From NCBI GenBank assembly GCA_965116155.1, contig OZ220488.1:1304318-1368317 (forward strand): a stretch of 64,000 bases of DNA, written 5' to 3'. Below, piece by piece: positions 1 to 64,000 of this stretch; position 1 is the first letter of the stretch, and each line of letters starts with the position of its first letter. The notes beneath the pieces were generated by a model. That model saw nothing but the letters and a program-made list of their open reading frames with translations, had not been told where the DNA came from and did no database searches. Origin of the DNA: Bdellovibrionales bacterium (lineage in GTDB: Bacteria > Bdellovibrionota > Bdellovibrionia > Bdellovibrionales > UBA1609). The position numbers and the translations under genes were made by a program.

Positions 1-139
1 GCACCAGTGGGTGAACTTGGGGGGTGAGCACTTTGTGCCGAAAGAGCGAGCGGCTTCGAGTGCGAATAACCCTAAAAACCGCTGGTATTTTCGTAGTATG
101 TTGACGGGCTCTTTGGTGTTTTTGCTTTTTTAGGGGGTT

Positions 140-1114
140 GTGTTGCGCGTGCTCAAAAATATTTGGTTTGGCTTTTGTTTTAGTGCCTGTTTGGGCCTTA
201 TGGGCGGGCTTGCGCCTGTAGCTTTAGGGCAAGATGATAGTGCCGAGGCGCAGGATTTGGAGGATTTTTACAAACAGATCGATCCGCAAAATGCCTCTTC
301 CGCCGGCACTGCCGGTGCGGGTATCAGCAAAAAGGCGCGCGCCCATGGCTCTTTGGGTTTAAGCAGCCAAGGGGAGTCGGCCTTTGAGAACATTGCCATT
401 ATTCAGCGTCGGTTTTTGCCCAAAACCAAGCGTATGGAGCTTTCGGCACAGGGGGTTTTTAATGTAGATCAGCCGGTGTTTTACGAAATGGGCGTGGGTT
501 TAAAGCTTGCGGGATTTTTTTTAGAGGCCCACGGTATAGAGCTAAATGGGGCTTATATGTTCCCAGGGCCGCGCACGGGTGTGGGTAAGGCTATAAACGA
601 CATCCATGTGGCGCCCTCCGGTATGTATAAAAACGTATGGGAGGCAGGAGCGTCTTATAAGTGGCAGCCTTTTTATGGTAAAGCCGCTTGGATGGATCGC
701 AGTATATTGCCCTTTGATATCTACCTGACCTTAGGTTGGTTGATGATAAGCCGCAAACTGTACAAAGTGGGGCAGGCGGGTGATGAGGGGTCGGGTGTGG
801 CACTGCCCTCTAGCACCAAATACTGTAAAAGACCTGCAGCCAATACCCAAGGGGTGGAATGCAACTGGCCGGTTAGGGACCACTTTATTAACTTTGGTTT
901 TGGGCAAATTTTTGCTTTAAGTAAGTCTTTGGCTTTTAGGTGGGATGTTACCCATTACCGCATTTTGCATCAGGGAAAAAGGCCGGTGGAGTATTTGGCC
1001 ACATTGGAGCCAGCTGAGCAAAAAAAAGCCCAGCAGCAAAAGCGTTTTGGGCACGGGGGCTGGCGTTTGCATGCCGGGGTGAGTTTGTTTTTCCCCAAAG
1101 CCCGGTACCGTTAA
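140..1114 (+). CDS. Outer-membrane beta-barrel protein, myxobacterial GltA/GltB-like (first gene of gliding-type cluster)
   Basis: 324-aa ORF with GTG start and N-terminal signal peptide (..PVALG-QDD). Alternating beta-strand-like pattern and aromatic C-terminal strand (GVSLFF). Sits upstream of TPR/TonB-like/MotA-ExbD genes. Confidence 0.5.
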   Translation: MLRVLKNIWFGFCFSACLGLMGGLAPVALGQDDSAEAQDLEDFYKQIDPQNASSAGTAGAGISKKARAHGSLGLSSQGESAFENIAIIQRRFLPKTKRMELSAQGVFNVDQPVFYEMGVGLKLAGFFLEAHGIELNGAYMFPGPRTGVGKAINDIHVAPSGMYKNVWEAGASYKWQPFYGKAAWMDRSILPFDIYLTLGWLMISRKLYKVGQAGDEGSGVALPSSTKYCKRPAANTQGVECNWPVRDHFINFGFGQIFALSKSLAFRWDVTHYRILHQGKRPVEYLATLEPAEQKKAQQQKRFGHGGWRLHAGVSLFFPKARYR

Positions 1115-1144
1115 AGCCCGGTACCGTTAAAGCCCGGTACTGTA
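1097..1144. repeat. 16-bp tandem repeat AAAGCCCGGTACCGTT x3 (third copy degenerate) straddling the stop codon of the OMP gene
   Basis: Read directly: units at 1097-1112, 1113-1128, 1129-1144. The TAA stop at 1112-1114 lies on the unit 1/2 junction. Confidence 0.9.
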
Positions 1145-1208
1145 TAGGCCTGGTGCTGTGAGGGGCCCGGGGCTTTTAAGACAAGATACGAATTGGGGGA
1201 AAAAAATA

Positions 1209-2918
1209 ATGTCTTATGTGTTGTGTGCTAAAAACTTAAGGTGGCTTTTGTGTGTGGGGGTGCTGTTAGGTGCGACTGTTAGTGTGGCAGATGCAGCAGA
1301 GGTTGCTAAAGGTGCTGAGCAGAAGGTAGTGCCTGTCGCTGCGGCGGTGGTGACTGCGGCCTCAGCGGTTAAGGCGCCTAAGTTGGGCGACAAGGCAGGT
1401 TTGCTTGCGGAGTTGAAGCGCTTGGAAGGCATGCGTTTAGCTCAGCGTGGAGTGGGTGGGGGAGATTTAAAGCGCGCCATTCGCTTAGCCCGTGACAGGC
1501 GTTGGGAAGAGGCGTCGCAGCTTTTGTTTCCGCTAATATCTCGAGCGTCAGGCGCTAAGCGCAATCAGCTTAGGTACTTGTTGGGCTTGGCTTTGTATAA
1601 CTTAAAATTTTACCAGGCCTCGGCGTTTCAGTTTATGAGCGTGGTGCGGCATGGGCGTAACGAGTATGTAGCTAGGGGGCTAGAGAAATTATCGCTCGCA
1701 GCAGATGCCTTGGGTGATGACACCTTGCTCAATTATGCTATTGGCAAAATTAGGCTAAAAGAGTTTCCTCCGCAGCATGTGGGGATTTTGCGCTATAGGC
1801 TGGGGCAGTTTTATATGCGCAAAAAAGAGTTCAGTCAGGCGGCGCGCAGTTTTCGTCGTGTGCCTACGGATAGCCACTTGTACGGAAAGTCTAAATACCT
1901 AGAGGCGCTTTCTTTAGTGGAGCTGGGCCGTACAGGCCGTGCACTAGATGTGTTTAAGTCTTTGGTAGCTGCGCGTAGTGATATGCCGGTGACCGACGAC
2001 ATAAGGGTTGCGGCTCTGCTCGGCATGGGGCGTACGCACTATCAGCGCAAAGAGTACAAGCTGGCAGAGCAGGCCTATAAGCTTGTGCCGCGGGATAGCC
2101 CGTTTTGGCATGCTACGTTGCTAGAAATCAGCTGGACCATGGTGCGTCAGGAGCGTTTTCGTCGTGCGTTGGGGTATTTTCAGACCCTGCACTCGTCGTT
2201 TTACGAAGACTGGTACATGCCAGAGACCCTGCTAGTGCGCGCGCTGCTGTATTATTATATTTGTCAGTTTGGAGAGATGCGAAAATCTTTAGAGATTTTT
2301 CAAAAAATATACGAGCCTGAACACAGGCGTGTAACCCGGTATTTAAAAACCGTATCGCGTCCAGAAAAGTACTTTGAAGACATCGTTAGGGTCATTGAAG
2401 ACTACGATGACGGCAGCTATGTGAAAAAAAAGGCCTCATACCCGATACCTTTTTTGGTAGCGCGCGAGGTTCTGGGTAGGGGGAATTTTCAGGGCGTATA
2501 CGATTATGTGACCAAGCTGTTAGAGGAGTATCAAAGGCTTAAAAAAATGCCTTCTCGTTGGCAGAACTCTGGCGTAGGGCGCCATGTGTCTAAGGTATTA
2601 GCTAGGCGGCTTAAGAGCTCTAAGGTGCGTGCGGGGCGCATGGTGCGCAGGTACTTGCTAGAGGTGCGGCAGAACTTGGTGGACTTTTTTGCTCAAAAAG
2701 GTTTGCTATGGCTAGAGATGCTAGAGGGTGACAAACGCGTTTTAAGGCGCAAGATTGAGGAAAGCGCTCAAGGACAAGATGCTCGCAAAGAGAGCATTAA
2801 CCGCAGCAGGGGTTTTTATATACAAAACGGGTACCAGCTGTGGTCGTTTAGAGGCGAGTATTGGTTAGACGAGTTGGGTAACTATTTTTATGTGGGCCGG
2901 CAGAGTTGCCGTAACTAA
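1209..2918 (+). CDS. TPR-repeat periplasmic protein (GltE/AglT-like)
   Basis: ORF 1158..2918. The ATG at 1209 gives a signal-peptide-like N-terminus (MSYVLCAKNLRWLLCVGVLLGATVSVADA). Repeated A/Y/L-rich helical-hairpin (TPR-like) pattern. Gene context. Confidence 0.5.
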   Translation: MSYVLCAKNLRWLLCVGVLLGATVSVADAAEVAKGAEQKVVPVAAAVVTAASAVKAPKLGDKAGLLAELKRLEGMRLAQRGVGGGDLKRAIRLARDRRWEEASQLLFPLISRASGAKRNQLRYLLGLALYNLKFYQASAFQFMSVVRHGRNEYVARGLEKLSLAADALGDDTLLNYAIGKIRLKEFPPQHVGILRYRLGQFYMRKKEFSQAARSFRRVPTDSHLYGKSKYLEALSLVELGRTGRALDVFKSLVAARSDMPVTDDIRVAALLGMGRTHYQRKEYKLAEQAYKLVPRDSPFWHATLLEISWTMVRQERFRRALGYFQTLHSSFYEDWYMPETLLVRALLYYYICQFGEMRKSLEIFQKIYEPEHRRVTRYLKTVSRPEKYFEDIVRVIEDYDDGSYVKKKASYPIPFLVAREVLGRGNFQGVYDYVTKLLEEYQRLKKMPSRWQNSGVGRHVSKVLARRLKSSKVRAGRMVRRYLLEVRQNLVDFFAQKGLLWLEMLEGDKRVLRRKIEESAQGQDARKESINRSRGFYIQNGYQLWSFRGEYWLDELGNYFYVGRQSCRN

Positions 2919-2946
2919 GGTGTGTGTTTTGAGAGGAGATAAAGCC

Positions 2947-5900
2947 ATGTGGCGCTTGGGTTTGGTGCTGAGTATTTTAGTCTTGTGGCCGGTTGAGGCT
3001 TTGTTGGCTAATGAGGCAACGGTAGAAGACGTGCAGCGTCGGATCGAAAACCGTGCGCTAAACCTAAAGCGCAAATCCGCAGTGCTGTCGGACATAAAAG
3101 AGGCTCCTAAAAAAGACCTACGCGCTATACAGCCTGAGCGAAGGCCTCGGTTGTACCACCAAAAAAATTCCGACTGGGGGCGCTTGGAGTCTGTGGTGAA
3201 CGAGCAGATCCAGCGTGGAGTGGCGTTGGTAAAAAAGTTTGAAGGCACCTCCACCATAGGAGCTTTGTGGTTACGACTGGCAGATAGTTATTTAGAAAAA
3301 ACCCGTCTCGTGCAAGACCGGCTCGAAAGCGAATACGTAGCGGCGCTAGAGAAGGCTCAAAAAACAGGCCGCAGGCCCACGTTGAATTTGGCGCCTTCGT
3401 ATTCCTCTGCGCGCAAAGCCAACCAGCTTTATGTGTGGTTTATTAGGGATTTTCCAAGTCACAAAAGTGTGCCAAGGGCTTTGGCGCAGTTGGCAGCAAG
3501 TTATTTTTATTTGCAGCAGCATGACAAGGGCTTAGAGACCTATGCCAAGCTAGCAAAAGTAGCTCCTCGTAGTAAGTATATGCTAGAGGCAGACTTCAAC
3601 CGTGCGGAGCACTATTTTGCTGAAGAAAACTACGCCCATGCGTTAAAGTTTTATAACAGATTTATTAAAAAGGTTCCCAGCGGTGTAAAGGCTAAAAAAA
3701 GGCTCGCCTACCACCGTAGGGCTTGGTGTTATTACCGTTTGCGTAAGGTGCCCCCGGCTTTAAAAGACCTGGAGTGGGTGTTGCTTTCTGCACGTCAAGA
3801 CAAGCTGCCTGTAGCTTCGACCCAAGAAGTGGTGCGGGACTTGGTGTGGTTTTATGGTGAGCACCCTAATGGTCCCAGGGGAGCGAGGGCGTATTTTTCG
3901 CGGGTGCTGGGTGCGGATTACACTAAGCGTATTATGCCTCAAGTGGCGCGGCAGGCTTGGGACACAGGGCGCTATAATGATGCGATTTTTTTGTATCGGG
4001 ATCTCATCTCTAGAGCTCCTAAGGCGCGCGTAGCAGCCGAGTACCAGCGTAATATAGTGCGCATATACAAGGGCTCTAAAAGGCATGATAGAGAGTTTCG
4101 CCGTGAGCTTTTGTTGTGGGTGTCAAATTACAGCGCTAAAAGCCCTTGGGGCAAAGCCAACAGAGGCAGTGCTTTTGCTACAGAGGTGCAAAAGGCAACA
4201 GAGTTAGAGTTTCGTAAATACATTAAGCGGCAGCATAAAAGTTATATCACAACAGGCAAACAGAAAGGCGTTGGGGTGCTGGCGCTGTTTTACAAAAAGT
4301 ATTTTGAGCTGTTTCCTAAAAGTGAACACGCTTTAGAGTTGCGGTTTTTTTACGCCGAGCTGCTTTTTGATACTAAAAAGTACGCCAAGGCGGTTGAAAA
4401 CTACAGAAAAGTCATCGCCCAGGGTGGTGGTGAGTACGCGAAAATGGCACGGCACAATGTGCTATTGGCTTTAGAAAAGGCTTTGCCTTCTGATGCGGCG
4501 CTCAGCCGGCATTTAGGTAAGCGCAAAGAGCGCTTGGAGTTTCAGCCCAACATTGCTGCGTTCGTTAAAGAGGCTGAGCTTTTTGTAGAGCAAAACACTG
4601 GGTCCAAAGAGGCCGAGGCGGTTATTTACAAGGTGGCGTATTTTTACTACCTGCACAACCAGCATGAAAAAGCCATTGCAAACTATGTTAAGGCTATAAA
4701 AACCTACCCCAAGGCTGCGGCTATGCCGGTGGCGGTGACGGCGGTGTTAGACATATACACCCAAAAGAAAAGCCCGCAGTCTTTAAACGCGGTAATGCAA
4801 GAGCTTTTGGGTGTGCCAGAGGTTTTGCAAAATACCAAAGTTGTGGCACAGATTAAAAAAGTGCTTTCGGCTGTAGATTTTAATGTGGCGGCGAACTTAG
4901 AAAAATCCAAAGACTACCTGGCAAGTGCCAAGCAGTACGAGCGTATTGCAAAAGAAAGCAAAGACGCCAAAATCAGAGCCGACGCCTTAAACAACGCGGC
5001 GGTTAATTACGAACGAGCAAAAGCTTGGCCCAAGGCCGTGGAGCTTTACAGAAGGGTCGCGCGCAGCAATAGTCCGCATTTAGGAGATAAAAAGCAGGTG
5101 GCGCGTGAGGTGCTGGCGGCTTTTTATAAGCGTGTCGGCAGGTACGACAAGGCTGCTTATTGGTCGGAGCAGTGTGCGGCTAGCGCTAAAGGCCAAAAGC
5201 GGCTGGATTTTTTAAACGATGCGGCGGTGATTTATGGGGGGCTTAATAATTTTCAAGCAGCCGAGCGCAACTACGCAGCCTTGTTAAAGTACGTAACGGG
5301 TGCAGCAAAAGCTAAGGTAAATTACTCGCGGGCGCATATGTACCGTATGGCGGGCAATTATGAAAAAGCCATACCTTTAATGCAAGCGGTGGCGGATGAC
5401 CCTGGGGGGGTGCCTTTTCATAGGGTTGAAATGGCTTACCTGTTGGCGCAGGTGTTTAAGCAGCGTTCGGATAGGGCGAATTTAAAAAAGGCTTACCAAA
5501 AAGTGGTGCAAGTGCAAAAGGCCCTGGGAGCGCAGCACAGTGATGTGGGGGCAGTTTATGCGGCCGAGGCGAGGTTTGAGCTAAACTTGGCTACGTATAG
5601 GGAGTTTTCTGCTATACCCCTTAGGGCTTCAGACAAAGACCTGGCGGCTAAGTTAAAAAGGCGGGCAGAGCTTTTAAATAAACTGATTGCTGAGATGCGG
5701 CAGGTGGTGGCCTATGACAACGGCAGTTATGTGGCGGCGGCTTTAAGCCTTATGGCAGAGGCCGAGGCTAATATGGCGCAGGCTATTTTGGCATCGGGTG
5801 TGCCGAAGGTTTTAAAGGACAAAGAAAAAATTAAAGAATACCAACAAGGTTTGGCAAAGCAGGCGGAGCCGCATTCTCAGAAATCACAGGCCTTATATAA

Positions 5901-6798
5901 AGAGGCGGTGTCTAAGGGCTTTGACCTGGGTGCCCGTGGGCCTTGGTTTGTAAAGGCGGTGCGTAGGCTGAGTGCAATAGATAAATCTTCTACCTATGCT
6001 ACGGACTATGCGCCTAGTAGAGAGCTGTTTGTGTCAGAAACTCCCATTAAGCAAGAGACAGAAAATGCCGCAACAAGCAGCCGCAATACACTGACTTCGG
6101 CCTCAGGGGTTTTGGCGAATAAGCCCCGTGATTTAGCGGCTTTAAATAGCTTAGCGGTGTACCATCTGCAAAAACGGCAATACGCTTTGGGGGAGCTGGT
6201 TCTGTTTAGAGCTTTGCGGGACCATGCAGGAGCAGCGGAGCTATATAATAATCTGGCGTATATTTATGTTAAAACGGGTCGTCCGCAGCTAGCTTGGCAG
6301 CAATGGCAAAAGGCGTTGTCGCATAGTATTTCGCATGCGCCCTTGGCGGCTAATGTGAGTGCGGTGTTGTTAGATAATTTTTATTACGCAAAGTCTAAAG
6401 TGCTTTTGTCAAAAGCTTATACCAAAGATGTGGTTAAAGACTTGCAGGCTAAAAAGCCCATGGCTGTGGTTATAGCTAATAATTATGCGGTGGCTTTGGC
6501 AGGCCATGGCAAGGCGGCAAAGGCGCGCAAAATATACGAGCTTATGGTGGACACCCATGGGGTAGAGAGCTTTGAAAGCTTTTTTAACTACGCCTTGGTG
6601 TTAATGGAGAATGAGGCTAAAAAATCCCGTACTAAAATCGAGTCGCTCTTGGGGAGGCTGGAGTTTTTGGCGCGAGGTGGCGACAAAAGGGATAGGCTGA
6701 AAAAGCTAAAAAAACGGCGCGTGCCGGCGTCGCATGATGCAGAGTTTGACCCATCGCTTGGGGTGCTGCACTCAGAGGGAGCTGCGGACGGCATTTAA
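2947..6798 (+). CDS. Large TPR-repeat protein (GltD/AgmU-like gliding motility protein)
   Basis: ORF 2890..6798. The ATG at 2947 is preceded by GAGGAG and gives a signal peptide (MWRLGLVLSILVLWPVEALLA), which removes the overlap with the upstream gene. About 1280 aa of TPR-like repeats (..YYRLRK.., ..AEENYAHALKFYNRF.., ..NNLAYIYVKTGRPQLA..). Size and position match AgmU-type proteins. Confidence 0.55.
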   Translation: MWRLGLVLSILVLWPVEALLANEATVEDVQRRIENRALNLKRKSAVLSDIKEAPKKDLRAIQPERRPRLYHQKNSDWGRLESVVNEQIQRGVALVKKFEGTSTIGALWLRLADSYLEKTRLVQDRLESEYVAALEKAQKTGRRPTLNLAPSYSSARKANQLYVWFIRDFPSHKSVPRALAQLAASYFYLQQHDKGLETYAKLAKVAPRSKYMLEADFNRAEHYFAEENYAHALKFYNRFIKKVPSGVKAKKRLAYHRRAWCYYRLRKVPPALKDLEWVLLSARQDKLPVASTQEVVRDLVWFYGEHPNGPRGARAYFSRVLGADYTKRIMPQVARQAWDTGRYNDAIFLYRDLISRAPKARVAAEYQRNIVRIYKGSKRHDREFRRELLLWVSNYSAKSPWGKANRGSAFATEVQKATELEFRKYIKRQHKSYITTGKQKGVGVLALFYKKYFELFPKSEHALELRFFYAELLFDTKKYAKAVENYRKVIAQGGGEYAKMARHNVLLALEKALPSDAALSRHLGKRKERLEFQPNIAAFVKEAELFVEQNTGSKEAEAVIYKVAYFYYLHNQHEKAIANYVKAIKTYPKAAAMPVAVTAVLDIYTQKKSPQSLNAVMQELLGVPEVLQNTKVVAQIKKVLSAVDFNVAANLEKSKDYLASAKQYERIAKESKDAKIRADALNNAAVNYERAKAWPKAVELYRRVARSNSPHLGDKKQVAREVLAAFYKRVGRYDKAAYWSEQCAASAKGQKRLDFLNDAAVIYGGLNNFQAAERNYAALLKYVTGAAKAKVNYSRAHMYRMAGNYEKAIPLMQAVADDPGGVPFHRVEMAYLLAQVFKQRSDRANLKKAYQKVVQVQKALGAQHSDVGAVYAAEARFELNLATYREFSAIPLRASDKDLAAKLKRRAELLNKLIAEMRQVVAYDNGSYVAAALSLMAEAEANMAQAILASGVPKVLKDKEKIKEYQQGLAKQAEPHSQKSQALYKEAVSKGFDLGARGPWFVKAVRRLSAIDKSSTYATDYAPSRELFVSETPIKQETENAATSSRNTLTSASGVLANKPRDLAALNSLAVYHLQKRQYALGELVLFRALRDHAGAAELYNNLAYIYVKTGRPQLAWQQWQKALSHSISHAPLAANVSAVLLDNFYYAKSKVLLSKAYTKDVVKDLQAKKPMAVVIANNYAVALAGHGKAAKARKIYELMVDTHGVESFESFFNYALVLMENEAKKSRTKIESLLGRLEFLARGGDKRDRLKKLKKRRVPASHDAEFDPSLGVLHSEGAADGI

Positions 6799-6883
6799 GC
6801 CTGGCATGCTTTTTGCAAATGTAACTGTATAGAGTGATATGGCAAGGATTTGGAAGAGTTAAAAAACCGATTTTTTTTAAGAG

Positions 6884-7138
6884 GTGCATATGCGAGTGGT
6901 TAGGGCTTTAGTTGGGTTTATGATTTTAGGCAGTATGCTTGTGCCTGTGACGTGGGCGGAGCAAAAAACCACACGTGTGGATTTTGACGAAGAGCTTATT
7001 GAGGGTGAATTTAGGAAGTCGGATTTGCTTTCGATTCAAGAAGAAAGTGCTATCGAAGTGGATAGTTTAATGAGATTTAGAGAAAACTTTTTGCCAGAGC
7101 TCCGGCAAACCTCGTATCTTTTAAAGAGAGACAAATAA
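6884..7138 (+). CDS. Small secreted protein (occupies the GltF position in the cluster)
   Basis: 84-aa ORF with signal peptide (..VPVTWA-EQK) and GAGG upstream of the ATG. No family recognised. Confidence 0.4.
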   Translation: MHMRVVRALVGFMILGSMLVPVTWAEQKTTRVDFDEELIEGEFRKSDLLSIQEESAIEVDSLMRFRENFLPELRQTSYLLKRDK

Positions 7139-7194
7139 GCGGTTCCAGTGCGCCTTTTGCATGGGGCGTAGCCTAGCGGGGGGTTATTGGCCGA

Positions 7195-9051
7195 GTGAAT
7201 GTTGTATTAAAGGTGCATTTGCAGGGCTCCTTGTATAAGCAAGAGAGTTTCGATCAGGATCGAATAGTTATTGGTTCGGGCGAAAATGTTGATCTGCGTT
7301 TGAAGTCTGAGCAGTCTAAGCCTGTGTCTCCTATACATGCGGTAATTGAAAGGCGTGACGACGCGTACTTTTGTGCTGATATGGGCTCTGGTGTGGGCAC
7401 CTTTTGCAATGCCAAGCCGGTGAAAGATGTTCAAATTATGCCAGGCGATGTGCTTTCGGTGGGTGGGTACCAGTTGGAGTTTGAGCTCAAAAGGCCTGTG
7501 GACAGAACAGCGGGTTTAAACATAGCGGCATCAGATGACGACGAAACTTTAGTAACAGAGTTTGCAGAGCCCCCCAAAACCTCTAAGCCCAAGGGGCCTG
7601 CCAGAGCTAAAAGAGCTCCGGCTAAAAAAGCGCCACTTAAAAAGACCCGTGCAGGCGCCAAGGTGGCGCGTGGAACTTTTGCGCCTCCTAGTGCACGTAA
7701 AAATTTAGACACACTCATTAAGCCTAGTATGGGTTCTGCCGTGGATGTGTGGGTGTCGTGGCGGGAGCGCGTGGTGCAGGCGCGGCATTTTAAGGGCGAG
7801 CATGAGGTCAGTATAGGTGTAGATGCTGATAACGACATTGTGCTGCCTTTGGAGGCGCGGCGCACGCGTAAGCATAAGTTTTTAAAAACCGGTTCTTCGC
7901 AGGCCGTGGTTAATATGGGCTCTATGTTTGCGGGTGGTAGCTTGCAGACCAAGGGCGAGCCTACGCAGGTGGTGGCCGTGGGTAGTACTATTACCTTGTT
8001 GCCGGGCCAGTTGTTAAAGCTCAATTTGCATAATGAAAACCTGCATGTGTATGTGCGTTTTGTGGATGAGGCTCCTACTGTTGCAGCTTTGGGCGCGCAA
8101 GAGGGCAGCCGAGAGCTTGTGGCTATCGGCTTGGCCATGGTTTTGGTGGCTATGTTGGCTATGTATATGGCGTTTTATTCTACTTATGAGTTAGCAGATG
8201 AGGACTTAGAAGAAAAAGCCCGCAAAGTAACGATTGTGTTTAAACCGCCGGTGCGTCCTATAACAAAACCCAAGCCCAAAAAAGTGGTAAAAAAACCTAC
8301 GGTAAAACGCGTGCGGCAGGTTAAGGATCCTGGCAAGGGCCGGCGTTCGCGTACGCGCAAGGTTGTGAAAAAAGTAAAACCTTCTGGTGGAGTGAAGACG
8401 GCTCGCAAATCCGGTGCAGGGGCTAAAACGGTAAAGCCTAAGGTCGATGTAAATAAAGTGGGTTTGCTTTCGGCCTTTGGTGGTGGCGGGGTGCATGAGA
8501 CTTTGTCGACGGGTGCAGAAGGCTCGGGGGCTTTGCTGGGTGACGCTGCGCGGGCGAAAGGTCAAAGTGGTATAGGCGAAGATCGCAAAGGCGGCGCCTT
8601 GGGCTTGAGGGGTTCTGTGGGAAAAAGGGATACCGTGGCTGGTCAGGCGGTGAGTGTGGGAGGCAAGGGCTCGGGGGCTTTTGGTTCGGGCACTGGGGGC
8701 TTGGGTGTTAAGGGTGATGTGGATTTGAATTTGGATTCTGATGAGATCGAGGCGTCGAGCTCTATTGATCGGGATGCGATTTTGCGTATAGTGCGCCGTA
8801 ATAAACCTGGTATTAGAGCCTGTTACAACACGGAACTTAACAGAAAAAAGGGTTTAGGGGGTAAGATACTTATAGAGTGGGATATTGGTACCGGTGGGCG
8901 CGTGGTGAGAACCCGAGTGCTGTCTAATACGTTGCAGAGCGCTCGTGTTGCGACTTGTGTGCGTAGGTTGATATCGGGCTTGTTGTTTCCTGCGCCTGAA
9001 TCGGATGAAATTGCCAGGGTGGCTTTTCCGTTTACATTTCAGGCGCGGTAG
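7195..9051 (+). CDS. FHA-domain / proline-lysine-rich / AgmX-PglI C-terminal (TonB-C-like) protein (GltG/GltJ-like)
   Basis: N-terminal FHA signature (IVIGSGENVDLRL..VSPIHAVIE..DMGSGVGTFCNAKPV). Second FHA-like segment, one TM helix (LVAIGLAMVLVAMLAMYMAF), K/P-rich linker and Gly-rich segment. C-terminus IDRDAILRIVRRNKPGIRACYN..GGKILIEWDIGTGGRV.. is typical of the AgmX/PglI C-terminal domain. Confidence 0.6.
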   Translation: MNVVLKVHLQGSLYKQESFDQDRIVIGSGENVDLRLKSEQSKPVSPIHAVIERRDDAYFCADMGSGVGTFCNAKPVKDVQIMPGDVLSVGGYQLEFELKRPVDRTAGLNIAASDDDETLVTEFAEPPKTSKPKGPARAKRAPAKKAPLKKTRAGAKVARGTFAPPSARKNLDTLIKPSMGSAVDVWVSWRERVVQARHFKGEHEVSIGVDADNDIVLPLEARRTRKHKFLKTGSSQAVVNMGSMFAGGSLQTKGEPTQVVAVGSTITLLPGQLLKLNLHNENLHVYVRFVDEAPTVAALGAQEGSRELVAIGLAMVLVAMLAMYMAFYSTYELADEDLEEKARKVTIVFKPPVRPITKPKPKKVVKKPTVKRVRQVKDPGKGRRSRTRKVVKKVKPSGGVKTARKSGAGAKTVKPKVDVNKVGLLSAFGGGGVHETLSTGAEGSGALLGDAARAKGQSGIGEDRKGGALGLRGSVGKRDTVAGQAVSVGGKGSGAFGSGTGGLGVKGDVDLNLDSDEIEASSSIDRDAILRIVRRNKPGIRACYNTELNRKKGLGGKILIEWDIGTGGRVVRTRVLSNTLQSARVATCVRRLISGLLFPAPESDEIARVAFPFTFQAR

Positions 9052-9133
9052 TTTTTAAGAGGGTGTTTTTAGGTTTTTTTAATTTTTTTTGATTCTTTCG
9101 GACACGAGAGGGGTTTTTTAAAGGAGGCTTAAG

Positions 9134-9835
9134 GTGGAACAGGCTGCAAACGAGGTAGCACAAGGGGTTGTAGATAACCAGGGGTTTGGTTATTTTTTAG
9201 CGCGCGCTTTTTCTGCAGAGCATGGCGGCGGCTTTATGATGTGGGTCATCTTGCTCGTGGGGGTGATGCTGGTTTTTTTAATCATTGAGCGTGTTATGTC
9301 TATGCGAAAGATGCGTGTGGACTCGGTGAGCTTGAACGATGGTTTGTACAGAATGGTGGTGCGTGGGGATATTAACCAGGCGGTTTCGTTTTGTGACACG
9401 CGTCCTGCTCCGCTTACTAATACATTAAAAGAGGGCTTAATACAGGTCATTAATAAGCGCCCTGATGAAGAGGTGCAGGTGGCGATGGATGCGGCGGTGT
9501 TGCGTGAGACTCCTCGTGTGGAGGGCTGGACAGCTCTTTTGGCATTGGGGGGTAACGTTGCGGTGCTGTTAGGGCTACTGGGTACTGTGGGAGGTTTGAT
9601 TAAGTCTTTTAGTGGTGTGGCGGCTGCTGATGCTGCGACCAAGTCGATAGAGTTGTCTAAGGGTATTTCGGAGGCTTTGAACTGTACGGCTTTTGGTTTG
9701 GGTGTGGCTATTATAGCTTTGGTGGCTTATGGTTTTTTGCAAATACGCATCGAGCGCATTTTAACGGATATGCGTGAGGGTAGTATGCGGGTTATGAACC
9801 TTGTGGTGGCTAACCGTGATAAGATTAAGGTCTAG
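9134..9835 (+). CDS. MotA/TolQ/ExbB-family proton channel (AglR-like)
   Basis: 233 aa with three TM helices. C-terminal conserved TolQ/ExbB block (GLLGTVGGLIKSF..ISEALNCTAFGLGVAIIALVAY). Confidence 0.8.
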   Translation: MEQAANEVAQGVVDNQGFGYFLARAFSAEHGGGFMMWVILLVGVMLVFLIIERVMSMRKMRVDSVSLNDGLYRMVVRGDINQAVSFCDTRPAPLTNTLKEGLIQVINKRPDEEVQVAMDAAVLRETPRVEGWTALLALGGNVAVLLGLLGTVGGLIKSFSGVAAADAATKSIELSKGISEALNCTAFGLGVAIIALVAYGFLQIRIERILTDMREGSMRVMNLVVANRDKIKV

Positions 9836-9865
9836 GCTTAAGGTGCGGATTTTGGGAGTGTTGCT

Positions 9866-10339
9866 ATGGCCCATGTAGATACAGGCAAAGGCGGTGGGCG
9901 TGCGGCTAACGCGGACCTAAACATTGTGCCTTTTATAGACCTGATGAGTGTTTTGGTTATATTTTTGCTTATTACCGCGGTGTGGACACAGGTGACGATG
10001 ATTCAAATAGGCAGCTCTATTTACGGCAAAAAGTCAGACGACATGAAGCAACTCCCCAAGCCTGAGGTGCATATTCCGTTGAGGCTCGATGTGCGGCAGG
10101 GGGGGTTTTTTTTGATCATGGGTGATGAGCGCAAGAGTTTTCCAAAGCAGGGTGGTCAGTATAATGTGCCGGCTTTAGTGAAGGCGCTTAAGGATTTTAA
10201 GATGGTGCATCTGACTAAGGAGGATGCGGTGATTACCATTGAGGATCAGTTGAATTATGAGACTTTAATTTTGGGGATGGATGCCTTGTTAGAGGCGGAG
10301 TTTGGGCAGGTGTCTATTTCTACAGCGGCGGCTTTGTAG
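9866..10339 (+). CDS. ExbD/TolR-family protein (AglS/AglQ-like)
   Basis: 157 aa with the N-terminal ExbD signature (DLNIVPFIDLMSVLVIFLLIT). Directly follows the MotA/TolQ gene. Confidence 0.75.
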   Translation: MAHVDTGKGGGRAANADLNIVPFIDLMSVLVIFLLITAVWTQVTMIQIGSSIYGKKSDDMKQLPKPEVHIPLRLDVRQGGFFLIMGDERKSFPKQGGQYNVPALVKALKDFKMVHLTKEDAVITIEDQLNYETLILGMDALLEAEFGQVSISTAAAL

Positions 10340-10352
10340 GGGGTGTTAGGTC

Positions 10353-10946
10353 GTGCCAATATATGTGCCGGGTTATAGGGACCGCAAGGGCAGGGCTTCT
10401 GTTGTTAAGCGTAATGTGGTGGCGCTGTTATCTTTAACAGCCATGGTGGATCTGTTTACGGTTTTGGTGGTGTTTTTGTTGCAGAGCTATAATGTGACGG
10501 GCGAGGTAATAGACATTAGTGACGAGGTGCTGTTGCCGCAGGCTGTGCAGACAAAGGATCTCACCCCGGCCCATGTGGTGGTGCTGTCGCCAGATGAGTT
10601 GTTATTTAATGGTGAGCAGGTGGCTAATGTAAGCAGTTTGCGCGCGCAGCAGCATTGGATGATTGAAAGCTTGCTGGCTCAAACGCGCGGAGCTATTGAG
10701 GTGGGCGAAGCTAATGAAAAGAGCCTGTATGCAAAGATCAAAAGTGGTGTGCGGCAGGTTCGTAATGCTCCTGCAGATGAAAATGATGGTGTTGCTGCGG
10801 TGGTGCCGGAGTATCGAAAGGCCACAGTGCAGGCGGATAAGAGCATTCGATTTTTAACTCTTAAAAAGGTCTTGTACACGCTTACAGAGGCCGGCATCAT
10901 CGAAATCAATTTTGCAGTAATAAAAAGCCCCGAGTTAGAGCGCTAG
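10353..10946 (+). CDS. ExbD/TolR-family protein (second copy, AglQ/AglS-like)
   Basis: 197 aa with the ExbD signature (LSLTAMVDLFTVLVVFLL). The stop codon lies inside the TTAGAGCGCTAG motif (10935-10946). Confidence 0.7.
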   Translation: MPIYVPGYRDRKGRASVVKRNVVALLSLTAMVDLFTVLVVFLLQSYNVTGEVIDISDEVLLPQAVQTKDLTPAHVVVLSPDELLFNGEQVANVSSLRAQQHWMIESLLAQTRGAIEVGEANEKSLYAKIKSGVRQVRNAPADENDGVAAVVPEYRKATVQADKSIRFLTLKKVLYTLTEAGIIEINFAVIKSPELER

Positions 10947-10961
10947 TCCAAAATTCTGGGA

Positions 10962-11094
10962 TAGAGTGCGTAAGCATAAAAGTGTTAGTGAGGGCGCCTT
11001 GGCCAGAAAGCGCAGCCTGCTGACACACCTTTAGGTGTGCAAGGCAAGCGGTCTAAGCCAGGGTGCCCTCACGCGCTGGATAAAGCGGCGGCGC
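10962..11094. repeat. 133-bp hairpin element, copy a (TAGAGTGCGTAAGCATAAAAGTGTTAGTGAGGGCGCC...CCCTCACGCGCTGGATAAAGCGGCGGCGC)
   Basis: By manual alignment it differs from copy b (39949-40081) at 2 positions. Internal stems: GTGAGGGCGCC.TGG/CCAGGGTGCCCTCAC and CACACC-TTTA-GGTGTG. Confidence 0.9.
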
Positions 11095-11173
11095 AAGAGC
11101 AGCACCCAGTGCTTTTCAAGAGAGTTTGAACGCTTTGGGCCTATTGATCGCCCCAAGCTGTCGGCGCATTGAT

Positions 11174-11303
11174 AGCTGTCTAGCGCGCAAAAACACTTTG
11201 AATGGGGCCTCGCTTGCCACCTTGGCTGGCGCCCCTTGCAGGGGCTGCCAATGTGTCTACGCCTCTGATCAAAGTGTTTTTGCTGGCGCTTTTATCCTTA
11301 CGG
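11174..11303. repeat. Y-type hairpin element Y1 (AGCTGTCTAGCGCGC - arm - core - arm' - TGGCGCTTTTATCCTTACGG)
   Basis: Arms GCAAAAACACTTTGA / TCAAAGTGTTTTTGC. Core TTGGCTGGCGCCCCTTGCAGGGGCTGCCAA. An inverted near-identical copy lies at 39413-39543 (about 3 differences by eye). Confidence 0.9.
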
Positions 11304-11521
11304 AGCAAGCGTCCTACAGAGAATTTTGCGGCCTATAAGTGCGTAAGCATTTTTGCGCGCTAGACAGCTGGCGTAAGCATTAGAGTGCCAACAAAAAGGC
11401 GTGACCTGAGCTGCCAGATTTGCTTAAAGCTATGGAGCCTTGAGTCCATAGCGCCGTCTCCTTGATGCGCCTTTGGGCGGAAAGCCTTGAGCCTTAGGTT
11501 TGTCTTCGTCATACTATAAAT

Positions 11522-14086
11522 ATGCGTAAGCACTGGGTGGTTATTTGTTGTGTGGTGCTGTCTTGTGCTTTTATTGTGGTAGCTTGCTCCGATGATACTC
11601 CGGACCCTAAAGCGCCCACTCCTGATGCGAGCGCTGCAGACTTAAGGGCCGATGTACTAAAAGACCACGACACCCTGGTGGTGCCGCGTGATGGTGAGAC
11701 GCAGTACGATTTAAAACCTTTTTTTGCCACACTGCATGGGGTGGCAAAAAGCCAAATCCGCACCTCTAACACCAAAAGCCAAGTGGAGTTTGATACAGAT
11801 GACTGCTCGGAGGATGATGAGCTTTTTGAGCTGTCGTACCAAGTGTCAGGCAAAGACAAAGAGATAAATATAGAGTGTGCGGATTCTAGCACGGGCTTGC
11901 CCGATAGCGTGGATGAGGGGTTTTTATTTTTAGCTGGCAACAAAATCTATATGTATACGCTGGATGACAACGATGGCAAAAAGGACAAAGTGCCCATCAG
12001 TGCAGGGGAGTTGTTGTTTTTTTCTGCTGCGTCTAAAAATTTAAATGCTTCTAAAAAATTGCGCCGCCAAGAGATCACCTTTAAGGGCGATGACGATGAG
12101 ACAGAAGCTTCAGAGGTAGGAGCCGTATTAGCTTTTGGTGCTGCAGGTGACGTAAAGGTGGAGGACACCACTTTAGGCACTGCTGGTGCAGCTAAGGGCG
12201 ACGGGTTTTTATTTATAGCCGTGCACTGGGGCACAGATGATGGGGCGGATGATTTTTTTGGCCTAGGTCAGGACGAAGAAGACAATGTGCAAAAAGCCCA
12301 ACCAAGCTCTGGTAGTAACAATGATGATAACGACGATAGCGGTGGCGGCGACAGTGGCGGCAACAGTGGCGACGATGATGACAATGACGGCGACAGTGGT
12401 GACAGTAGCGGCGATGGCGATGGTGCAGGTGGAAGTAACGACGATGACAGTGGCAACAATAATGGTGACAGTGATAGTGACGATGATGATGACGTGGCAG
12501 GGGCGGCTAATTTGGTGGCGCCTTTTGCTGATGCAAAGGTGCAGGCTGGCACAAGTGCGGGGAGCTTAAATTTTAGCTGGGCCTGTAACACTGCAGCTGC
12601 GGATTCTATGTACCACTTAGCTAGTGCTGAGGGCGATTTAGACAGCTGTGCTGAGGTGAGTGTTGAGAGCACGCCTTTAGCAGATCGCACATTAGCGGGT
12701 GTGCATATTTTAAAAAAAACCGCATCAAGCAATTGGTCAAAGGCGGGCTATATTGCTGCAAGAGCTGTTACTAAAACAGGGTCGCGTTTTAAAGTGGTGC
12801 TAACTGACGTTGATACAGGTATTTATCAGTATGCTGTGGCGCCCGCTAAGGGAGAGAGTGATCTAGCGTGGGGGCGTGCTCCCTATCTAACACAGGCACA
12901 GCTGTTGGAAACAGGAGCAACGGGTACCACAAAGGTTAGTAGCTGCACTCACAATAACATGCCTGGGGCAAAAGAGTTTGCCGTGCTTGGCGTACCTGCT
13001 ACAAGCATACAGCTGTGTGTACCTCGCAACAAAAGGTGTGGGTTCAAACCGGTGCCAGGTAAGGCGGCGGGTGCGGATTGTGAGTGCCAGGCGTATGGGG
13101 GTCGTGCTTCGTCTGTGTCTGGTTTTGTGTGGGATGGCAAATGCGCCATGAATCCTATATTTAAGATGCTGCGTTACACCCAGCACAATACCAAAGGGCT
13201 CACGTTAGAGGAGCAAACAAGGTTAGCTAATCCCATAGGCCATGTTAAGTTTACGCCTATGTTTGGGTTTCCACCCTATGCCTCATGGGTCGCAGTGGAT
13301 CGGCGGTGGTTAAGGGCTTTCCGCCAGGAAATTGAAATCTGTGAAAAAACAAACAATGTAGGTGTGTGGCCTTCTGGCAATGTGCAAGGCGGCAGCTGGT
13401 GTAAGGGTCAAGGGGAGCTCAGGTCACCGTGGGTGTTTCCTGCGGAGCGCTTAGCTGTAGCGGCGAATGTGCGCCATTATTTTCGTATGCGCGCGTTGCA
13501 CCTTACTTTGAATTTGGGTGATGCAAATTACTGGCGAAGCCCTTGGGTTTTGATGCAAGCGGATTCGCACACAAGGTTTTGGGGTTTTTCAGACTCTACG
13601 GATGCTACTAAGCGCGATGTATTAGAAGCGCCTAGTGGAGCAAAGGTGTTATATGGTGGCAAAGGGAATGACTGGCTATCTGATACCACTCAAACGGCAA
13701 CGAATATGACTTTTTTGGTGGATTCTTTTTCTTGGGATTTAATTACCAATTTAGAACAAAGGTTCGCGCTTGGAGGAACTAGCCATACAACTCATATTAA
13801 GTGCTATAACGCGAGCCATACGCTTAAAATGGTGATTTTAGAGAGGCCGGATAATTTTTCTACCAGCAATTGGCAGACGCACTTTCAGGAGGCGACCCAT
13901 GCTTCAGACGCTCTGCCGCCAAGCGCATGCGCATTAGCAGATGCGGGCTTAAGGCATGCAAACTGCAAAGGCGTTCGTATTGTTATTAATTCTCAAGGAC
14001 ATTTTCATTTGTCTGGCACTTTTGGCGGCTCCTTAGGTGGCACCGCAGACGCCCCCAAGCGGCTACTGTATTTTAAGTGCAATTAG
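11522..14086 (+). CDS. Large lipoprotein with acidic D/S/G/N low-complexity linker and Cys-rich C-terminal region; function unknown
   Basis: 854 aa with a lipobox (..FIVVA-CSDD). Linker at about aa 255-330 (SGSNNDDNDDSGGGDSGGNSGDDDDNDGDSGDSSGDGDG..). One RTX-like nonapeptide (YGGKGNDWL). The stop TAG lies in the motif variant TTAGAGTGTTAG. Confidence 0.6.
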   Translation: MRKHWVVICCVVLSCAFIVVACSDDTPDPKAPTPDASAADLRADVLKDHDTLVVPRDGETQYDLKPFFATLHGVAKSQIRTSNTKSQVEFDTDDCSEDDELFELSYQVSGKDKEINIECADSSTGLPDSVDEGFLFLAGNKIYMYTLDDNDGKKDKVPISAGELLFFSAASKNLNASKKLRRQEITFKGDDDETEASEVGAVLAFGAAGDVKVEDTTLGTAGAAKGDGFLFIAVHWGTDDGADDFFGLGQDEEDNVQKAQPSSGSNNDDNDDSGGGDSGGNSGDDDDNDGDSGDSSGDGDGAGGSNDDDSGNNNGDSDSDDDDDVAGAANLVAPFADAKVQAGTSAGSLNFSWACNTAAADSMYHLASAEGDLDSCAEVSVESTPLADRTLAGVHILKKTASSNWSKAGYIAARAVTKTGSRFKVVLTDVDTGIYQYAVAPAKGESDLAWGRAPYLTQAQLLETGATGTTKVSSCTHNNMPGAKEFAVLGVPATSIQLCVPRNKRCGFKPVPGKAAGADCECQAYGGRASSVSGFVWDGKCAMNPIFKMLRYTQHNTKGLTLEEQTRLANPIGHVKFTPMFGFPPYASWVAVDRRWLRAFRQEIEICEKTNNVGVWPSGNVQGGSWCKGQGELRSPWVFPAERLAVAANVRHYFRMRALHLTLNLGDANYWRSPWVLMQADSHTRFWGFSDSTDATKRDVLEAPSGAKVLYGGKGNDWLSDTTQTATNMTFLVDSFSWDLITNLEQRFALGGTSHTTHIKCYNASHTLKMVILERPDNFSTSNWQTHFQEATHASDALPPSACALADAGLRHANCKGVRIVINSQGHFHLSGTFGGSLGGTADAPKRLLYFKCN

Positions 14087-14212
14087 AGTGTTAGCCCAAT
14101 ATTCTGGGCAAAGCGCAATCTCCAGTGTAGCCCCTGTTAAGGGGCTATCACGCTGGAGATAAGCGCCCCACAGAATATTGGGCGGGCCTATAAGGCATCT
14201 ATGAGCCTGTAG
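14083..14212. repeat. X-type hairpin element (TTAGAGTGTTAG - CCCAATATTCTGGG ... CCCACAGAATATTGGG - CGGGCCTATAAGGCATCTATGAGCCTGTAG)
   Basis: Read directly. Nested stems CTCCAGTG/CACGCTGGAG and TAGCCCCT-GTTA-AGGGGCTA. Termini match the family consensus. Confidence 0.85.
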
Positions 14213-14431
14213 CCTTGTGCGATTTTTAGGCACAAGGCAACCAGAGTTGCTTAAGGGAGTCTGGACGCTGCGTGCACCCTTTGGACTTTGCACAGTGCAC
14301 CATGCCTTTACACGTGCGTGCATATTGTGCATAGTACTTTGCGGGTTTGGATTAACAAAAATCTACGTGCCACTATTGGCTCTGGAGTTTTTGTTTTTTT
14401 TCGGCATAGCAAAAAGGATATGGAATAAATT

Positions 14432-15427
14432 ATGGCACCAGAAAGAAAAGCAAGTTTAAACACACACTACACCAACACGCATGATCGTTTCTTCCGGAGT
14501 TGTTTTAAGGATAAGGGTTATACGAGGGCGCTGCTAAAATTTTGGCTGCCTCAAAGCGTGCAGGAGGTGTTGGACATTAAAGGCCTGGTTAAGCAGGATG
14601 CCTCTTTGCCTACTATAGGCAAAGAGGCAGACTTGCTAGTACGAGGAACACTTAAAAACACCAGGCCAATTTATATTTTATTAGAGCACAAGCACCAACG
14701 GCAACCCAACAAAACATACAGACAAATGGCTGATTATGGAGTAGCAATAATGCATTTCGAGTTATCTAAGCCTCAAAAGGAGCGGCCTGTTATTGTGAAT
14801 TGCATTTTTTACCATGGCAAAGACCCGTGGCAGCAAGGGTGCGAGTCCGGACTTAATACTGTAATGCACGATATAGGAGCAGAAAGCATAGACTCCATCT
14901 TGCTGCAATTCCATGTGTTTGATCTTGGGCGCCTAGATCGGTCTTTGTGGCCTTCTAAGGGTGCACTGTATTCTATTCTGTATGCGCTTTTAAAGGTGCA
15001 ACAGTTTGGTGATATGGCAGGAAAAGAAAGGCGCGAATTTTTTAGGCAAATTTTCAGCCACCTGGATGACAATGACAGTACAAACCTGATGCAGCATGTG
15101 GTAACTTATGTTTCGAGTGTTTGTGGGATAGACCATGAGGAGGTGATGGGTATGTTAAAGTCAAGTGGTGCGGCAAGAAAGGAATATTTTGAAGCTTGGG
15201 AGCAAAATATGGGTAACCCATGGAAGGAGGCTGGTCGCAAGCAAGGCCAGGCAGAAGGGCGTGCAGAGGGCCTAGAAAAAGGCCTAGAAAAAGGCCTCAA
15301 GCGAGGCCGCGCAGAGGAGCGTGTGGCAGTGGCTGCGAATATGCTCAAAAAAGGCTTGAAGCTCTCTGTAATTTCAGAAGTTACAGGCCTCTCTCAAGAC
15401 GAAATCAAGGGGATTAAAAAGGGCTAG
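14432..15427 (+). CDS. Rpn-family recombination-promoting nuclease / putative transposase (PD-(D/E)XK, YhgA-like)
   Basis: 331 aa. N-terminus HDRFFRSCF.., ..EADLLVRG..YILLEHKHQ.. (the D..E-x-K type core used by this family). Repetitive charged C-terminal tail (EGRAEGLEKGLEKGLKRGRAEER) plus an HTH-like end, typical of Rpn/YhgA-like proteins. Visibly more AT-rich than neighbours. Confidence 0.7.
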   Translation: MAPERKASLNTHYTNTHDRFFRSCFKDKGYTRALLKFWLPQSVQEVLDIKGLVKQDASLPTIGKEADLLVRGTLKNTRPIYILLEHKHQRQPNKTYRQMADYGVAIMHFELSKPQKERPVIVNCIFYHGKDPWQQGCESGLNTVMHDIGAESIDSILLQFHVFDLGRLDRSLWPSKGALYSILYALLKVQQFGDMAGKERREFFRQIFSHLDDNDSTNLMQHVVTYVSSVCGIDHEEVMGMLKSSGAARKEYFEAWEQNMGNPWKEAGRKQGQAEGRAEGLEKGLEKGLKRGRAEERVAVAANMLKKGLKLSVISEVTGLSQDEIKGIKKG

Positions 15428-15563
15428 GGCGCTTTATCCTATTTTAAGTTGCAGACAGTTTTTATGAACAATTTGTATGGGCGCGGCGGTTCCCCCCTGA
15501 ATTAGTACATTTTTGATCTTTACATGGTGAAGGGTTTTAAATGTAAGAGTGTAGGTAGGAGGT

Positions 15564-15830
15564 GTGGGAATGAGGAAGGTGTATAGTGAGGAGCAGATTA
15601 TTAAGGTGCTGGATAGGTTGAGGTCTGGTGTTTCTGCGCAGGACGTGTGTCGAGAGATGGGTGTGAGCCGGCAGAGTTTGTATACGTGGAGGCGCAAGTT
15701 TGGTGGTCTTGGTCTGAGTGAGATGAAGAGGCTGAGGGTTTTGGAGAGAGAGAATGCGAATTTGAAGCGTCTGGTGGCGGATTTGAATTTGGATAATCAG
15801 ATACTAAAAGACAGTTTGCTAAAGTCCTAG
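15564..15830 (+). CDS. IS3-family transposase OrfA (HTH) of a truncated IS
   Basis: 88 aa with an HTH (VSAQDVCREMGVSRQSLYTWRRKF) followed by a leucine-zipper-like segment (LERENANLKRLVADLNL). Classic IS3 OrfA layout. Confidence 0.8.
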   Translation: MGMRKVYSEEQIIKVLDRLRSGVSAQDVCREMGVSRQSLYTWRRKFGGLGLSEMKRLRVLERENANLKRLVADLNLDNQILKDSLLKS

Positions 15831-15979
15831 GGCCTAAGGTGCGTCGGGGTCTTGTGGCTCCATTTATGAAAAAATACCGGGTATGTTTTGCTCGTGTTTG
15901 TCGTGTCTTAGGCCTGTCCCGCAGTATGGTGAGTTTGCGGCGGCTTGCTTGTGGGTTCTTTAAATACCAGAGATTTTAA
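15564..15979 (+). pseudogene. Truncated IS3-family element (OrfA plus about 48 codons of OrfB in the -1 frame; DDE domain missing)
   Basis: Frame -1 relative to OrfA, 15833-15979, reads ..FARVCRVLGLSRSMVSLRR.. (OrfB N-terminal HTH) and then stops. No catalytic domain follows; the composite repeat array starts at about 16001. Confidence 0.7.
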
Positions 15980-16000
15980 AGAATCCGCAGCATGGAGTTT

Positions 16001-16557
16001 ATTGTAGTCGACGCTGAAGTATTATCTAAACGACTGTAATTATTGTTAAATTTGTTGATATTGTGGGTTCTGTTTTTGCAGGGTTTATGGTGTTTTGAGT
16101 GAAGCTGTCTAGCGCGCAATATTACCTTGAAGCCTACGTTTGCCGTCTTGGCTAGCGCCCTGCGGGCTGCCAAGATGGCTGCACTCTAAGGTTCAAGGGT
16201 AATATTACTGGCGCTTTTATGCTTACGCCAAAAACCCTGCAAAACAAGAGGCTCTCTAGTGCACAAAATATTAACCTTGCAAAAGTTCTGCGTGTTAGCC
16301 CCTTGTGCTGAAGTATGTTCTCCGGCTGACTCTGGCTTAAGTTAGAGCGCTAGTAAAATTCTCTGAAGCAAAGCGGCGGCATCCTGACAGCCTCTGCAGG
16401 AGGCGACGATCAGGGTGCCAAGCGTCTTACAGAGAATTTTGCGACCTATAAGGGATCTGCGTGCCTGTAAGATACAGTATTAAAACCCTAATGTGGCACG
16501 AGTACGCGACAGCCGGAAGCCGGAGAACATACTTCAGTCACGACTATTGTAGCAAGC
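16001..16557. repeat. Composite palindromic repeat array, copy 1 (short form)
   Basis: Collinear with 39261-40376 by manual alignment. Terminal inverted repeats TAGTCGACGCTGAAG.. / ..CTTCAGTCACGACTA. Contains Y-type element 16103-16229 and X-type element 16342-16470. Confidence 0.85.
16103..16229. repeat. Y-type hairpin element Y3
   Basis: AGCTGTCTAGCGCGC, arms AATATTACCTTGAA / TTCAAGGGTAATATT, core CTTGGCTAGCGCCCTGCGGGCTGCCAAG, tail TGGCGCTTTTATGCTTACGCC. Confidence 0.85.
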
Positions 16558-16774
16558 ATGACAAGTATGGGTGGAGTTACCCCCCCCCTATCTTAAAATT
16601 AGGCCTAAAATTAGACCCAGGGTTAGGCGAAGGTTGAGGACTAAGGTGGGTACGGCGGCGGAGACTAGGCAAAAAAATAAAAAACGCCATAAAATTTTGC
16701 ACTTTCATACTAAAAACAGTGTGGGTATTTTTGCATAAACATTGGTAGTGTTATGCAATTTTTAAGCCCAAAGT

Positions 16775-16794
16775 TTAGAGCGCTAGCGCTCTAA
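16775..16794. repeat. Perfect 20-bp palindrome TTAGAGCGCTAGCGCTCTAA (two overlapping boundary motifs) on the scoB stop codon
   Basis: Read directly. The minus-strand reading CAA GTT AGA GCG CTA GCG CTC TAA gives the ScoB C-terminus ..QVRALAL*. Confidence 0.95.
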
Positions 16795-17434
16795 CTTGGG
16801 GGTGAATTTTGAGTGGAGCGCCAGTGGCTTGGGCTACTTGCTCAGGGCTAAGGTCTGCCGCATGTTCCATAAGTACCAGCCCCTCGCTGGGGTCGACCTT
16901 TATGTAGCCATAGTCCGAAACAATTATGTCCACACATTTTTTGCCTGTAAGCGGTAAGCGGCAAGCGGGTAAAATTTTAGGCTCACCCTTTTTATTAGTG
17001 TGGGTCATGGCCACAACAACCTTTTTGGCTCCTGCAACCAAATCCATAGCCCCACCCATGCCTTTAACCATTTTGTTAGGAATCATCCAATTAGCAATGT
17101 CTCCCTCGCAAGACACCTCCATGGCACCCAAAACCGTAATATCCACATGCCCCCCACGGATCATAGCAAAAGACTCTGCAGAAGAAAAAAACGACGCCCC
17201 CTTAACAGCTGTGACGGTTTGCTTACCAGCATTTATCAAATCAGGATCCACCTGCTCGGCAGTCGGAAAAGCCCCCATACCCAAAAGCCCGTTTTCGCTT
17301 TGTATTAAAACTTGCTTTTCGTCACCAATATAATTCGCCACCAAAGTGGGCATACCAATGCCCAAATTCACTACAGACCCAGGCTGCACAAAATCCGCTA
17401 TGCGCTCTGCAATACGCTCTCTAGATAAAGGCAC
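16775..17434 (-). CDS. scoB: 3-oxoacid CoA-transferase subunit B
   Basis: 219 aa. Conserved blocks LVNLGIGMPT, SENG, GGAMDL and KILPACRLPLTG are typical of CoA-transferase family I beta subunits. Follows the A subunit. Confidence 0.85.
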   Translation of the reverse strand: MPLSRERIAERIADFVQPGSVVNLGIGMPTLVANYIGDEKQVLIQSENGLLGMGAFPTAEQVDPDLINAGKQTVTAVKGASFFSSAESFAMIRGGHVDITVLGAMEVSCEGDIANWMIPNKMVKGMGGAMDLVAGAKKVVVAMTHTNKKGEPKILPACRLPLTGKKCVDIIVSDYGYIKVDPSEGLVLMEHAADLSPEQVAQATGAPLKIHPQVRALAL

Positions 17435-17454
17435 AGCCCATCACCTCGTAACCA

Positions 17455-18156
17455 CTAACCGCTAAGGGTTTTTTGCTCAATACGTTTTTCATAGTTTTGG
17501 CCTTGAAATATTTTTTGCACATACACCCCAGGTGTATGCACACACTCCGGGTCCAAACTGCCCACGGGCACCACTTCTTCAACCTCAGCTACAGTAACAC
17601 GTGCGCACATGGCCGCTAAAGGATTAAAGTTACGCGCCGTTTTGGCATACACCAAGTTCCCCAGTGCGTCGCCCTTTTGAGCCTTTACTAAAGCGTAGTC
17701 CGCCGTTATGGCTTGCTCTAAAACACACTCGTAGTCTTTGCCGTCTCGCGTAAATACACGGGTCTCCTTAGCCTCTGCCACCTTAGTGCCTGCACCAGTG
17801 GGAGTAAAAAAAGCCCTAATCCCAGCTCCGCCTGCCCGCATGCGTTCTGCCAAAGTGCCCTGAGGGCAAAACTCCACCTCTAGCTCTTTTTGCAAAAATT
17901 GTTTTTCAAACAACGCATTCTCCCCCACATAGCTTGAAACCATTTTGGCAATTTGGCGATTTTGCAACAGCAAACCCAAGCCAAAGTCATCCACCCCCGC
18001 GTTATTCGATACACACACCAGATTACGCACGCCCATTTTGACCAAAGCCGCAATACCGTTCTCGGGTATGCCACACAAGCCAAAGCCTCCAACGGCCAGC
18101 ACGGCTCCATCTTGCACTCCACTTAAGGCCTCTAAGGCATTTTGAACCAACTTCAT
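17455..18156 (-). CDS. scoA: 3-oxoacid CoA-transferase subunit A
   Basis: ORF 17455..18243. The internal ATG at 18156 (MKLVQNALEALSGVQDGAVLAVGGFGLCGIPE..) matches the family N-terminus and removes the overlap with the thiolase gene. Confidence 0.85.
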   Translation of the reverse strand: MKLVQNALEALSGVQDGAVLAVGGFGLCGIPENGIAALVKMGVRNLVCVSNNAGVDDFGLGLLLQNRQIAKMVSSYVGENALFEKQFLQKELEVEFCPQGTLAERMRAGGAGIRAFFTPTGAGTKVAEAKETRVFTRDGKDYECVLEQAITADYALVKAQKGDALGNLVYAKTARNFNPLAAMCARVTVAEVEEVVPVGSLDPECVHTPGVYVQKIFQGQNYEKRIEQKTLSG

Positions 18157-18169
18157 GCTATATAGCCCT

Positions 18170-19357
18170 CTACACCAAACTCTCCACCGCCAAGGCCACC
18201 GCCTCGCCTCCCCCAAGGCACAAGCTGCACACTCCACGCCCATTGGGTTTTTGGGTTTTTAAAATGTGCAACAAAGTCACCAAAAGCCGTGCTCCACTGG
18301 CTCCGATAGGATGCCCCAAAGCCACAGCCCCTCCGCGCATATTAACTTTTGCAGGATCGAGCTCTAGATCTTTAATTGCCGCCATGGCTACAGCACTAAA
18401 GGCCTCGTTTATTTCCCAAAAGTCCACATCTTTAGCTTGCCAACCCACAGCGTGGAGCAGTTTTTTCACCGCGCCGACCGGGGCCGTAGTAAACCACTTG
18501 GGCGCCTGAGCATGCGTTGCATAACCCACCACGCGCGCCAAAGGCTGACTGCCCCAGCTTTTGAGCCGCTCTTGAGTGGCCAGCACCACAGCCGCAGCGC
18601 CGTCGTTGATTTTAGAGGCGTTGGCAGCCGTGATGGTGCCGGCTTTATCAAACGCCGGCCTCAGGGCGGGCATTTTATCAAAGCGCGCCCTCTTGGGCTC
18701 TTCGTCCTCTTTAAGCTCTGCGGCTCTTTTAGGAGGCTCCACCAAAGCAAGCTCCTCATCAAATGCACCGCTATTTTGCGCCTTTTGCGCCCGCTCGTAA
18801 CTCGTACGCGCAAAAACGTCCTGTGCCTCACGCGTGAAGGCGTATTTTTGTACGCACAGCTCAGCCGCTTGGCCCATGTGCCAATTGTGGTAAGGATCCC
18901 ACAAGCCGTCTAACAACATGGAGTCCGGCGCCTCTACTGAGCCCATCTTGTAACCTGCTCGCGAGCGTGGCAATAGGTGCGGCGCAAGGCTCATGTTCTC
19001 TTGCCCGCCAGCAACAGCAGCCCCCTTGTACAGGCGCAAAAAATCACAGGCCATCATAACGGCCTTCAGCCCCGACCCGCAGACCTTATTAACCGTGGTG
19101 CATGCAGTGGTATCAGGCAAACCCGCTCCCAGGGCCGCCTGCCTCGCCGGTGCCTGTCCAACCCCCGCGCTCAACACTTGCCCCATAGTGCAGTCGTCTA
19201 TTGTTGCAGGGTCAGCTCCGGCGCTCTTTATAGCGGCTTTAATCGCAGCAGAACCTAGCTTTGTAGAGCTCACCTGAGATAACCCTCCGTTAAAGCTCCC
19301 TATAGGGGTGCGTTTTGCCCCAACGATAAACAGCGGAGTGTCAGGTGTGTTTGTCAT
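18170..19357 (-). CDS. Acetyl-CoA C-acetyltransferase (thiolase II)
   Basis: 395 aa. Active-site blocks VNKVCGSGLKAV, NEAFS, GGAVALGHPIGASGARL and CLGGGEAVAL. Confidence 0.9.
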   Translation of the reverse strand: MTNTPDTPLFIVGAKRTPIGSFNGGLSQVSSTKLGSAAIKAAIKSAGADPATIDDCTMGQVLSAGVGQAPARQAALGAGLPDTTACTTVNKVCGSGLKAVMMACDFLRLYKGAAVAGGQENMSLAPHLLPRSRAGYKMGSVEAPDSMLLDGLWDPYHNWHMGQAAELCVQKYAFTREAQDVFARTSYERAQKAQNSGAFDEELALVEPPKRAAELKEDEEPKRARFDKMPALRPAFDKAGTITAANASKINDGAAAVVLATQERLKSWGSQPLARVVGYATHAQAPKWFTTAPVGAVKKLLHAVGWQAKDVDFWEINEAFSAVAMAAIKDLELDPAKVNMRGGAVALGHPIGASGARLLVTLLHILKTQKPNGRGVCSLCLGGGEAVALAVESLV

Positions 19358-19463
19358 AGACAGGCCGAAACTTTACCCCTCCCTGAGCCACCATTCAAGC
19401 TATATCGCAGAGGGCCATAGAGTCCTTGAGCTGTCTAGCGCTCTAAGTTAATCTGTTGGGGCT

Positions 19464-20255
19464 ATGCCAAAAAAGAAAGCCTCCAAGCGCACAGCTGCAA
19501 AGCCAGCCCCCAAAAAAACAGCCAGCAAAACAGCCGGCAAGGCAGCTGCTAAAAAGGCTGCAAAACCTGTTCCCAAAAAAACAGCCAGCAGAACAGCTAA
19601 AAAGCCCACTAAAAAACCTAAAACTACGACATCCTCAAAGCCGGCATCCCCCAAGAAGACCTCCAAAAAGGTGGCCGCAAAAACAGTAAAAACCAAAACC
19701 CGCGCTGCAGCGCGTAAAAAGTCCTCCCCAGCTAAAAAGCGCAAAGCCTCAACTGCCAAGGCGTCAGCATCTAAGGCGCAGCATAAGAAAAAAATCGCCC
19801 TGCCTCCCGGGCTTAAGAAAAAGCTTATCGTCAAAAAGCGATCTCGCAAAAAGCTAAAAAAGCTTGCACCTAAGGCTCCGCCAAAGCCTGCCAAGCGGGC
19901 GAATATATTTTTTAGCCAAGAGATTCAAATGGAAGAGGAGGTTGTACTAACCGATGCCGATGGGCGCAGGTACTGCCGTGTGCCCGACTGCGACAGGTCG
20001 GCGGAGGTGGGAGAGTACTGTAGGTTTCATTATTTGTCTTTGTGGGACAGAATTCAGACCAAAAAACAAATCATCGAAGGCGGGCATTTGGATCAATACA
20101 TTGAAAAACTCACTCTCAACTATCCGCTAAAAAGCATGGTGTCCTTGTTAAAAGACCTACGCAGCACTAAGGAGTTTAACAGCTTGGTGCATGATATGGG
20201 AATTGTGCGGGCATCGGATGAACGGTCCGAGAGCATGGGGCGAGAGGATGAGTAA
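19464..20255 (+). CDS. Lysine/alanine/proline-rich histone-H1-like basic protein with Cys/His C-terminal domain
   Basis: 263 aa. The first ~150 aa are KK(T/A)A(S/K)K-type repeats. The C-terminal ~100 aa are globular with C-x5-C ... C-x2-H (YCRVPDCDRSAEVGEYCRFHY). Confidence 0.55.
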   Translation: MPKKKASKRTAAKPAPKKTASKTAGKAAAKKAAKPVPKKTASRTAKKPTKKPKTTTSSKPASPKKTSKKVAAKTVKTKTRAAARKKSSPAKKRKASTAKASASKAQHKKKIALPPGLKKKLIVKKRSRKKLKKLAPKAPPKPAKRANIFFSQEIQMEEEVVLTDADGRRYCRVPDCDRSAEVGEYCRFHYLSLWDRIQTKKQIIEGGHLDQYIEKLTLNYPLKSMVSLLKDLRSTKEFNSLVHDMGIVRASDERSESMGREDE

Positions 20256-21195
20256 GCCTGAAAACCTTGTTATTTTAGGTTCTGGCCCTGCGGGTTTGAC
20301 GGCGGCTATTTACGCGGCAAGAGCGAACCTTGCGCCCTTGTTGTATGAGGGCGAAGAGCCTGGGGGGCAGCTCACTACGACTACTGATGTAGAAAATTAC
20401 CCCGCCTTTCCGCAAGGAGTGCAGGGCCCTGAGATGATGCGGCTTATGCGGGAGCAGGCCGAGAGGTTTGAGACACGTTTTCGTACGGTTAATATTAGCA
20501 AGGTGGATTTAAGCCAAAGGCCTTTTCGGTTGTGGGAGGAGGGTGGCAAGGAGCCTGTGCAAACCAAGAGCCTTGTGATCTGCACGGGAGCTAGTGCCAA
20601 GTACTTAGGCTTGGCTAACGAAAAACGCCTGCTGGGGCGTGGGGTGTCGTCTTGTGCCACATGCGATGGTGCGTTTTTTAAAAACCAAAAAGTCTGCGTA
20701 GTGGGAGGTGGAGACACGGCCATGGAGGAGGCTTTGTTTTTAACGCGCTTTGCAAGTGAGGTGGTGCTAGTGCACCGTCGGGGGGAGTTTAGGGCCTCTA
20801 AAATTATGAGCGATCGTGTAAAGCAAAGCTCTAAAATTAAAATTCTATGGCACACACAGGTGGTGGATGTTTTGGGCGAAAAAGAGGTAGAAGCCGTGTG
20901 CGTTAAAAACTCTGACAAGAACGAAGACCACACCCTAAAGGTGCAGGGAGTGTTTATTGCTATTGGGCATTCGCCCAATACGGCAATTTTTAAAGATCAG
21001 CTCAAGGCGAATGCTCAGGGGTATTTAATAACGCAGCCTAAAAGTACGCACACTTCGGTCGAGGGTGTGTTTGCAGCGGGGGATGTACAGGATCCTACAT
21101 ACCGGCAGGCCATAACGGCTGCGGGCTCGGGCTGTATGGCGGCGATGGATGCCGAGCGTTGGCTTGAGTCGCACTCTTGTGCACCAGTTGGGTAA
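20248..21195 (+). CDS. trxB: Thioredoxin-disulfide reductase
   Basis: ORF 20191..21195. The ATG at 20248 gives MSKPENLVILGSGPAGLTAAIYAAR (FAD GxGxxG). Redox-active CATCDG. NADPH site VVGGGDTAMEEA. Confidence 0.9.
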   Translation: MSKPENLVILGSGPAGLTAAIYAARANLAPLLYEGEEPGGQLTTTTDVENYPAFPQGVQGPEMMRLMREQAERFETRFRTVNISKVDLSQRPFRLWEEGGKEPVQTKSLVICTGASAKYLGLANEKRLLGRGVSSCATCDGAFFKNQKVCVVGGGDTAMEEALFLTRFASEVVLVHRRGEFRASKIMSDRVKQSSKIKILWHTQVVDVLGEKEVEAVCVKNSDKNEDHTLKVQGVFIAIGHSPNTAIFKDQLKANAQGYLITQPKSTHTSVEGVFAAGDVQDPTYRQAITAAGSGCMAAMDAERWLESHSCAPVG

Positions 21196-21201
21196 GTAAG
21201 A

Positions 21202-23988
21202 GTGCTCAAGCTTGTCGAGTGTTCAAGCCACGCTGCACGTGAGGAGCTCTTTTTACATACTATTAACAGTGGTGGCGTTTGGTTGGTGCCTGACCTGGCG
21301 TCGAAGCTTTTGCTACAAGAGCGTGCGCTATCTAGCCGCACTTTGCTGCCGGATTGCAAGGTGCCCAGGGCCTCGGATTTTTGGCGCTATTTGTTGTTAC
21401 AAGTTATGCCAGGCGTGCATAGCTTAGAAAAACCCCTAATGCTTGCTTTGATAGAGTCATGGTTACGTGCGCGCCATGGCACTCTGGAACCCATTAGTGC
21501 GCGCCACGTGTTTGATTTTATGGGGGAGTTTTTGCCTTTGCTCGCGACGCCGCGCGCGGTTCGATTAGCAAGAGAGTGGCTTAGCGACCCCGCCCATGCC
21601 AAATCTTATGCTCGATGGGGCAGTCATTTTGAGCTATGTGTAGAGCTGTGGAAGTACTTGCAGAGCAAAAATTCTATCGCCTGCGATTGGGTTTCGTCTT
21701 TGCTGGTGCATGAGGCTATTGATTTGTCAAAAGTGCGTTTGGGGGGTGCAAGTTTATGTGTAGACATGGCATCTGAGCTGCACTCTGTAGAGGCAGAGGT
21801 TTTGTTAAAGTTATCGCAGCACCACGATATTAAGATAATCTGCCCATCTAGCGCCAAGCGCCACACTTTATGGGCGTATCAAAGCTTGCACGAGCATGCC
21901 TGTACGGAGCAAGTGGGTGCGCTGCCTGCAGCAAAGCAGATGGAAAAAGTAAAAATCAAAACCCTTAAGATGGGTAATTATTTGGCAGAATGCAAATACG
22001 CTATAGAGCGTGCGCAGTTTTTGGTGCAAACAAAAAATCTGCCTCTTAGCACAATAGGTTTTGCAGCGCCTCGCATAGGGGTGTATGCCCCTTGTTTGGT
22101 AGAGCATGCAAAGCTAGAGGGCTTGCGTTTAAATTGGGAGCATAAATCTAGTTGGCACGAAAACTACAACATTATGCGGTGGCTGGCTTGCTTGAGAGCT
22201 AGTATTAGAGCGGGAGACTACCATGATTTTGAAATGGCTTTTTTTGGAGGGCAGAAGGCTTTAGGAAGTGCTTTGGAGTTTAAAAAAATCTTTCGCAACA
22301 GGTGGGAGTTTCAGTCTGGTTTTAAAAACTTACCAAACTCACACTTCAAGACACTGCTTGCTAAAGGCGCCACACGTGACCCCATTAATGGGGAGCAATT
22401 TTTAAGTTGGGCGGTGAATTTTTTTGATGGTGACCCGCTCTTTTTAAAGCCCGTTCTAGAAGGGTTTTTAAACAATCTCAGTCACGGCTTAAAACTTTCG
22501 TCCGATATATGGCTGATGTATTTAGAAAACCTGTGCCTGATTAGTGATTTTAAAACGGAAACCCAACAAGACAAAGCGGGCATATTTTGCACTAATATAG
22601 CAAACCTTAAGTGGGCGCCTGCCTCTTTGCGCCATGTGTTTGTGTTGGGTTTGGTAGACTCCCAAATGCGTTCCTTGCAGGAGTCTGCCTTGGGAGTGCC
22701 TGATGTTTTAAAAATCCAGCAAGACTTGGGGTTTAGTTTAAATCCTAGGGTTAGTTCGATGCATGAGCACGAGCTGCTATATTTGTTAAAGCACTTGCCC
22801 TGCGATTGGGATTTGCTTTGTGCTCATCAGTCTTTTGTTGCTGAAGAAGAAACCCCCAACCGCGTGTGGCTAGAGGAATTTATAAAAAACGGTGGCCAAA
22901 AGCCTGACATACAAGACCCTCCTTTGTGTGCTTGGGATAAGCTGCAAGATTCCAATTGCGAAATACGATCTAAAGCACGGGGCCTCTCTATAAAAAGCGC
23001 AAAACGTTTGTACTTGTCTTTGCAGCAAGACTCTCAAGGTTGGCAGAGCGCAGGCTGGGGGCTTATGCCCTGGGGCTTAAGGCCGCGACTTAGTGCCTCG
23101 GCCTTAGAGAGTTTTCAAAAATGCCCGTATAAATTTTTGGCCTCTAAAATTTGGGGATTAAAAGATGAGCCTGCAGACGACTTGGGTCCAAGCTATTTGA
23201 GTGAGGGGAATTTTTTGCATGCCTTGCTAAGGCGACTTTTGGGAAAAACCTCCCTCACCAAGGGCGCAAGCTATAAAGACAAAGAGCAACTAATAGAGCA
23301 AAGCTTGTGCGCTGCCATTAAAGAATCCCCTCTGGGGTTTTTAGATGAGTCCTTGTGGCCGCATTACAAGGCGATTTATGCTCAATTTGCCAAAAATTTT
23401 TTGCAAGCAGAGTCTGATCTAAGAGCCACGGCTCCCCATATGAAGCCCTTGGCTTTTGAGCTAGAGCTTAGTGCTTTTATAGACCCGAGTGTTCAAGACC
23501 TGTGGTCAGAGGAGGGGTTTAAATTTAAAGCCCATATAGACCGTGTGGATTATGATGCAAAAAATGCTTCTTATAGGATTTTTGATTATAAACGCTCTTT
23601 AAGCAAGCACACTAATTGGGGCAGTTGGTTAAAATCGAGTGGCGAGAGCCAGTACCAGCTTTTGCTTTATCTGCTAGTGATGGAGCAAGCCTTACCCAAG
23701 CATTTGCCGCACGGCTGCGTTAAAGAGACACTCTACTATGGCTTAAAAGATTTTAACTGCAACAAAGGCCTTCGTATTGCGGAACAAACAGCGGCACAAA
23801 CAAAAGCTACTAGAGGCGCCACGTGCAGTAAAGAGAATTTACACAAACTTAAGCAAAGTTTTTTTGAAACCCTTAGATCGCATATGCAAAATATTCTAAA
23901 AGGCGCCATGCACCCTAAGCCTTGCGACAAAAGCATTTGTAAACAGTGCGAATGGAGGGCCCAGTGCCGAGCCACGCACCTTATGTAA
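21202..23988 (+). CDS. addB: AddB-like PD-(D/E)XK nuclease subunit of helicase-nuclease complex (Fe-S staple cysteines)
   Basis: 928 aa. C-terminal nuclease motif (HIDRVDYD..YRIFDYKRS). One upstream Cys (FQKCPYKF) plus C-x4-C-x2-C-x5-C at the end (PCDKSICKQCEWRAQC), as in AddB Fe-S nuclease domains. Precedes a UvrD-type helicase. Confidence 0.65.
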   Translation: MLKLVECSSHAAREELFLHTINSGGVWLVPDLASKLLLQERALSSRTLLPDCKVPRASDFWRYLLLQVMPGVHSLEKPLMLALIESWLRARHGTLEPISARHVFDFMGEFLPLLATPRAVRLAREWLSDPAHAKSYARWGSHFELCVELWKYLQSKNSIACDWVSSLLVHEAIDLSKVRLGGASLCVDMASELHSVEAEVLLKLSQHHDIKIICPSSAKRHTLWAYQSLHEHACTEQVGALPAAKQMEKVKIKTLKMGNYLAECKYAIERAQFLVQTKNLPLSTIGFAAPRIGVYAPCLVEHAKLEGLRLNWEHKSSWHENYNIMRWLACLRASIRAGDYHDFEMAFFGGQKALGSALEFKKIFRNRWEFQSGFKNLPNSHFKTLLAKGATRDPINGEQFLSWAVNFFDGDPLFLKPVLEGFLNNLSHGLKLSSDIWLMYLENLCLISDFKTETQQDKAGIFCTNIANLKWAPASLRHVFVLGLVDSQMRSLQESALGVPDVLKIQQDLGFSLNPRVSSMHEHELLYLLKHLPCDWDLLCAHQSFVAEEETPNRVWLEEFIKNGGQKPDIQDPPLCAWDKLQDSNCEIRSKARGLSIKSAKRLYLSLQQDSQGWQSAGWGLMPWGLRPRLSASALESFQKCPYKFLASKIWGLKDEPADDLGPSYLSEGNFLHALLRRLLGKTSLTKGASYKDKEQLIEQSLCAAIKESPLGFLDESLWPHYKAIYAQFAKNFLQAESDLRATAPHMKPLAFELELSAFIDPSVQDLWSEEGFKFKAHIDRVDYDAKNASYRIFDYKRSLSKHTNWGSWLKSSGESQYQLLLYLLVMEQALPKHLPHGCVKETLYYGLKDFNCNKGLRIAEQTAAQTKATRGATCSKENLHKLKQSFFETLRSHMQNILKGAMHPKPCDKSICKQCEWRAQCRATHLM

Positions 23989-26900
23989 ACAGAAAAATCG
24001 TCTGGGCTGGAGCAGGAGCAGGCAAAACCACAGGCTTGGTTAAAGAGGTCTTAGATAGGGCTGAAGATTTTTACAAAAACTCAGACCCAGACCCCAAAAA
24101 AAAGCGCTGGCCTCGCGTGGTGCTGACAACCTTTACGCGCATGGCGACACAAGAGCTGCGTGAGCGGGTGTTGCTGGAGGCTTTGCGCAGGCCTTCTATC
24201 GATACACAAGATACAGGTTTAGTAGACTTTGCGAGCTCTTCGTATTATTTGCGCATTAGCACTATGCATGCGCTGCTTTCGCAGTTTATGTCGCAAAATG
24301 CTAAGGTGTTTAATTTAGATCCACAGTTTCGTGTGCTGCAAGAGTCCTCAGAGCTAGAGCGCCTTAAGAGGCGCGTGTTTCTAAAATTGATAAAGGCGCA
24401 CCCCGATGCTTCGCTTCTACTGGACGCCTATGATATTAAGACATGGCTAAAATTTTTGTCCGAGTATTATCGTAATAGTTTTTTGCACCCTGATGCTAAG
24501 CCTCAAAGCATGCGCAGCATGTTAGAGGGTTTTAGGGATTGGCAAATTAAGCGCGAGCGAGAGTTTAAAGATCTTTGTCACGAGCATAGTGCAGTGTTAC
24601 AAAACGACAGGTGGCTCAAGTGGAAAAGACCATTAGAGAGCTTTTGGGATTGGGGGGAGACGCTTTTAAAAAAAAGCACCACCCACAATTTTGAACCCTT
24701 GGCAAAAGAGTGTGCAGATGGTGCCAAGCAGGCATTTAAATCCTATGTGCCTAGTGGCAAGCTTAAGGTAAAAGAGATTAGCGAGTGGTCTAAAGATACT
24801 GGGGGAGAGTTTTTAAGTTTTTCTTTAGAAAACTTTTTAAAGCAAGAGCAGCACAATGCCTTGCTTAAAAGTATAGGCGACTCTTTTGTAAAAGAGTTTT
24901 ATAAAGAAAAAACCGCCCTGCAAATTTTAGAAACAGACGATTTAGAAAATTTTGTTTCATTTGCTAAAAACACAGGCGCTTTAGAGGCAAACAAATTAGA
25001 CCTAGGGGCAGATTATGTTTTTATAGACGAATACCAAGATACATCACCCGTACAGGTGAGTATTGTGGAGTCTTTGTTTCGATCTGGTAAAGGGATATAC
25101 TATGTAGGTGACCCGCAGCAGTCGATTTATTTGTTTCGCGGTGCGGATGCTAGTCTGTTTAAAAAAACTTACGACAAGATAAAATCTAACAAGGGTCAGG
25201 TTGAGCGAAAAAGCATAAATTACCGCTCCTCAGCTAGCGTGTTAGAGTTTGTGAATGATTTTTTTTCAAAGCTCAACCAAGATGTAAAAAACTCTAACTT
25301 CGTTCGTATGGAGCCACATAAGGAGCAGTTAGTTCCGGACGCTATGGCAGGGGTTAGGCTGTTTTGTGTGGAGCAGGCTGATGACACAAAGGGCTCCGAG
25401 CTCTCTTTGGCGCCTGTGGCGTCTTTAGTGCAGGATTTAATTAGTAAAGGGGTTAGGGAGCGCGATATTTGTGTTTTGGCTCGTCAAAATGATTCCTTAC
25501 TAAATGTTGCACAGGCTTTAAGGTCTTGTGGCCATGGGGTTCAGCTATACGCTGCAGGAAGCTTATTTCAAAAGCGTGAGGTGCAAGATGCACTGTTTGT
25601 TTTAAGGTTTTTGCTAAGCCCTTATGATAACACCAACCTTGTAGCGCTTTTAAGGACTCCTTATTTTAAGGTTTTAGACAAAACCTTGGGCGACTGGCTG
25701 TTTAACATTAAGGCCAAACACTTTTGGGATATTGTGCAACATAAAAACCACGAGCCCGTAGAGGCTTTGTGTAGGTATTTAGAACTTAAAAACGAGATGC
25801 CTTTTGCGGATTTGTTTTTAAAAATTTTATGCGACAGGGGTTTTTTAGATTTTTTAGATTTTGATCCCACGAGGAGAACAGAGTCTAATTTATGGAACCT
25901 CTATATGCGTGTGAGAGAGGTTTTTACAAGCGCATCGCCACAGCCTTTGGATCTATTTAATAAAATTGAAAGCGAGAACTCTTGCCAAGAGGGATTAGCT
26001 GCTAGAGGTACTGGATGCGTAAAGCTTATGACCGTGCATAAATCTAAGGGCTTAGAGTTTGAGCATGTGATTTTAGTAGATGCCCATAAAAAATCACGTG
26101 CTTCTATAAGGGGGTTTATGTTTTTAGATGAAGACACCTTGTTATGGAACGCTAAAATGCAAAAAGGCTGGCGCGAGTCAGGTGCCAATTTAGATAAAGT
26201 ATCAGGAAAAAATGCCGACACAAACAGCAGCTTTTTTATAAAGCAACAAAACGACAAACTAAAAGCCCGTGAAGAAGCCGAAAGCCAAAGGCTTTTGTAT
26301 GTGGCTATGACCCGTGCCAAAAAGAGCCTTAGCATTTTTTGGCAAAGAGCAAAATCAGCGCCCTCCCAAACGGCAGCAAAAAAAACCAGTGCCTCCTGGG
26401 CAGACTTATTAGAAGAGTTTTGCCCTGATAAAGTAGAGCGGGTTTTAGAGGAGAGGGGTGATGGTGGTCATGTTGCACATGCTAAAAGCAGCTCTGTGTC
26501 TGAGGAGGTGCGGGGTGATGCCTTGGAGAGTGAGAGCGATTGCAATAAAACGCGCTCCGCGCCCGCGGCTACAGCAGCTCATAATATACAAGGCTTTTTG
26601 GCAAGGTCCAACAGTCAGGCTGTGGGTGTGCAGGTGCATGCGGCTTTTGAAAGATTGCAGCATTGGAGCGCTAAAGAGTGCGCTGTGTGGCTAAGGGATT
26701 TAGCAGGCATAAGTGTGGCTAACCAGTGGCTTGGTTGTGTGGAGAGTTTGTTTAAGCGCAAGGATTTTCCGTACAGTAAGCTTTTAAAGCAAGGCTTTGC
26801 GGAGTGGGGATTTTTGCACAAAAAATACGGAGCCGGACGTATAGATTTATGGGGCGAGGTGGATGGGTGCTTGTGGGTGGTGGATTATAAAACGGGTCAC

Positions 26901-27065
26901 GCCTTACAAACACACGCACAAAAACACTTAGTAAAACACATAAACCAGCTTAAAACCTATGCCCTGGCTTTGCGTGGTTGTGGTGACCAGTATGTGGCCT
27001 CTCAAAAAACCCGACTCGCACTGGTTTATATGGAGGCCTCCAGGTTGCATACTGAAGAAATGTAA
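23946..27065 (+). CDS. addA: AddA/UvrD-family ATP-dependent helicase with C-terminal PD-(D/E)XK nuclease
   Basis: 1039 aa. Walker A (AGAGAGKTTGL), DEYQDT, YVGDPQQSIYLFRGA, NYRS, TVHKSKGLEF, YVAMTRAK. C-terminal GRIDLWGEVDG..WVVDYKTG. Start uncertain (GTG 23946, ATG 23952 or GTG 23967). Confidence 0.8.
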   Translation: MRMEGPVPSHAPYVNRKIVWAGAGAGKTTGLVKEVLDRAEDFYKNSDPDPKKKRWPRVVLTTFTRMATQELRERVLLEALRRPSIDTQDTGLVDFASSSYYLRISTMHALLSQFMSQNAKVFNLDPQFRVLQESSELERLKRRVFLKLIKAHPDASLLLDAYDIKTWLKFLSEYYRNSFLHPDAKPQSMRSMLEGFRDWQIKREREFKDLCHEHSAVLQNDRWLKWKRPLESFWDWGETLLKKSTTHNFEPLAKECADGAKQAFKSYVPSGKLKVKEISEWSKDTGGEFLSFSLENFLKQEQHNALLKSIGDSFVKEFYKEKTALQILETDDLENFVSFAKNTGALEANKLDLGADYVFIDEYQDTSPVQVSIVESLFRSGKGIYYVGDPQQSIYLFRGADASLFKKTYDKIKSNKGQVERKSINYRSSASVLEFVNDFFSKLNQDVKNSNFVRMEPHKEQLVPDAMAGVRLFCVEQADDTKGSELSLAPVASLVQDLISKGVRERDICVLARQNDSLLNVAQALRSCGHGVQLYAAGSLFQKREVQDALFVLRFLLSPYDNTNLVALLRTPYFKVLDKTLGDWLFNIKAKHFWDIVQHKNHEPVEALCRYLELKNEMPFADLFLKILCDRGFLDFLDFDPTRRTESNLWNLYMRVREVFTSASPQPLDLFNKIESENSCQEGLAARGTGCVKLMTVHKSKGLEFEHVILVDAHKKSRASIRGFMFLDEDTLLWNAKMQKGWRESGANLDKVSGKNADTNSSFFIKQQNDKLKAREEAESQRLLYVAMTRAKKSLSIFWQRAKSAPSQTAAKKTSASWADLLEEFCPDKVERVLEERGDGGHVAHAKSSSVSEEVRGDALESESDCNKTRSAPAATAAHNIQGFLARSNSQAVGVQVHAAFERLQHWSAKECAVWLRDLAGISVANQWLGCVESLFKRKDFPYSKLLKQGFAEWGFLHKKYGAGRIDLWGEVDGCLWVVDYKTGHALQTHAQKHLVKHINQLKTYALALRGCGDQYVASQKTRLALVYMEASRLHTEEM

Positions 27066-27206
27066 ACGCATTGGCTTGTAAAAAATCAAATCTTCCATAC
27101 GATTATCTTGCGGCCCCAAAGGCTTGATGTTTAATACTTGTTTCTGTCACAAGCAGAGGACCGGTGTTAAGAGACTGTGTAACTTGATAAAAAGAGAGGC
27201 CTAGCT

Positions 27207-27479
27207 ATGTTGCAGAAAAACCTTTTTGTTTTTTTAGTTGGGGCATGTGTTTTGGTGTTTGTGCCGAAGGTTGAGGCGCATCATCATATGTGGGACGGGG
27301 GCGCGCCGGTTTCTAGGTTTAGAGAAATGCAAAAAATCTCTAAAAGAGCTTTGCGTCGTCACAAAAAACAGCAAAAAAAGAGACAAAAACGCACCCACGC
27401 GAAGGAATTAAAAGAGGGCAATCCAGGCGGTGTGTCGGATGAGCTCTTGGAGCTCTACTGCAAGCGTTACAAGAATTGA
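27207..27479 (+). CDS. Small secreted highly basic protein, unknown function
   Basis: 90 aa with signal peptide (..VPKVEA-HHH) and a K/R/Q-rich centre. No family recognised. Confidence 0.35.
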   Translation: MLQKNLFVFLVGACVLVFVPKVEAHHHMWDGGAPVSRFREMQKISKRALRRHKKQQKKRQKRTHAKELKEGNPGGVSDELLELYCKRYKN

Positions 27480-27636
27480 TGTATATACAGAGAGGTTTTG
27501 TGCGCGGCATGAGGGGCTCGTGTCGAAAATAACGCGCTCTACTAAATAACGCGTAGCAATAACATCTGCTGCACGGCCCCTTAGGTGGCTTAATTCGCTT
27601 GCGAGGGTGCTTTTGGTGCTTGTAATCTCATAATGT

Positions 27637-28446
27637 ATGCTGATGCCTGATAGTCCATGCCGGGTGGCGGTTTGCATTAAGCAAGTGCCGGATACCGAGA
27701 GCAAAATACGCCTCACCCCTCAGGCAGAGCCTGATCTAGCGCAGGTGCGTTGGGTTAATAATCCTTATGATGAGTTCGCCATAGAAGAGGCGCTAAAGCT
27801 AAAACCTCACAGCGTGTCGGAGGTGGTGGTGTTTAGTGTGGGCCCTAAACGTGCAGAGGCCGCTTTGCGCACGGCTTTAGCAATGGGTTGCGATGCTGCG
27901 TGGCGCATTGAGCCACCCCAGCCATATGTGGACCCTTTTAACACTGCACGTGCTTTAGCGGGGGCGCTTAAGCAAAAGGGAGGGTTTAGTTGGGTTTTTA
28001 TGGGGCAACAGGCTGTGGATACCAATGATGCCTGTGTGCCTCAGCAGGCAGCAGAGCTTTTGGGAGTGGGTCACGCAACAAGGCTGGTGCAGTTTAAATG
28101 GCAAAAAGGTGATGCTGTCGCCCAAGTGCTGCGCGAGGTGGAGCAGGGCAGGCAAGAGCTGCTAGAGGTGCGCGCAGGTGGCGCAGTGCTGGGGCTTAAC
28201 AAAGGCATCAATACTCCGCGTAGGCCCAGCTTGCCTGGCATTATGAAGGCTAAAAAAAAGCCCCTTGGCCTTATAACATGGCACGAGGCTGTGGGTGAAG
28301 AGGGCTTTAAAACTCCTATGCACTTTACTGGGTACACTCTGCCGGCCGTGCGTGGAGCAGTGCAAATGCTACAAGGCGAGCCCCAGGAGCAGGCGCGGCT
28401 TTTGGTGGAGAGTTTGAAGCATAAAGAAAAGGTGCTAAGCGGATGA
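27637..28446 (+). CDS. etfB: Electron transfer flavoprotein beta subunit
   Basis: 269 aa with N-terminus VAVCIKQVPDTESKIRL. Typical EtfB blocks. Followed by etfA with a 4-nt overlap. Confidence 0.9.
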   Translation: MLMPDSPCRVAVCIKQVPDTESKIRLTPQAEPDLAQVRWVNNPYDEFAIEEALKLKPHSVSEVVVFSVGPKRAEAALRTALAMGCDAAWRIEPPQPYVDPFNTARALAGALKQKGGFSWVFMGQQAVDTNDACVPQQAAELLGVGHATRLVQFKWQKGDAVAQVLREVEQGRQELLEVRAGGAVLGLNKGINTPRRPSLPGIMKAKKKPLGLITWHEAVGEEGFKTPMHFTGYTLPAVRGAVQMLQGEPQEQARLLVESLKHKEKVLSG

Positions 28447-29435
28447 TTTTAATATTTGTGGAGCATGAAAAAGGCGAACCCAAAAAAACAGCCCGCGAGC
28501 TTTTGGCCTGGGCTTTGCGCGGGGGGGCGGATTCTGTAGCTAATATCGCTCTTGTGGCCTTGGGCCCTGGATCTCGGAAAGCCCTAGAGGCTTTAGCTTG
28601 TTCTGGAGTAAAGCAATGCTGGTTGGATGAGGGTGAGTCTTGGGAGCAGTATTCGCTTTACGCCTATTTGCAGGTGTGGGAGGTGCTGATTAAAAGCTTG
28701 CAGCCGCAGGTGATTTTGGCTGCATCTAGCCTGATGGCGCAGGATTTTATGCCGCGTCTAGCGGCGCGTTTTGGAGCGCATTATACGAGTGATATTACCC
28801 ATATTGAGACCCAAGCCGGCCGGGTGCACAAGCTGCAAAAGCCTCTTTATGCAGGCAAGTGCTCAGCGGAGGTGCAGTGCGAGCCGTCAGCAAATATGCG
28901 CCTTGTGCTGATGAGGCCTAATCAGATAGAGCCCTATAAATTGCAGGGTGCGGCCGATGTGCCGGTGCGGCCTATAACAGATCTGGGTGAATACGCAGCT
29001 GTAGAGCAAGGCTCGGCGGCTGTGACTTTGGCAAAGGTGTTAAAAGGGCAGAGCCAGCGGGCGGATCTAACAGAGGCTAGTGTTGTGGTGTCAGGTGGCC
29101 GGGGCATGGTGAAGGCGGAGAACTTTAAGCTCTTAGAAGACCTTGCGCAGGCTTTGGGTGGAGCGACTGTGGGGGCGACCCGCGCGGTGTGCGATGCGGG
29201 CTGGGTGCCTCATGCGATGCAGGTGGGGCAGACGGGTAAAACCGTAGCGCCGCAGCTGTATATTGCATGTGGAATTTCGGGAGCCGTGCAGCACTTGGCG
29301 GGCATGGGAGGATCGCGCGTCGTGGTGGCGATTAATAGCGACCCTGAGGCGCCTATTTTTAAACATGCTACTTACGGTATTGTGGGCGATGCTCTTAAAC
29401 TAGTGCCCTTGATTACAGAGGTTTTAAAGAATTAG
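28443..29435 (+). CDS. etfA: Electron transfer flavoprotein alpha subunit
   Basis: 330 aa. C-terminal FAD-binding blocks [41 protein letters not shown] and [10 protein letters not shown]. Confidence 0.9.
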
Positions 29436-29502
29436 CGCGCGTGGTATCAAAGTGCGAGGCTTTGGCGATAATGTGTTCGCTGCGGGCCCTGCAGGCCCTT
29501 CG

Positions 29503-29636
29503 CAGGCTCGTAGATGCCTTATAGGTCGCAAAATTCTCTGTAAGACGCTTGGCACCCTGATGGCCGCCCCGTTGGGGCTATCAGGATGCCGCCGCTCTTC
29601 TTCAGAGAATTTCGCTAGCACTCTAATGCTTACGCA
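29503..29636. repeat. X-type hairpin element (CAGGCTCGTAGATGCCTTATAGGTCGC - AAAATTCTCTG ... CAGAGAATTT - CGCTAGCACTCTAA - TGCTTACGCA)
   Basis: Read directly. Inner stem CACCCTGAT/ATCAGGATG, core GCCGCCCCGTTGGGGC. A near-identical element lies at 51904-52027. Confidence 0.85.
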
Positions 29637-29659
29637 TAGCGCTTTAATGGAGATTAGAC

Positions 29660-30526
29660 ATGGCAGACAAAATTAGCAGCGTACTGGTTGTGGGGGCAGG
29701 TCAGATGGGGCGCGGCATTGCTCAGGTGGCGATGCTAAAAGGTTGCCAGGTGCAGCTTTGCGACACCCAGCCGCAGCAGTTGGAGCAAGCTAAGCAGTTT
29801 ATAACCAAGCAGTTGGATCGCGCGGTGTTAAAAAACAAAATCACCAAAGCGGCTCAAGAGCAGGCTTTGGGTAGGTTGAAGCTTTTGCCTCAGCTAAAGT
29901 CTTTAAAAGAGGTGCAGCTAGTGGTAGAGGCAGCAACGGAGCGCCTGGATGTTAAGTGGAGCATCTTGCGTGAGCTAGAGCCTTTGTTGGGTAAGGATGT
30001 TACGGTGGCCTCTAATACTTCTTCTATTTCTATTACGCATTTGGCTTCGGTGTTGCAGCATCCTCAGCGCATGCTGGGCGTGCACTTTATGAACCCGGTG
30101 CCGGTTATGCCTTTGGTGGAGGGCATTAGTGCTTTGCAAACCGGATCGGAGCATGTCACTAAGGCCCGCAAGTGGGTGGAGGAGGTATTAGGCAAAACCT
30201 GGGTACTTTCAAAGGATGTGTCGGGCTTTGTAGTAAACCGTATACTGATGCCTATGATTAACGAGGCGGTGTATGCATTGCATGAGAGGGTGGCGCCTAG
30301 GGAGAGCATCGACACCGCCATGAAGCTGGGCACGCGGCACCCTATGGGGCCTTTGGAGCTTGCGGATTTTATAGGTTTAGATACTTGTTTGTTTATTTTA
30401 GAGGTGTTGCACCAAAATTTGGGTGAGGATAAATACCGCCCCTGCCCTTTGTTGCGTCAGTATGTGCAGGCGGGTTGGTTAGGCAAAAAGTCTGGCCGGG
30501 GGTTTTATACCTATGATGGTTCTTAA
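29660..30526 (+). CDS. hbd: 3-hydroxybutyryl-CoA / 3-hydroxyacyl-CoA dehydrogenase (NAD-dependent)
   Basis: 288 aa. Rossmann motif VLVVGAGQMGRGIAQV. SNTSS. C-terminal PMGPLELADFIGLD. Confidence 0.85.
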   Translation: MADKISSVLVVGAGQMGRGIAQVAMLKGCQVQLCDTQPQQLEQAKQFITKQLDRAVLKNKITKAAQEQALGRLKLLPQLKSLKEVQLVVEAATERLDVKWSILRELEPLLGKDVTVASNTSSISITHLASVLQHPQRMLGVHFMNPVPVMPLVEGISALQTGSEHVTKARKWVEEVLGKTWVLSKDVSGFVVNRILMPMINEAVYALHERVAPRESIDTAMKLGTRHPMGPLELADFIGLDTCLFILEVLHQNLGEDKYRPCPLLRQYVQAGWLGKKSGRGFYTYDGS

Positions 30527-33500
30527 GTGAGTAAGTGTCGCATTTTAACTGCTACTAGTTTGTTCGATGGGCATGACGCGAGCATCAATATCGTGCGGCG
30601 CGTGTTGCAGGATTTGGGTGCTGAGGTTGTGCATATGGGGCACAACCGCAGCGCTTTTGAGGTGGTGCAAGCGGCTTTGCAGGAGGGGTGCCATGGCATT
30701 GCTATAAGCTCTTATCAGGGCGGGCATATGGAGTATTTTAGCTATATGCGGGAGCTGTTAAATGATGCAGGGGCTGAGTATGTGAAAATTTTTGGCGGTG
30801 GTGGTGGGGTGATTAGTTTAAACGAAAAACACACTCTAGAAAGCCGCGGTATTGTGCAAAAGGTGTTTCATCCTTCTGATGGTCAGGCACTGGGTTTAGA
30901 GGGTATGGTGCGCAGTATTTTAGATGCCTGTACATTTGAGCTAGAGCCTTATGCCAAGGGGCTAGGTGGAGGTAAGCATAAAGACTTAGAGCATCATAGA
31001 GCGTTGGGCTTGTTGGTGCATTTGTTGGAGCAGGGGCACAATGTGCCACCAGAGCTTGAGAGCTTTTGCCAAATGCAACAAAAGTCCTGCGACATTTTGG
31101 GTATTACGGGTTCTGGAGGCAGTGGAAAATCCAGTCTGACAGATGAGCTGATTTTAAGGTTTTTAAACTTGCGGCCTGGCATAAGGCTTGGGGTTTTTTG
31201 TGTGGACCCTACCAAGCAAAAAACAGGCGGTGCCCTTTTGGGTGACCGTATGCGTATGAACGCCTTGGGGGGCAGGACTTTTATGCGCTCTATGGCTTCA
31301 CGGGATTCGGGCACGGAAATCGCAGGTGCTTTGCCTCGGGTGCTAGAGCAGTTTAAGGTTTTGGGGTTTGACTTGCTGTTGGTTGAAACCACTGGCACGG
31401 GACAATCGGGTAGTTATGTTTTAAAGGTGTGCGACCGTAGTATTTATGTGATGACGGCAGAGTTTGGGGCGCAGTCGCAGTTAGAAAAAATCGACATGAT
31501 TGATTTTGCGGATTTTGTGGTGGTCAATAAAGCGGACCGCCGTGGTGCAAAGGATGCTTGCCATGATGTGAGCAAGCAATTTAGAAGATCGCGCAAGTTG
31601 TTTGATCCTAACATTAAGTTGCCGGTGTTTTTAACCCAGGCGTCGCGCTTTAACGACCATGGTGTGGGGGAGGTGTTTGTATCCTTATGCGAGAGCTTGG
31701 AAGGGTTTAGAAAAGAGGCAGCCTTGCTTAAGGGGCAAAAAACGCGTGCTGGTGAGTCAGCGACTTTGCCTCCTGAAAAGCAAAACTATTTGGCTAATGT
31801 TGTGCACGGTATGCGCAGTTATAGGCAGCATGTTAAAGAAACAGCAGAAAAATTACGCGCCTGGGAGGCTGTAAAAGGAGCGGCAGAAAGCCTGCAAGAT
31901 GCAGACACTGCAGTGCTTGCGGCCTTAGAACAAAAAGCCCAAAAACTGCGCGCTGGTGTGGATGATGAGGCTTGGCACTTAATTGAGCGCTATCATCAGC
32001 TGCGCAAACTTTATGCGGATGAAGATCTAGTGTATAGAGTGCGGGGTCGCGATATTAAGGTGCCTTTGCGGATAGAGAGCTTAAGCGGGCTGAGCATTCC
32101 TAAGGTGTTGGTGCCTGATATAAAAAACGCGCACGGTATTTATACGTATATGGCTTTAGAGGGTGTGCCGGGGGAGTTTCCATTTACTGCTGGTGTGTAT
32201 CCGCTTAAGCGTTCCGAGGAGGATCCGACGCGCATGTTTGCTGGCGGTGGGACGCCAGAGAATACCAACAAGAGGTTTCATTTTTTATCAAAAGATTTTA
32301 AAGCCAAGCGGTTATCGACAGCTTTTGATTCTGTAACTTTGTACGGTGAGGACCCAAACAAGCGGCCGGATATTTTTGGCAAAGTCGGCGAGAGCGGCGT
32401 GAGCATTGCGACCTTAGAGGATATGAAGCGGCTTTATAAGGGATTTGATCTTTGTGATCCTGCAACAAGTGTTAGCATGACCATTAACGGCCCAGCGCCT
32501 ATGGTGCTGGCGTTTTTTATGTTAACGGCTATTGATCAAGAGGTGGAGAAAAAGCGTGAGAGGGTGGGTAGAGAGCTAAGTGATCAAGAGTACGCCGAGG
32601 TTAAGGCGCGTTGTTTGCAGCAGGTGCGAGGTACGGTGCAGGCAGATATTTTAAAAGAGGACCAAGGGCAGAATACTTGTATTTTTTCAATAGACTTGGC
32701 TCTTAAGATGATGGGCGATGTGCAGGAATATTTTATTCAACATGGTGTGCGCAATTTTTACTCTGTAAGTGTATCGGGTTATCACATAGCCGAGGCGGGT
32801 GCGAACCCGATTACGCAGTTGGCGTTTACTTTGGCTAATGCGTTTACTTTTGTAGAGTATTATTTAAGCCGTGGTTTTAAGGTGGATGACTTTGCGCCGA
32901 GTTTGTCGTTTTTTTTCAGCAATGGCTTAGATCCTGAGTATACGGTTATGGGGCGTGTTGCGCGGCGTTTGTGGGCGGTTGTGCTTAAGCGGATGTATGG
33001 CGCTAGCGCGCGGGCTCAAAAATTAAAGTACCATATTCAAACAAGTGGGCGCTCTCTGCATGCGCAAGAGATGCATTTTAATGACATCCGCACCACACTG
33101 CAGGCGCTGCTTGCGGTGGGTGACAATTGCAACTCATTGCATACTAATGCATATGATGAGGCTTTAACTACGCCCACTCAGCAGTCGGTGCGGCAGGCGC
33201 AGGCTATACAGATGATTATCAATAAGGAGTTTGGCTTGAGCAAAAACGAGCATCCTTTTCAGGGGAGTTATTTTTGTGAGTGGTTAACGGAGCGTGTGGA
33301 GCGCGCGGTGCTAGAGGAGTTTTTAAGCATTAACGAGCGGGGCGGTGTGTTGGGTGCAATGGAGCGCCAGTACCAAAGGAGCAAAATCCAGCAAGAAAGC
33401 CTGCACTATGAGCACTTAAAGCACTCGGGGCTTTTTAGCATTGTGGGTGTGAATTGCTTTGAGCACCAGACTGGTGAGAGTTCTGAGGATAAGGATAAAA

Positions 33501-33754
33501 GCGCTAAAGAGGGCAATCCAGTGGAGCTTTCGCGGGCGAGTTACGATGATAAAAATTTGTGCTTAGTGCGGCTAGAAGATTTTAAAAAGCGCCATAAGGC
33601 GCAAGCGGAGCAGGCCTTAAAAAGGCTTAAAGAGAGGGCTTTGGGTGGGGAGAACATTTTTGCAGCCCTTATGGATACGGCTCCTGTGTGTAGTTTAGGT
33701 CAAATGACCCATGCCCTCTACCAAGTTGGCGGTAAGTACCGCCGTAACATCTAG
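30527..33754 (+). CDS. icmF: Fused isobutyryl-CoA mutase (B12-binding domain + MeaB-like G-protein + mutase catalytic domain)
   Basis: 1075 aa. N-terminal B12 motif (DGHDASINIV). P-loop GITGSGGSGKSSL with NKAD. C-terminal acyl-CoA mutase TIM-barrel blocks (TAGVYP.., RMFAGGGTPE.., TINGPAP.., HTNAYDEALT). Domain order as in IcmF. Confidence 0.85.
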   Translation: MSKCRILTATSLFDGHDASINIVRRVLQDLGAEVVHMGHNRSAFEVVQAALQEGCHGIAISSYQGGHMEYFSYMRELLNDAGAEYVKIFGGGGGVISLNEKHTLESRGIVQKVFHPSDGQALGLEGMVRSILDACTFELEPYAKGLGGGKHKDLEHHRALGLLVHLLEQGHNVPPELESFCQMQQKSCDILGITGSGGSGKSSLTDELILRFLNLRPGIRLGVFCVDPTKQKTGGALLGDRMRMNALGGRTFMRSMASRDSGTEIAGALPRVLEQFKVLGFDLLLVETTGTGQSGSYVLKVCDRSIYVMTAEFGAQSQLEKIDMIDFADFVVVNKADRRGAKDACHDVSKQFRRSRKLFDPNIKLPVFLTQASRFNDHGVGEVFVSLCESLEGFRKEAALLKGQKTRAGESATLPPEKQNYLANVVHGMRSYRQHVKETAEKLRAWEAVKGAAESLQDADTAVLAALEQKAQKLRAGVDDEAWHLIERYHQLRKLYADEDLVYRVRGRDIKVPLRIESLSGLSIPKVLVPDIKNAHGIYTYMALEGVPGEFPFTAGVYPLKRSEEDPTRMFAGGGTPENTNKRFHFLSKDFKAKRLSTAFDSVTLYGEDPNKRPDIFGKVGESGVSIATLEDMKRLYKGFDLCDPATSVSMTINGPAPMVLAFFMLTAIDQEVEKKRERVGRELSDQEYAEVKARCLQQVRGTVQADILKEDQGQNTCIFSIDLALKMMGDVQEYFIQHGVRNFYSVSVSGYHIAEAGANPITQLAFTLANAFTFVEYYLSRGFKVDDFAPSLSFFFSNGLDPEYTVMGRVARRLWAVVLKRMYGASARAQKLKYHIQTSGRSLHAQEMHFNDIRTTLQALLAVGDNCNSLHTNAYDEALTTPTQQSVRQAQAIQMIINKEFGLSKNEHPFQGSYFCEWLTERVERAVLEEFLSINERGGVLGAMERQYQRSKIQQESLHYEHLKHSGLFSIVGVNCFEHQTGESSEDKDKSAKEGNPVELSRASYDDKNLCLVRLEDFKKRHKAQAEQALKRLKERALGGENIFAALMDTAPVCSLGQMTHALYQVGGKYRRNI

Positions 33755-33859
33755 GCGTTACTGAAGAGTATATATTTTACACGGCAGGTTTTTTAGTGGC
33801 CCCTTTTACCTTATTCTATAACCTTAAGAAGAAGGTTTTAGTTTTTGTAAAAAAGCGGG

Positions 33860-34549
33860 GTGATTTGTATGAGACGTTTGTTTTTGTTCATGGTGGTATT
33901 TTTTTATGCCCTAACTTCTGTAGCTGAGGAAAGCAGCACAAGTGGTGCGCAAGAAAGCGCTCCTAAGAGCCAAAGCCTTGAGCCTCCCCAAATAGATCAT
34001 CCTTTGGTTCAGCACGGTGCAGATCCGGTGTTAAAACTTTTGGAACAAGTCAATCCAATAAAAAAACCCACGCCCCTCCTCCCTAATGCCAAGCCAGATG
34101 TAGCAACAGCTTCAAATCCTATTTTGAATATGCATAAGCAACGCGGCAATACAAAAATCGCCAAAACACTTAATGCTTGCATGGGTTTAAATGTGGGGGT
34201 TTTGTCTGCCGTTACCCTTGCAGTAAATATTTTTAAAATGGTGCATGCACGCAGTTTGCACCCTTTTTTGAACCTTCCAGAAGCTCTTGCATTTGGCTTT
34301 TTTGCTGCAGGAGGGGCGTTTTTTGTAGAGTATGTTATGGGAGTGCCGTCTCTTGAAACATGTGAAAAAATAAGGCAGCAACTAACATCCTGGCTCCATA
34401 TAGAAAACGGGCAAGTAAGCGCCACCTTTGCAGACCCTCATACGGGTGAAACTATAAAAGTGCGTTGTCTGGCTGAGTCTGACCCCTCTAACACCACAAC
34501 CGGCATAAAAGTTTTAGAAAAAACCTGTACCATCATAGACTCCAGATAG
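33860..34549 (+). CDS. Secreted/two-TM membrane protein, unknown function
   Basis: 229 aa with a signal peptide (..LTSVAEE), two Gly/Ala-rich TM helices and a Cys-containing C-terminal domain. The last 9 codons lie in the 30-bp direct repeat DR-L. Confidence 0.5.
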   Translation: MICMRRLFLFMVVFFYALTSVAEESSTSGAQESAPKSQSLEPPQIDHPLVQHGADPVLKLLEQVNPIKKPTPLLPNAKPDVATASNPILNMHKQRGNTKIAKTLNACMGLNVGVLSAVTLAVNIFKMVHARSLHPFLNLPEALAFGFFAAGGAFFVEYVMGVPSLETCEKIRQQLTSWLHIENGQVSATFADPHTGETIKVRCLAESDPSNTTTGIKVLEKTCTIIDSR

Positions 34550-34552
34550 GCC
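34523..34552. repeat. 30-bp direct repeat DR-L (ACCTGTACCATCATAGACTCCAGATAGGCC) flanking the AbiE cassette
   Basis: Matches 36448-36477 at 28 of 30 positions (read directly). Overlaps the stop codon of 33860..34549. Confidence 0.9.
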
Positions 34553-34735
34553 TGTATGCTTACGCCCAATTAAAGTGCTAGTAAAAACTCTTTAAGCAGC
34601 AAGTGCAGTCCCAAGAGCAGCTTCTTAAGCTGCTCTTGGGACTGCACTTACTGGCCAAGTTCGTTTTACTAGCACTCTGATGCTTACGCACTTTATCTCA
34701 GAATATTGGACTGGCGCTCTAATCTTGTGCAAGTA
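34553..34735. repeat. Hairpin repeat array R7 including a perfect 23-bp-stem palindrome (34601-34649)
   Basis: ATGCTTACGC, TTAAAGTGCTAGTAAAAACTCTTTAAGC. Palindrome AAGTGCAGTCCCAAGAGCAGCTT-ctt-AAGCTGCTCTTGGGACTGCACTT. CTAGCACTCTGATGCTTACGCA. CAGAATATTGGACTGGCGCTCTAA. Confidence 0.9.
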
Positions 34736-34818
34736 CTTGAAATTATGTGGTTTTTTCAACAAATTGCATGAATTTTTAATAAAAATATTGACTTTTGCGC
34801 CGCCATCGACGATACTAA

Positions 34819-35439
34819 ATGTACGAAGGTGTAGGTATGAGGGCGCAAGCAGGCCTAGATAAAATGAAGCAATTCTTGACCTCTGGAAAGGTCTACAGAA
34901 GGTCCGATTTTTTAGGCATGACTTCTAGTGTGGATAGAAGCCTAAAGGCCTTAGTTGGGGCGGGTTTTTTAAAAAAGCTGCAACATGGCCTATATTTAGC
35001 GCCTAAGCAGACTATCTTTGGAGAAGCTATGCCTGATGAAGAGGAGCTTTTAAAAAAGTTTTTAAATGATGATCACTTTGTTGTTTATGGACCTAGTAGG
35101 TTCAATGCTTTAGGCCTTGGAACGACACAGCTCTACAATAAAAGAGTGGTATTTAATCGCAAGCGCCATGGGGCAATGAGGCTTGGTGATAGAAGTTATG
35201 ATTTTTATCGTTGGCGAGAGGCTCCTAAGGTTTTATCGAAAGAATTTCTTCTGGTTGAAATGTTTAATAAGTTTAGTGAATTGGCAGAGGATTATGATGC
35301 AGTTGTTAATAACCTTAAAGCCAAGCTCAGTGAATTTAATTCAGCTAAGCTGCATAATGCTCTTAATAGGTTTGGTACGAGATCGGCACAGAAAAAATTA
35401 AGGCCTCTGCTAGAAGAAAATAAAAATGTACCTGCATAA
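34819..35439 (+). CDS. AbiEi-like antitoxin (type IV TA, DUF6088-like winged-helix protein)
   Basis: 206 aa. N-terminal wHTH-like segment (GKVYRRSDFLGMTSSVDRSLKALVGAGFLKKLQHGLYLAP) resembles AbiEi-type antitoxins. Overlaps the downstream AbiEii gene by 14 nt. Start uncertain (ATG 34819, 34837 or 34864). Confidence 0.6.
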   Translation: MYEGVGMRAQAGLDKMKQFLTSGKVYRRSDFLGMTSSVDRSLKALVGAGFLKKLQHGLYLAPKQTIFGEAMPDEEELLKKFLNDDHFVVYGPSRFNALGLGTTQLYNKRVVFNRKRHGAMRLGDRSYDFYRWREAPKVLSKEFLLVEMFNKFSELAEDYDAVVNNLKAKLSEFNSAKLHNALNRFGTRSAQKKLRPLLEENKNVPA

Positions 35440-36394
35440 TCATGAGAACTTTAAGGAATTAGTCGAACTAGTTGCTAAAGAGCAGGAGATTAATGACCCT
35501 TCTTTTGTTGAGAAGGACTACTGGATTATGCATTACCTGTATGGGTTGTCACACTTTGGGCTCGATATGGCTCTTAAGGGAGGAACCTCTATTTCAAAAG
35601 CCTTTAATATCATTCATCGTTTTTCAGAAGATATTGATATAAAGATTATTCCCAATAATGAGAGGGTGGGTTTTTGTGTTTATACGGACAAGAACCACAA
35701 TAAACCTAAGCATCGAGAAAGTAGGAAAAAATACTTTGACTGGCTAGCCAAAGAGTTAAAATGCAGCATTGATGGCATTTTCGATGTTACTAGAGACGGG
35801 GCTTTTGATGATGAAAAATATAGAAATGGTGGCATTCGTTTAATCTATGAAACAATGTTTGCGCCAAACCAAGCGTTGAAAGAGGGCATCCTTTTAGAGG
35901 TGGGTTTTGATAAAACCACTCCCAATATGGAAAAAGATATTTCCTCATGGGCCTATGACAAGGGCGTTAGTATTCTAGCAGACAAAGGCTTAAAAGATAA
36001 TAGGGCAAAAGGTGTGATTTGCTATGATCCACGATATACTTTTGTTGAAAAGCTTCAGGCCATTGTGACTAAGTATGCGCTTTATAAGAAAGGCAAAAAT
36101 CATGGCAAATGGCCGGTTAATTTTTTAAGGCACTACTATGATATTTACTGCCTTTTAGACTGCAAAGAAGTCCAGGGCTTTATTGGGACTGATGATTATG
36201 AAGAGTATAAAAAAGCAAGATTTCGTAAATACGATACAGTGATTAAAAATTGCGAAGGATTTGCGCTATCCGACGAAGAGGAACGAAAAATTTTTGAGGA
36301 TCATTATCTAAAATCCTCTGCACTTTACTACAAAGGTCAAATACCTTTTGAAGACATTTTAAACCGCATACAATCGTATCTTGAAAGGCTTTAG
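35426..36394 (+). CDS. AbiEii/AbiGii-family nucleotidyltransferase toxin (type IV TA)
   Basis: 322 aa. Family signature LKGGTSISKAF..HRFSEDIDI (NTase G[GS] ... DxD). C-terminal helical domain. AT-rich. Confidence 0.75.
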   Translation: MYLHNHENFKELVELVAKEQEINDPSFVEKDYWIMHYLYGLSHFGLDMALKGGTSISKAFNIIHRFSEDIDIKIIPNNERVGFCVYTDKNHNKPKHRESRKKYFDWLAKELKCSIDGIFDVTRDGAFDDEKYRNGGIRLIYETMFAPNQALKEGILLEVGFDKTTPNMEKDISSWAYDKGVSILADKGLKDNRAKGVICYDPRYTFVEKLQAIVTKYALYKKGKNHGKWPVNFLRHYYDIYCLLDCKEVQGFIGTDDYEEYKKARFRKYDTVIKNCEGFALSDEEERKIFEDHYLKSSALYYKGQIPFEDILNRIQSYLERL

Positions 36395-36447
36395 TTTCGG
36401 TTTCTATGACAGTGCAACCTCACTCCCTTAGACGATATGGACCCTTT

Positions 36448-36477
36448 ACCTGCACCATCATAGACTCCAGATAAGCC
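36448..36477. repeat. 30-bp direct repeat DR-R (ACCTGCACCATCATAGACTCCAGATAAGCC)
   Basis: Matches DR-L at 28 of 30 positions. Followed by ..CAGAATATTGGGCTAGCGCTCTAA, which carries the stop of the convergent gene. Confidence 0.9.
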
Positions 36478-36495
36478 GCCCCGCAGAATATTGGG

Positions 36496-37320
36496 CTAGC
36501 GCTCTAATTGTATTGGGATGCCTCTTTTTTTGCAAAATGCCTTGGTATCTTCAAGGTTTTCAGTACGGTACTCAGATTCCGGTTTGCTGCTCTCAAAGGC
36601 AAAATACTTGGGGCAAATAAGGCGGTGGGTGAGCTCTCTTACATGCTCTACACACTGTTCGTGGTTATAAAATTTGTCGTTTTTTTCTCTTAAAGTAAAG
36701 CTTGTAAAGCTAAAACCTCTATGGGCAAAGAACTCTCTAGCATATGCAGGAGATGCGAGATCGGGGCTAGGCACCAAATCTAAGAGCTTGTACCTGAAAA
36801 ACTTTGCTGTGTTGTCCTGCATTAGAAAGAAAAAATTAATAACAGAATTAAGGGATTTTGAGGCACAAACATCACCGCTTAAAAATAAAAATCTCGAAAA
36901 CTCATGGTACGAACCAAGGCTTGTGTGTATCAAAAAACTCATGTGCTGTCGCAAGTTAGAATAAAAGCTCTTTGACTCAGGCGCATTAGGATTTTGCATG
37001 TATTGCCTATAGCTTTCTGATAAATGGGACTCCATAAAATTTACGGCAGCAGCTCCCCCCTCTTTAGAAAACACACTCAGAAAATCCAAAGCCAATGCGT
37101 TTTGAGGCCACTTATTGGCATAGTCTAGCAGCGCCCTAGTAGCACGTTTTTTGTAGATGCCTTGCATGTTTGAAATAGTTTTGAAAACAGTCTTAGCGCG
37201 CGGGTTGCTTCGCCAAGCCTTTTTGGCGGCTTTTTTGTTGAGTATAATATCACTGGCATTAGCACTTGCCACCGTACCCGATCCCAAAACTAATAGCAAA
37301 ATTAAACCTAATGCTCGCAT
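36496..37320 (-). CDS. Secreted protein, unknown function (divergent from metzincin 1)
   Basis: ORF 36496..37419. The ATG at 37320 gives a signal peptide (MRALGLILLLVLGSGTVASA). AT-rich. The stop TAG lies inside CTAGCGCTCTAA (36496-36507). Confidence 0.5.
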   Translation of the reverse strand: MRALGLILLLVLGSGTVASANASDIILNKKAAKKAWRSNPRAKTVFKTISNMQGIYKKRATRALLDYANKWPQNALALDFLSVFSKEGGAAAVNFMESHLSESYRQYMQNPNAPESKSFYSNLRQHMSFLIHTSLGSYHEFSRFLFLSGDVCASKSLNSVINFFFLMQDNTAKFFRYKLLDLVPSPDLASPAYAREFFAHRGFSFTSFTLREKNDKFYNHEQCVEHVRELTHRLICPKYFAFESSKPESEYRTENLEDTKAFCKKRGIPIQLER

Positions 37321-37491
37321 CTTTGATCCCTCCCTATTTTGTTGTCGTTGTGACTTTGTATTTAAAAAAACATCAAACTGCATGCTGCATCGTCCCATCC
37401 TGCTGAGGGCTCCCCGCATTGCGTCAACAAGGCCTAAAAAAAGCTTAAAAAGCTGCTATTTTTTGGTGCTGTCTTTTAAAAGTAAAGTTCC

Positions 37492-38274
37492 ATGCTAAAA
37501 AAATACCGTCTTGTACTTATGGCAGTGGCAGTGCTTTTTGTAGAAGCCGTGCAGGCGAAAGAGCCATACTGCGCATCGCCGGATATCACGCCTACGTTTT
37601 ATGGCGGCACCCATGCAGTGGCCCGATATGTAAAACTCATAGGGGGTATCGTTTTTTATGTGAGTCCTACTTTAGACAAGCGTTTTCATGAAGACATAAA
37701 AGCAGCAGCTAAAACCTGGAATGAGCACCTGCCTCAAGGCGCCCAAATTGCTCTTACTTTTTCACAAGCTAAATGGCGCAGTAAAATAAAAACACAAAGC
37801 GGCAAAGCAATGGCGATCATCCTAGAGCATGCTGGCGGCGTACTGCAACGCTTGCTGCGCACAGACTCACCTAATCTGCTAGAGGATCATAGTGACTTCT
37901 TGCCTGGTGGTACCATAGGCTCTGTAGAGATAGACCCTGCGCCCCCGTTGTTGCGCAAAAATCTTGAAGATATTCTCGCATACGCGATACCTTTTTTATC
38001 GCAGATTTTTATTAACAATGTTGATCATCAGTTTTATGTAATGCAAAAAATAGACGCATTCCAAGACAAGCAGCCCTTTTACGGAACCATACTCCATGAA
38101 ATGGGGCATACCCTAGGCCTAGACCACAATGACCACGACCCTAACAGCGTAATGTCTCGGCAAACATCAAGGCTGGCGCGCTTGAGTGACTCTGACATTA
38201 GGGCGATCCGCTGTGCTTATGGCATGGGCCCTCCTCGACCCTCTTTAAAGTCTTTTGCGGTGCCTGCCCCATAA
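37492..38274 (+). CDS. Secreted metzincin zinc metalloprotease (matrixin/M10-like), paralog 1
   Basis: 260 aa with a signal peptide. HEMGHTLGLDHNDHDPNSVMS (HExxHxxGxxH plus Met-turn). Conserved N-terminal KEPYCASPDITP and C-terminal SDIRAIRCAYG are shared with the two paralogs. Confidence 0.8.
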   Translation: MLKKYRLVLMAVAVLFVEAVQAKEPYCASPDITPTFYGGTHAVARYVKLIGGIVFYVSPTLDKRFHEDIKAAAKTWNEHLPQGAQIALTFSQAKWRSKIKTQSGKAMAIILEHAGGVLQRLLRTDSPNLLEDHSDFLPGGTIGSVEIDPAPPLLRKNLEDILAYAIPFLSQIFINNVDHQFYVMQKIDAFQDKQPFYGTILHEMGHTLGLDHNDHDPNSVMSRQTSRLARLSDSDIRAIRCAYGMGPPRPSLKSFAVPAP

Positions 38275-38374
38275 ACAACTCCTTAAACACATAAACAATA
38301 GGATTTGACATAGGTTTATGTGGTGCTCTACAAGAGTTGGTTAGAAAACACTTTTCTAGCAAGGAGCCAAGATT

Positions 38375-39016
38375 ATGCAGATTGGGCGCAAACTTTTAAC
38401 ACACGGCGTTTTGGTGCTGGTTTTTGGCGTAGCGGGGTTAAGCCCAGCAGCACAGGCTGAGCCTGTTGAGGGTTTGAGCAAGCACGCTGTAGCCTACGCA
38501 TATATGCAGCGCGTGCTTGAGCAATGCGCTGAAGATGCAGCTGTAGACTTGGAGCAAGCGCGCAAGAATGTGGGCGCGCTCACATCTTTAGGAGGCTTTT
38601 ACGGTGCTGCGGTGGCCTTGCTGATCTCTGGGTTTGTGACAGATTTTAAGCCCTTCGTGTGGGGTGTGCCCGTGAGTGCTGCGGTGGGGTTTGTTGGAGG
38701 TGGTTTTGCGGCATATTTTCTCTTTAGGGGGCAAGTTGATAAGCATGCAGCCTCAAGTGTCTTGGGGGAGCAGGCTCAGGCCTACCCAAGGTGCCATGGG
38801 CTTTTTGAAGTGACTTTAGAAAGTGGCAGTGTGTTTTTACAAGAGCGCGGAGGACCTTTTGGTATGCGGTGCCTTTTGGATTTGGATGTTGAGATGGATC
38901 TTTCCAGCTTGCCTGATAATACAGGTTTATTGAAGCAAAATGTTTCTTCTGTAGGCAGCTTAGAAAACACCATACTCCCACTGCCCATCCAGTACGAAAC
39001 CTGCGAGTTAATTTAA
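38375..39016 (+). CDS. 213-aa signal-peptide + two-TM protein with Cys-containing C-terminal domain (metzincin-associated partner, copy 1)
   Basis: Signal peptide (..SPAAQA-EP) and two Gly-rich TM helices. C-terminus ..CHGLFEVTLESGSVFLQE..MRCLLDLD..LPLPIQYETCELI. Paralog of 49952..50593, which has the same length. Confidence 0.6.
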   Translation: MQIGRKLLTHGVLVLVFGVAGLSPAAQAEPVEGLSKHAVAYAYMQRVLEQCAEDAAVDLEQARKNVGALTSLGGFYGAAVALLISGFVTDFKPFVWGVPVSAAVGFVGGGFAAYFLFRGQVDKHAASSVLGEQAQAYPRCHGLFEVTLESGSVFLQERGGPFGMRCLLDLDVEMDLSSLPDNTGLLKQNVSSVGSLENTILPLPIQYETCELI

Positions 39017-39369
39017 AAAGTGCGTAAGCTGTATAGGTCGTAAAAACTCTTTAAGGCTTACGTTTCGCCCCCTTACATGACACCCACTACGGGGGCCAAG
39101 GGGGCTTCACTTACTGCTTAAAGAGTTTTTACTAGCGCTTTAATTGGGCGTAAGCATCAGAGTGCTAGTAAAACAAACTTGGCCAGTAAGTGCAGTCCCA
39201 AGGCGACCATACTCCCGTCAAAGCCCCGTGCATTGAGTAAACTCAAGTTAGAGCGCTGTGGCTTGCTATTCTAGTCGACGCTGAAGCACTGTCTAAACAC
39301 CTGTAATTGTTGTTAATTTTGTTGATATTTGGGGTTCTGTTTTTGCAGGGTTTTGTGTGTTTTAGGTGA

Positions 39370-39810
39370 AGCTGTCTAGTGCACAAAAATGCCTCAGGCA
39401 GGCCCACTTGTCCCGTAAGGATAAAAGCGCCAGCAAAAACACTTTGATCAGAGACGCAGACACATTGGCAGCCCCTGCAAGGGGCGCCAGCCAAGGTGGC
39501 AAGCGAGGCTCCCATTCAAAGTGTTTTTGCGCGCTAGACAGCTATCAACGCGCCGGTAGCTTTGGACGATCTGTAGGTCCAAAGCGTACACACTCTCGTA
39601 GATGGCCCGCGCCCAAGGTGCGTAAGCATAAAAGTGGCCCCTTGAAATCTTGGGCGGATAGCGAAGCCACCTGCGCCCCTTTATGGGGTGCTAAGCAGGT
39701 GGTAAGCGGAGAGCCCCAAAATTTCAAGGGAAAACTAGATAGCTACCGGCGCTATCAGATAGACTGCGTAGGGCTGAAGTCATTTTTGTTGGCACTTTTA
39801 TGCTTACGCC
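39370..39810. repeat. Y-type element carrying two nested insertions (filled form of the 128-bp element at 55053-55180)
   Basis: Same termini and arms as 55053-55180 (AGCTGTCTAGTGCACAAAAATGC.TCAGG ... GCTGAAG.CATTTTTGTTGGCACTTTTATGCTTACGC) but 441 bp long. Confidence 0.8.
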
Positions 39811-39948
39811 AAAAACCTGCAAAATAAGCGGCCCTCTAGTGCACGGAATATTAACCTTGCAGAGGTTTTGCGTGTTAGCCCCTTGTGCTGAAGTATGTTC
39901 TCCGGCTGACTCTGGTGTAAGTTAGAGCGCTAGTAAAATTCTCTGAGG

Positions 39949-40081
39949 TAGAGTGCGTAAGCATAAAAGTGTTAGTGAGGGCGCCCTGGCCAGAGAGCGC
40001 AGCCTGCTGACACACCTTTAGGTGTGCAAGGCAAGCGGTCTAAGCCAGGGTGCCCTCACGCGCTGGATAAAGCGGCGGCGC
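39949..40081. repeat. 133-bp hairpin element, copy b
   Basis: 2 mismatches to 10962-11094. Absent from the corresponding position of composite copy 1 (about 16368). Confidence 0.9.
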
Positions 40082-40215
40082 GCTGATAGCCCCAACGGGG
40101 CGACGATCAGGGTGCCAAGCGTCTTACAGAGAATTTTGCGACCTATAAGGGATCTGCGTGCCTGTAAGATACAGTATTAAAACCCTAATGTGGCATGAAT
40201 ACGCGACAGCCGGAA

Positions 40216-40340
40216 GTGCGTAAGCATAAAAGTGTTAGTGAGGGCGCCCTGGCCAGAGAGCGCAGCCTGCTGACACACCTTTAGGTGTGCAAGGCAAGCG
40301 GCCTAAGCTAGGGCACCCTCACGTGCTGGATAGCTTTTCC
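40216..40340. repeat. 133-bp-family hairpin element, copy c (about 6 differences, different 3' tail)
   Basis: GTGCGTAAGCATAAAAGTGTTAGTGAGGGCGCCCTGG...CTAGGGCACCCTCACGTGCTGGATAG. Interrupts CAGCCGGAA^GCCGGAGAACAT, which is intact in copy 1 at 16511-16530. Confidence 0.85.
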
Positions 40341-40364
40341 CCGAAGAACATACTTCAGTCACGA

Positions 40365-41279
40365 CTATTTTAGTACTCGCACGATTTTAACAGGGCCATG
40401 GGTTGGGATTTCAAGAAGGGCCAGCACCTTTGTGCTAGTGCCATTTATAACTTGCACCATAATACTTTTTTTTGCCCTATGGGCCTCTCGTTGCAAGGGT
40501 ACTAAGCGTTTTTCTAAACCCACCGGCAACTGCCCATGGGCTAACAAGCGTGCATCTAAACCCGCAACGCAAAATTCACGAAAACCCGGCCTCAAAGCCA
40601 CCCGCAAATCTACAAAGCCCCTTCCTGCCAGAGCTTTGGGCGACTCTTCCAGCTCCTCTAAAGACAAAGCTTCCTCCACCCTCCAGGGCCCCACGCGCGT
40701 GCGCCTTAAGTTGCTGAGCACCGCACCCACACCCAAGCGTTGTCCCAAGCTATGCGCCCACGATCTAACATAAGAGCCACTGCTACAACTGAAGCTCCAC
40801 GTAGCCTGAGGCCACGCAGAAGCCGCAAGCCGTTTTATGCCCTTAAAACACATAGGCCTCACAATGCGGGGCACATCCATCCCCTTGCGTGCCTTTTTAT
40901 ACAAAGCCTCACCACCAGACTTGACGGCCGAAAAAGCCGGCACCTCTAGCTCTACAGTGCCCGACAAGTGTTTTTGCACCACTGTATCTACATGCTCCCA
41001 ACCTGGGCTAGGAGCCTTTGCTTGCTCTAACACTCGGCCCGAAATATCCCAAGTGTCTGTTACTAAGCCAAACTGCACCTTGGCCACATAGCTTTTGTCT
41101 TGCGCCAACATATAGCGCGCCACTTTAGTGGCAGGGCCCAAAAGTACCAGCATTAAGCCTGTGGCCAAAGGATCTAAAGTGCCGCTGTGCCCTACTTGCT
41201 GAATAGACAAAGCCTTACGCACACGGGCCACCACTTTGTGACTGGTGATGCCAGCCGGCTTATCAATTAACAAAAGCAT
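40365..41279 (-). CDS. truB: tRNA pseudouridine(55) synthase
   Basis: 304 aa. LLLIDKPAGITSHKVV, catalytic GHSGTLDPLATGLMLVLLG. The stop codon lies inside the terminal TAGTCG.. of the composite repeat. Confidence 0.9.
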   Translation of the reverse strand: MLLLIDKPAGITSHKVVARVRKALSIQQVGHSGTLDPLATGLMLVLLGPATKVARYMLAQDKSYVAKVQFGLVTDTWDISGRVLEQAKAPSPGWEHVDTVVQKHLSGTVELEVPAFSAVKSGGEALYKKARKGMDVPRIVRPMCFKGIKRLAASAWPQATWSFSCSSGSYVRSWAHSLGQRLGVGAVLSNLRRTRVGPWRVEEALSLEELEESPKALAGRGFVDLRVALRPGFREFCVAGLDARLLAHGQLPVGLEKRLVPLQREAHRAKKSIMVQVINGTSTKVLALLEIPTHGPVKIVRVLK

Positions 41280-41800
41280 TAATTGCCTACAACGATCTCT
41301 ATAGGCGAGGGTCGGGCTTTGGCAAACTCCATATTTTTATCTTCTTGATGAGGGTTTTGTACTACGGCATAAAAGCTCGCCCCCAACTCCATAAGCTTGT
41401 GGGCCTTGTCGCTAGGACTTAACACCCCATAATGACCCGGGCTCTTGGGGCTGCGCACAATGCGCGCCCTTTTGATACTTGCTTGTCCCTCTGGCTTGCC
41501 TGCATCCAAGGCATATAAATCCACCACTCCATAAGCCCCTAAGACTGAGTCTATGCTTTTAAAATTCACCAACTCCACAGGCACTAGCACATGCCCTTTA
41601 GGAATAAAAGTCGCAATCGGCTTATCGGGCTCTGCTTTTGGAGCGCTATCTTCAGCAGAACCTAAGTCGTAAATCAAAGCTAAAGCAAACACTCCCCCCA
41701 CTAAAGCCGCAATAATCCCCTTAGCTTTGGTGGTTTGTGTTTCGCCCACCATGCCATCTAAAAAGGCTGTAATCATTTTTTGCAATTTTTTGTAAAGCAT
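41279..41800 (-). CDS. Membrane-anchored protein, unknown function
   Basis: 173 aa with one N-terminal TM (GIIAALVGGVFALALIY). TAATG overlap with the truB start. No family recognised with confidence. Confidence 0.45.
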   Translation of the reverse strand: MLYKKLQKMITAFLDGMVGETQTTKAKGIIAALVGGVFALALIYDLGSAEDSAPKAEPDKPIATFIPKGHVLVPVELVNFKSIDSVLGAYGVVDLYALDAGKPEGQASIKRARIVRSPKSPGHYGVLSPSDKAHKLMELGASFYAVVQNPHQEDKNMEFAKARPSPIEIVVGN

Positions 41801-41803
41801 GTG

Positions 41804-42010
41804 TTAACTCACAGTCTTAAACAGGTGCTGTTTTTGTAACTCTAAAAAAATCACCTCCCCCACGCCCCAAATGGCAAAACAAAAAACCATCAGCGAGCAA
41901 AATACCACTAAAAACTCCCACACCACAACGCCTTTGTCACAAATCCCTAAAATGCTTGGTGCTCGCAGGCTGGGTGTATTTTTAGTATTAGCAGGCTTTT
42001 TTTGTGTCAT
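41804..42010 (-). CDS. Possible small membrane protein
   Basis: ORF 41804..42052. The ATG at 42010 gives 68 aa with one long hydrophobic segment. Overlaps the fadD 3' end by 23 nt. Weak support. Confidence 0.3.
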   Translation of the reverse strand: MTQKKPANTKNTPSLRAPSILGICDKGVVVWEFLVVFCSLMVFCFAIWGVGEVIFLELQKQHLFKTVS

Positions 42011-43742
42011 TGTTTTTTGTCTCCAGAAGTTTACGCCGCAGTACTTTGCCAATAGGGCTCTTAGGCAGTTCTGATTTGATCTCTAAGCCTCTAGGAGTTT
42101 TATAAGCCACCAGTTTGTCGCGGCAAAATTTTTGCAAATCCGGCAAATCCAGCGACGCGCCTTGTTTTAACACGGCAAACACCTTTACGCTTTCTCCCGT
42201 TTTAGGGTGTGGCACACCTACGGCTGCAATCTCCGCCACAGCAGGGTGCTGCATGCAGATATCCTCAACCTCGTTAGGGTACACATTAAAGCCCGATACC
42301 AAAATCATGTCCTTTTTACGGTCCACTAATTTTACATAACCATCATCCGCTACTGATGCTACATCCCCCGTACGTAACCAGGACTCTTGCAAAACTTTGG
42401 CGGTTTCTTCAGGGCGCTCCCAATAGCCCTGCATCACCTGCGGGCCCTTTACCCAGAGCTCGCCAGGCTCTGTACCTTTGACATCCTCCCCCTTGTCGTT
42501 AACTACACGAACCTGTGTCGAGGGCACTGGCAAGCCTACAGTGCTAAGGCGGTTTTTTGCTGGATCAAAAGGGTTCACGCAAACAACAGGCGAAGCCTCA
42601 GTCAGGCCATAGCCTTCTACAATGTACTGGCCAGTGATTTGCTTCCAATGCTCTTGCACCTGCGACTGCACCGCGGCGCCACCCCCTACAGAGATTTTGA
42701 GCTTTGAGAAATCTAAAAGCCTAAATTCCTCCCTGTTACACAAAGCCGCAAACAGAGTGTTGACACCCGTAAAAACCGTAAAAGGAGTTTTGCTTAAAAC
42801 CTTTGTAAAAGCCTCCATGTCCCTGGGATTAGGAATCAAAACACTCTTTGCTCCCTGGCGCAACATGCACAGCCCATTCACCACGAGAGCAAAAATATGG
42901 TACAGAGGCAAAGCCGTAATCACCACCTCTTTGCCGGGCTCTAATATTTTGTCTAAACCCCAATGGTGCACTTGCAGCATATTGGCGCAAACATTACGGT
43001 GCGACAGCATCGCCCCCTTAGACACACCCGTTGTGCCACCCGTGTATTGCAAAAAAGCCAAATCCTCAGACAGTATGTGGGGCTTTTTTAGCGGGCGGTA
43101 GGCGCCTGCCTTTAAGGCCTGCGGCAAGTTATAGCTTTGGGGCAAGTTATAAGCAGGGACCATTTTTTTAACTTTGCGCACCGCCCAGTTTGTGAGCATT
43201 CCCTTGGGCCAAGGCATTAAGTCTCCCACCTGCGCTGTTACTGCATGCTGCAAAGGAGTTTGGTCCCATATGTTTTGCAGTTTGTGCGCAAAGTTTTCAA
43301 AGATCACAATAGCCTTGGCGCCAGAGTCTTTTAGCTGATGCTGCATCTCGCGCTCGGTGTACAGAGGGTTAACATTTACCACAACCAAGCCCGCACGCAA
43401 GGCGCCTATTAGAGCCACAGAGTAGCTGAGTATATTGGGTAGTTGCAGGGCTATGCGATCGCCTTTTTCAAGGCGCAGGACATTTTGCAAAAACCCCGCA
43501 AACTGCAAAGATTTTGCATCGAGCTCTTTGTAACTCAGCTGCGCCCCCATGCACTCTAGAGCCGGTGCACTGGCAAAGCGCTTAAAGGCGGTTTCAATCT
43601 CCTGCACTAAGTTAATGTCTTGAGGCAGTTCGATATTATGAGGCACTCCCTCAGAGTAACTTTTAAGCCATTGTTTTGCTTCTATCATCACCCATGTCTC
43701 CCCTTTTTTGTTTTTTGCGCGGTCTTTAACTCTTTTATGCAA
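41988..43742 (-). CDS. fadD: Long-chain-fatty-acid--CoA ligase (AMP-binding family)
   Basis: 584 aa. AMP-binding motif YTGGTTGVSKGAMLSHRN, then GYGLTE, TGD and K at the C-terminal motif (GKVLRR). Confidence 0.85.
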   Translation of the reverse strand: MHKRVKDRAKNKKGETWVMIEAKQWLKSYSEGVPHNIELPQDINLVQEIETAFKRFASAPALECMGAQLSYKELDAKSLQFAGFLQNVLRLEKGDRIALQLPNILSYSVALIGALRAGLVVVNVNPLYTEREMQHQLKDSGAKAIVIFENFAHKLQNIWDQTPLQHAVTAQVGDLMPWPKGMLTNWAVRKVKKMVPAYNLPQSYNLPQALKAGAYRPLKKPHILSEDLAFLQYTGGTTGVSKGAMLSHRNVCANMLQVHHWGLDKILEPGKEVVITALPLYHIFALVVNGLCMLRQGAKSVLIPNPRDMEAFTKVLSKTPFTVFTGVNTLFAALCNREEFRLLDFSKLKISVGGGAAVQSQVQEHWKQITGQYIVEGYGLTEASPVVCVNPFDPAKNRLSTVGLPVPSTQVRVVNDKGEDVKGTEPGELWVKGPQVMQGYWERPEETAKVLQESWLRTGDVASVADDGYVKLVDRKKDMILVSGFNVYPNEVEDICMQHPAVAEIAAVGVPHPKTGESVKVFAVLKQGASLDLPDLQKFCRDKLVAYKTPRGLEIKSELPKSPIGKVLRRKLLETKNNDTKKAC

Positions 43743-43943
43743 GTGTGTGGTTTGGGGCGCCAGTAGTACTGTCTCTCATCCATACCAGACCTACATGGAC
43801 ACAGTATAAGCTGCACTAGTAAAAAACAGCTACGCCGCACAGCGTAAAAGCTATGCGCAAGAACGCCAGTCTTTCGTTTCACTATGCCTGCCTGGCAGGG
43901 CCCGAAGGGTCCGGATACCAGGCGGGCCAATAACAACTGGGAA

Positions 43944-43991
43944 CCATAAAAGCACATCTCACACTATTAGGTGTGAGATGTGCTTTTATGG
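43944..43991 (-). terminator. Perfect 21-bp-stem hairpin overlapping the last codons and stop of the LolC/E-like gene
   Basis: CCATAAAAGCACATCTCACAC-tattag-GTGTGAGATGTGCTTTTATGG. The stop (43967-43969) is in the loop. The arm sequence is related to the hairpin at 48606-48655 and to the ..GCATAAAAG.. repeat terminus. Confidence 0.55.
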
Positions 43992-45154
43992 TCACGCCTT
44001 AGAATCCAGGCTAAGAGTAGGCATAGGCTTCCTACGCCCAAAAAAATGCCTGAGCTCGGCTCAGAGGGCAGGGTGGTGTCGTAGTAAATATCGGGCAGTA
44101 TGTCTAAGGGCCACCATTTTAAATAAAACGCTACTCCCGCGCCCCAAAAAATGCCCGCTACTGCACTAAGGGCAAAAAGCCAAAAGCTGATATTAGCAAA
44201 AATCAGGCCCAGTTGTTTTTGCGGCACCCCTAGAGCGTGCAGGATTTTAATGTCTTGTTTTTTTTGCGTTAAAAGCAAAGCCTTTAAGCCAAATACAGAA
44301 AAAGAAGTAATCAAAACACTTAGCACCAAGAACAGCGCGATGAGTATTTTTTCGATCCTTAAGGCATAAAACAGCAGCCGGTTGCGCTCGGCCCAGCTTT
44401 TAATGCTAAATTCCGCCCCCTGCATGGATAGGCTTTTGCTCCACATGGTTTTCAAGCGCTCTGCCTTGTGGGGGTTTGTAAGCCACAGCTCAACGCCATG
44501 CATTTTAGTACTGCCCCAGCGGAAGTTAAAATGCTTCGACCCCATGGGGTAAAATACAAAGCCTTGAGGCTGCTCGCTAGAGTCCTCTAAAACCCGAGCC
44601 ACTTGAACTGCGTTAAAATTCAACCCATCCCCTATGGGTAGCAGTAGGTTTTCGCTGGGTGCTATAAGCAGCTCTTCGCCGACAAAGCTTATCAAGCGCT
44701 GGGCTAAAAAAGATCCCAACACCACCTGCTTGGGGGTGAGCTTTGCGCTCGTGCCATTACCTGCGTCATTATCTGTGCCATTATTGGGGTAGAGCTTTTG
44801 CAAATCCTCTTGCGGCAAGGCCTTAGCGATGGCTCCGCTAAACAGCCCCTCGTGATTTAAAACTATAATATCTTGCTCTGCAAAAGGGCGTGCGTAAGAG
44901 TAGTGCGGCAGAGCTTTGGCTGTGGCTAAAGCTTTATCGGCACGGGCCTTGCTGGAGCTTTGCAGCACCAAGTGCGCTTCGCGCTTTAGTAGTTTTTTTT
45001 GCAAGCTCTGATTAAAACCATTTACCACGCTTAAGCACAGCACCAAGGCGCCCACCGCTATGCACACCGAGGCTCCACTAAGGCGCATAAGGGTTTTTAT
45101 GACCGAGTGCGCGCGGGGCGAAAAAGCATAACGCAAAAAAAGCTCTAAACTCAT
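43967..45154 (-). CDS. LolC/LolE-type (FtsX/MacB-like) ABC transporter permease
   Basis: ORF 43967..45268. The ATG at 45154 (MSLELFLRYAFSPRAHSVIKTL..) matches the family N-terminus and removes the overlap with the divergent gene. Four TMs, a large periplasmic loop and an FtsX-type C-terminal 3-TM bundle. Confidence 0.75.
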   Translation of the reverse strand: MSLELFLRYAFSPRAHSVIKTLMRLSGASVCIAVGALVLCLSVVNGFNQSLQKKLLKREAHLVLQSSSKARADKALATAKALPHYSYARPFAEQDIIVLNHEGLFSGAIAKALPQEDLQKLYPNNGTDNDAGNGTSAKLTPKQVVLGSFLAQRLISFVGEELLIAPSENLLLPIGDGLNFNAVQVARVLEDSSEQPQGFVFYPMGSKHFNFRWGSTKMHGVELWLTNPHKAERLKTMWSKSLSMQGAEFSIKSWAERNRLLFYALRIEKILIALFLVLSVLITSFSVFGLKALLLTQKKQDIKILHALGVPQKQLGLIFANISFWLFALSAVAGIFWGAGVAFYLKWWPLDILPDIYYDTTLPSEPSSGIFLGVGSLCLLLAWILRRDHKSTSHT

Positions 45155-45250
45155 TAGGGCGCTGGGGTTATTTGACAGCTTGTTTGACAGCTTGGTGTCT
45201 TTGGTGTTTGCTGTGGCGGTATGGGGTAACTCTGGCGGCATATAAAGTTT

Positions 45251-45961
45251 ATGGACAAGTTTACGCAAAAATTCACCCCCACTGTACAGGTTTTCACCCG
45301 CAACTCACAAGGCCTGCCTGTGGTGGGTTTTGCTTTTTCAAAAACTCCACGCGTCTCATCTAAAGTGCTGGGGCCCAAGGTGCTGGTGTTGGGGGGAGTG
45401 CATGGGGACGAGCCTGAGGGCATAGCAGCTGCTTGGGGCTTAATTGATAGCTGTTATGGCAGTATGCCTGATGTGGAGCTTTTGATTATGCCCGTATTTA
45501 ATCCTTATGGAGCCATGCATGCGCGCCGGCAAAACGCGGCCGGGGTGGATCTTAACCGCAATCTGCCTTCGCAAGACTGGAGCCCTCAGCCCACTAAGCC
45601 CAAATACCAACCGGGCCCCAAGCCTGCAAGCGAGCCCGAAACCCAAGCCCTGGTGCAGCACTTGGCTCAGGCGCAGACACGGCCGGATATTATTATCTCT
45701 CTACACTCTTGGCATCCTATGCTAAACACCAACGGAGACTGCAGCCCCGTAGTGGAGCGCATTGCAGAGGTAACGGGGTATAAAATCACGCCCGACATCG
45801 GTTACCCTACGCCGGGTAGTTTGGGCGCTTATTGTCAGGAGCTGGGGGTGCCTTGCTTGACTTACGAGATCGAGCGCGGCTTAGCATTAGAGCGGGTTAT
45901 TTTGCAGCATGTGCCTGCTTTGCAAGAGGGTTTAAAGGCCATGGCAAAAGGCCGCACTTAG
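45251..45961 (+). CDS. M14-family zinc carboxypeptidase / murein peptide amidase (MpaA-like)
   Basis: 236 aa. GGVHGDEPEG (HxxE zinc site), NPYG, GVDLNRN, LHSW. Confidence 0.7.
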   Translation: MDKFTQKFTPTVQVFTRNSQGLPVVGFAFSKTPRVSSKVLGPKVLVLGGVHGDEPEGIAAAWGLIDSCYGSMPDVELLIMPVFNPYGAMHARRQNAAGVDLNRNLPSQDWSPQPTKPKYQPGPKPASEPETQALVQHLAQAQTRPDIIISLHSWHPMLNTNGDCSPVVERIAEVTGYKITPDIGYPTPGSLGAYCQELGVPCLTYEIERGLALERVILQHVPALQEGLKAMAKGRT

Positions 45962-45979
45962 CAACTAAGAGGAGCGCAG

Positions 45980-46789
45980 ATGAACTTAGAAGACCGCATT
46001 CAAAGCGTGGCGCAAAAGGGCGCAAGCTGGCAGCCCACTGCAGACGAGGCCAAGTGGGTGCAGGAGGCTATTGCGCTTTTAGATAGCGGCGCCAAAAGGG
46101 TGTGTGAGGTTTTGCCGGATTCTTCTTTGCGCGTGCACAAGTGGTTGCAGCAGGCAATTTTGCTGTATTTTAAAATTCAACCTATGCAAAAAACTAAGGC
46201 TGGCGATTTGCATTTTTACGATAAAGTCCCACTCAAGCGCCCCGCCCCCGGGGTGCGGGTGGTGCCTCCTGCAACGGTGCGCTACGGGGCTTTTGTAGAA
46301 TCCGGCGCTGTGCTGATGCCTTGTTATATTAACATTGGCGCGCGTGTGGGTGCGGGCACCATGGTAGACACCTGGGCCACTGTGGGCTCGTCAGCTCAAG
46401 TGGGGCGCCGGGTGCATCTTTCGGGTGGTGTAGGCTTAGGCGGAGTGTTGGAGCCCCTAGGGGCGCAGCCTGTTGTCATAGAGGATGATGTTTTTTTAGG
46501 TTCGCGTGCTGTTGTGGTGGAGGGAGTGCGGGTCCGCAAAGGCGCCGTTATAGGCGCAGGTGTTGTGCTGACGGCTTCTACCCCGATTATTGATGTGAGC
46601 GGGGGTGTAGAAAAAACCTACAAAGGCGAAGTGCCCGAAAACACCGTGGTCGTGCCTGGGCAAAGGCCTAAGACCTTTGCTTCTGGCAGCACGTATTCCG
46701 TGCCCTGCGCCCTTATTATTGGCAAGCGTCACAAGGGTACAGACCAAAAAACCGCCCTCAACGAAGCCTTGCGGAGCCACTCGCCATAA
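45980..46789 (+). CDS. dapD: 2,3,4,5-tetrahydropyridine-2,6-dicarboxylate N-succinyltransferase
   Basis: 269 aa. N-terminal helical domain followed by left-handed beta-helix hexapeptide repeats (INIGARVGAGTMVDTWATVGSSAQVG..IEDDVFLGSRAVVVEGV). Length and layout match DapD. Confidence 0.8.
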   Translation: MNLEDRIQSVAQKGASWQPTADEAKWVQEAIALLDSGAKRVCEVLPDSSLRVHKWLQQAILLYFKIQPMQKTKAGDLHFYDKVPLKRPAPGVRVVPPATVRYGAFVESGAVLMPCYINIGARVGAGTMVDTWATVGSSAQVGRRVHLSGGVGLGGVLEPLGAQPVVIEDDVFLGSRAVVVEGVRVRKGAVIGAGVVLTASTPIIDVSGGVEKTYKGEVPENTVVVPGQRPKTFASGSTYSVPCALIIGKRHKGTDQKTALNEALRSHSP

Positions 46790-46836
46790 ACCCCAAGCTA
46801 GTGTATGCTGGCTGTTGGGATTATCTGGAGGAATGC

Positions 46837-47163
46837 ATGATCAAGCTCAGTGCCAAGGCATGCGCGCGCATTAACAACCTGCGTCAAGAAGAGGGTGCGG
46901 GTGCGGAGGATTATTTGCGTATAGAGGTCAAGCGGGGTGGGTGTAGTGGTTTTTCTTACAAAATGTCTTTTGACAAAAACAGAGCTCCGCACGACCATGT
47001 GTTTGCTCAGCAGGATGTGCAGATTGCGGTGTCTAAGGAGCACATTTTGTATCTAGCGGGTTTAGAGCTCGATTATCAAGGGGGCCTTAATGGGCAGGGG
47101 TTTGTTTTTGACAACCCCAATGCTTCTAAAAACTGCGGCTGTGGCACATCGTTTGCCGTTTAG
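46837..47163 (+). CDS. Iron-sulfur cluster insertion protein (HesB/IscA/ErpA family)
   Basis: ORF 46801..47163. The ATG at 46837 is preceded by GGAGG. VKRGGCSGFSY and the C-terminal CGCGTSF signature. Confidence 0.85.
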   Translation: MIKLSAKACARINNLRQEEGAGAEDYLRIEVKRGGCSGFSYKMSFDKNRAPHDHVFAQQDVQIAVSKEHILYLAGLELDYQGGLNGQGFVFDNPNASKNCGCGTSFAV

Positions 47164-47175
47164 GGGGTTTGGCCA

Positions 47176-48633
47176 ATGAGTAATATGCATTTTATTGCTG
47201 GGGGTGGGGGCAAAGGGCCGGGCAATACGCCGTTGCGTGGTGCTATGGTGCCGCCGCCGTATAGGATTAAGAGCGTGGAGCCTATACGGTTGCTGAGTTT
47301 TAAGGAGCGGCAGGAGCATATCCGTGCGGCTCAGTTAAATGTGTTTGCTTTGCCGGCGCATAGTGTTTATGTGGACCTGCTTACAGACTCTGGCACAGGG
47401 GCGATGAGCCATAACCAGTGGGCGGCTATTATGCGTGGCGATGAGTCTTATGCTGGCAGTCGTAGTTTTGAGCGCTTAAGACAGAGCGTGCAAGACCTAT
47501 GGGGGCATGGGGTGGTGTTGCCGGCCCATCAAGGGCGGGGCGCGGAGCATGTGTTGTTTTCTTGTGTGCTATCTGGGGGGGGGAAGTTTTTTGTTCCCAA
47601 TAATACGCACTTTGATACTACGCGCGCTAATGTTGAGCAGCTAGGTGGCACGGCTGTGGATTTGCCTTGTAAGCAGAGTACCGATTTGCGCAGCGAGTAT
47701 CCGTTTAAGGGCAATATGGACTGCGAGGCTTTGGAGAATCTGCTAAAGCGTTACGGTTCGCAGGGTGTGCCGGTTGTGATGATGACTTTAACTAACAACA
47801 GCTGTGGTGGGCACCCGGCGAGTTTGGAAAATCTGCGTCAGGTGCGGCGCATAGTGGACTCTTACGGGGCGATGTTATTTTTGGATGCATGCCGGGTTTC
47901 GGAGAATGCGTTTTTTATTAAAAAGTACGAGCCGGGTTTTGCGCAAGTGGGTGTGCGGGAGATTTTGCGTCAAATTTTAAGCCTGGCTGATGGTTGCACG
48001 ATGTCAGCTAAAAAGGACGCCATTGTAAACGTGGGGGGTTTTATTAGTTTAAAGACTAATAAAAACCCTTTGTACGAGGCTTTGTGTGAAAAACTTATTT
48101 TGTACGAGGGCTTTAAGACCTACGGTGGTTTGGCGGGGCGCGATTTAGAAGCCATTGCGGTGGGTTTGCAAGAGGGTGCAGACGAGGCTTATTTGGAACA
48201 CCGTATAGAGCAGGTGGCTTTGCTCGCGCGTTTGTTAGAGGCTGCGGATATTAAGACGGTGCGGCCGACGGGGGGGCATGCGGTGTATGTGGATGCGGCG
48301 CACTTTTTGCCGCACTTAAAGCCAGAGGAGTTTCCTGGGCAGGCTTTGGCGGTGGCTTTATATGTAGAGGGTGGTGTGCGTGCTGTAGAGGTGGGATCGT
48401 TGATGTTTGATAAGAGTGCGGCGCATGAGATGCTGCGCTTAGCGGTGCCGCGTCGTGTTTATACCAATGAGCATATTTTGTACGTAGCAGAGTGTTTTAA
48501 AAGGCTTTACAAAAAGCGCTCTAGTATTAGGGGTGTGCGTTTGGTTAAAGAGCCTAAGTGTTTGCGGCATTTCACCGCCCAAATGGAGTGGGTCGCAGCT
48601 GAGAGGCATAAAAGCCAACTCTCACGCCTTTAG
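47176..48633 (+). CDS. Beta-eliminating lyase (tryptophanase / tyrosine phenol-lyase family, PLP-dependent)
   Basis: 485 aa. PPYRIKSVEPIRLLS.. N-terminal block, DLLTDSGT, PLP-lysine block MSAKKDAIVNVGGF. The last 8 codons (HKSQLSRL*) are encoded by the left arm of a repeat-family hairpin. Confidence 0.8.
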   Translation: MSNMHFIAGGGGKGPGNTPLRGAMVPPPYRIKSVEPIRLLSFKERQEHIRAAQLNVFALPAHSVYVDLLTDSGTGAMSHNQWAAIMRGDESYAGSRSFERLRQSVQDLWGHGVVLPAHQGRGAEHVLFSCVLSGGGKFFVPNNTHFDTTRANVEQLGGTAVDLPCKQSTDLRSEYPFKGNMDCEALENLLKRYGSQGVPVVMMTLTNNSCGGHPASLENLRQVRRIVDSYGAMLFLDACRVSENAFFIKKYEPGFAQVGVREILRQILSLADGCTMSAKKDAIVNVGGFISLKTNKNPLYEALCEKLILYEGFKTYGGLAGRDLEAIAVGLQEGADEAYLEHRIEQVALLARLLEAADIKTVRPTGGHAVYVDAAHFLPHLKPEEFPGQALAVALYVEGGVRAVEVGSLMFDKSAAHEMLRLAVPRRVYTNEHILYVAECFKRLYKKRSSIRGVRLVKEPKCLRHFTAQMEWVAAERHKSQLSRL

Positions 48634-48655
48634 GCGTGAGAGTTGGCTTTTATGC
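48606..48655 (+). terminator. Perfect 24-nt-arm palindrome overlapping the 3' end of the lyase gene
   Basis: GCATAAAAGCCAACTCTCACGCCT-tt-AGGCGTGAGAGTTGGCTTTTATGC. The right arm plus TACGC is repeated at 48749-48777. Confidence 0.6.
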
Positions 48656-48780
48656 TACGCGCTGCTATTTGGCTCGCCTGGGGACCGGCGCCGGTGGCGC
48701 CTGCCAGGCAAGCATGGTGATACGACAGTTTGGCAGTTGTGCCTTTAAGGCGTGAGAGTTGGCTTTTATGCTACGCACTA

Positions 48781-48909
48781 CAGGCTCATAGATCCCTTAT
48801 AGGCCGCAAAATAACCTTGAGGCTGCCGTTTGTCCTCTTGGCTAACGTCTCTTGCAGAGGCTGCCAAGGGACTGCTTTTGAGCTCAAGGTTATTTTGCTA
48901 GCGCTCTAA
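48781..48909. repeat. X-type hairpin element (CAGGCTCATAGATCCCTTATAGGCCGC - AAAATAACCTTGAG ... CTCAAGGTTATTTT - GCTAGCGCTCTAA)
   Basis: Read directly. Core CTTGGCTAACGTCTCTTGCAGAGGCTGCCAAGG. Ends 1 nt before the stop of the minus-strand metzincin 2. Confidence 0.9.
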
Positions 48910-48910
48910 C

Positions 48911-49690
48911 TTATGAAGGTTCCAAGGCAGTGCCGTATGCACAACGAATGGCCGCAATGTCAGAATCTCCTATGCGCTGCAAGTGCCTTGAAACTTTGGG
49001 GTTCATTATACTTTTAGGGTCTTTCGTATTGTGATTCAGGCCTAGTATATGCCCCATTTCATGAAGCATTAGATTAAGAAAGGAGTATTGTTTCCAAACC
49101 TTAGATTTGTCTTGAGTAGCATAAAACTGGAAGTCGCGATCGTTGACCCATATTTGCGACCACAACCCGGCCCGCGCATACCCAACGGCTTCGCCTTTTG
49201 CATAAGTGAAAGTAGAAGCTACAAGAGGGTCCTCCCATATAGAACCTATGCGGCCATATCCTAGCTGTACGTTGGGGCGAGCTTGGCCAAATGGATCGTG
49301 TGTTTGATCATATGGCTCCTCACGAAGGGGCTGCATTGATAAAAAAGCAGGCACCTGTGAAAAAGAGGCCACCAGCTCTAGCAGTTGGAGCATTTTGCTG
49401 GTCTTTATTTTGCTGCGCCACTCGTCGTGTGAAAAAGCGATCTCAATTTGAATGTCTGCAGGCAAGTGCTCATTCCATGCATTAGCGGCTGCTTGTATGT
49501 CTTTGTGAAAACGCTTGTCTATAGAGGGGCTCACATAAAAGACTAAGCTCTTTGTGATTTTGACATATTGAACCACTGCACCACCCCAAAAAACAGGTGT
49601 GATGTCAGGCGACGCGCAGTGTGGCTCTTTCGCCCAGATGATTTTCCCACACAGCACTGTAGCGATAAACAACAGACCAAGCTGTTTCAT
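48911..49690 (-). CDS. Secreted metzincin zinc metalloprotease, paralog 2
   Basis: 259 aa with a signal peptide. KEPHCASPDITP, HEMGHILGLNHNTKDPKSIMN, SDIAAIRCAYG. Confidence 0.8.
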   Translation of the reverse strand: MKQLGLLFIATVLCGKIIWAKEPHCASPDITPVFWGGAVVQYVKITKSLVFYVSPSIDKRFHKDIQAAANAWNEHLPADIQIEIAFSHDEWRSKIKTSKMLQLLELVASFSQVPAFLSMQPLREEPYDQTHDPFGQARPNVQLGYGRIGSIWEDPLVASTFTYAKGEAVGYARAGLWSQIWVNDRDFQFYATQDKSKVWKQYSFLNLMLHEMGHILGLNHNTKDPKSIMNPKVSRHLQRIGDSDIAAIRCAYGTALEPS

Positions 49691-49951
49691 CTTTATCTCC
49701 CATTTTTGTCACCCAATTTAAGAGCGTGGCAAAAATCGTGCCAATTGTTAAGGCTAATGAGTATGTATGGAGTGGGTTTGGCGTTTTTGTGCCCGGTGGT
49801 TAATTGCTTCCTGGCTGTCTTTTAGATCACACACAGCTGAAGCTCCAGTGGCAGGCCTCCCGCGTAAAACTTTAAAAAGTCAGCAAGGGCAAAAAGTTGC
49901 AGCTCGTTGCACTTGCCTTAGGACGAACGCAAAATTAGTACAGCGAATAAT

Positions 49952-50593
49952 TTAAATTAATTCGCACGTCTCGTACCGGATAGGTAGTGGGAGGATGGTT
50001 TGTTCTAAGCTGTCTACAGAAGAAACACTTTGCTGGAATGGGCTTGTACCTTTTGGCAAGCCGGCAAGATCAATCTCCATATCTAAAAGGCACCGAATCC
50101 CAAAAGAGCTGTCTTGCTCTTGCAATAACACTTTGCCATTTTCTACAGTCACTTGAAATAACCCATGGCACTCCGAGTAGGCCTTAGATGGCTCACCCGA
50201 TACACTCGATACGTCAAAAGTATCAATCGCAGTATCATCAGTATAAAAATATGTCGCAATACCAGTACCTACAAAAGCTATCGGTATGCTCCATCCGATC
50301 GATCTTGACCTAAAAAATTTCGTAAAAAGTCCGCCAACACCTATGCTAGCGGCAGTCAGAGTGGCAAAAAATAGGCCTACCACAAAAGGAGCCTGCCCCT
50401 TGGTCTCGCGCACTAATTCTAACTTTGCGGCTGCATCTTGGGAGCACCGCTCAAGCGTTTGCTGCATATACGCGTAGGCTATAGCCTGTTTATCCGGGCT
50501 CTTTGCAGGTGCCGCCTGTACCGAGCCAATTCCGCCAAACCCCAAAATAAAAGCCAACACACATCGATTAAAAGCTTTGCACCCACGCTTCAT
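49952..50593 (-). CDS. 213-aa signal-peptide + two-TM partner protein, copy 2
   Basis: Same length and architecture as 38375..39016. C-terminus ..CHGLFQVTVENGKVLLQE..IRCLLDMEIDL..LPLPIRYETCELI. Confidence 0.6.
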   Translation of the reverse strand: MKRGCKAFNRCVLAFILGFGGIGSVQAAPAKSPDKQAIAYAYMQQTLERCSQDAAAKLELVRETKGQAPFVVGLFFATLTAASIGVGGLFTKFFRSRSIGWSIPIAFVGTGIATYFYTDDTAIDTFDVSSVSGEPSKAYSECHGLFQVTVENGKVLLQEQDSSFGIRCLLDMEIDLAGLPKGTSPFQQSVSSVDSLEQTILPLPIRYETCELI

Positions 50594-50841
50594 AACAACA
50601 CCGCTCCTTTATTTTCATACACAAGTCTCTCTCTTACTACAGGTACGGAGGGGATGGAAGGGGTTTTTATTTTAACGCGGTGCGCGGGCCTTTGACAGCA
50701 GTGTGATTTCTAAAGACCTTAAGTGATGACTCTGCCAGGGGTCGATCTGTTGTGATTGGCACGTATTTTGCTAAGTGTTTGGTGCTTTAGTTACAATGGA
50801 GCCACTTTTGGGCACTACATGTGTTGCAAAAACTTTAAAAA

Positions 50842-51807
50842 ATGGAAGTCCAGATGAGCCTTATGAAAAATTACGCCCTTGCCTTAATATGTACAGCGAC
50901 CATGCTGCTTTGCAAAAGCCTATGGGCGAACGAACCTTATTGCGCATCGCCTGATATCACGCCCACAATGTATGACGGTGCTGTAGCTCAATATGTCACG
51001 TTTTTAGGGGGGCTAGTATTTTATGTCACTCCTGAGGTAGATGCCCGTTTTCATGCAGACATAAAGGAGGCAGCCAAAGTGTGGAACCAGCACTTGCCTC
51101 AAGGTGCTCAAATTGAAATCACCTTTTCAAAAGACGAATGGCGTAGAAAAACAAACGTAAAAAGCGGCAAAGTGATTGCGCTCATCCTAGAGCATGCCAG
51201 CCATTTGGTGGGTTTCCTAGCTCGTACTCTACGAGATCGTACAGGCCCGACTAATCAGGATCATAATAGATTCGTGCCTAGTGGTACCATAGGCCCTACG
51301 GGAATAGACCCTTTGCTTTACTGGTCGAACAGGGGCATTGAACACGATACCGCCGCATACGCAAAACCTTTTTTTTCACAAATTTTTATCAACAACCGTG
51401 ACCACCATTTGGTAAATCAAATAACAGGTACATCCCATGAGGAAGTGTTTTTTTATGAAATCATACTGCATGAAATGGGGCATACCCTAGGCCTGGATCA
51501 CAATGACCAAGATCCTAGCAGCATAATGACTAGGTACAGCGATAAGCCTACAAAAGCGCTTGCACGCTTAAGTGGGTCTGATGTTAGGGCCATTCGCTGT
51601 GCCTATGGCATGGCTCCTTTGGAGCATTTCGAGACGCCAAAGCTAGAGAGCGCTCCTGAAGATCCTTTATTAAATGATGTGGCACCTCCTAAAGGAGACC
51701 TTCCTTTGATTAGTTACAATAGAGATAAGGTGCTAAAAATTTTAGAGCAAATCGCAGCGCTAGAGTCCGAGGCTTTTAACCATCTAGGTGAATCTGAAGC
51801 ACTCTAA
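50842..51807 (+). CDS. Secreted metzincin zinc metalloprotease, paralog 3 (with about 60-aa C-terminal extension)
   Basis: 321 aa. NEPYCASPDITP, HEMGHTLGLDHNDQDPSSIMT, SDVRAIRCAYG. Start may be ATG 50854. Confidence 0.8.
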   Translation: MEVQMSLMKNYALALICTATMLLCKSLWANEPYCASPDITPTMYDGAVAQYVTFLGGLVFYVTPEVDARFHADIKEAAKVWNQHLPQGAQIEITFSKDEWRRKTNVKSGKVIALILEHASHLVGFLARTLRDRTGPTNQDHNRFVPSGTIGPTGIDPLLYWSNRGIEHDTAAYAKPFFSQIFINNRDHHLVNQITGTSHEEVFFYEIILHEMGHTLGLDHNDQDPSSIMTRYSDKPTKALARLSGSDVRAIRCAYGMAPLEHFETPKLESAPEDPLLNDVAPPKGDLPLISYNRDKVLKILEQIAALESEAFNHLGESEAL

Positions 51808-51903
51808 TTTGTATTTACTAGAAACACGAGACTTTAACGGGAATATCGCGGCTACGGGCCTTTGACGGGAGTGTGGTCGCTTCGGGCCTTTGGCCCTTCG
51901 CTA

Positions 51904-52027
51904 TAGGCTTGTAGATGCTTCATAGGTCGCAAAATTCTCTGTAAGACGCTTGGCACCCTGATGGCCGCCCCGTTGGGGCTATCAGTATGCCGTCGCTTAA
52001 CTTCAGAGAATTTTACTAGCGCTCTAA
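51904..52027. repeat. X-type hairpin element (near-duplicate of 29503-29636) whose terminal CTAGCGCTCTAA carries the pseudopilin stop codon
   Basis: ..GTAGATGCTTCATAGGTCGCAAAATTCTCTGTAAGACGCTTGGCACCCTGATGGCCGCCCCGTTGGGGCTATCAGTATGCCG..CAGAGAATTTTACTAGCGCTCTAA. Confidence 0.9.
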
Positions 52028-52680
52028 CCTTGCTCTTCTTCGCTAAAATCTTGCCAAGCTTTGAGACCACTTAAAATTTTGATGCGCCCTGTCAGAGGGT
52101 GTACGCCTAGGCTCCAGTAGTTAGGGGGATCGGCATTGCCCTGACGGAGCACTATTACAGCTTCTTCTACCAGCCCCTCAGGCAAGTAATGTATGTAGAC
52201 GATGCCTTTGTCTGCGCGCGCTTTGCTGCCAAACAGAATATGATCAAGCTCTAGCAGTGCAAACTCCCGTGGCTCTTTCATAATTTCAGTATCTTGCTGA
52301 AACTCTTTGCCCGTAGATAAGGGTTGAATGCCTTTTGTGTCCCCAGAGCTTAAAATGGCATTAGGCCCCGACTCCACCCAGTAGGCGCTTTTAATTTCTT
52401 CACCCCCTGCGCCGGAGGCCAAGCGATCGGAGGCAAAGCGAAAAGCTATGCGGTACGTGCGATCACTGAGCTTGGCCTTTTGCCTCAACTGGCGGCTTAA
52501 AACCACAATCCGCCGCAACGAGGCCCTTAGCTCGCTGTTGTTTTTGTTTAGCCGCGGGTAGGCGAGCGCTATAAGCCCCCCCATAATAGCTAAAACCAAC
52601 ATCAGCTCCATCAAGCTAAAACCAGCCGAGCTAAAACCAGCTGTCATTGGGCGCGGATCTTTGTTCCCCATACCTCTCAT
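52024..52680 (-). CDS. Prepilin-type N-terminal cleavage/methylation domain protein (GspH/FimT-like minor pseudopilin)
   Basis: G-FSLMELMLVLAIMGGLIALAYP (Gly at -1, Glu at +5). About 200 aa. Alternative start at ATG 52647. Confidence 0.7.
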   Translation of the reverse strand: MRGMGNKDPRPMTAGFSSAGFSLMELMLVLAIMGGLIALAYPRLNKNNSELRASLRRIVVLSRQLRQKAKLSDRTYRIAFRFASDRLASGAGGEEIKSAYWVESGPNAILSSGDTKGIQPLSTGKEFQQDTEIMKEPREFALLELDHILFGSKARADKGIVYIHYLPEGLVEEAVIVLRQGNADPPNYWSLGVHPLTGRIKILSGLKAWQDFSEEEQG

Positions 52681-52824
52681 ACTAACACGCGCAAGCGGCT
52701 TTGGCGCGTGCTGTCATTGACACAAAGTCTCTTATGTGGGTTTTATTGAGGCTCGTTGAGGGGCGCTAAAAAACTCCCCTCAAAAAACAACACAACCTTA
52801 CCAAGGAGATGGAAGGAGGCGGGT

Positions 52825-53103
52825 ATGTTAAAGCGATCTAAAAACAAACAAAGGGGTCAGGCTTTGGTGGAGTATTTGATCTTGATAGCCCTTATGGCTG
52901 TAGCGAGTTTGGGTATGTTGAGATTGCTGCAGCATACTGTGGGAGCCAAGTTTGCGGAGATTACTTTTTCTTTGCAGGGTAAAAAGAGATCCGTAGTAAA
53001 AGAAAGCCCCGAAGAGAGTGATTACAGCAAAAAAGATATGGGCACTTTTTTAAACGGGTCAGCCAGTCCGGACAAAGCAGCTAGTACGAACAAGGCAAAG
53101 TAG
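52825..53103 (+). CDS. flp: Flp/Fap-family type IVb pilin
   Basis: ORF 52756..53103. The ATG at 52825 is preceded by GGAAGGAGG. Flp motif GQALVEYLILIALMAVASLG. 92 aa with a polar C-terminal extension. Confidence 0.7.
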   Translation: MLKRSKNKQRGQALVEYLILIALMAVASLGMLRLLQHTVGAKFAEITFSLQGKKRSVVKESPEESDYSKKDMGTFLNGSASPDKAASTNKAK

Positions 53104-53104
53104 T

Positions 53105-53521
53105 TTGAAACAAAGCGGCCAAGCTTTGGTGGAGTTTGTGGTTTTTTGTCCTGTGGGGTTGGTCTTATTTGCGGGTGTGTTTTTTATTAGCTACATCTCA
53201 TGGGCTAGGGTGTGGTTGTCGCATCAGGCATCCCAGGGGCATTATTGTTTGTTAGAAAAAAACGACCCCCAATTTTGTGAGGCGGATTTTTTAAAACAAA
53301 TAAACACCGGCCTGCCTGCAGGACGGGTGAAGATTAAAAAATTCACCCTAGAGCAAAAGTTTAAAAAAACCCTAATGGATTGGCGTTGGAGTTTTTTGGG
53401 TGTGCACATTAGGCACAAAGCATCGATGAGTTTATTTAATCTTATGCATAAAGCCAGGCGTTTAAATTTTGTAAAACGTAGTGACAAACTCATAGATACA
53501 TCTAGGTGGGTGCTTTTTTGA
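53105..53521 (+). CDS. TadE-like pilus assembly protein
   Basis: 138 aa with a TTG start. N-terminus SGQALVEFVVFCPVGLVLFAG is typical of TadE/TadF pseudopilins. Confidence 0.55.
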   Translation: MKQSGQALVEFVVFCPVGLVLFAGVFFISYISWARVWLSHQASQGHYCLLEKNDPQFCEADFLKQINTGLPAGRVKIKKFTLEQKFKKTLMDWRWSFLGVHIRHKASMSLFNLMHKARRLNFVKRSDKLIDTSRWVLF

Positions 53522-54150
53522 GCGATGCGTTAAAAACCTTGAGGGTGAGCCCTGGCGTGGTGATGCTGCAGTTTTTGATTTTGACCCCCTTTTTTGTGGC
53601 GCTATTTTTGGGCTTGGGTGCTGTGGGGGTGCGACTTGTGGCTGTGGGCCAGGTGTCGCGTGCATGCCGTTTGTTAGAGCTGCATTATCAGGATCTTTTA
53701 AGCGTAGAGCTGAATCGGCTTTTAAAAAACGACAGAAAAATCAAACGCCTAAAAAGGCTTAAAAAAGCAACAAACATAATAAAAACAGGCATAATATTAA
53801 AAGCTCTTACAATAAAAGCCCTTAAGCGCTTAACACGCGAGCAGAAGAGGATATTTTTAAGGGTGCAGCATTTAGATGTGCAAAAAAAGCGCAAATCCCT
53901 GGAAGTTAGCAAGCAGATTGGGCGCGGTTTAACAATGCGCTCCTCGCCCTTGGCTTTGGGTGTGTATAGGCTTGCGGGTACGGGGCCGTATTTTGAATAT
54001 GCGTTAAAAAAAAATTTTATACACCAGCAAAAAACCCAAAGCTGGTGGGACTTGGATAAATGGGCCCTTAAGGGAGAGTGTGCGTCTAGTTTGTGGCGCC
54101 CTGAGAACCAAAAAAGCAAAGACTACAGGGCGGTGCTGTTTAATCCCTAA
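53506..54150 (+). CDS. Possible TadE/TadG-like protein
   Basis: 214 aa. N-terminal hydrophobic segment (VVMLQFLILTPFFVALFLGLGAVG) resembles the TadE-like motif. The remainder is K/R-rich and unassigned. Confidence 0.35.
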   Translation: MGAFLSDALKTLRVSPGVVMLQFLILTPFFVALFLGLGAVGVRLVAVGQVSRACRLLELHYQDLLSVELNRLLKNDRKIKRLKRLKKATNIIKTGIILKALTIKALKRLTREQKRIFLRVQHLDVQKKRKSLEVSKQIGRGLTMRSSPLALGVYRLAGTGPYFEYALKKNFIHQQKTQSWWDLDKWALKGECASSLWRPENQKSKDYRAVLFNP

Positions 54151-54247
54151 CCGTTTTGGTTAACAGTGCTGGTGCGGTTGACTTGGTTGAGGGTTTTAGT
54201 GAAGGTGGTTTTTTCCATAGGAGGCTGGTTATGAGAGGTATCTGGTT

Positions 54248-54859
54248 ATGAGAGGTATTTTATTAAAAGGCTTCTGTTTGGTGGGGCTTGGTATTGGGAT
54301 GAGCGCGCCCTCTTGGGCTGTGAGCGCTTTTTACGAGCAGTTTGCACGGGCGCAACAGGCTTTTGAAGAAGGGCAAGCGCAAAAGGCGCAGCACGAGTTT
54401 GAGTGGCTGGTAAAGAGCGCCTATAGCGAGCAGCTCTCGCCCGTGCAGAGGCAGAGCTTTTTTCACAGTTATTTAAGGTTGGCGCAGCTGTCTAAGGATG
54501 GGTTTCAGAAAAAACTCTGGCTCCTTAAGGCTATGGAAACCATGCCCCGTGTAGACCCTGATCCGGAGCTTTTTCCGCCACCCTTGTTGGCTTTGTATAG
54601 GGAGCTAAAAGCGCAGCGTCAGGGTCTGGAAACGGACACGGCTGATCAGGAGAGCCTACGCACGCGCTCCGCAACAGGTGCGCGCAAGTTAGCGCTTAAA
54701 AATACCGCCCCTAAAGCCATTAAGGCTGGGGGCAAGGGGCCTTGGGTAGCGGTGGGAGCTGTGCTGCTAGGAGGCGTGGCTTTGGGTGTTGCGCAGCATT
54801 ATGCGCGCGCGTCTTCTAACGCGCCCACTGCGCCCATGCCCAGAACCACTAGGTTTTAA
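54248..54859 (+). CDS. Secreted/C-terminally anchored protein, unknown function
   Basis: 203 aa with a signal peptide (..APSWA-VSA), a helical region and a C-terminal TM (WVAVGAVLLGGVALGVA). Confidence 0.45.
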   Translation: MRGILLKGFCLVGLGIGMSAPSWAVSAFYEQFARAQQAFEEGQAQKAQHEFEWLVKSAYSEQLSPVQRQSFFHSYLRLAQLSKDGFQKKLWLLKAMETMPRVDPDPELFPPPLLALYRELKAQRQGLETDTADQESLRTRSATGARKLALKNTAPKAIKAGGKGPWVAVGAVLLGGVALGVAQHYARASSNAPTAPMPRTTRF

Positions 54860-54860
54860 T

Positions 54861-55235
54861 GCGTAAGCATCAGAGCGCTAGCAAGACCACTGGTATGCGG
54901 CGCAGCCCCATTGGCAGCGCCTTCAGGCGCGTTAGCCAAGGAGGCAAGCAAAGCCCCCAGTGGTCTTGCGACCTATGAAGCTACAGGGCCATAGATCCCT
55001 TATAGGCCGCAGAATTTTCTGTGGGACGCTTGCTTCTGTCGTGGCCGCCTTTAGCTGTCTAGTGCACAAAAATGCTTCAGGCAGGACCACTTGTCCATCT
55101 GATGGCCCGCACCTAAAGGTGCTATCAGCTGGACTGCGTAGGGCTGAAGCCATTTTTGTTGGCACTTTTATGCTTACGCACGGAGGCTGCGCCAGGAGCG
55201 CCGCTTTATCCCAGAAAATTCTACTAGCGCTCTAA
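54861..55235. repeat. Hairpin repeat array R12 (X-type 54861-54988 inverted; X-type 54984-55235 containing nested Y-type 55053-55180)
   Basis: GCGTAAGCATCAGAGCGCTAG-CAAGACCACTGG...CCAGTGGTCTTG-CGACCTATGAAG. Then CAGGGCCATAGATCCCTTATAGGCCGC-AGAATTTTCTGTGGG...CCCAGAAAATTCT-ACTAGCGCTCTAA. Confidence 0.9.
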
Positions 55236-55241
55236 ACACAA

Positions 55242-55796
55242 TTGCAGTACCCTGCTGGGGTTGTGGGAGCAAAAGTTTTGGGTCCGGCGATTTTGGTTTG
55301 TGTGGCCGTTTTTTTGGGCTTTGGCATTTGGGCCCTTTCGACCAACCGTGTGGTGGTGGGGTACAACCAAAACTATGCCCCCGATCAGCCGATTGCGTTT
55401 TCGCACCAAAGGCATGCTGGGGAGCTGCAGATTGACTGCCGCTATTGTCACACTGCGGTGGATGTTTCGCGCGCAGCCAGTGTGCCCAGTTTAGATATTT
55501 GTATGAACTGCCACGCTCTTGTAAAAAAAGACTCCCCAGCTCTAAGCATGCTAAAGCAGCACTACGCGGATGGTGTGCCCGTGGGCTGGCAAAAGGTGCA
55601 CCTGTTGCCAGACCATGTAAAGTTCAACCACGCAGCCCATACGCGCGCGGGCAAAAGTTGTGCAGAGTGCCATGGGCCGGTGGAGAGCATGGAGGTTGTG
55701 GAGCAATTTAGCAGCCTTTCTATGGGGTTTTGTGTTAACTGTCACCGTCAGCCGGAGAATAACGCTCCTATAAACTGCGCCACTTGCCACTATTGA
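55242..55796 (+). CDS. actA: Alternative complex III subunit ActA (pentaheme cytochrome c)
   Basis: 184 aa with an N-terminal TM. Five CxxCH motifs (CRYCH, CMNCH, CAECH, CVNCH, CATCH). Start uncertain (TTG 55242 or GTG 55263). Confidence 0.85.
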   Translation: MQYPAGVVGAKVLGPAILVCVAVFLGFGIWALSTNRVVVGYNQNYAPDQPIAFSHQRHAGELQIDCRYCHTAVDVSRAASVPSLDICMNCHALVKKDSPALSMLKQHYADGVPVGWQKVHLLPDHVKFNHAAHTRAGKSCAECHGPVESMEVVEQFSSLSMGFCVNCHRQPENNAPINCATCHY

Positions 55797-55854
55797 GGTT
55801 GAGCAAGAGGTTGGGCAAATGGACGCAGCGGGACGGGAAGCAACCTAAGGTGGT

Positions 55855-58800
55855 TTGAGAGTGTCGTCTGATAAAAACAATGTAAAGCAGGTTTCGAGCG
55901 AAGAGGTGCACCCTGCGCCCTACTGGCTCAGCCTTGGGGAGGCCTCGCTGGAGGCCGAAGTGTCGTCGCAAAATAACCCCCATAAAAATGCAGCAGCTAA
56001 AAATGCAGCAGTAAGCAAAACGTCAACGGAGTTTATTAGCTCTCCCCTTAAAGAGGGCGCCACCGATGGCCCTGGCAGGCGGGAGTTTTTAAAGCTCATG
56101 GGTGCGAGCCTTGCCTTGGGGAGCGCGGGCTGTTTGAGGCGACCAGCGCAGAAGATTGTACCCTATGTGGAGCGCCCTGCAGAGGTGGTGCAGGGTGTGA
56201 ACAATTACTATGCCTCTAGTTATTTTGATGGCGCTGAGGGCTTTAACCTAGTGGTAACGACCCGTGAGGGGCGGCCTATAAAGCTAGACGCCAATGCCGA
56301 TGCCAATAGGTTAAGCTTTGGCGTAAGGGGCGGAATGTCGGCCCGTGCGCATGCACACTTGCTAAGCCTGTACGACCCGGATCGTTTAAAGGCTCCTTTG
56401 GGGCGGGTGTTTAATAAGGGGCGCACCAACTCGGACACTGTGCAGCCCAAGTGGCAAGCTCTAGATCAAGGCGTATTGGAGCTTTTGCAAAAAGCCCGCA
56501 GTTCTCTGGGGCTGGTGGTGGGTCCTACGGCTTCACCCACTGAGAGGCATTTGGTGGAAGAGTTTGCAAAGCACTTTGGTGCACGCTTGTATGTGCATGA
56601 CCCTTTAGGTGATGGAGCGGAGCGCTTTTATGAAGAGTGCTACGGGAGCGCGGTACGGCCGGTTTATAGGCCGGAGCTTGCGAAGATGGTGCTGTCGTTG
56701 GGGGGGGATTTTTTAGGCGCATCGGGCCCAGCGGTGCGCAGTACGGCGCTGTTTGCAAAGGCTAGAAAAAACCTTAACTCCATGAACGAGCTGGTGGTGT
56801 TTGAGTCTTTAATGAGCCTTACGGGCACCAATGCGGATACGCGCTATATGCTGCGGGCGTCGGATTGGCACCTGGTGGCTTGGGCTTTGGTGCGCGAGCT
56901 GGGGCAGGCGGGTTTGGTTGCGCTAAACTCTGCAGCAAAGGAGATTGTGCAGTCTCTTGCGGGTCGTATGGAGCACCTACAGGTGGAGCGTGGAGTGATT
57001 AAAAACCTGTCTCGGCGTTTGTGGCAGCACCGTGGGGAGTGTTTGGTTTTGGCAGGAGGTTTGGCGGGAGCGACGGCTAATAGGCGTAGTTTGCATACGG
57101 GGGTGAACTACTTAAACCATCTGTTGGGTAATAACGAAAACACTTTAAGTTTTGCTATGGCGCCGCGGAGCTTATGGCGCACTAGTGCGGATTTGGGCAA
57201 TTTAGAGCAAGACGTAACCGCGGGGCGTGTTAACACTGTGTTGGCCTATGGCACGAACTGGGTGTATTCGGCGGGGGCACTTGGCAGGTCGGTGCTGCCG
57301 CGTTTAAAGGCTATGGTTTATGTGGGTGGGGCGGATGACGAGACCGCTTTACATTCGGACTGGGTAGCTGCAGCAGACCACCCTTTAGAGAGCTGGGGCG
57401 ACAACGAGTTTGTAAGGGGTGTGTATAGTATTCAGCAGCCTACGATTAGGCCTTTGTACGGTACGCGCGCGAGGCAAGAGTCGCTGTTGTCATGGATGCA
57501 GGCGAGCAAAAATTCCAAAACCTCTTCAAAGCCTTCTAATGGTGCAGCAAACTTGGCAGAAAAATCTTTGTGGCATGCGTATTTGCAAAATTACTGGCGC
57601 CGCAATTTTAAATCGGCAAAGGGTGCTCCACAGGGAGGCTTTGAGGCCTTTTGGCAGGAGTGGTTATCTAAAGGGGTCGTGGGCCAAAGAGCTAAAGGGC
57701 AAGGCAGTGAGGGGGTGCGTTTTCGCGCTGAAGCTTTTAAGCCTTTGCTGGCTGAGGTGGGGCGATTGGCGCGTCGCCCGGAGTCGGATTTAGAGTTAGT
57801 GCTTTATGAGAGCGTGGGTTTGGGTTCGGGCGATATGGCAAATGTGGCATGGCTGCAGGAGTTTCCGGACCCTGTGTCTAAAATCTGTTGGGACAACTAC
57901 TTGAGCGTTGCACCGCGCGTTGCGCGCGCGCGCGGGTGGGTTGAGGGTGACATGTTGGAGCTGGATTTAGGCACAGGGCGCCGCACAGTATTGCCTTTGC
58001 ATGTGCAGCCGGGCCAGCAGGCTAATACTTTGGGCGTGGCGGTGGGCTATGGGCGCACGCGTGCGGGGCGTGTGGGCACTTTAGTGGGAGTGAATGCTTT
58101 TGATCTTACGGCCTGGGCACACGGCAGCAGGGTGAGTGCGGGCTTGATGGTGTTGGGGGTTAGAAAAAAGGAATTGTACGCGCGTTATGCTCTGGCAAAT
58201 GTGCAAGGGCATCACAGCATTGATAAAGGTTTTCATACGCAGCATGGGCGCCAGATTGTGGTAGAGCAGACTTGGCGCCAGTATAAGGACGACCCGAGCT
58301 CGGGCATTCATAGGCACAAGGTGTTTTCGCTTTGGGGCGAGCATGAGTACAAGGGGCACAAGTGGGGCATGGGTGTGGATTTGAACTCTTGCACGGGCTG
58401 TGGGGCTTGTATTGTGGCTTGTCAGTCTGAGAACAACGTGCCCGTTGTGGGTAAGGAGTATGTGCTTCAGGGGCGCGAGATGCATTGGATGCGGGTGGAT
58501 CGTTACTTTACCGGTGAGCCCGATGATCCTGGGGTGGTGCATATGCCGGTTATGTGCCAGCATTGCGATAATGCGCCTTGTGAGACGGTGTGTCCTGTAG
58601 CGGCCACCGTGCATGGGCCTGAGGGTACAAACGACATGATCTACAACCGCTGCGTGGGCACGAGGTACTGCGCAAACAACTGCCCGTACAAGGTGCGTAG
58701 GTTTAATTGGTTTGATTACTCTAAAGTAACAAGCCCTTTGCATATGGCCTTGAACCCTGAGGTAACGCACCGCTCGCGTGGGGTGATGGAGAAGTGCACG

Positions 58801-59079
58801 TTCTGCATACATAAGGTTACTTATGCCAAGCACACAGCACGCGTGCGTGGAGAGGAGTTTAAGGCAGATGATGTGCAAACGGCCTGTCAGGTAGCTTGCC
58901 CTGCAGAGGCTATTAGTTTTGGAGATTTGAACGACCCTAACTCGCAAGTGAGCCGCAAGCTGCAAGAGCCTCGGTCGTACACTTTGTTAGAGGAGCTTAA
59001 CAACAAGCCGGCGGTGCACTACCAGACCAAGGTGCGCAACGCGCCTGAGCTTAAAGGCAAACACAGCGATGGACACTAA
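55855..59079 (+). CDS. actB: Alternative complex III subunit ActB (molybdopterin-oxidoreductase-like + 4Fe-4S ferredoxin domains)
   Basis: 1074 aa. Tat signal (GRREFLKLMGASLALGSAG). C-terminal cluster motifs CTGCGACIVAC, CQHCDNAPC, CVGTRYCANNCP, CTFC. Confidence 0.9.
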   Translation: MRVSSDKNNVKQVSSEEVHPAPYWLSLGEASLEAEVSSQNNPHKNAAAKNAAVSKTSTEFISSPLKEGATDGPGRREFLKLMGASLALGSAGCLRRPAQKIVPYVERPAEVVQGVNNYYASSYFDGAEGFNLVVTTREGRPIKLDANADANRLSFGVRGGMSARAHAHLLSLYDPDRLKAPLGRVFNKGRTNSDTVQPKWQALDQGVLELLQKARSSLGLVVGPTASPTERHLVEEFAKHFGARLYVHDPLGDGAERFYEECYGSAVRPVYRPELAKMVLSLGGDFLGASGPAVRSTALFAKARKNLNSMNELVVFESLMSLTGTNADTRYMLRASDWHLVAWALVRELGQAGLVALNSAAKEIVQSLAGRMEHLQVERGVIKNLSRRLWQHRGECLVLAGGLAGATANRRSLHTGVNYLNHLLGNNENTLSFAMAPRSLWRTSADLGNLEQDVTAGRVNTVLAYGTNWVYSAGALGRSVLPRLKAMVYVGGADDETALHSDWVAAADHPLESWGDNEFVRGVYSIQQPTIRPLYGTRARQESLLSWMQASKNSKTSSKPSNGAANLAEKSLWHAYLQNYWRRNFKSAKGAPQGGFEAFWQEWLSKGVVGQRAKGQGSEGVRFRAEAFKPLLAEVGRLARRPESDLELVLYESVGLGSGDMANVAWLQEFPDPVSKICWDNYLSVAPRVARARGWVEGDMLELDLGTGRRTVLPLHVQPGQQANTLGVAVGYGRTRAGRVGTLVGVNAFDLTAWAHGSRVSAGLMVLGVRKKELYARYALANVQGHHSIDKGFHTQHGRQIVVEQTWRQYKDDPSSGIHRHKVFSLWGEHEYKGHKWGMGVDLNSCTGCGACIVACQSENNVPVVGKEYVLQGREMHWMRVDRYFTGEPDDPGVVHMPVMCQHCDNAPCETVCPVAATVHGPEGTNDMIYNRCVGTRYCANNCPYKVRRFNWFDYSKVTSPLHMALNPEVTHRSRGVMEKCTFCIHKVTYAKHTARVRGEEFKADDVQTACQVACPAEAISFGDLNDPNSQVSRKLQEPRSYTLLEELNNKPAVHYQTKVRNAPELKGKHSDGH

Positions 59080-59160
59080 AGCGGGGAGTGAAGTGAGTGA
59101 CAGTGCCGCTACCGGTGGTGGCAAGTTGTGTATTGGTAGTGGGGATGCGGAGGGAGTGAA

Positions 59161-60573
59161 GTGAGCGATAGCACCGCGCCTCTGAATGAGGCCAATGCGG
59201 TACGCAAAGCGCCCGGCATAAGGCCGCGTATGTTTGCGCGCCCTAAGACGTACAAGCAGATTAGTGACGATGTGGCTTCGTTAACTGAGACCTGGCCGGG
59301 TTGGAAGTACCTGGCTATGTTAGGTGGGGCGAAGAGTTTGTTTGTGCTGTATGTGTTTTGTATGGGGATGATCGTGGCGTATGGGATGGGCCTTATGGGG
59401 GTGAACCATCCTGTGGGTTGGGGAACGGATATTATTACTTTTGTTTTTTGGATTGGGATTGGGCATGCGGGGACGTTAATTTCGGCGATTTTGTATTTGT
59501 TTAGGCAAAAGTGGCGCATTGCGATTGCGCGCAGTGCGGAGGCGATGACGGTGTTTGCGGTGATGGTGGCGGGGACGTTTCCGGTACTGCATACGGGGCG
59601 GCCATGGCTTGCGTATTGGTTGTTGCCGTACCCGAATCAGCGGGGCCCTTTGTGGGTGAACTTTCGCTCTCCCTTGGTGTGGGATGTGTTTGCGGTGAGC
59701 ACTTATGCGACGGTGTCGTTGGTGTTTTGGTACATTGGCATGGTGCCGGATTTGGCAACCTTAAGGGACCGCAGTAAAAACCCTTGGCGCAAGAGGGTGT
59801 ATGGTATTTTGAGTTTGGGTTGGCGTGGCACGGCTCGTAATTGGAACCACTATGAGATTGTGTATATGTTGCTGGCTGGGCTGGCGACGCCTTTGGTTTT
59901 GTCGGTGCACTCTATAGTGTCGTTTGATTTTGCGGTGGCGCAGCTGCCGGGCTGGCATACTACGATTTTTCCGCCTTATTTTGTGGCGGGGGCGATTTTT
60001 TCTGGCTTTGGTATGGTGGTGACTTTAATGGTGCTGGTGCGCGCGCTGGTGCCTTGGTTTAAGGATTATGTCACTTTGTCGCATATGGAGAGCATGAACA
60101 AAATCATTATGGCAACGGGCTTAATGGTAGGCTATGCCTATGCGAGTGAGATGTTTATTGCGTGGTACTCGGCTTCGCCTTACGAGGGGTTTGTGTTTTT
60201 CAACCGGGCCTTTGGGGCTTATGGTTGGTCGTATTGGATTATGGTGAGTTGTAATGTTTTGATACCGCAGCTGTTTTGGTTTAAGTTTTTTCGCACCAAT
60301 ATTGTGAGTATGTTTGTGATTTCGTTGTTTGTAAATTTGGGCATGTGGTTTGAGAGGTACGTGATTGTTGTTACGAGTTTGCATGCGGACTTTTTGCCGG
60401 TGAATTGGGGCATTTTTGATATGACCTTTTGGGACCAAGGCGCGCTGGTGGGGAGTTTTGGGATGTTTTTGTTTTTGTTTTTGCTTTACATACGGGTTTT
60501 GCCGGCAATTTCTATTGCAGAGCTAAAGCCCTTGCTGGGCGGGCGTGGGCATAAGCCTACAGATGGGAGCTAG
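59161..60573 (+). CDS. actC: Alternative complex III subunit ActC (NrfD/PsrC-like quinol-interacting membrane subunit)
   Basis: 470 aa polytopic membrane protein with NrfD-like blocks ([25 protein letters not shown]). GTG start overlaps the stop of a 23-codon uORF. Confidence 0.9.
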
Positions 60574-61146
60574 GTGGTGCTAAGTAAGTTAAGTAAATGT
60601 GTGGATTATATTGAGCAGAAACTGAGCTCCAAGACCATCCCTGGGCGTGTGGCCTTGTGGGAGGAAGAGGGAGCCTTTTTGCGTGCGGCGGCGCGGGTGC
60701 GGGAGCTTGTGGGGTCGGAGGGTTTTGAGGCGATTTCGCCCTATCCGGTGCATGGCATCGAAAGCGCCTGTGGTTTAAAGCGGTCGTTTATTCCGTATGC
60801 TACGTTTGTGTTTGCGTTTTTGGGTTTTGGTTTTGGTGTGTGGTTTACTTGGTGGACTTCGGCTTCGGACTGGCCGCTAGTGATCGGGGGTAAGCCTATG
60901 TGGAGTTTGCCGGCTTTTATTCCGGTGATTTTTGAGTGCACCATATTATTTGCGGCTTTGGGCAGTGTGCTGACTATGCTGGTGGTGCAGGCTTTGCCTA
61001 AGGTGGCGCCTCCTGTGCTGGATGAGTCCTTAAGCTGCCATAGGTTTGGTATTTTTGTGCCGCACTCAGCGGGTGTGGGTACGGAGCAGCTGGACGCAAT
61101 TTTTAAAGACTGTGCGGCCATTGATATTAAGGCAGCTGTATTTTAA
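60574..61146 (+). CDS. actD: Alternative complex III subunit ActD (DUF3341-type)
   Basis: 190 aa. Soluble N-domain plus two TMs. Position between actC and the monoheme subunit. Confidence 0.8.
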   Translation: MVLSKLSKCVDYIEQKLSSKTIPGRVALWEEEGAFLRAAARVRELVGSEGFEAISPYPVHGIESACGLKRSFIPYATFVFAFLGFGFGVWFTWWTSASDWPLVIGGKPMWSLPAFIPVIFECTILFAALGSVLTMLVVQALPKVAPPVLDESLSCHRFGIFVPHSAGVGTEQLDAIFKDCAAIDIKAAVF

Positions 61147-61151
61147 GGCGT

Positions 61152-61748
61152 GTGTGTATGCTTAGTGTTTTAAAATTTGGTATGCGGCTTTGGGGGGCAG
61201 GTGCTTTTGGGGCACTGATTTGGGTACTGGTTTGTGCACTGATTTGCTGGGGGCTTTTGGGATGCAATGGGGGCAAGAACCGCACTAATATTGAGCTTAT
61301 TCGTGGCATGATGGATCAAAGATCTTTAAAGGCCCAAGACTGGGACGGCGCGCGGGGCAAGCCTGCTGCCATGTTGCCTCCTCGGGGCACTTTACCTATG
61401 GGGCATGAGCCCTACAAGCACAGCTTTGAAAGCTCCGCCGCGCTTGAAGCGCCTGCGGAGTGGCAGGCACTAAGTTTGGAGCAGTTGCAGCAGGCAAAAG
61501 AGCTGTATCGGGTTTACTGCGCCGTATGCCATGGCGCGGGTGGTAGGGGCAAAGGGACGGTGGGGGAGTTTTTAACCCTGCAGCCTCCCGACTTGCTTGC
61601 GGCGCAGGTCAAGGCTTATGCGGCGGGGCAGCTTTACCATATAATCACCCAAGGCTATGGGCAGATGAGATCGTATAAAAATTTAGTGCGCGAGCCTTGG
61701 CAAAGGTGGGCCATTGTGGGTTATGTGCGGCACTTGCAGGGCCAATAA
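61152..61748 (+). CDS. actE: Alternative complex III subunit ActE (monoheme cytochrome c)
   Basis: 198 aa with an N-terminal TM/lipoprotein-like segment. A single CAVCHG heme motif. Confidence 0.8.
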   Translation: MCMLSVLKFGMRLWGAGAFGALIWVLVCALICWGLLGCNGGKNRTNIELIRGMMDQRSLKAQDWDGARGKPAAMLPPRGTLPMGHEPYKHSFESSAALEAPAEWQALSLEQLQQAKELYRVYCAVCHGAGGRGKGTVGEFLTLQPPDLLAAQVKAYAAGQLYHIITQGYGQMRSYKNLVREPWQRWAIVGYVRHLQGQ

Positions 61749-61790
61749 CAGAGCAAATGGCAGAGCAAAACAAAAGGACCGGGCAGTAGT

Positions 61791-62969
61791 GTGAGTAATA
61801 GTAGCGGTAAGTTTTTGGCAAATTATAAGTCTTGGTTAATGGGTTTTTTTGCTTTGGGGGCGGTGTGTTTTTTTGTGGGTTTGAGGCTTGATCCGCAAAG
61901 GGCGTGGTTGGCTTATTTGGTGGGATTTTTTTATGTCACCAGCCTTAGTTTGGGGGGCTTGTTTTTTGTGGCTTTGCAGTATGTGGTTAAAGCGGGTTGG
62001 AGCGTAAATTTGCGCAGGTTTGCCGAAGCTTTTGCAAGTTTTGTGCCTTGGGGCTTGGTATTGGGGGTGGTGCTGCTTTTGGGTGTGGATGAGATTTACT
62101 CGTGGGCCAATGAGGCTTATGTGGCAAAGGATCCTGTGCTGCAGCATAAGGCTGCGTATTTGAACAAGGGCTTTTTTGCTGTAAGGCTGGTGGTGTTTTT
62201 TGGTTTGTGGGTGCTTTTTGCTAGGGTGCTGACGTTTTTGGATCTGCGGCAGGAGCGCTTAAAGCAAAGCGAGTGGCCGCGCTTGGTGCGTTGGGGTGTT
62301 GCGGGGGTGTTGGTGTTTGCTTTGAGCTACACGCTGTTTAGTATGGATCTGCTTATGAGTTTGGAGCCGCATTGGTTTAGTACGATTTTTGGGGTGTACT
62401 GTTTTGCGGGTTTGTTTCAGAGCACTATGGCGGCTTTGGTGCTGGGGGTGTTTTGTGCTTATAGGTGTGGGGTTTTGGATAGGTCTTTAGTGAGTGATGA
62501 GCATTTGCATGATCTGGGTAAGTTTATGTTCGCGTTTACGGTTTTTTGGGCGTATATCGCTTTTTCGCAATATATGCTGATCTGGTACGCCAACTTGCCT
62601 GAGGAGACGATTTTTTATGTACCGCGGTCGCAGGCCTCGTGGGCGTGGGTGAGTTTGGGCTTGTTGGTGTTTAGGTTTGTGGTGCCTTTTTTGGTGCTGC
62701 TGCCAAGGGGTAGCAAAAGGTGCCCTTTGACCTTGGGCGCAATGAGTGTGCTGGTTTTGGTGATGCAGTATGTGGACCTTTATTGGTTGGCGTACCCTTC
62801 GGTTAAGGCTTTTCAAAAAGGTGCGGTTTTTGGTGTGTACGAGGTGGGGGTGGCTTTGGGTTTTGTGGCTGTGTTTTTGTTTGCGGTGGTGGGTTTTTTA
62901 AAGCGCCATGCCTTGACTCCGCAGTGGGATCCTTTGCTTCAGGAGTCTAGCACCCACCATGTGGTTTAA
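61791..62969 (+). CDS. actF: Alternative complex III subunit ActF (ActC-related membrane subunit)
   Basis: 392 aa polytopic membrane protein. Last gene of the act cluster. Confidence 0.8.
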   Translation: MSNSSGKFLANYKSWLMGFFALGAVCFFVGLRLDPQRAWLAYLVGFFYVTSLSLGGLFFVALQYVVKAGWSVNLRRFAEAFASFVPWGLVLGVVLLLGVDEIYSWANEAYVAKDPVLQHKAAYLNKGFFAVRLVVFFGLWVLFARVLTFLDLRQERLKQSEWPRLVRWGVAGVLVFALSYTLFSMDLLMSLEPHWFSTIFGVYCFAGLFQSTMAALVLGVFCAYRCGVLDRSLVSDEHLHDLGKFMFAFTVFWAYIAFSQYMLIWYANLPEETIFYVPRSQASWAWVSLGLLVFRFVVPFLVLLPRGSKRCPLTLGAMSVLVLVMQYVDLYWLAYPSVKAFQKGAVFGVYEVGVALGFVAVFLFAVVGFLKRHALTPQWDPLLQESSTHHVV

Positions 62970-62995
62970 GCGCAGCATTTAGAAGTGGTGGTGGT

Positions 62996-63436
62996 GTGGT
63001 TTTGCGGCTGTTTTTAAGTTGTGGAGGCTTGGGCTTTAGCCCTTATGCTCCTGGTACACTTGGCACATTGGCGGGTGTGCCTTTGGTGTATGCGGTGTCT
63101 TTGTGGGGTGGAGTGTTTTGGCATGGCGTGCTGGTGCTGGTGCTGTTTGCTTTAGGTGTGGGAGCGGTTGGCGTGTACGAAAAAGCTTGCGCGCGCCATG
63201 ACCCGTCTGAGGTGGTGCTGGACGAGGTGCTGGGTTATGGGGTGAGCATGTTGGGGGTGCCGCTGTCGTTTACCAATATGCTTTTGGGGTTTGTGGTGTT
63301 TAGGTTGCTGGATATTTTTAAACCCTGGCCTATCTCGTGGATAGACCGGCAAAAGTCTCCTGCTAGTGTCATGGCCGACGACGTAGCCGCCGGGCTCGCG
63401 ACGAATTTGATTATTCAGTTGCTGCTAGCGCTCTAA
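62996..63436 (+). CDS. pgpA: Phosphatidylglycerophosphatase A
   Basis: 146 aa. GFSPYAPGTLGTLAGVPL, DEVLG, FRLLDIFKPWPI, DDVAAG. The stop TAA is the end of CTAGCGCTCTAA. Confidence 0.85.
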   Translation: MVLRLFLSCGGLGFSPYAPGTLGTLAGVPLVYAVSLWGGVFWHGVLVLVLFALGVGAVGVYEKACARHDPSEVVLDEVLGYGVSMLGVPLSFTNMLLGFVVFRLLDIFKPWPISWIDRQKSPASVMADDVAAGLATNLIIQLLLAL

Positions 63437-64000
63437 CTTAATTCTAACTTTGCAATAGTGCTCAGTTGCATATTACTGGTGCCTTCGTAGATTTGGCCTA
63501 TTTTGGCATCGCGGTAGAATTTTTCTACCGGGTACTCTTTCGAAAACCCATTGCCGCCAAACAAATCCACTGCCTGCGAACAAATGCGCTCCGCCGCGCG
63601 CGAAGCATACAGTTTCGCCATAGCGGCCTCTTTAGTAAACACCTTGCCGCTGTCTTTAACGCGTGCCGCATTGTACACCAGCAATCTCGCCGCCTCTAAA
63701 TCGGTACGCATATCGGCCAGCTGAAACTGCACTCCCTGAAACGAGGCAATGCTCCTGCCAAATTGCTCTCGCTCTTTTACATAATCTAAGGACGCCTCAT
63801 AAGCCCCTTGGGCAATGCCCAGCATCTGCGCTCCTATGCCAATGCGCCCTTCGTTTAAGGTCTCAATCGCCACTTTGTATCCTTTGCCTATACCTCCTAA
63901 CACGGCAGACTCTGGCACAAAGCAATCCTTAAACAGCAACTCGCAAGTCGAGCTAGAGCGTATGCCGAGCTTGTCTTCCTTTTTGCCCACTGTAAAGCCC
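63433..64000 (-). CDS. Acyl-CoA dehydrogenase, C-terminal part (gene continues beyond the window end)
   Basis: ..GKKEDKLGIRSSSTCELLF.., ..YEGTSNMQLSTIAK. The reading frame stays open to position 64000. The stop TAG (63433-63435) lies inside the pgpA-terminal motif, giving a 4-nt convergent overlap. Confidence 0.85.
   Translation of the reverse strand, partial: GFTVGKKEDKLGIRSSSTCELLFKDCFVPESAVLGGIGKGYKVAIETLNEGRIGIGAQMLGIAQGAYEASLDYVKEREQFGRSIASFQGVQFQLADMRTDLEAARLLVYNAARVKDSGKVFTKEAAMAKLYASRAAERICSQAVDLFGGNGFSKEYPVEKFYRDAKIGQIYEGTSNMQLSTIAKLELS

Follow-up and report, generated by a model that had tools for sequence, protein, structure and literature searches.

In a 64,000-nt window of a Bdellovibrionales bacterium genome (GCA_965116155.1 OZ220488.1:1304318-1368317), the sole source of all counts given here, the 12-nt box TTAGAGCGCTAG recurs at gene ends, and eight of the 51 genes have their stop codon inside the box or 1 nt away from it. 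This recurrence is confirmed. The box is probably the outer head, conserved and left unpaired, of a group of small palindromic repeats that are non-coding, lineage-specific and of the REP/REPIN/MITE type. The account that we favour is that mobile repeats of this sort insert at TAG/TA-type sites of gene 3' ends, that selection filters the survivors, and that the head then supplies the stop.

Copies of the box and anatomy of the repeats

Exact copies of TTAGAGCGCTAG number 11 over both strands, against a shuffle expectation of 0.03, and with up to two mismatches there are 37 matches where 6.4 are expected. About 21 of these are genuine element heads: the 11 exact copies, four with one mismatch (29615, 34711, 39132 and 54870) and some six with two (14083, 34570, 34669 and 39157, with 39248 and 29636 as probable members). 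The preliminary description, which had reported the 12-mer or a 1-2-nt variant at least 17 times in 64 kb and had seen none in the body of any confident coding sequence, is upheld on both counts: gene bodies contain no exact copy, and their 11 two-mismatch matches are close to the chance figure of about 5.6. The copies that it listed do exist, but 34721, 39133 and 39168 are end positions, and those at 16342 and 39922 are not independent because both sit within one duplicated 550-nt composite. Nor is every other copy the edge of a hairpin, since the boxes at 19435 and 63425 are solo. The copies and their surroundings are as follows.

10935..10946 (+): exact head box that supplies the final codons L-E-R-stop, four in all, of ExbD2 (10353-10946); downstream lie the inverted-repeat arm TCCAAAATTCTGGGA, a nested 'GCGTAAGCA'-type element to ~11094 and composite repeats to ~11397
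14083..14213 (+): complete A-type element: head variant TTAGAGTGTTAG at 14083-14094, then arm CCCAATATTCTGGG, a central hairpin, the second arm CCCACAGAATATTGGG and tail CGGGCCTATAAGGCATCTATGAGCCTGTAG; RNA folding energy -70 kcal/mol (z -8.2)
16342..16472 (+): A-type element, complete and with exact head, in the loop of the larger 550-nt composite repeat (16006-16548)
16775..16794 (.): perfect 20-bp palindrome TTAGAGCG-CTAG-CGCTCTAA, two head boxes with a common CTAG and the interior absent; codes for the (V)RALAL-stop end of ScoB
19435..19446 (-): exact box standing alone in the promoter region that separates the divergent thiolase gene and gene 19464, without neighbouring hairpin or stop (fold z +1.2)
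29500..29626 (-): A-type element, head variant TTAGAGTGCTAG (29615-29626) toward the start of downstream gene 29660; GCGTAAGCA precedes the box
34570..34680 (+): B-type element with inverted head variants TTAAAGTGCTAG ... CTAGCACTCTGA at its two ends, a near-perfect hairpin between them and ATGCTTACGC on either side; RNA fold -67 kcal/mol on one strand and -74 on the other
34696..34722 (-): partial A-type element hosting the B-type insertion, outer arm and head variant TTAGAGCGCCAG (34711-34722), toward the promoter side of gene 34819
36448..36507 (-): truncated A-type element with exact head (36496-36507), arm CCCAATATTCTG and a 30-nt module recurring at 34523-34552; on this strand the head forms L-E-R-stop of the 307-aa gene
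39028..39143 (-): B-type hairpin element, head variant TTAAAGCGCTAG (39132-39143), far end with a TATAGGTCG-type tail
39157..39168 (+): head variant TCAGAGTGCTAG, preceded by GCGTAAGCA, beginning a truncated hairpin element
39922..40167 (+): A-type element with exact head and, inserted after CTCTGAGG, a nested 'GCGTAAGCA'-type element ~120 nt long; counterpart of 16342-16472
48778..48909 (-): complete A-type element, exact head (48898-48909) 1 nt from the TAA of metzincin 2; the gene strand reads TAA-G-TTAGAGCGCTAG
51901..52027 (-): complete A-type element, exact head (52016-52027) at the pseudopilin stop
54861..54992 (+): C-type hairpin element with GCGTAAGCA, head variant TCAGAGCGCTAG (54870-54881), arms CAAGACCACTGG / CCAGTGGTCTTG and tail CGACCTATGAAG; begins 1 nt past the TAA of gene 54248-54859
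54981..55235 (-): A-type element, exact head (55224-55235) toward the start of a cytochrome c7-like gene; nested insertions enlarge the interior
63425..63436 (-): solo exact box without hairpin, common to the convergent acyl-CoA dehydrogenase and PgpA genes (CTA GCG CTC TAA in the latter)

For the two solo boxes and the 20-bp palindrome, a model based on insertion needs additional deletion steps.

As the preliminary description had held, the 12-mer is an outer edge of hairpin elements, and it lies as an unpaired 5' head directly beside a hairpin of ~95 nt. The canonical element (~130 nt) opens with this head and an inverted-repeat arm of 13-16 nt; a GC-rich hairpin forms the interior, and the complementary arm is followed by a degenerate head in inverted orientation (GCGACCTATAA...). 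In A-type units the head is paired with the degenerate inverted head TTATAGGYCGC, followed by an extra 19-nt extension ending ..CCTGTAG, while the B-type unit 34570-34680 has inverted heads at both ends. The subfamilies differ in their stems and have the head in common. Unit size is 110-135 nt, and 64 kb hold at least nine hairpin units, none with an ORF of note, alongside the ~21 heads. Among 32 consensus stem pairs, 23 show compensatory changes over eight copies, and box positions 1-11 are unpaired. Hairpin folds have z-scores of -4 to -13, and both strands fold about equally well, which points to a palindrome at the level of DNA rather than a strand-specific RNA fold, for which no support was found. 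Comparison with Rfam 15 gave no match at the gathering threshold, the sole sub-threshold match being of a hairpin to mir-191. An A-run opens the stems and a T-run closes them, and in predicted folds the T-run of the arm pairs with the A-run. At its foot the hairpin has the tag CTAG, which is part of the 12-mer; GTAG is confined to the distal end of the A-type extension (four of six copies). All 13 family-1 heads are bounded by TTAG, and orientation is mixed (about five plus, eight minus) on a stretch of uniform GC skew. The box had no match in any other genome or metagenome scanned, and the repeat family none in the collections searched; with the family found in no second genome, no empty site was observed.

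Stop codons and native-like protein ends

Exact copies overlap a stop codon in five of 11 cases (p = 3e-4 at a per-copy probability of 0.0625, under a generous null that permits placement anywhere in non-coding DNA or within the final 12 nt of a gene; p = 1e-4 when counted as 9 independent loci). Gene identities were confirmed with Pfam, and the gene ends noted earlier were reproduced on recomputation. TAG at box positions 10-12 terminates both ExbD2 (..ELER-stop) and the 307-aa protein (..QLER-stop), whereas TAG at positions 2-4 ends the pseudopilin, the acyl-CoA dehydrogenase and, in the variant TTAGAGTGTTAG, the 854-aa protein. The third frame is used by two genes: the frame of ScoB (..VRALAL-stop) runs through the palindrome into TAA, and PgpA (..LLAL-stop, also TAA) reads its box from the opposite side to the convergent acyl-CoA dehydrogenase, the two genes overlapping by 4 nt. 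Metzincin 2 abuts its box without overlap, its TAA (48911-48913) lying one base beyond. The box does hold stop triplets readable in both directions, as had been claimed, and its two TAG triplets close two of the three frames that enter it.

Comparison with orthologues and paralogues, as the preliminary description had proposed for ScoB and PgpA among others, shows protein lengths to be native-like. ScoB has 219 aa against 216-220 in its orthologues, whose tails are variable and never end ..RALAL; the end of PgpA coincides with those of its homologues; and the acyl-CoA dehydrogenase has a normal 4-residue tail. The paralogues pA and pB finish identically (..YETCELI-stop), yet in pA repeats begin at most 1 nt past the stop, whereas in pB a 261-nt unique spacer lies downstream of the same stop. 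It follows from these lengths that the element edges fall at the native stop or at most ~4 codons before it. The earlier alternatives, that elements integrate at stops or that they have replaced gene 3' ends, both seem to apply: three genes share only the TAG of TTAG with the box, so that the stop may be native, and in four (ExbD2, the 307-aa protein, ScoB and PgpA) the last 2-5 codons are encoded by the box. That the motif is ordinary conserved gene sequence, or recurs by chance, would accord with the native-looking length and hydrophobicity of the PgpA and ScoB tails, but is effectively refuted by the excess of exact copies and by the way in which a single 12-nt sequence closes unrelated genes on either strand and in three different frames; the variable orthologue tails likewise count against it.

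The seven box-bearing gene junctions start exactly at base 1 of the box or one base before, and the sequences upstream are unrelated, which fits boundaries defined by insertion rather than by deletion. We consider it improbable that elements were inserted anywhere downstream and made flush with the coding sequence by later spacer deletion or by gene conversion between copies. The genome looks compact (88% coding, in a 1.61-Mb contig), elements also adjoin one another without spacers, and the solo boxes and the palindrome indicate that deletions within elements do happen; random deletions, however, would cut heads at random, while all seven junctions keep the whole box, and pB retains its spacer.

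Placement at gene ends and proposed origin

All six convergent intergenic regions of the window contain repeats or the box. About 14 of the 51 genes have their stop inside, or at most 1 nt from, sequence that is repeated in the window and belongs to several families, so that the association with stops is not specific to TTAGAGCGCTAG. Other families cover the stops of truB, which was correctly described as ending in the terminal repeat of the composite, of a tnaA-like gene, whose last 9 codons and TAG lie within a perfect 23-bp hairpin, of ETF-alpha, of gene 33860-34549 and of others. At about 14 of 15 repeat-bearing 3' ends the spacer is 1 nt or less, a closer fit than would be expected if elements simply went in at any neutral position.

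In E. coli, REPs within 15 nt of stops are translation-coupled regulators, and the extremely tight placement seen here could be taken to mean that the 12-mer, with or without its hairpin, is a functional signal selected onto stops: a bidirectional terminator, an mRNA 3'-end stabiliser, a translation-coupled regulator or a protein-binding site. Solo, hairpin-less boxes, one shared by convergent genes and one in a promoter region, are in keeping with such a role, as are the A-run and T-run of the stems and the greater frequency of the exact box at gene ends (6/7, against 4/11 of other copies; Fisher p = 0.057). We nevertheless regard it as unlikely. Consensus scans for intrinsic terminators (a short GC-rich stem with a U-tract) gave no enrichment (39 sites against 27 +/- 5, and 35 against 29 +/- 6) and did not pick out the elements, so the suggestion of a bidirectional terminator gained nothing, and that of a protein-binding role found no support either. 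No Rfam family matches, orientation relative to the upstream transcript varies, only eight of 51 genes have the box, and no other genome or metagenome scanned contains it. Several unrelated repeat termini overlap stops in like manner, which also argues that the property is not bound to the sequence of the box.

Under the insertion account, elements would integrate at sites containing TAG/TA(R), the TTAG that bounds the head representing the target itself or else the start of the element. TTAG is common in coding DNA (~530 sites, against 79 in non-coding DNA), so target preference alone would be insufficient to explain the placement and selection has presumably to be added, sparing only insertions at the extreme 3' end of a gene. 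An element entering at an in-frame (T)TAG would leave the native stop in place. One entering out of frame within the last few codons would be tolerated because translation soon meets a stop: the head offers TAG at positions 2-4 and at 10-12, a TAA often lies shortly before it, and the inverted copy has a TAA as well. The stops would then be a by-product of insertion and selection, with no designed signal. Each insertion would regenerate a junction TAG, so that later elements could stack at the same place. Nested insertions are seen when filled and empty copies of the 550-nt composite are compared, and their junctions read ..GA-TAG/TAA-AGTGCG... TAG or TA stands at these junctions and at both ends of 4-5 of the six compact (un-nested) A-type copies compared, where it is not separable from element sequence, and no consistent target-site duplication could be defined among the window elements.

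Comparison with known repeats

Stop donation is already known for bacterial repeats of the REP/MITE type, and is found here in a family without match in the collections searched. The termini of GTAG-tagged REPs have been reported to donate TAG stops to flanking ORFs (PMC3733652), and REPINs are long hairpins of ~100 nt (PMC3116915). GTAG- and CGTC-tagged REPs and REPINs, moved by RAYT/TnpA-REP, resemble the window elements as high-copy extragenic palindromes that form stable stem-loops, with a short conserved tag beside the hairpin foot, lying between convergent and same-direction genes and often clustered. Unlike them, the window elements carry neither GTAG nor CGTC at the palindrome end, their tag being the 11-12-nt box with CTAG at the foot; the opposite end bears a distinct tail of 30 nt, a single head is common to several subfamilies whose stems are unrelated, nesting is heavy, and no RAYT gene was seen within 64 kb.

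IS200/IS605 elements (IS608, ISDra2) have asymmetric ends, DNA hairpins and a fixed tetranucleotide at one end, and make no duplication (cf. PMC6006769). It is conceivable, though we think it less probable than not by some way, that the window elements are REPIN-like single-strand DNA elements mobilised by an HUH tyrosine enzyme (RAYT or IS200/IS605-type), for which TTAG, 5' of the hairpin, would be the tetranucleotide required for cleavage or targeting, and no duplication would arise; with a similarly modest likelihood, they would land 3' of TTAG, often as xxT-TAG at gene ends. Compatible with the IS200/IS605 family and PATEs are the asymmetric ends (head against tail), the DNA hairpins, the TTAG that bounds every family-1 head and the lack of a defined duplication. 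Hairpin structure is kept where sequence is not, the layout of tag plus hairpin is like that of GTAG-tagged REPs, to which the GTAG ending of four of six A-type extensions may be compared (PMC3733652), and the conserved V-[KR] of ScoB is encoded by G-TTAG-A, as though TTAG came from the native gene. Against this, the tag adjoining the hairpin is CTAG, there is a single long central hairpin in place of two small subterminal ones, and the mixed orientation on a uniformly GC-skewed stretch departs from the strand bias usual for IS200/IS605-type elements. No TnpA or TnpB gene was found in the window, and a Pfam search for Y1_Tnp, covering 49 of the 51 genes and an IS3 orfA remnant (the large ORFs 2890-6798 and 23946-27065 being left out), gave no match. 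No transposase with matching ends is present in the window, which has only the IS3 orfA remnant and an Rpn/Transposase_31 gene that is not flanked by inverted repeats.

Like MITEs, the repeats of the insertion account are small (<~300 bp), non-coding and multi-copy. They share with Correia/NEMIS, RUP and ERIC a length of 100-160 bp, a foldable interior, TA-containing junctions, stops in many frames and insertion into other mobile elements, and their inverted ends may correspond to the terminal inverted repeats of those families; in bacterial MITEs the many stops keep the elements intergenic (PMC2229807), and RUP is IS630-Spn1-related with a TA target. They differ in having, within the 64-kb window, no sequence similarity to these families, no defined TA duplication and no parent IS, and in their imperfect inverted repeats (head against degenerate head). 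QMITE1 and QMITE2 of Coxiella burnetii reach 1-50 bp into the 3' ends of functional genes, to which they can contribute C-terminal residues as well as the stop (PMC5896051), as copies over gene ends do here. Organism and sequence are different, and QMITE overlaps are occasional, whereas in the window nearly all repeat-bearing 3' ends are flush with the stop and a single 12-nt box is involved at eight genes within 64 kb.

Box copies at the stop codons of eight genes

The small hairpin-forming repeat elements share a conserved outer end, the 12-nt head or box TTAGAGCGCTAG, of which 11 exact copies were found in the 64-kb window, both strands counted, against 0.03 expected from dinucleotide-preserving shuffles; none lies in a gene body. 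With up to two mismatches allowed there are 37 matches in the window versus 6.4 expected, and about 21 of them were judged from context to be real copies. The two-mismatch matches within gene bodies (n = 11) are near chance level. The preliminary description had placed the box at the stop codons of at least eight genes. Each overlap that it listed was recovered on recomputation, the TAA of metzincin 2 adjoining the box at one base, and the gene identities were confirmed with Pfam.

Gene ends at the box
ExbD2: C-terminal end ..ELER; stop TAG at box positions 10-12
307-aa protein: C-terminal end ..QLER; stop TAG at box positions 10-12
854-aa protein: box variant TTAGAGTGTTAG; stop TAG at positions 2-4
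Pseudopilin: stop TAG at box positions 2-4
Acyl-CoA dehydrogenase: stop TAG at box positions 2-4
ScoB: read in the third frame through a perfect 20-bp palindrome (16775-16794); end ..VRALAL, stop TAA
Metzincin 2: own TAA, 1 base beyond the box (TAA-G-TTAGAG..)
PgpA: box read from the opposite side, CTA GCG CTC TAA; end ..LLAL, stop TAA

Of the 11 exact copies, five overlap a stop codon (p = 3e-4 under a null that allows any non-coding position plus the last 12 nt of each gene), and p is 1e-4 when nine independent box loci are counted, all box statistics being those of the one 64-kb window. The association of box and stop is real and statistically sound. Not every position in the preliminary description stands, some being end positions. 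The copies at 16342 and 39922, there treated as separate, both belong to one duplicated composite, and neither 19435, there included among hairpin edges, nor 63425 has an adjacent hairpin.

The PgpA and dehydrogenase genes overlap by 4 nt at the box. Among the seven genes that run into the box from outside, every frame is used, in the ratio 3:2:2, which counts against an in-frame stop codon as the only target, and in four genes the box encodes the last two to five codons. The excess of exact copies, together with this use of all frames, rules out chance, and likewise conserved gene sequence, as the origin of the pattern.

Native gene ends and other repeats that cover stops

Comparison with homologues indicates where the elements abut their host genes. 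ScoB has 219 residues and its orthologues 216-220, with 2-5 variable residues after a conserved P-x-[VI]-[KR]; here V-R is read from G-TTAG-A, and ALAL then follows from the box. The end of PgpA is within the range of the ends of 24 homologues, and the dehydrogenase continues for four residues past the conserved ..IAK, compared with 4-9 in solved homologues. The clearest case bearing on whether native ends have been replaced is that of two paralogous secreted-protein genes, pA (38375-39016) and pB (49952-50593), both of which end ..YETCELI, with ..TTAATTTAA. Repeats start no more than 1 nt after the pA stop, while beyond the pB stop comes a unique spacer of 261 nt. In these cases, then, element edges lie at the native stop or no more than about four codons ahead of it. 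Three genes have just the TAG of TTAG in common with the element, and that TAG may be the native stop. The secreted-protein gene stands in both copies beside metallopeptidase genes, of which there are three matrixin-like paralogues (37492-38274, 48911-49690 and 50842-51807); the third encodes a C-terminal extension of ~50 aa, ending ..GCACTCTAA, which resembles an inverted head.

Association with stops is not special to this 12-mer, since other repeat families also cover them (at truB, a tnaA-like gene, ETF-alpha and others). The TAG of truB lies inside the terminal repeat (..AATAG followed by TCGTGACTGAAG) of a 550-nt composite, at the end of its second copy. The tnaA-like gene has its final nine codons and TAG within a perfect 23-bp hairpin (48606-48655, loop TTTA), where the left arm gives a tail ..HKSQLSRL and the loop contains the TAG, and the protein runs 13 residues past the end of its alignment with a solved homologue; the hairpin recurs 135 nt downstream, with its right arm at 48741-48776. 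For the gene at 33860-34549 the end falls in a 30-nt module of which another copy stands at 36448. The TAG of ETF-alpha is exactly covered by a 26-nt segment repeated in inverted orientation (29431-29456 / 47606-47631, 25/26 identical), which is tnaA-like coding sequence with the conserved ..THFDTTRAN.. motif and looks like a captured or filler fragment. Heads of the GCGTAAGC type begin no more than 1 nt past pA and past the gene at 54248-54859.

About 14 of the 51 genes have a stop inside, or no more than 1 nt from, sequence repeated within the window, and at about 14 of 15 repeat-bearing 3' ends the spacer is at most 1 nt. Repeats or a solo box (a box without hairpin) separate all six convergent gene pairs of the window, and they occupy five same-direction spacers and one divergent spacer as well. 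For annotation, this means that one quarter of the stop codons examined sit in repeat DNA, and the repeat-encoded ends, ..LER (two proteins), ..ALAL, ..LAL and ..HKSQLSRL, call for caution with gene ends, C-terminal tags and orthologue alignments.

Stop-codon usage in the 51 genes is TAA 26, TAG 21 and TGA 4; for a genome of ~50% GC, TAG is unusually frequent and TGA rare. About 11 TAG stops lie away from repeats, and TGA is still a functional stop, as in the ATGA overlap of ETF-beta and ETF-alpha. At 1097-1159 the 16-mer AAAGCCCGGTACCGTT occurs four times in tandem, the first copy holding the TAA of the gene at 140-1114. The Alternative Complex III-like operon at 55242-62969 (cytochrome c7-like, Fe-S, NrfD, ActD and cytochrome c subunits) starts 6 nt past an exact head box.

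Element anatomy and proposed mode of insertion

When eight units are aligned in one orientation, all show the head consensus T[TC]A[GA]AG[CT]G[CT]TAG, followed by a 13-16-nt arm, an inner GC-rich hairpin, the complementary arm and then GCGACCTATAAGG, whose opposite strand reads as a degenerate head, TTATAGGTCGC. A further GATCTAYGAGCCTGTAG at the unit end is confined to the A-type, one of the subfamilies that differ in their stems. In the consensus fold, pairing begins with the final G of the box and leaves box positions 1-11 unpaired; 23 of the 32 pairs have changed in a compensatory way between subfamilies (as in the arm pairs TAAAATTCTCTGAAG / CTTACAGAGAATTTT, CCCAATATTCTGGG / CCCACAGAATATTGGG and CAAAATAACCTTGAG / CTCAAGGTTATTTTG). 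Single units fold with z-scores of -4 to -13 against shuffles, about equally on both strands, which suggests a palindrome at the DNA level and not an RNA specific to one strand; asymmetry between the RNA strands was rejected, the sign of the difference between forward and reverse folds being inconsistent between copies. A second head class comprises the looser boxes TCAGAGTGCTAG, TAAAAGTGTTAG and TAAAAGCGCCAG, preceded by GCGTAAGCA, which never precedes an exact copy of the 12-mer in the window.

Units are inserted within one another. The composite at 16006-16548 (550 nt) recurs at 39271-40372 with three additional insertions, the second copy thus reaching 1.1 kb; it has terminal inverted repeats of its own (TAGTCG...CTGAAGTAT), and an IS3-type orfA remnant (15564-15830, HTH_Tnp_1) adjoins its first copy. 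In all, the window has 7.8 kb of non-coding DNA, of which at least 3.0 kb recurs inside the window.

The suggestion that the box is a bidirectional terminator or protein-binding site, or that the elements act in RNA stability, found no support: consensus terminator scans were not enriched and missed the elements, orientation relative to the upstream transcript varies, and scans of the collections found the box nowhere else. The mobile-element form of the earlier interpretation appears essentially right. At seven gene junctions the element begins at box base 1 or one base earlier, the sequences upstream being unrelated, and such sharp boundaries fit insertion better than erosion of a spacer. 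Deletional compaction, which would have brought elements flush with genes, does not explain the intact heads at these seven junctions. Across the repeat clusters, TAG or TAA recurs at the junctions.

Element junctions
Head: T-TAG-AGCGC
Nested insertion: GA-TAG/TAA-AGTGCG
A-type tail: ..CCTG-TAG
Composite end: TAG-TCGTGAC

From these junctions we infer that the elements insert at TAG/TA(R)-type sites, TTAG being the target itself or else the bases with which the element opens. Since TTAG is common (about 530 coding and 79 non-coding sites in the window), selection would have to do the rest, and surviving insertions would be those at the extreme 3' ends of genes only. There the head closes two of the three frames within four codons, and the inverted head supplies TAA; in four copies a TAA stands just upstream of the head (TAAG-TTAG..). 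A regenerated junction TAG would let further elements pile up next to the gene. The palindrome TTAGAGCG-CTAG-CGCTCTAA may be a B-type unit whose hairpin was deleted between CTAG repeats at its foot, and solo boxes would require further deletion. Candidate target duplications (TA, TAG, TAAG, CTAG and the 9-10-bp GCTTACGC) each fit some copies and fail others, and no transposase with matching ends was found in the 64-kb window.

Also compatible with the data is mobilisation by a HUH enzyme of REPIN or IS200-like kind, with TTAG as a fixed flanking tetranucleotide; the ends of the elements are indeed asymmetric and their structure is conserved where sequence is not, but the mixed orientation of the elements, and a hairpin foot that carries neither GTAG nor CGTC, weaken this variant.

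Affinities of the family and neighbouring genes

Among known kinds, the tagged REP/REPIN group is closest; termini of GTAG-tagged REPs are reported to provide adjoining ORFs with TAG stops (PMC3733652). Membership of REP proper is not established, because the REP tag test was negative for these elements; membership of the MITE class is plausible, no consistent duplication and no parent IS having been found in the window. Coxiella MITEs overlap the 3' ends of genes and add C-terminal residues (PMC5896051), and MITEs that use TA targets and contain stops in every frame have been reviewed (PMC2229807). The present family works like these, but differs from them in having a 12-nt head common to several hairpin subfamilies, a distinct tail, dense nesting and near-universal flushness with stops. 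The phenomenon is a further case of something already documented for bacterial palindromic repeats. It extends what is known of GTAG-REPs to a lineage that branches deeply and is apparently Bdellovibrionota-like, and to a repeat family unmatched in searches, and it shows in compact form selfish hairpin repeats that have the same few nucleotides in common with host genes.

Neither a 22-mer spanning head and arm nor the 20-bp palindrome had an exact match in the GTDB representative genomes, and a JGI metagenome scan with a 21-mer gave no hits. Rfam at gathering and permissive thresholds returned no relevant match to the elements, and plasmid BLAST with a full element no match. The 21 loci obtained in a scan with GTGCGTAAGCATAAAAGTG were rejected as repeats: they represent one conserved coding segment on unrelated marine contigs, with the 12-mer in none. 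The host appears to be a deep lineage with no close sequenced relatives, because the closest homologues of ScoB, which are Bdellovibrionota MAG proteins, reach at most 71% identity and those of PgpA 45-50%.

A gene for an Rpn / YhgA-like 'Transposase_31' protein (PD-(D/E)XK; 14432-15427) adjoins the largest repeat cluster. It has at least 10 paralogues (50-84% identity) on the 1,611,223-bp contig that also encodes proteins identical to those of the window, and the nearest protein outside the source genome shows only 27% identity. It seems improbable that the head box is the recognition site of dedicated machinery, possibly linked to this lineage-specific, 10-fold expanded family, that places hairpin elements specifically at translation stops and not at any TA or TTAG. 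No inverted repeats were found around the gene, and 10 Rpn-like paralogues have no box-encoded tails, their C-termini being native-like. Such machinery, if it existed, would produce the roughly 14 of 15 junctions with almost no spacer, in any frame. It would define a class of mobile element that homes to stop codons and also remodels protein C-termini, and flushness would then stem from insertion specificity rather than selection, implying a mechanism that senses gene ends. To our knowledge, none is known for repeats of the REP/MITE type. Upstream of the Rpn-like gene, at ~14348-14363, lies TGGATTAACAAAAATC, which appears to match the terminal repeat of the Neisseria Correia element; this may be coincidence.

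A DUF6088 (AbiEi-like) / AbiEii toxin-antitoxin pair (34819-36394) is flanked by direct copies of a partial A-type element (34523-34722 and 36448-36507). In BLAST segments the copies share the 30-nt module at 93% identity, and also CAGAATATTGG.CT.GCGCTCTAA; the left copy contains a nested B-type hairpin. The pair looks like a defence cassette integrated at, or duplicating, a repeat element, and with the cassette removed the outer genes would be convergent, with their stops in opposite ends of one element.

Follow-up and report, generated by a model that had tools for sequence, protein, structure and literature searches.

What kind of sequence is repeated, as a hairpin of some 125-135 bases, between the genes of a distant relative of the Bdellovibrionota? 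Is its shape kept in RNA or in DNA, and does it move? The stretch examined here, the window, is 64 kb (64,000 nucleotides) from a lone genome of 1.61 Mb whose kinship with Bdellovibrionota is distant; its best outside protein match, in Bdellovibrionota MAGs, is about 50% identical. About 22 copies or fragments of the repeat make up about 4.7% of the window. They form a family not described before, of a kind that is already familiar. Probably this is a lineage-specific, non-autonomous mobile DNA family, one of the small palindromic intergenic repeats that include REPIN, ERIC, Correia and other MITE-like elements.

The unit, about 125-135 nt long, is small, non-coding and present in many copies. 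An asymmetric left end, AGCTRTCTAG or a variant closing in CCTTATAGGYCG, is preceded in the X type by an extra CAGGCTCRTAGAT and followed by a hairpin body of about 95-100 nt, with an outer stem of 12-16 bp, a G/C-clamped apex and internal loops that hold conserved CGCTTGCC and GCGCTTT motifs. The right end, CTAGCRCTYTWATGCTTACGC, of which GCGTAAGCAT is the outer portion, is common to the types. Neither end is an inverted copy of the other; symmetric ends occur only in the chimera X12. Pairing starts 10-28 nt in from the left terminus and 12-20 nt in from the right, leaving the outermost bases unpaired. No 20-40-nt hairpin lies in the termini, whose sole structure is a 3-bp mini-stem in TGCTTACGCA. 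At the stem foot stands CTAG or ATAG, GTAG being confined to some X left ends. With at most one mismatch, GCGTAAGCAT occurs 18 times against 5.8 expected, a count reached in 0 of 100 shuffles; the right-end 12-mer CTAGCGCTCTAA occurs exactly 11 times, where about 0.008 would be expected from length alone.

The initial annotation had described a family of intergenic hairpins with X- and Y-type ends and modular arms. All 11 arm pairs that it listed are present, 1-9 nt from where they had been placed, although its copy list lacked a third type, C (three copies), as well as the copy Y4 and the chimera X12. The pair 55011/55211 is likewise real, but its 200-nt gap arises only from a Y element (55053-55179) inside that X element. 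A division into separate X and Y ends does not hold: in an alignment built with MAFFT from sequence alone, without structure (A1), X, Y and C appear as one homologous family, the X and Y ends being variants of one left end and that of X9, AGCTGTATAGGTCG, a form between them. The modularity of the arms was overstated: X, Y and C are diverged subfamilies of a single element, with some chimeras among them. At least 11 subfamilies have ends and fold in common, with stems diverged to about 48% identity; within subfamilies identity is 86-98% (BLAST), and the ends are better conserved than the arms. A covariance model (CM) built from A1 finds 15 full copies (76-112 bits) and, at lower scores, partial ones. 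The elements are as follows.

10933-11340, minus strand: X10, X-type host with truncated left end and two nested inserts, aligned to X3 and X4.
10964-11082, minus strand: C1, C-type, nested in X10; CM 93.8 bits.
11174-11303, plus strand: Y1, Y-type, nested in X10; CM 111.6 bits.
11341-11369, minus strand: Ymin, ends only, AGCTGTCTAGCGCGCAAAAATGCTTACGC, the left joined to the right end and the hairpin absent.
11370-11480, minus strand: W1, degenerate, with a good right end TTGGCACTCTAATGCTTACGC, a weak hairpin and an unrecognisable left end; CM 22.3 bits, E = 0.0013.
14083-14213, minus strand: X7, intact X-type; CM 77 bits, ssDNA z = -8.6.
16103-16228, plus strand: Y3, intact Y-type, inserted into the loop of a further hairpin with arms at 16069-16093 / 16225-16249; CM 95.6 bits.
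16342-16469, minus strand: X3, intact X-type within a 230-nt element (16308-16537) bearing perfect 20-bp terminal inverted repeats; CM 100.8 bits.
16775-16794, unstranded: palindromic pair of right ends without hairpin, TTAGAGCGCTAGCGCTCTAA.
19390-19446, plus strand: composite of ends without hairpin, an X-left-like CAGAGGGCCATAGAGTCCTT and then a Y-left end AGCTGTCTAG fused to CGCTCTAA.
29503-29635, plus strand: X1, intact X-type with complete right end, flanked by ETF-alpha and 3-hydroxyacyl-CoA dehydrogenase genes; CM 110.7 bits, ssDNA z = -4.3.
34556-34689, plus strand: X12, chimera bounded by a right end on either side, its arms from two subfamilies, folding with an internal mismatch loop (ssDNA z = -9.7); CM 34.1 bits; halves 93% and 98% identical to 39101-39202 (BLAST).
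34690-34722, plus strand: solo right half directly after X12.
36470-36507, plus strand: solo right arm and right end, CCGCAGAATATTGGGCTAGCGCTCTAA.
39019-39144, plus strand: X9, intact, with the intermediate left end; CM 78 bits.
39148-39202, minus strand: X11, right end and arm only, 98% identical to the right half of X12; CM 23.6 bits.
39370-39809, plus strand: Y2b, Y-type, interrupted by nested Y1b and Y4; its pieces match the two halves of Y2 at 95% and 94% (BLAST), and it occupies the same host position as Y3.
39407-39543, minus strand: Y1b, nested in Y2b; CM 107.7 bits.
39620-39747, minus strand: Y4, nested in Y2b; CM 76.3 bits.
39920-40166, minus strand: X4, X-type, interrupted by C2.
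39949-40068, minus strand: C2, C-type, nested in X4; CM 95.5 bits.
40215-40340, minus strand: C3, C-type in the right terminal repeat of a 20-bp-TIR element; CM 96.9 bits.
48778-48910, plus strand: X5, intact X-type; CM 89.1 bits.
51902-52028, plus strand: X2, intact X-type; CM 92.1 bits.
54861-54982, minus strand: X8, intact, head to head with X6; CM 105.6 bits.
54981-55235, plus strand: X6, X-type, with Y2 nested near its apex.
55053-55179, plus strand: Y2, Y-type, nested in X6; CM 87 bits.
63425-63436, plus strand: solo right-end 12-mer, CTAGCGCTCTAA.

Is the hairpin itself under constraint? Seventeen elements form long hairpins, as RNA or as single-stranded DNA. Folded as RNA, each of 14 intact elements (X12 and the weak W1 set apart) is one long hairpin, with z from -2.8 to -8.4; the chimera X12 reaches -13.2, and W1 alone in this set is not significant (z = -1.0). 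The 11 elements folded as single-stranded DNA reach z of -3.1 to -9.7 against dinucleotide shuffles. RNAalifold on A1 yields an outer stem of 12 bp and an apical stem of 5 bp, 16 of 18 pairs having changed on both sides. Paired cells amount to 91.6%, compared with 69.8% after shuffling and 34-57% when the partner is slid, and double changes number 69 against 19.6 expected, in a sample of about 22 copies from one 64-kb window in which some counts come from related copies. The covariation score of 0.664 against 0.244 was equalled in 0 of 500 shuffles; with one representative per subfamily (11 sequences), 89% of cells are paired versus 67%, a level found in 0 of 1000 shuffles. Folding, covariation in A1 and the representative subset all bear out the family of about 125-135-nt intergenic hairpins with conserved ends and many co-varying arms, as first proposed. 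Gene conversion among copies, or template-switch correction of quasi-palindromes, could add to the matching of arms without selection.

Does the repeat move? Some copies are nested in others, and once the insert is taken out a hairpin of 134-136 nt is restored (136 nt for X4 without C2, 134 nt for X6 without Y2). Compared with a paralogous empty site at 16518-16537, the filled site at 40215-40340 (C3) shows an addition of 124 nt (alignment A5), and no target-site duplication was found at this pair, the cleaner of two comparisons. In the second (A6), C2 in X4 is set against X3 as the empty reference and is a clean addition of about 119 nt. Boundaries of C-type inserts vary by several nucleotides between events. 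Y2 and Y2b have the same exact boundaries, AGCT...ACGC, in unrelated flanks, and between two 90%-identical host copies identity drops exactly inside the conserved ends (Y3/Y2b junction alignments). The flanks of Y1, Y2, Y3 and Y4 have no direct repeat in common; left flanks end in TTT, TGA, GAT, GGT and GCC, with no conserved 4-5-nt target beside the left end. The unit moves with both ends attached, landing at gene 3' ends and in the loops of other copies, and the hairpin elements are mobile DNA. In its nesting, its occupied and empty sites and its location at the 3' ends of genes the family is REP/MITE-like, in line with the resemblance to REP, BIME and REPIN elements first noted. The nested insertions also supply a relative timeline of activity.

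Two other descriptions of the movement were rejected. One took the hairpin alone as the mobile unit, entering a conserved CTAG-containing target in the manner of IS5, but Y2, Y2b and Y3 carry their ends into unrelated flanks. The other supposed that X-type copies are flanked by a 3-4-bp duplication (CTA or CTTA); such a repeat is indistinguishable from conserved end sequence, and the one clean filled/empty pair does not support it.

Could the copies have arisen without active transposition, through segmental duplication and gene conversion, with arms matched by template switching during replication rather than by selection? A composite island of about 550 nt is indeed present twice (16000-16552 and 39267-40373), the apex of X4 is that of X1 while the remainder matches X3, suggesting conversion, and X12 testifies to recombination between subfamilies. 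We nevertheless consider this account unlikely. Identical ends lie in unrelated flanks, as in Y2 versus Y2b or C3 versus C1 and C2, and the ends are more conserved than the arms. An asymmetric TG bulge is conserved in Y1, Y2 and Y3 and internal loops are likewise kept, features that a blanket correction of palindromes would erase.

The preference of the mobile elements for gene 3' ends, where they lie in both orientations, raises a different question: could they serve primarily there, as terminators, mRNA-stabilising hairpins or a bidirectional stop-and-hairpin cassette, their spread being secondary? All five convergent intergenic regions are occupied, as are many tandem ones, among large housekeeping genes (up to 1302 aa) in both orientations. 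Several elements begin 0-6 nt from a stop codon or provide it, often through the right end CTAGCGCTCTAA. The terminal TTAG of X7 is the stop codon of ORF 11522-14086; in ORF 16775-17434 (minus strand), both the C-terminus and the stop codon are encoded by the right-end pair TTAGAGCGCTAGCGCTCTAA; the solo right arm and end at 36470-36507 and the right end of X2 provide the stops of ORFs 36496-37419 and 52024-52680 (both minus); the right end of X5 is 1 nt from the stop of ORF 48911-49690 (minus); X8 begins immediately after that of ORF 54248-54859; and the 12-mer at 63425-63436 provides the stops of two convergent ORFs, 62996-63436 (plus) and 63433-63990 (minus). REP elements, moreover, stabilise upstream mRNA. 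Such a primary role is nonetheless unlikely. No T-tract follows the hairpins, and in a scan of 28900-40500 neither promoter nor terminator signals rose above shuffled expectation. The spacer 39017-40364 alone has accumulated up to seven copies, with nesting, which a terminator does not need, and insertion into another copy breaks that copy's hairpin. Annotation of this genome should mask or model the family, since several ORFs owe their stop codons and last codons to its ends.

A family of structured non-coding RNA genes, with functional single-stranded motifs and stems that covary under RNA selection, would account for the classic signature seen here, namely variable paired stems beside better-conserved unpaired ends and internal-loop motifs. 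It is improbable, however, for copies that nest, occupy sites polymorphic for presence and absence, lie in both orientations relative to neighbouring genes, lack promoter- or terminator-like signals above shuffled expectation and match no Rfam family. Nor is a transcript strand favoured, because G.T and A.C mismatches number 7 versus 13 on the top strand.

Where else does the mobile repeat occur? Rfam returned no match at the gathering threshold and, at a permissive one, only a sub-threshold chance match of mir-191 to the X12 palindrome. The densest repeat island, 1.35 kb, had no BLAST match in plasmids and phages. The pattern GCGTAAGCATNARAGYGCYA gave isolated single matches in GTDB species genomes, viral and metagenome contigs, none accompanied by a second family motif. 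The CM had no match in four loci of other organisms, 73 kb in all (an Rpn-homologue locus and three ETF neighbourhoods, the latter taken from two relatives), and a literature search for the motif strings retrieved unrelated oligonucleotides only. These searches agree with the earlier impression that no recognised family fits; in the data searched the repeat is found in a single lineage.

How might such DNA be mobilised? An enzyme encoded elsewhere in the genome would recognise the ends through their sequence and the body through its shape, and only copies that still fold would propagate, which would produce the covariation. Copies would decay by deletion of the hairpin to end-only relics of 12-30 nt, and stop codons in the right end may make insertion into the last codons of a gene tolerable. 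When the ORFs of the 64-kb window were scanned against Pfam, no transposase or recombinase able to act on the ends was found, and no RAYT (Y1 HUH) gene flanked by repeats. As a tentative choice, we propose a single-strand-DNA mechanism, with a HUH tyrosine enzyme (RAYT or IS200/IS605 type) or another enzyme of equivalent function, because duplication is lacking in one comparison, the ends are asymmetric and the hairpin is required. A HUH enzyme is known to recognise REP on folded single-stranded DNA (PMC8266576). No conserved 4-5-nt target lies beside the left end, so the elements do not visibly follow the rules of IS200/IS605 and RAYT.

It is decidedly improbable that the family is mobilised or maintained by a non-HUH, non-DDE enzyme that reads DNA shape together with short asymmetric end motifs. 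Under that reading, cassette-like exchange of an element's interior between constant ends could also take place, as suggested by Y3 and Y2b, the occupants of one host site. One candidate would be the Rpn/YhgA-like PD-(D/E)XK nucleases, whose lineage-specific expansion numbers at least 10 diverged members on this contig, including one 218 nt from X7; subfamilies would then match different paralogues. We rejected an Rpn-like gene as the mobilising enzyme; a defence role is more likely, because a distant homologue is located in a defence island (CBASS, AbiEii, patatin) and the paralogues on the contig carry variable 4-residue repeats of the sort typical of Rpn toxins (PMC10400941). Scarcely credible are attC-like sites of an integron-like system, folded as a single strand for a tyrosine recombinase: size (about 60-140 nt), position directly after ORFs, structure kept while sequence varies and a CTCTAAC / GTTAGAG resembling attC core sites in the right end speak for them, but neither end is the inverse core site of the other (R'', RYYYAAC, and R', GTTRRRY), the neighbours are large housekeeping genes in both orientations and not cassettes, the window has no integrase, and the elements nest inside one another.

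What does the family offer? A well-defined hairpin repeat family is added from a deep, almost unsampled lineage; extrapolation from 4.7% of the window suggests several hundred copies in the 1.6-Mb genome. The same ends and fold across at least 11 subfamilies constitute a clean natural experiment on structural recognition of mobile DNA. If neither a HUH nor a DDE partner turns up in the complete genome, the real interest would lie in the enzyme that mobilises the family.

How does the family compare with known systems? MITEs derived from DDE elements are likewise small, non-coding and multi-copy, but their terminal inverted repeats are absent here, and no target duplication was seen at the C3 filled/empty pair or as a direct repeat in the flanks of Y1, Y2, Y3 and Y4. 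ERIC/IRU, Correia/NEMIS and RUP repeats are about 100-170 nt long and form a hairpin over their full length; they occupy intergenic or 3' regions in either orientation, have nested and truncated variants, and can provide stop codons or affect transcripts. Length class, end-to-end hairpin, intergenic or 3' position and nesting recur in our elements, as in other MITE-like repeats. ERIC, Correia and RUP, however, have true terminal inverted repeats, whereas the extreme ends here are not inverted repeats; they usually have a TA (or other) duplication and a DDE transposase, and no duplication marks the filled/empty site here; nor is there sequence similarity. Like BIMEs, the spacer clusters at 39017-40364 and 10933-11480 are mosaics of few conserved modules in varied combinations and orientations, but the BIMEs of enterobacteria alternate 35-nt REPs with linkers, while here 125-nt units are inserted into each other. 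Asymmetric ends and the lack of target duplication in the clean pair recall IS200/IS605 (PATE) elements, from which the family differs in having one long hairpin rather than two subterminal ones and no conserved target tetranucleotide beside the left end. With attC sites and IS200/IS605 it would share a logic in which shape and a few conserved bases are recognised and change in the stem is tolerated.

REPINs are close in design, although they consist of two inverted REPs, whereas the ends here are asymmetric (AGCTGTCTAG.. versus ..TTTTATGCTTACGC). Each REP is a short imperfect palindrome that follows a conserved GTAG; the termini here show no palindrome of REP size, and at the stem foot stands CTAG or ATAG, with GTAG in some X left ends. 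The unit is also longer (125-135 nt), at least 11 subfamilies coexist, and no RAYT gene is seen within 64 kb. Like REPINs, the repeats are short, non-coding, high-copy and intergenic, confined to a single lineage in the data searched, and inserted without target duplication in one clean filled/empty comparison. Conserved ends around a less conserved spacer that stays a hairpin through compensatory changes have already been reported for REPINs (PMC3116915), and the same arrangement is found here. The compensating hairpin spacer is therefore not unprecedented; it is characteristic of the REPIN class.

Each of the 14 contiguous elements (the chimera X12 and the weak, degenerate copy W1 set apart) forms one long hairpin, and two further elements fold likewise once their nested inserts are cut out; Y2b, also a host of nested copies, was left out of folding. 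RNA fold z-scores range from −2.8 to −8.4 for the 14 contiguous elements and stand at −13.2 for X12, W1 being the sole element without a significant value. Folded as single-stranded DNA against dinucleotide shuffles, eleven elements gave z-scores from −3.1 to −9.7. All evidence on the repeat family, whose ends can be written as AGCTGTCTAG ... TTTTATGCTTACGC, is drawn from the 64-kb window. Two motifs are strongly over-represented there: GCGTAAGCAT, with one mismatch allowed, was counted 18 times where 5.8 would be expected, and the 12-mer CTAGCGCTCTAA has 11 exact occurrences.

How do the element types X, Y and C relate to each other? A MAFFT alignment, fitted to no structure, aligns all 17 of its elements end to end and sets the X left end (..GCCTTATAGGYCGC) against the Y left end (AGCTGTCTAGCGCGC). 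The X copy X9 has an intermediate left end, AGCTGTATAGGTCG, and the X type carries an additional CAGGCTCRTAGAT ahead of it. C-type copies, three of which were found and which the initial annotation had overlooked, begin with AGCTATCCAG or CGCTTTATCCAG. The right end CTAGCRCTYTWATGCTTACGC is common to all types, its outer part having degenerated in 'short' copies. Judged by their sequences, X, Y and C are one family, not several. The copies X1 and X2 also have about 40 nt in common upstream (29460–29502 and 51860–51901), with small G/C hairpins of the form GGGCC...GGCCC; this is either a longer X unit in that subfamily or co-movement with a neighbouring mini-hairpin.

Mean pairwise identity by region, 11 subfamily representatives
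Ends: 60–61%
Outer arms: 47–48%
Interior: about 40%
Apex: 55%

On the same alignment, RNAalifold places an outer stem of 12 bp and, at the apex, one of 5 bp. Both sides change in 16 of the 18 predicted pairs, with up to five pair types per column (for instance UA:8 AU:4 GC:3 CG:1 GU:1).

Pairing in the alignment (observed; shuffled; slid partner)
Cells paired: 91.6%; 69.8%; 34–57%
Double-change cells: 69; 19.6; 11–28
Covariation score: 0.664; 0.244; 0.109–0.222

None of 500 shuffles reached the observed covariation score. With one representative per subfamily, 89% of cells are paired versus 67% in shuffles, a value reached by none of 1000 shuffles. Compensated differences are also seen directly between paralogues: Y1 has GCGCGC...GCTGGCGC where Y2 has GTGCAC...GTTGGCAC, flanking a conserved TG bulge, and the apex of X3 reads GCCTC/GAGGC against GCCCC/GGGGC in X4. 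The central claim of the initial annotation, a hairpin family whose arms covary, therefore stands; the arm pairs listed there are all present, each within 1–9 nt of its assigned position.

The elements are mobile DNA. Y2 (55053–55179) lies near the apex of X6 and C2 (39949–40068) within X4; X10 contains C1 and Y1, and Y2b contains Y1b and Y4. Removal of the inserts restores hairpins of 134 nt (X6) and 136 nt (X4). The site at 40167–40381 carries C3, and its 90%-identical paralogue at 16470–16560 is empty; the difference is a clean addition of 124 nt, and the flanking bases are not duplicated. X4 holds C2 at a site that is empty in X3. Y2 and Y2b have identical exact boundaries, AGCT...ACGC, in unrelated flanks. 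In two host copies of about 90% identity, the identity extends through the conserved ends and collapses inside, where the occupants are Y3 and Y2b, respectively; either the two inserted independently at precisely the same position, or the interior was swapped while the ends stayed in place. Within subfamilies, copies are 86–98% identical and thus recent. A covariance model built from the alignment retrieved 15 full copies from the window (76–112 bits) and a few partial ones, and its scan of the window gave nothing convincing within genes. Elements and fragments together take up about 3.0 kb (4.7%) of the window.

Several of these comparisons fall in a duplicated repeat island, which provides a natural filled/empty comparison:
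16000–16552 and 39267–40373: composite repeat island of about 550 nt in two copies, 84–92% identical, nested contents differing
16308–16537 and 39880–40373: element with perfect terminal inverted repeats of 20 bp (CTGAAGTATGTTCTCCGGCT), itself about 100 nt long; the first copy is 230 nt including an X3 insert, the second hosts X4 plus C3
16252–16290 and 39833–39871: solo Y-type left half (CTCTAGTGCACAAAATATTAACCTTG) with no partner arm, adjoining the host hairpin in both islands

Decay products accompany the intact copies. X12 combines arms from different subfamilies and is mispaired in the middle; the other degraded forms are:
34690–34722, 36470–36507 and 39148–39202: solo halves
11341–11369: Ymin, an end-only relic
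19429–19446: AGCTGTCTAGCGCTCTAA, an end-only relic
16775–16794: palindromic pair TTAGAGCGCTAGCGCTCTAA, an end-only relic
36496 and 63425: solo 12-mers, end-only relics

The form of the relics would fit deletion of the hairpin between CTAG or CTAGCGC, short direct repeats located at its foot. Reading the relics as target sites instead is less likely to be right, since the conserved ends move along with the hairpin.

With respect to genes, all five convergent spacers are occupied, as are many tandem ones; only one spacer between divergent genes is occupied, by a hairpin-less relic. Elements are found in both orientations. Each strand of the right end contains TAG and TAA in two frames; this end serves as stop codon for the ORFs ending at 10946, 14086, 16775, 36496, 52024, 63436 and 63433, sometimes also supplying their last three to five codons, and other elements begin 0–6 nt past a stop codon. 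No T-tract follows the hairpins, and the stretch scanned (28900–40500) shows no enrichment of promoter-like or terminator-like sites. Mismatches number 7 G.T versus 13 A.C, so neither transcript strand is favoured. An 854-aa ORF without Pfam match begins with ATGCGTAAGCAC (11522–11533), which differs by one mismatch from the terminal 10-mer of the repeat and lies over the start codon.

The window also has a second palindrome family, smaller at about 50 nt, at 43943–43992, 48606–48655 and 48747–48779. Its arms are near-perfect, 94% complementary at the first of these loci and 96% at the second; they differ between these two loci yet stay complementary (GCATAAAAGCCAACTCTCACGCC vs ACCATAAAAGCACATCTCACAC). 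These palindromes overlap the stop codons of the ORFs 43967–45268 (−) and 47176–48633 (+), and their outer part, TTGGCTTTTATGCTACGC, is similar to the main family's right end.

The window has a G+C content of about 50%; its + strand carries most of the genes and has more G than C in about three quarters of the window. Neither tRNA genes nor Rfam matches were found there. A Pfam scan of the ORFs identified ordinary chromosomal genes: ExbB/ExbD, an AddAB-like helicase-nuclease, ETF alpha and beta, 3-hydroxyacyl-CoA dehydrogenase, a fused methylmalonyl-CoA mutase, TruB, thiolase and CoA transferases. The next best relatives of ETF-alpha are only 49–50% identical, the named ones mostly from Bdellovibrionales, Oligoflexia or Pseudobdellovibrionaceae MAGs. 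Other features of the window are:
~15570–15830 (+): short ORF resembling IS3-family orfA (helix-turn-helix and leucine-zipper part) as read from its translation alone, apparently a fragment with no orfB downstream
24818–24911: 31-nt AT-rich inverted repeat within the AddA-like helicase gene, 81% complementary, spacer of 32 nt
34819–36394 (+): DUF6088 gene, then AbiEii nucleotidyltransferase toxin gene, which look like an AbiE-type toxin-antitoxin pair; repeat fragments on either side
37492–39016, 48911–50593 (−) and 50842–51807: three matrixin-like metallopeptidase genes, 68–76% similar in DNA
38375–39016 and 49952–50593: 213-aa ORFs without known function adjoining two of these genes, 77% identical across about 260 nt; genes and adjoining ORFs are a local paralogous family

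What moves, into spacers and into loops of other copies, is a unit whose ends are defined and asymmetric, and its fold is preserved despite extensive sequence change. We propose that a trans-acting enzyme would recognise the ends from their sequence and the body from its shape, so that only copies that still fold would keep propagating. Together, the asymmetric ends, the needed hairpin and the absence of duplication, seen in one clean filled/empty comparison, are the signature of single-stranded DNA transposition (RAYT/REP, IS200/IS605). We give this mechanism slightly less than even credence, because the termini are without REP-like palindromes, no conserved target lies beside the left end and no such gene lies within the window. 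Judging by the X4 apex and the X12 chimera, gene conversion and template-switch correction probably contribute too, but they cannot explain the bulges and internal loops, which are conserved, or the unrelated flanks.

Could a neighbouring gene encode the proposed enzyme? A YhgA/Rpn-like PD-(D/E)XK 'Transposase_31' gene (14432–15427, +) adjoins the X-type copy X7. It has at least nine further paralogues (50–84% identical) on the same 1.61-Mb contig; homologues elsewhere are only 24–29% identical at nearest, one short local match apart. The paralogues carry a variable count of 4-residue repeats (GLEK, GLKK, GRVE) near the C-terminus; a variable number of such repeats has been reported for Rpn toxins (PMC10400941). 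As this variation matches that of Rpn toxins and a distant homologue lies within a defence island, a role in defence is more likely than one in moving hairpins.

Among known families, REPINs come closest. As described by Bertels and Rainey, REPINs have invariant ends and a less conserved spacer, whose length and capacity for hairpin formation are the key and in which compensatory changes are common (PMC3116915). The elements here follow the same logic, with conserved ends and a hairpin kept by compensation. However, their ends are not two inverted REPs, and their termini lack REP palindromes. RAYT enzymes take folded single-stranded REPs as substrate and require a GTAG motif (PMC8266576). At the foot of the stem the present elements have the tetranucleotide CTAG or ATAG, not invariant GTAG. 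By structure, the family thus falls outside the definition of a REPIN. IS200/IS605 ends do not match (one hairpin instead of two, no conserved target), nor do MITEs (extreme ends not inverted repeats, no target duplication in the clean filled/empty pair) or attC sites (no inverse core sites, no cassettes and, in the window, no integrase). No sequence relatives were found in Rfam, plasmids, phages, GTDB species genomes, viral and metagenome contigs, or 73 kb from other organisms, and the motif strings had no match in the literature. The evidence supports well a real, new family within a known class, the small hairpin-forming mobile intergenic repeats, unusual in its asymmetric ends, the number of its coexisting stem variants and its dense nesting.

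Follow-up and report, generated by a model that had tools for sequence, protein, structure and literature searches.

Three near-identical copies of a short element lie in intergenic DNA of a 64-kb window (the whole 64,000-nt stretch that was analysed), and the question they raise is whether they have moved as DNA, have been shuffled by recombination, or are kept for a function in RNA. A sequence-only reading had proposed a 133-bp unit spread by recent transposition or gene conversion through otherwise unrelated contexts, and this interpretation was partly supported. The three copies, here A, B and C, are probably a young subfamily of lineage-specific, small, non-coding, hairpin-forming repeats that act as non-autonomous mobile DNA.

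10966..11082 (117-nt core; inserted block 10962-11081), + strand: copy A, nested at the junction of the 5’ arm and internal loop of host module H1_11
39953..40069 (117-nt core; inserted block 39949-40068), + strand: copy B, in host module H1_40 at the same site as copy A in H1_11
40216..40335 (inserted block 40217-40340), + strand: copy C, including the complete right end CTGGATAGCT

All three copies were found where the reading had placed them, and over its 133 bp A (10962-11094) and B (39949-40081) are identical at 131 positions, with 2 mismatches. The core common to the three is 117 nt long (10966-11082 in A, 39953-40069 in B, and 40216-40332 in C); within it A and B differ at 2 positions (98.3% identity), B and C at 5 (95.7% identity) and A and C at 7, all of them transitions, and the B-C differences all fall within core positions 87-109. 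Copy C, which lies 25 nt from the truB stop codon and antisense to truB, also has the distinct tail described for it, GATAGCTTTTCC in place of GATAAAGCGGCGGCGC. The mobile unit is shorter than proposed, about 117-124 nt: judged by empty sites, the inserted block measures 120 nt in A and in B and 124 nt in C, and the 12 nt that close the 133 bp (AAGCGGCGGCGC) belong to the host repeat of A and B, where they form a conserved motif. Identity between A and B overruns the core by 4 nt and 12 nt into host-repeat motifs, including a shared GC versus AT in other hosts.

Copies A, B and C are one subfamily of a superfamily of about 20 modules of 117-135 nt, all intergenic, which fills most long intergenic regions of the window, with about 10 modules on each strand. 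The modules constitute a single family with a common anatomy. The left end is a mini-hairpin, GTGC-GTAA-GCAT, with a GUAA (GNRA) loop on the module strand, followed by A.AG[T/C]GC[C/T]AG[T/C] (A.AGYGCYAGY). A long outer stem, whose sequence varies between subfamilies while its pairing is kept, leads to conserved internal-loop motifs, ..GAG.GCGCAGCC on the 5’ side and GGCAAGCG on the 3’ side, with an apical stem-loop between them, and the right end reads GCGCGCTAGAYAGCT (GCGCGCTAGA[C/T]AGCT) or starts with GCGACCTATAAGG. Most subfamilies show an AAAA...stem...TTTT pattern; the A/B/C subfamily is without the T-run. Within the window the left-end motif was counted 15 times, with 0.08 occurrences expected. 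The remaining modules are as follows.

10933..11339, + strand: host H1_11, in which copy A and a block of about 190 nt (11120-11309; found again in inverted orientation at 39407-39597) interrupt the module; an exbD-like gene takes its stop codon (TAG, 10944-10946) from the left-end motif
11174..11305, - strand: superfamily member m11b
14069..14197, + strand: previously unnoticed H1-like member, uninterrupted at the A/B site (TTCTGGG/CAAAGCG)
16103..16230, - strand: superfamily member m16a
16333..16455, + strand: H1_16, uninterrupted paralogue of copy B’s host
29515..29637, - strand: H1_29, between two + strand genes
34556..34722, - strand: palindromised member with left-end motifs at both ends
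39027..39157, - strand: superfamily member m39d
39370..39811, - strand: m39b, with two nested insertions; uninterrupted counterpart at 55053-55181
39411..39543, + strand: m39a, nested in m39b
39618..39744, + strand: I2, the module most closely related to the A/B/C subfamily; sits within the apical loop of 39370-39811
39921..40152, + strand: host H1_40, split by copy B; composed as a mosaic of an outer part with 98% identity to H1_16 and an apical part that matches the H1_29/H1_52 type exactly
48793..48918, - strand: m48, left-end motif overlapping the stop codon of gene 48911-49690
51916..52037, - strand: H1_52, left-end motif overlapping the stop codon of gene 52024-52680
54859..54982, + strand: superfamily member m54a
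54981..55237, - strand: H1_55, apical loop interrupted by 55053-55181; uninterrupted at the A site (CTGGGATAAAGCGG, module strand)
55053..55181, - strand: m55b, nested in the apical loop of H1_55

Aligned with MAFFT, 17 modules were colinear from end to end. A covariance model (R1) was trained on 13 modules with A, B, C and I2 left out, and it recovered the held-out I2 at 58 bits (E 1e-11), C at 47.3 bits (E 4e-9), A at 43 bits (E 4e-8) and B, searched alone, at 43.8 bits, as well as the member at 14069-14197 from outside the training set (65.8 bits, E 2e-13). RNAalifold predicted 29 pairs from the 13 modules, with compensatory change in 21. When the 16 window hits were aligned by fitting to the model, which leans the alignment to the model’s structure, 92.7% of cells were paired versus about 40% for slid partners, two-sided change was seen in 26 of 29 pairs, and none of 500 shuffles reached the pairing and covariation values. 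I2 has the same left end as A, B and C (GTGCGTAAGCATAAAAGTG), its apical loop is TTTA and its right end CTAGATAGCT; the outer stem is where it differs from them. Beside the palindromised member there is a third junction of an H1 left arm with a left end, 34642-34722 being 80% complementary to 10935-11015.

Whether the copies are gains could be assessed from a second segment of the window, colinear with the one that holds B and C.

15999..16552, + strand: unfilled paralogous segment, colinear with 39266-40373 but lacking B, C and two further nested modules
39266..40373, + strand: filled paralogue, holding B, C and the nested modules 39411-39543 and 39618-39744
16361..16376, + strand: empty site for copy B, CTCTGAAG/CAAAGCGG, junction 16368/16369, from pairwise alignment and motif position
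16512..16537, + strand: empty site for copy C, GCCGGAAG/CCGGAGAACATACTTCAG, junction 16519/16520

In an alignment of the two segments, clean gaps correspond exactly to copy B (120 nt) and copy C (124 nt). The unfilled junction GCAAAGCG recurs in the independent uninterrupted member, at 14102, and the unfilled state is therefore the family norm. Shared parts of the two host segments are 87-94% identical (about 90%), with 90-91% in the paralogous host DNA around the copies, and the 30 nt to the left of A and of B agree at 78%, with similarity gone farther out. Since the copies are 96-98% alike and their host segments only about 90%, B and C are gains, which bears out the proposal of recent transposition or gene conversion. 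The flanks, however, are not the unrelated contexts that had been described, as A and B lie at the same position of two repeats from a single host family, and the AAAATTCT arm noted beside them is the 5’ arm of the host repeat’s own hairpin. A larger segmental duplication had been named as the finding that would speak against the proposal; B and C do sit in one, yet its other copy is empty, which argues for mobility and not against it.

New copies take the form of clean 120-124-nt blocks in intergenic DNA. Nesting was seen in five events with an uninterrupted counterpart in the window (55053-55181 being the empty counterpart of the I2 site), and the landing place in all cases seen was an unpaired part of a resident hairpin repeat, giving rise to nested mosaics: the host internal loop for A and B, host apical loops for I2 and m55b, and for C the base of an 18-nt perfect inverted repeat (16308-16325/16520-16537), with its empty site at the inner edge of the right arm. 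The left-end motif TTAGAGCGCTAG forms the end of four genes. Comparison of filled and empty junctions for B, C, I2 and m55b revealed no target-site duplication; the CCGGAAG/CCGGAG pair at the C site is already present in the empty site, and the GGATA at the right junction of copy A belongs to the right-end consensus. The bases 5’ of the left end vary by event (TAGA, GGAA, CAAG and CTCC), and pairing between the module ends is short only (AGYGC with GCRCT). The only ORF across modules, 39366-39827, had no family match. Of insertion sequences the window contains one remnant only, a fragment of IS3 orfA (15570-15830), the ends of which do not match the modules.

Among the window ORFs scanned there was neither a transposase for the repeat family nor a Y1/HUH domain, and we therefore infer mobilisation in trans, in which copying would be performed by an enzyme encoded elsewhere in the genome. 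This enzyme may recognise the conserved ends and loops in a folded, probably single-stranded, state, which would explain why structure is kept despite varying stem sequence; our best guess is an enzyme of the HUH/Y1 type, REP/RAYT- or IS200-like. Homologous gene conversion among members may afterwards spread and reshuffle the copies.

Such conversion might also account for the whole pattern without transposition, if an old mosaic of the BIME/NIME kind were shuffled only by homologous recombination or conversion between end motifs and host arms and the apparent insertions were conversion tracts running from filled to unfilled sites. The identical position of A and B in two members of one host family speaks for this explanation. 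So does the fact that their identity reaches into motifs of the host, TAGA at the left and AAGCGGCGGCGC at the right, and takes in two nucleotides found in these two hosts alone. Together with the mosaic structure of host H1_40, this overrun means that gene conversion could have given the A/B pair without a second transposition. The confinement of the B-C differences to a 23-nt stretch of the 3’ arm is a patchiness typical of conversion, and short microhomologies (GGATA, AAG and GTGC) occur at several junctions. Copy C, however, has the same core although neither of its flanks (CCGGAAG/CCGGAGAACAT) shows homology to the host family, so its first arrival there needs a non-homologous insertion step. 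I2 and m55b likewise lie in apical loops of unrelated hosts, and neither the dispersal of about 20 copies in both orientations nor their abutment to stop codons is explained by conversion alone; we consider recombination as the sole process unlikely.

We regard as less likely still that the modules are primarily functional RNAs or RNA/DNA signals (mRNA 3’-end stabilisers, bidirectional terminators, or a small RNA with a GNRA-capped 5’ hairpin), their repetition reflecting selection for function and not selfish spread. The strong covariation with conserved internal loops and the GUAA loop would suit such a role, as would the flanking A- and T-runs of most subfamilies, which resemble those of bidirectional terminators; covariation, however, is expected equally of a hairpin recognised as DNA, and a consensus scan of 38900-40500 found 1 terminator-like site versus 2.1 expected. 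The internal stem that had been described in the copies does exist, with folding z-scores of -4.5 to -7.4 on both strands, and the C-to-T change in A does keep a G-U pair on the + strand, but this does not establish a role in RNA. A and B fold 10-12 kcal/mol more stably on the + than on the - strand, and on the module strand G-T cells exceed A-C cells family-wide by 22 to 11, a weak asymmetry; against this, copy C carries a C-A mismatch that would pair as G-U on the opposite strand. Modules stand in both orientations among co-directional genes (29515-29637 on the - strand between + strand genes; 54859 on the + strand beside 55053 on the - strand), copy A is sense to its upstream gene whereas copy C is antisense to truB, the T-run is absent from the very subfamily to which they belong, and mutual interruption of modules would destroy a functional RNA. 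A search of Rfam 15 gave no matches at the gathering threshold and, at E<=5, only sub-threshold, chance matches to miRNA hairpins (the palindrome at 34576-34674, and 11788-11852).

The repeats are an unreported, lineage-specific family of a known kind (MITE/REPIN/BIME-like) in a deep-branching Bdellovibrio-like bacterium. The public collections searched and Rfam held no match to the family, and an R1 search of 1.57 Mb from distant relatives gave none (best E 0.46). REPINs and REP sequences are mobilised by RAYT (Y1/HUH) transposases (Bertels & Rainey 2011, PMC3116915; PMC3337134). Like REPINs, the modules are non-coding intergenic imperfect palindromes of about 100 nt that fold to a long hairpin, occur as many copies in lineage-restricted subfamilies, leave no target duplication while keeping structure, and presumably depend for copying in trans on an enzyme whose gene lies elsewhere. 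The REPIN design of two inverted REP units, each with a 5’ GTAG-type tetranucleotide, and a spacer was not seen: instead of a doublet of two short REPs there is one long hairpin with asymmetric, distinct left and right ends, and the sole REP-like short palindrome by a GTAG is the type-1 right-end tail, where the GTAG is 3’ and not 5’ of the palindrome. Module stems are also far more diverse in sequence than those within a REPIN population. A REPIN system has a single-copy RAYT gene flanked by the repeats, and the window showed none.

Bacterial MITEs such as Correia, ERIC/IRU, RUP, BOX and Nezha have been reviewed (Delihas 2008, PMC2229807; Croucher 2011, PMC3049150). The modules resemble them in being small, multi-copy, stem-loop forming and present or absent at otherwise matching sites, and in inserting beside or into gene 3’ ends and contributing stop codons; their size (117-135 nt), lack of coding capacity and dispersed copies (3 in the subfamily and about 20 in the superfamily, counted in one 64-kb window) are those of MITEs. 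They differ in having no target-site duplication, such as the TA of Correia, only weak terminal inverted repeats (AGYGC/GCRCT), and no parent insertion sequence with matching ends visible in the window. Without target-site duplication or strong terminal inverted repeats, the modules are not textbook DDE-type MITEs. Palindrome-associated elements derived from IS200/IS605 insert strand-specifically, without duplication, 3’ of a set tetra- or pentanucleotide. Such an identity was rejected given the varying bases 5’ of the left end and the occurrence of modules on both strands, although the lack of duplication does fit.

BIMEs of enterobacteria and NIMEs of Neisseria are mosaics of palindromic units with short conserved flanking motifs. 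Module clusters likewise fill whole intergenic regions in both orientations, short conserved motifs bound more variable units, and recombination between units is evident; in contrast to BIMEs and NIMEs, to which their sequences are unrelated, the modules are nested and not merely juxtaposed, and the unit is a single hairpin of 120-135 nt with conserved internal loops. Integron attC sites are recombination substrates of 57-141 nt whose primary sequence is variable, while the folded single-strand hairpin, with its conserved boxes and unpaired bases, is kept. The modules are similar in that primary sequence varies and a folded hairpin with conserved unpaired motifs is retained. An attC identity was rejected: there is no GTTRRRY/RYYYAAC core pair (GTTAGAG fails GTTRRRY at the last position), no integrase domain in the window and no cassette array, and the modules are in mixed orientations in housekeeping-gene surroundings.

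It is a long shot, though conceivable, that the superfamily is an element under selection for its structure, recognised in the form of a folded single strand, and that it nests within itself by entering, without target duplication, the unpaired loops of resident hairpins. The enzyme needed for this would be of a class so far not connected with such cargo, and the product of an Rpn/YhgA-like PD-(D/E)XK (‘Transposase_31’) gene at 14432-15427 is one candidate. The full module at 14069-14197 lies 235 nt upstream of this gene, and a left-end fragment directly follows its stop codon.

The three near-identical copies that the sequence-only reading had reported are real, and all were found where it had placed them (A, 10962-11094; B, 39949-40081; C, 40216-40340). 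A and B match at 131 of 133 positions, and a 117-nt core, GTGCGTAAGCAT...GCTGGATA, is common to all three. The cores differ by transitions only (two between A and B, five between B and C, seven between A and C), and all five B-C differences are confined to core positions 87-109. The segment at 15999-16552 is a paralogue of 39266-40373. From 16203 on they run colinear at ~90% identity, broken only by two clean gaps in the 16-kb paralogue, which correspond exactly to copy B (39949-40068, 120 nt) and copy C (40217-40340, 124 nt).

Cores of the three copies and the empty sites of B and C
10966-11082, core of copy A
39953-40069, core of copy B
40216-40332, core of copy C
16368/16369, empty-site junction for B, CTCTGAAG followed by CAAAGCGG
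16519/16520, empty-site junction for C, GCCGGAAG followed by CCGGAG

The unfilled junction GCAAAGCG was found again in an independent member at 14102. Because the trailing AAGCGGCGGCGC of the 133-bp unit originally proposed is already present in the empty site, it is host sequence rather than insert, and the true unit is 117-124 nt. Identity among the copies is 95.7-98.3%, compared to ~90% for the host duplication and 78% over 30 nt for the A/B left flank; the copies are therefore younger than either, which means that the 40-kb segment gained B and C and the 16-kb segment did not lose them. The sequences flanking A and B, which had been considered unrelated, are instead related host repeats. 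The interpretation of mobility was nonetheless essentially right, given presence/absence at paralogous sites and copies younger than the host duplication.

Two possible marks of insertion or excision were rejected. A TA target duplication at A and B was discarded because the right-hand GATA is part of the right-end consensus CT[A/G]GA[T/C]AGCT, which also occurs in C, in I2 (the module at 39618-39744, closest relative of the A/B/C subfamily) and in other modules. An excision footprint at the empty site for C (CCGGAAG CCGGAG) was discarded because the second copy in it pairs with 16308-16325, as one arm of a perfect 18-nt inverted repeat. This inverted repeat, CTGAAGTATGTTCTCCGG / CCGGAGAACATACTTCAG, brackets a module of the H1 host type together with ~65 additional nt; its arms match perfectly at 16308-16325 / 16520-16537 and with one mismatch at 39888-39905 / 40341-40358, and it looks like another, larger hairpin-type element hosting the H1 module.

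A, B and C form a single young subfamily within a superfamily of structured repeats that are densely spread and nest in one another. By reading, nearly all long intergenic regions of the window are made of modules with a single anatomy.

Anatomy of a module
Left end, mini-hairpin (G)TGC-GTAA-GCA(T), then A.AG[T/C]GC[C/T]AG[T/C]
Long outer stem, usually AAAA.../...TTTT
Conserved internal-loop motifs, ..GAG.GCGCAGCC and GGCAAGCG
Apical stem-loop
Right end, in two forms, GCGCGCTAGA[C/T]AGCT or GCGACCTATAAGGGATCTATGAGCCTGTAG

The A/B/C subfamily is distinguished mainly by its outer stem, GAGGGCGCCCTGGCC / GGCCAGGGTGCCCTC, which is without A/T runs, and also by a shortened apical domain, CACACC-TTTA-GGTGTG. 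A long hairpin is predicted for its core on both strands (z = -4.5 to -7.4), the + strand fold being more stable by 10-12 kcal/mol in A and B, though not in C. The C-to-T change in A keeps its + strand pairing as G-U, as had been noted, and copy C carries a C-A mismatch that would pair as G-U on the opposite strand.

Several results tie the modules into one family. The left-end 18-mer occurs 15 times in the window at ≤2 mismatches, compared to 0.08 expected, and a MAFFT alignment of 17 modules is colinear. RNAalifold on 13 modules gave 29 pairs, 21 of them with compensatory changes. The same 13 modules, leaving out A, B, C and I2, were used to train the covariance model R1, which was run over the entire window with filters off. 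It recovered the held-out C (47.3 bits, E 4e-9), A (43 bits, E 4e-8) and I2 (58 bits, E 1e-11), scored B at 43.8 bits when B was searched alone, and turned up a further member, earlier overlooked, at 14069-14197 (65.8 bits). When 16 hits were aligned to the model, 92.7% of cells were paired, compared to ~40% with slid partners, and both sides changed in 26 of 29 pairs, values reached by no shuffle; since the fit is to the R1 structure, such counts are biased towards it. The independent MAFFT/RNAalifold prediction points the same way. A GC-rich hairpin is enclosed by two copies of GCGTGAGAGTTGGCTTTTATGCTACGC (48634-48662 and 48753-48781), an inverted left-end motif that has diverged, and these copies are probably further degraded members missed by R1.

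There are ~20 members, full or interrupted, in the window, all intergenic and about ten per strand, giving a density of ~1 module per 3 kb; conclusions on copy number rest on these 64 kb. The repeats provide the stop codon of at least four genes, the left-end motif TTAGAG[C/T]G[C/T]TAG ending each of four (10944-10946, 14084-14086, 48911-48913 and 52024-52026), and thus either border on the 3' ends of genes or change them slightly. The modules are also nested in one another, and for five such events the window contains an uninterrupted counterpart.

Insertion sites of nested modules
A and B, where the outer 5' arm meets the internal loop in H1-type hosts; this site is uninterrupted at 14102, 16361 and 55201, and at the equal alignment position in H1 members H1_29 (29515-29637) and H1_52 (51916-52037)
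C, inner base of the 18-nt perfect inverted repeat
I2 (39618-39744), apical loop of the module at 39370-39811; empty counterpart at 55053-55181
m55b (55053-55181), apical loop of the H1 member H1_55 (54981-55237)

The H1 left-arm site is also abutted by another subfamily at 34642-34722. No target-site duplication was found at any junction examined, and the bases 5' of the left end vary from event to event. All resolvable insertions lie in parts of the host hairpin predicted to be unpaired, although the events are few and stem insertions would be harder to recognise. A ~190-nt block made of one module and a 52-nt extra hairpin, present at 11120-11309 and 39407-39597 in opposite orientations with 89-95% identity, is a second recently copied composite.

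The best-supported explanation is that A/B/C and their superfamily are a non-autonomous mobile hairpin repeat. Paralogous sites are filled or empty, the copies are relatively young and belong to a family of conserved structure, and the modules nest and lie in mixed orientation. The modules may be copied in trans by an enzyme that reads folded modules by their conserved ends and loops, and recognition of this kind would explain how the stems vary freely while their pairing is kept. Neither target duplications nor strong terminal inverted repeats are present, which speaks against a DDE-type parent and for a mechanism that makes no duplication, HUH/Y1-like or otherwise. Gene conversion is clearly also at work among the repeats: the A-B identity tract extends into host motifs, the B-C differences are clustered, and H1_40 (39921-40152), the host of B, is a mosaic of two host subtypes, with outer arms 98% identical to the 16-kb paralogue (16333-16455) and an apical stem-loop, CTGATAGCCCCAACGGGGCG, identical to the 29.5-kb (29515-29637) and 52-kb members. 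Conversion could have produced the A/B pair, but it fails for C, I2 and m55b, first arrivals at sites that lack flanking homology.

That the modules are primarily functional RNAs is disfavoured. They lie in mixed orientation between co-directional genes and interrupt one another, the A/B/C subfamily has no T-run, and Rfam returned no match at the gathering threshold or at an E-value threshold. The strand asymmetry of wobble pairs is also weak (22 G-T versus 11 A-C cells). A promoter and terminator scan of 38900-40500 gave nothing beyond shuffled expectation.

An intact Rpn/YhgA-like PD-(D/E)XK gene (14432-15427; Pfam Transposase_31, NCBIfam Rpn family) has a full module (14069-14197) 235 nt upstream, and a fragment like an inverted left end (GGCGCTTTATCC, 15424-15448) begins directly past its stop codon. 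This gene is a possible candidate partner of the repeats. Immediately upstream of the repeat cluster at 16 kb there is an IS3-family orfA (HTH_Tnp_1, 15570-15830) that no intact orfB follows, probably the decayed remnant of an insertion sequence.

Bacteria are well known to carry small palindromic mobile repeats. In its working the superfamily is closest to REPINs/REPs (PMC3116915, PMC3337134), its mosaics resemble BIMEs and NIMEs, and it has general habits in common with bacterial MITEs (PMC2229807, PMC3049150). The defining features looked for were missing: target duplication for DDE-type MITEs, the REP doublet for REPINs, a fixed 5' flank for IS200/IS605-type elements, and core boxes and an integrase for attC sites. 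Integron attC sites, IS608-like TTAC targeting and bridge-RNA-like programmable loops were rejected on anatomy because here the loops are conserved and the stems vary, the 5' flank is not fixed, and modules point in both directions.

The apical 24-mer was not found in genome_contigs or metagenome_contigs, nor a degenerate left-end pattern in metagenome_contigs or viral_contigs. Searching plasmids and phages with 39920-40170 by blastn gave no match, as did the left-end motif and R1 in 83 loci (1.57 Mb) of the nearest available relatives, and nothing relevant was found in the literature on the motif or on Bdellovibrio repeats. The repeat family is new but of an already known kind, and the superfamily is not a new kind of biology. 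Its main value lies in strong conservation of structure and an unusually clean natural before/after record, with filled and unfilled paralogous sites in one window, which defines the mobile unit of a hairpin repeat family not previously described, in a lineage that is poorly sampled and of which hardly any relatives have been sequenced. Together with the free stem sequence, the density and the supply of stop codons, the conserved structure offers a usable system for asking in which form, DNA hairpin or RNA, such repeats are recognised, and what makes them nest in each other.

The window is bacterial and carries a gliding-type TPR/FHA/TolQ/ExbD cluster, AddAB, IcmF, ETF, thiolase, ScoAB, TruB and alternative complex III; tRNA and tmRNA genes were not found in it. 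The nearest IcmF proteins are from Bdellovibrionales and Pseudobdellovibrionaceae genomes (~60% identity), and the nearest TruB, with an identical database entry set aside, is 46% identical. The nearest available relatives (L081, L083) keep the row nusA-infB-rbfA-truB-rpsO-pnp with short spacers. In the window truB (40365-41279) is followed by a 1.35-kb repeat cluster and a convergent unrelated gene, so the conserved row is broken at the repeats.

Repeat clusters also border each set of paralogous matrixin-like metalloprotease genes (37492-39016, 48911-50593 and 50842-51807), two of which are paired, in opposite orientations and with 72-80% DNA identity, with a 213-aa protein of no known family. 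A DUF6088 / AbiEii (type IV toxin-antitoxin) pair at 34819-36394, with a GC content of 0.40-0.42 compared to ~0.50, is bordered by a palindromised repeat (34556-34722) and is probably a small acquired island. Degenerate periodic repeats of 9-18 nt at 12318-12479 (GAT/GGC/AGT codons, giving an Asp/Gly/Ser-rich tract) lie within an 854-aa ORF (11522-14086) without a family match, and a 16-nt tandem repeat, AAAGCCCGGTACCGTT, is present in ~4 copies at 1097-1159, where ORFs 140-1114 and 1158-2918 meet. Coding-strand GC skew is very strong, at +0.19 to +0.34 in most + strand gene stretches and negative in most - strand stretches, which is unusually high for a genome of ~50% GC.
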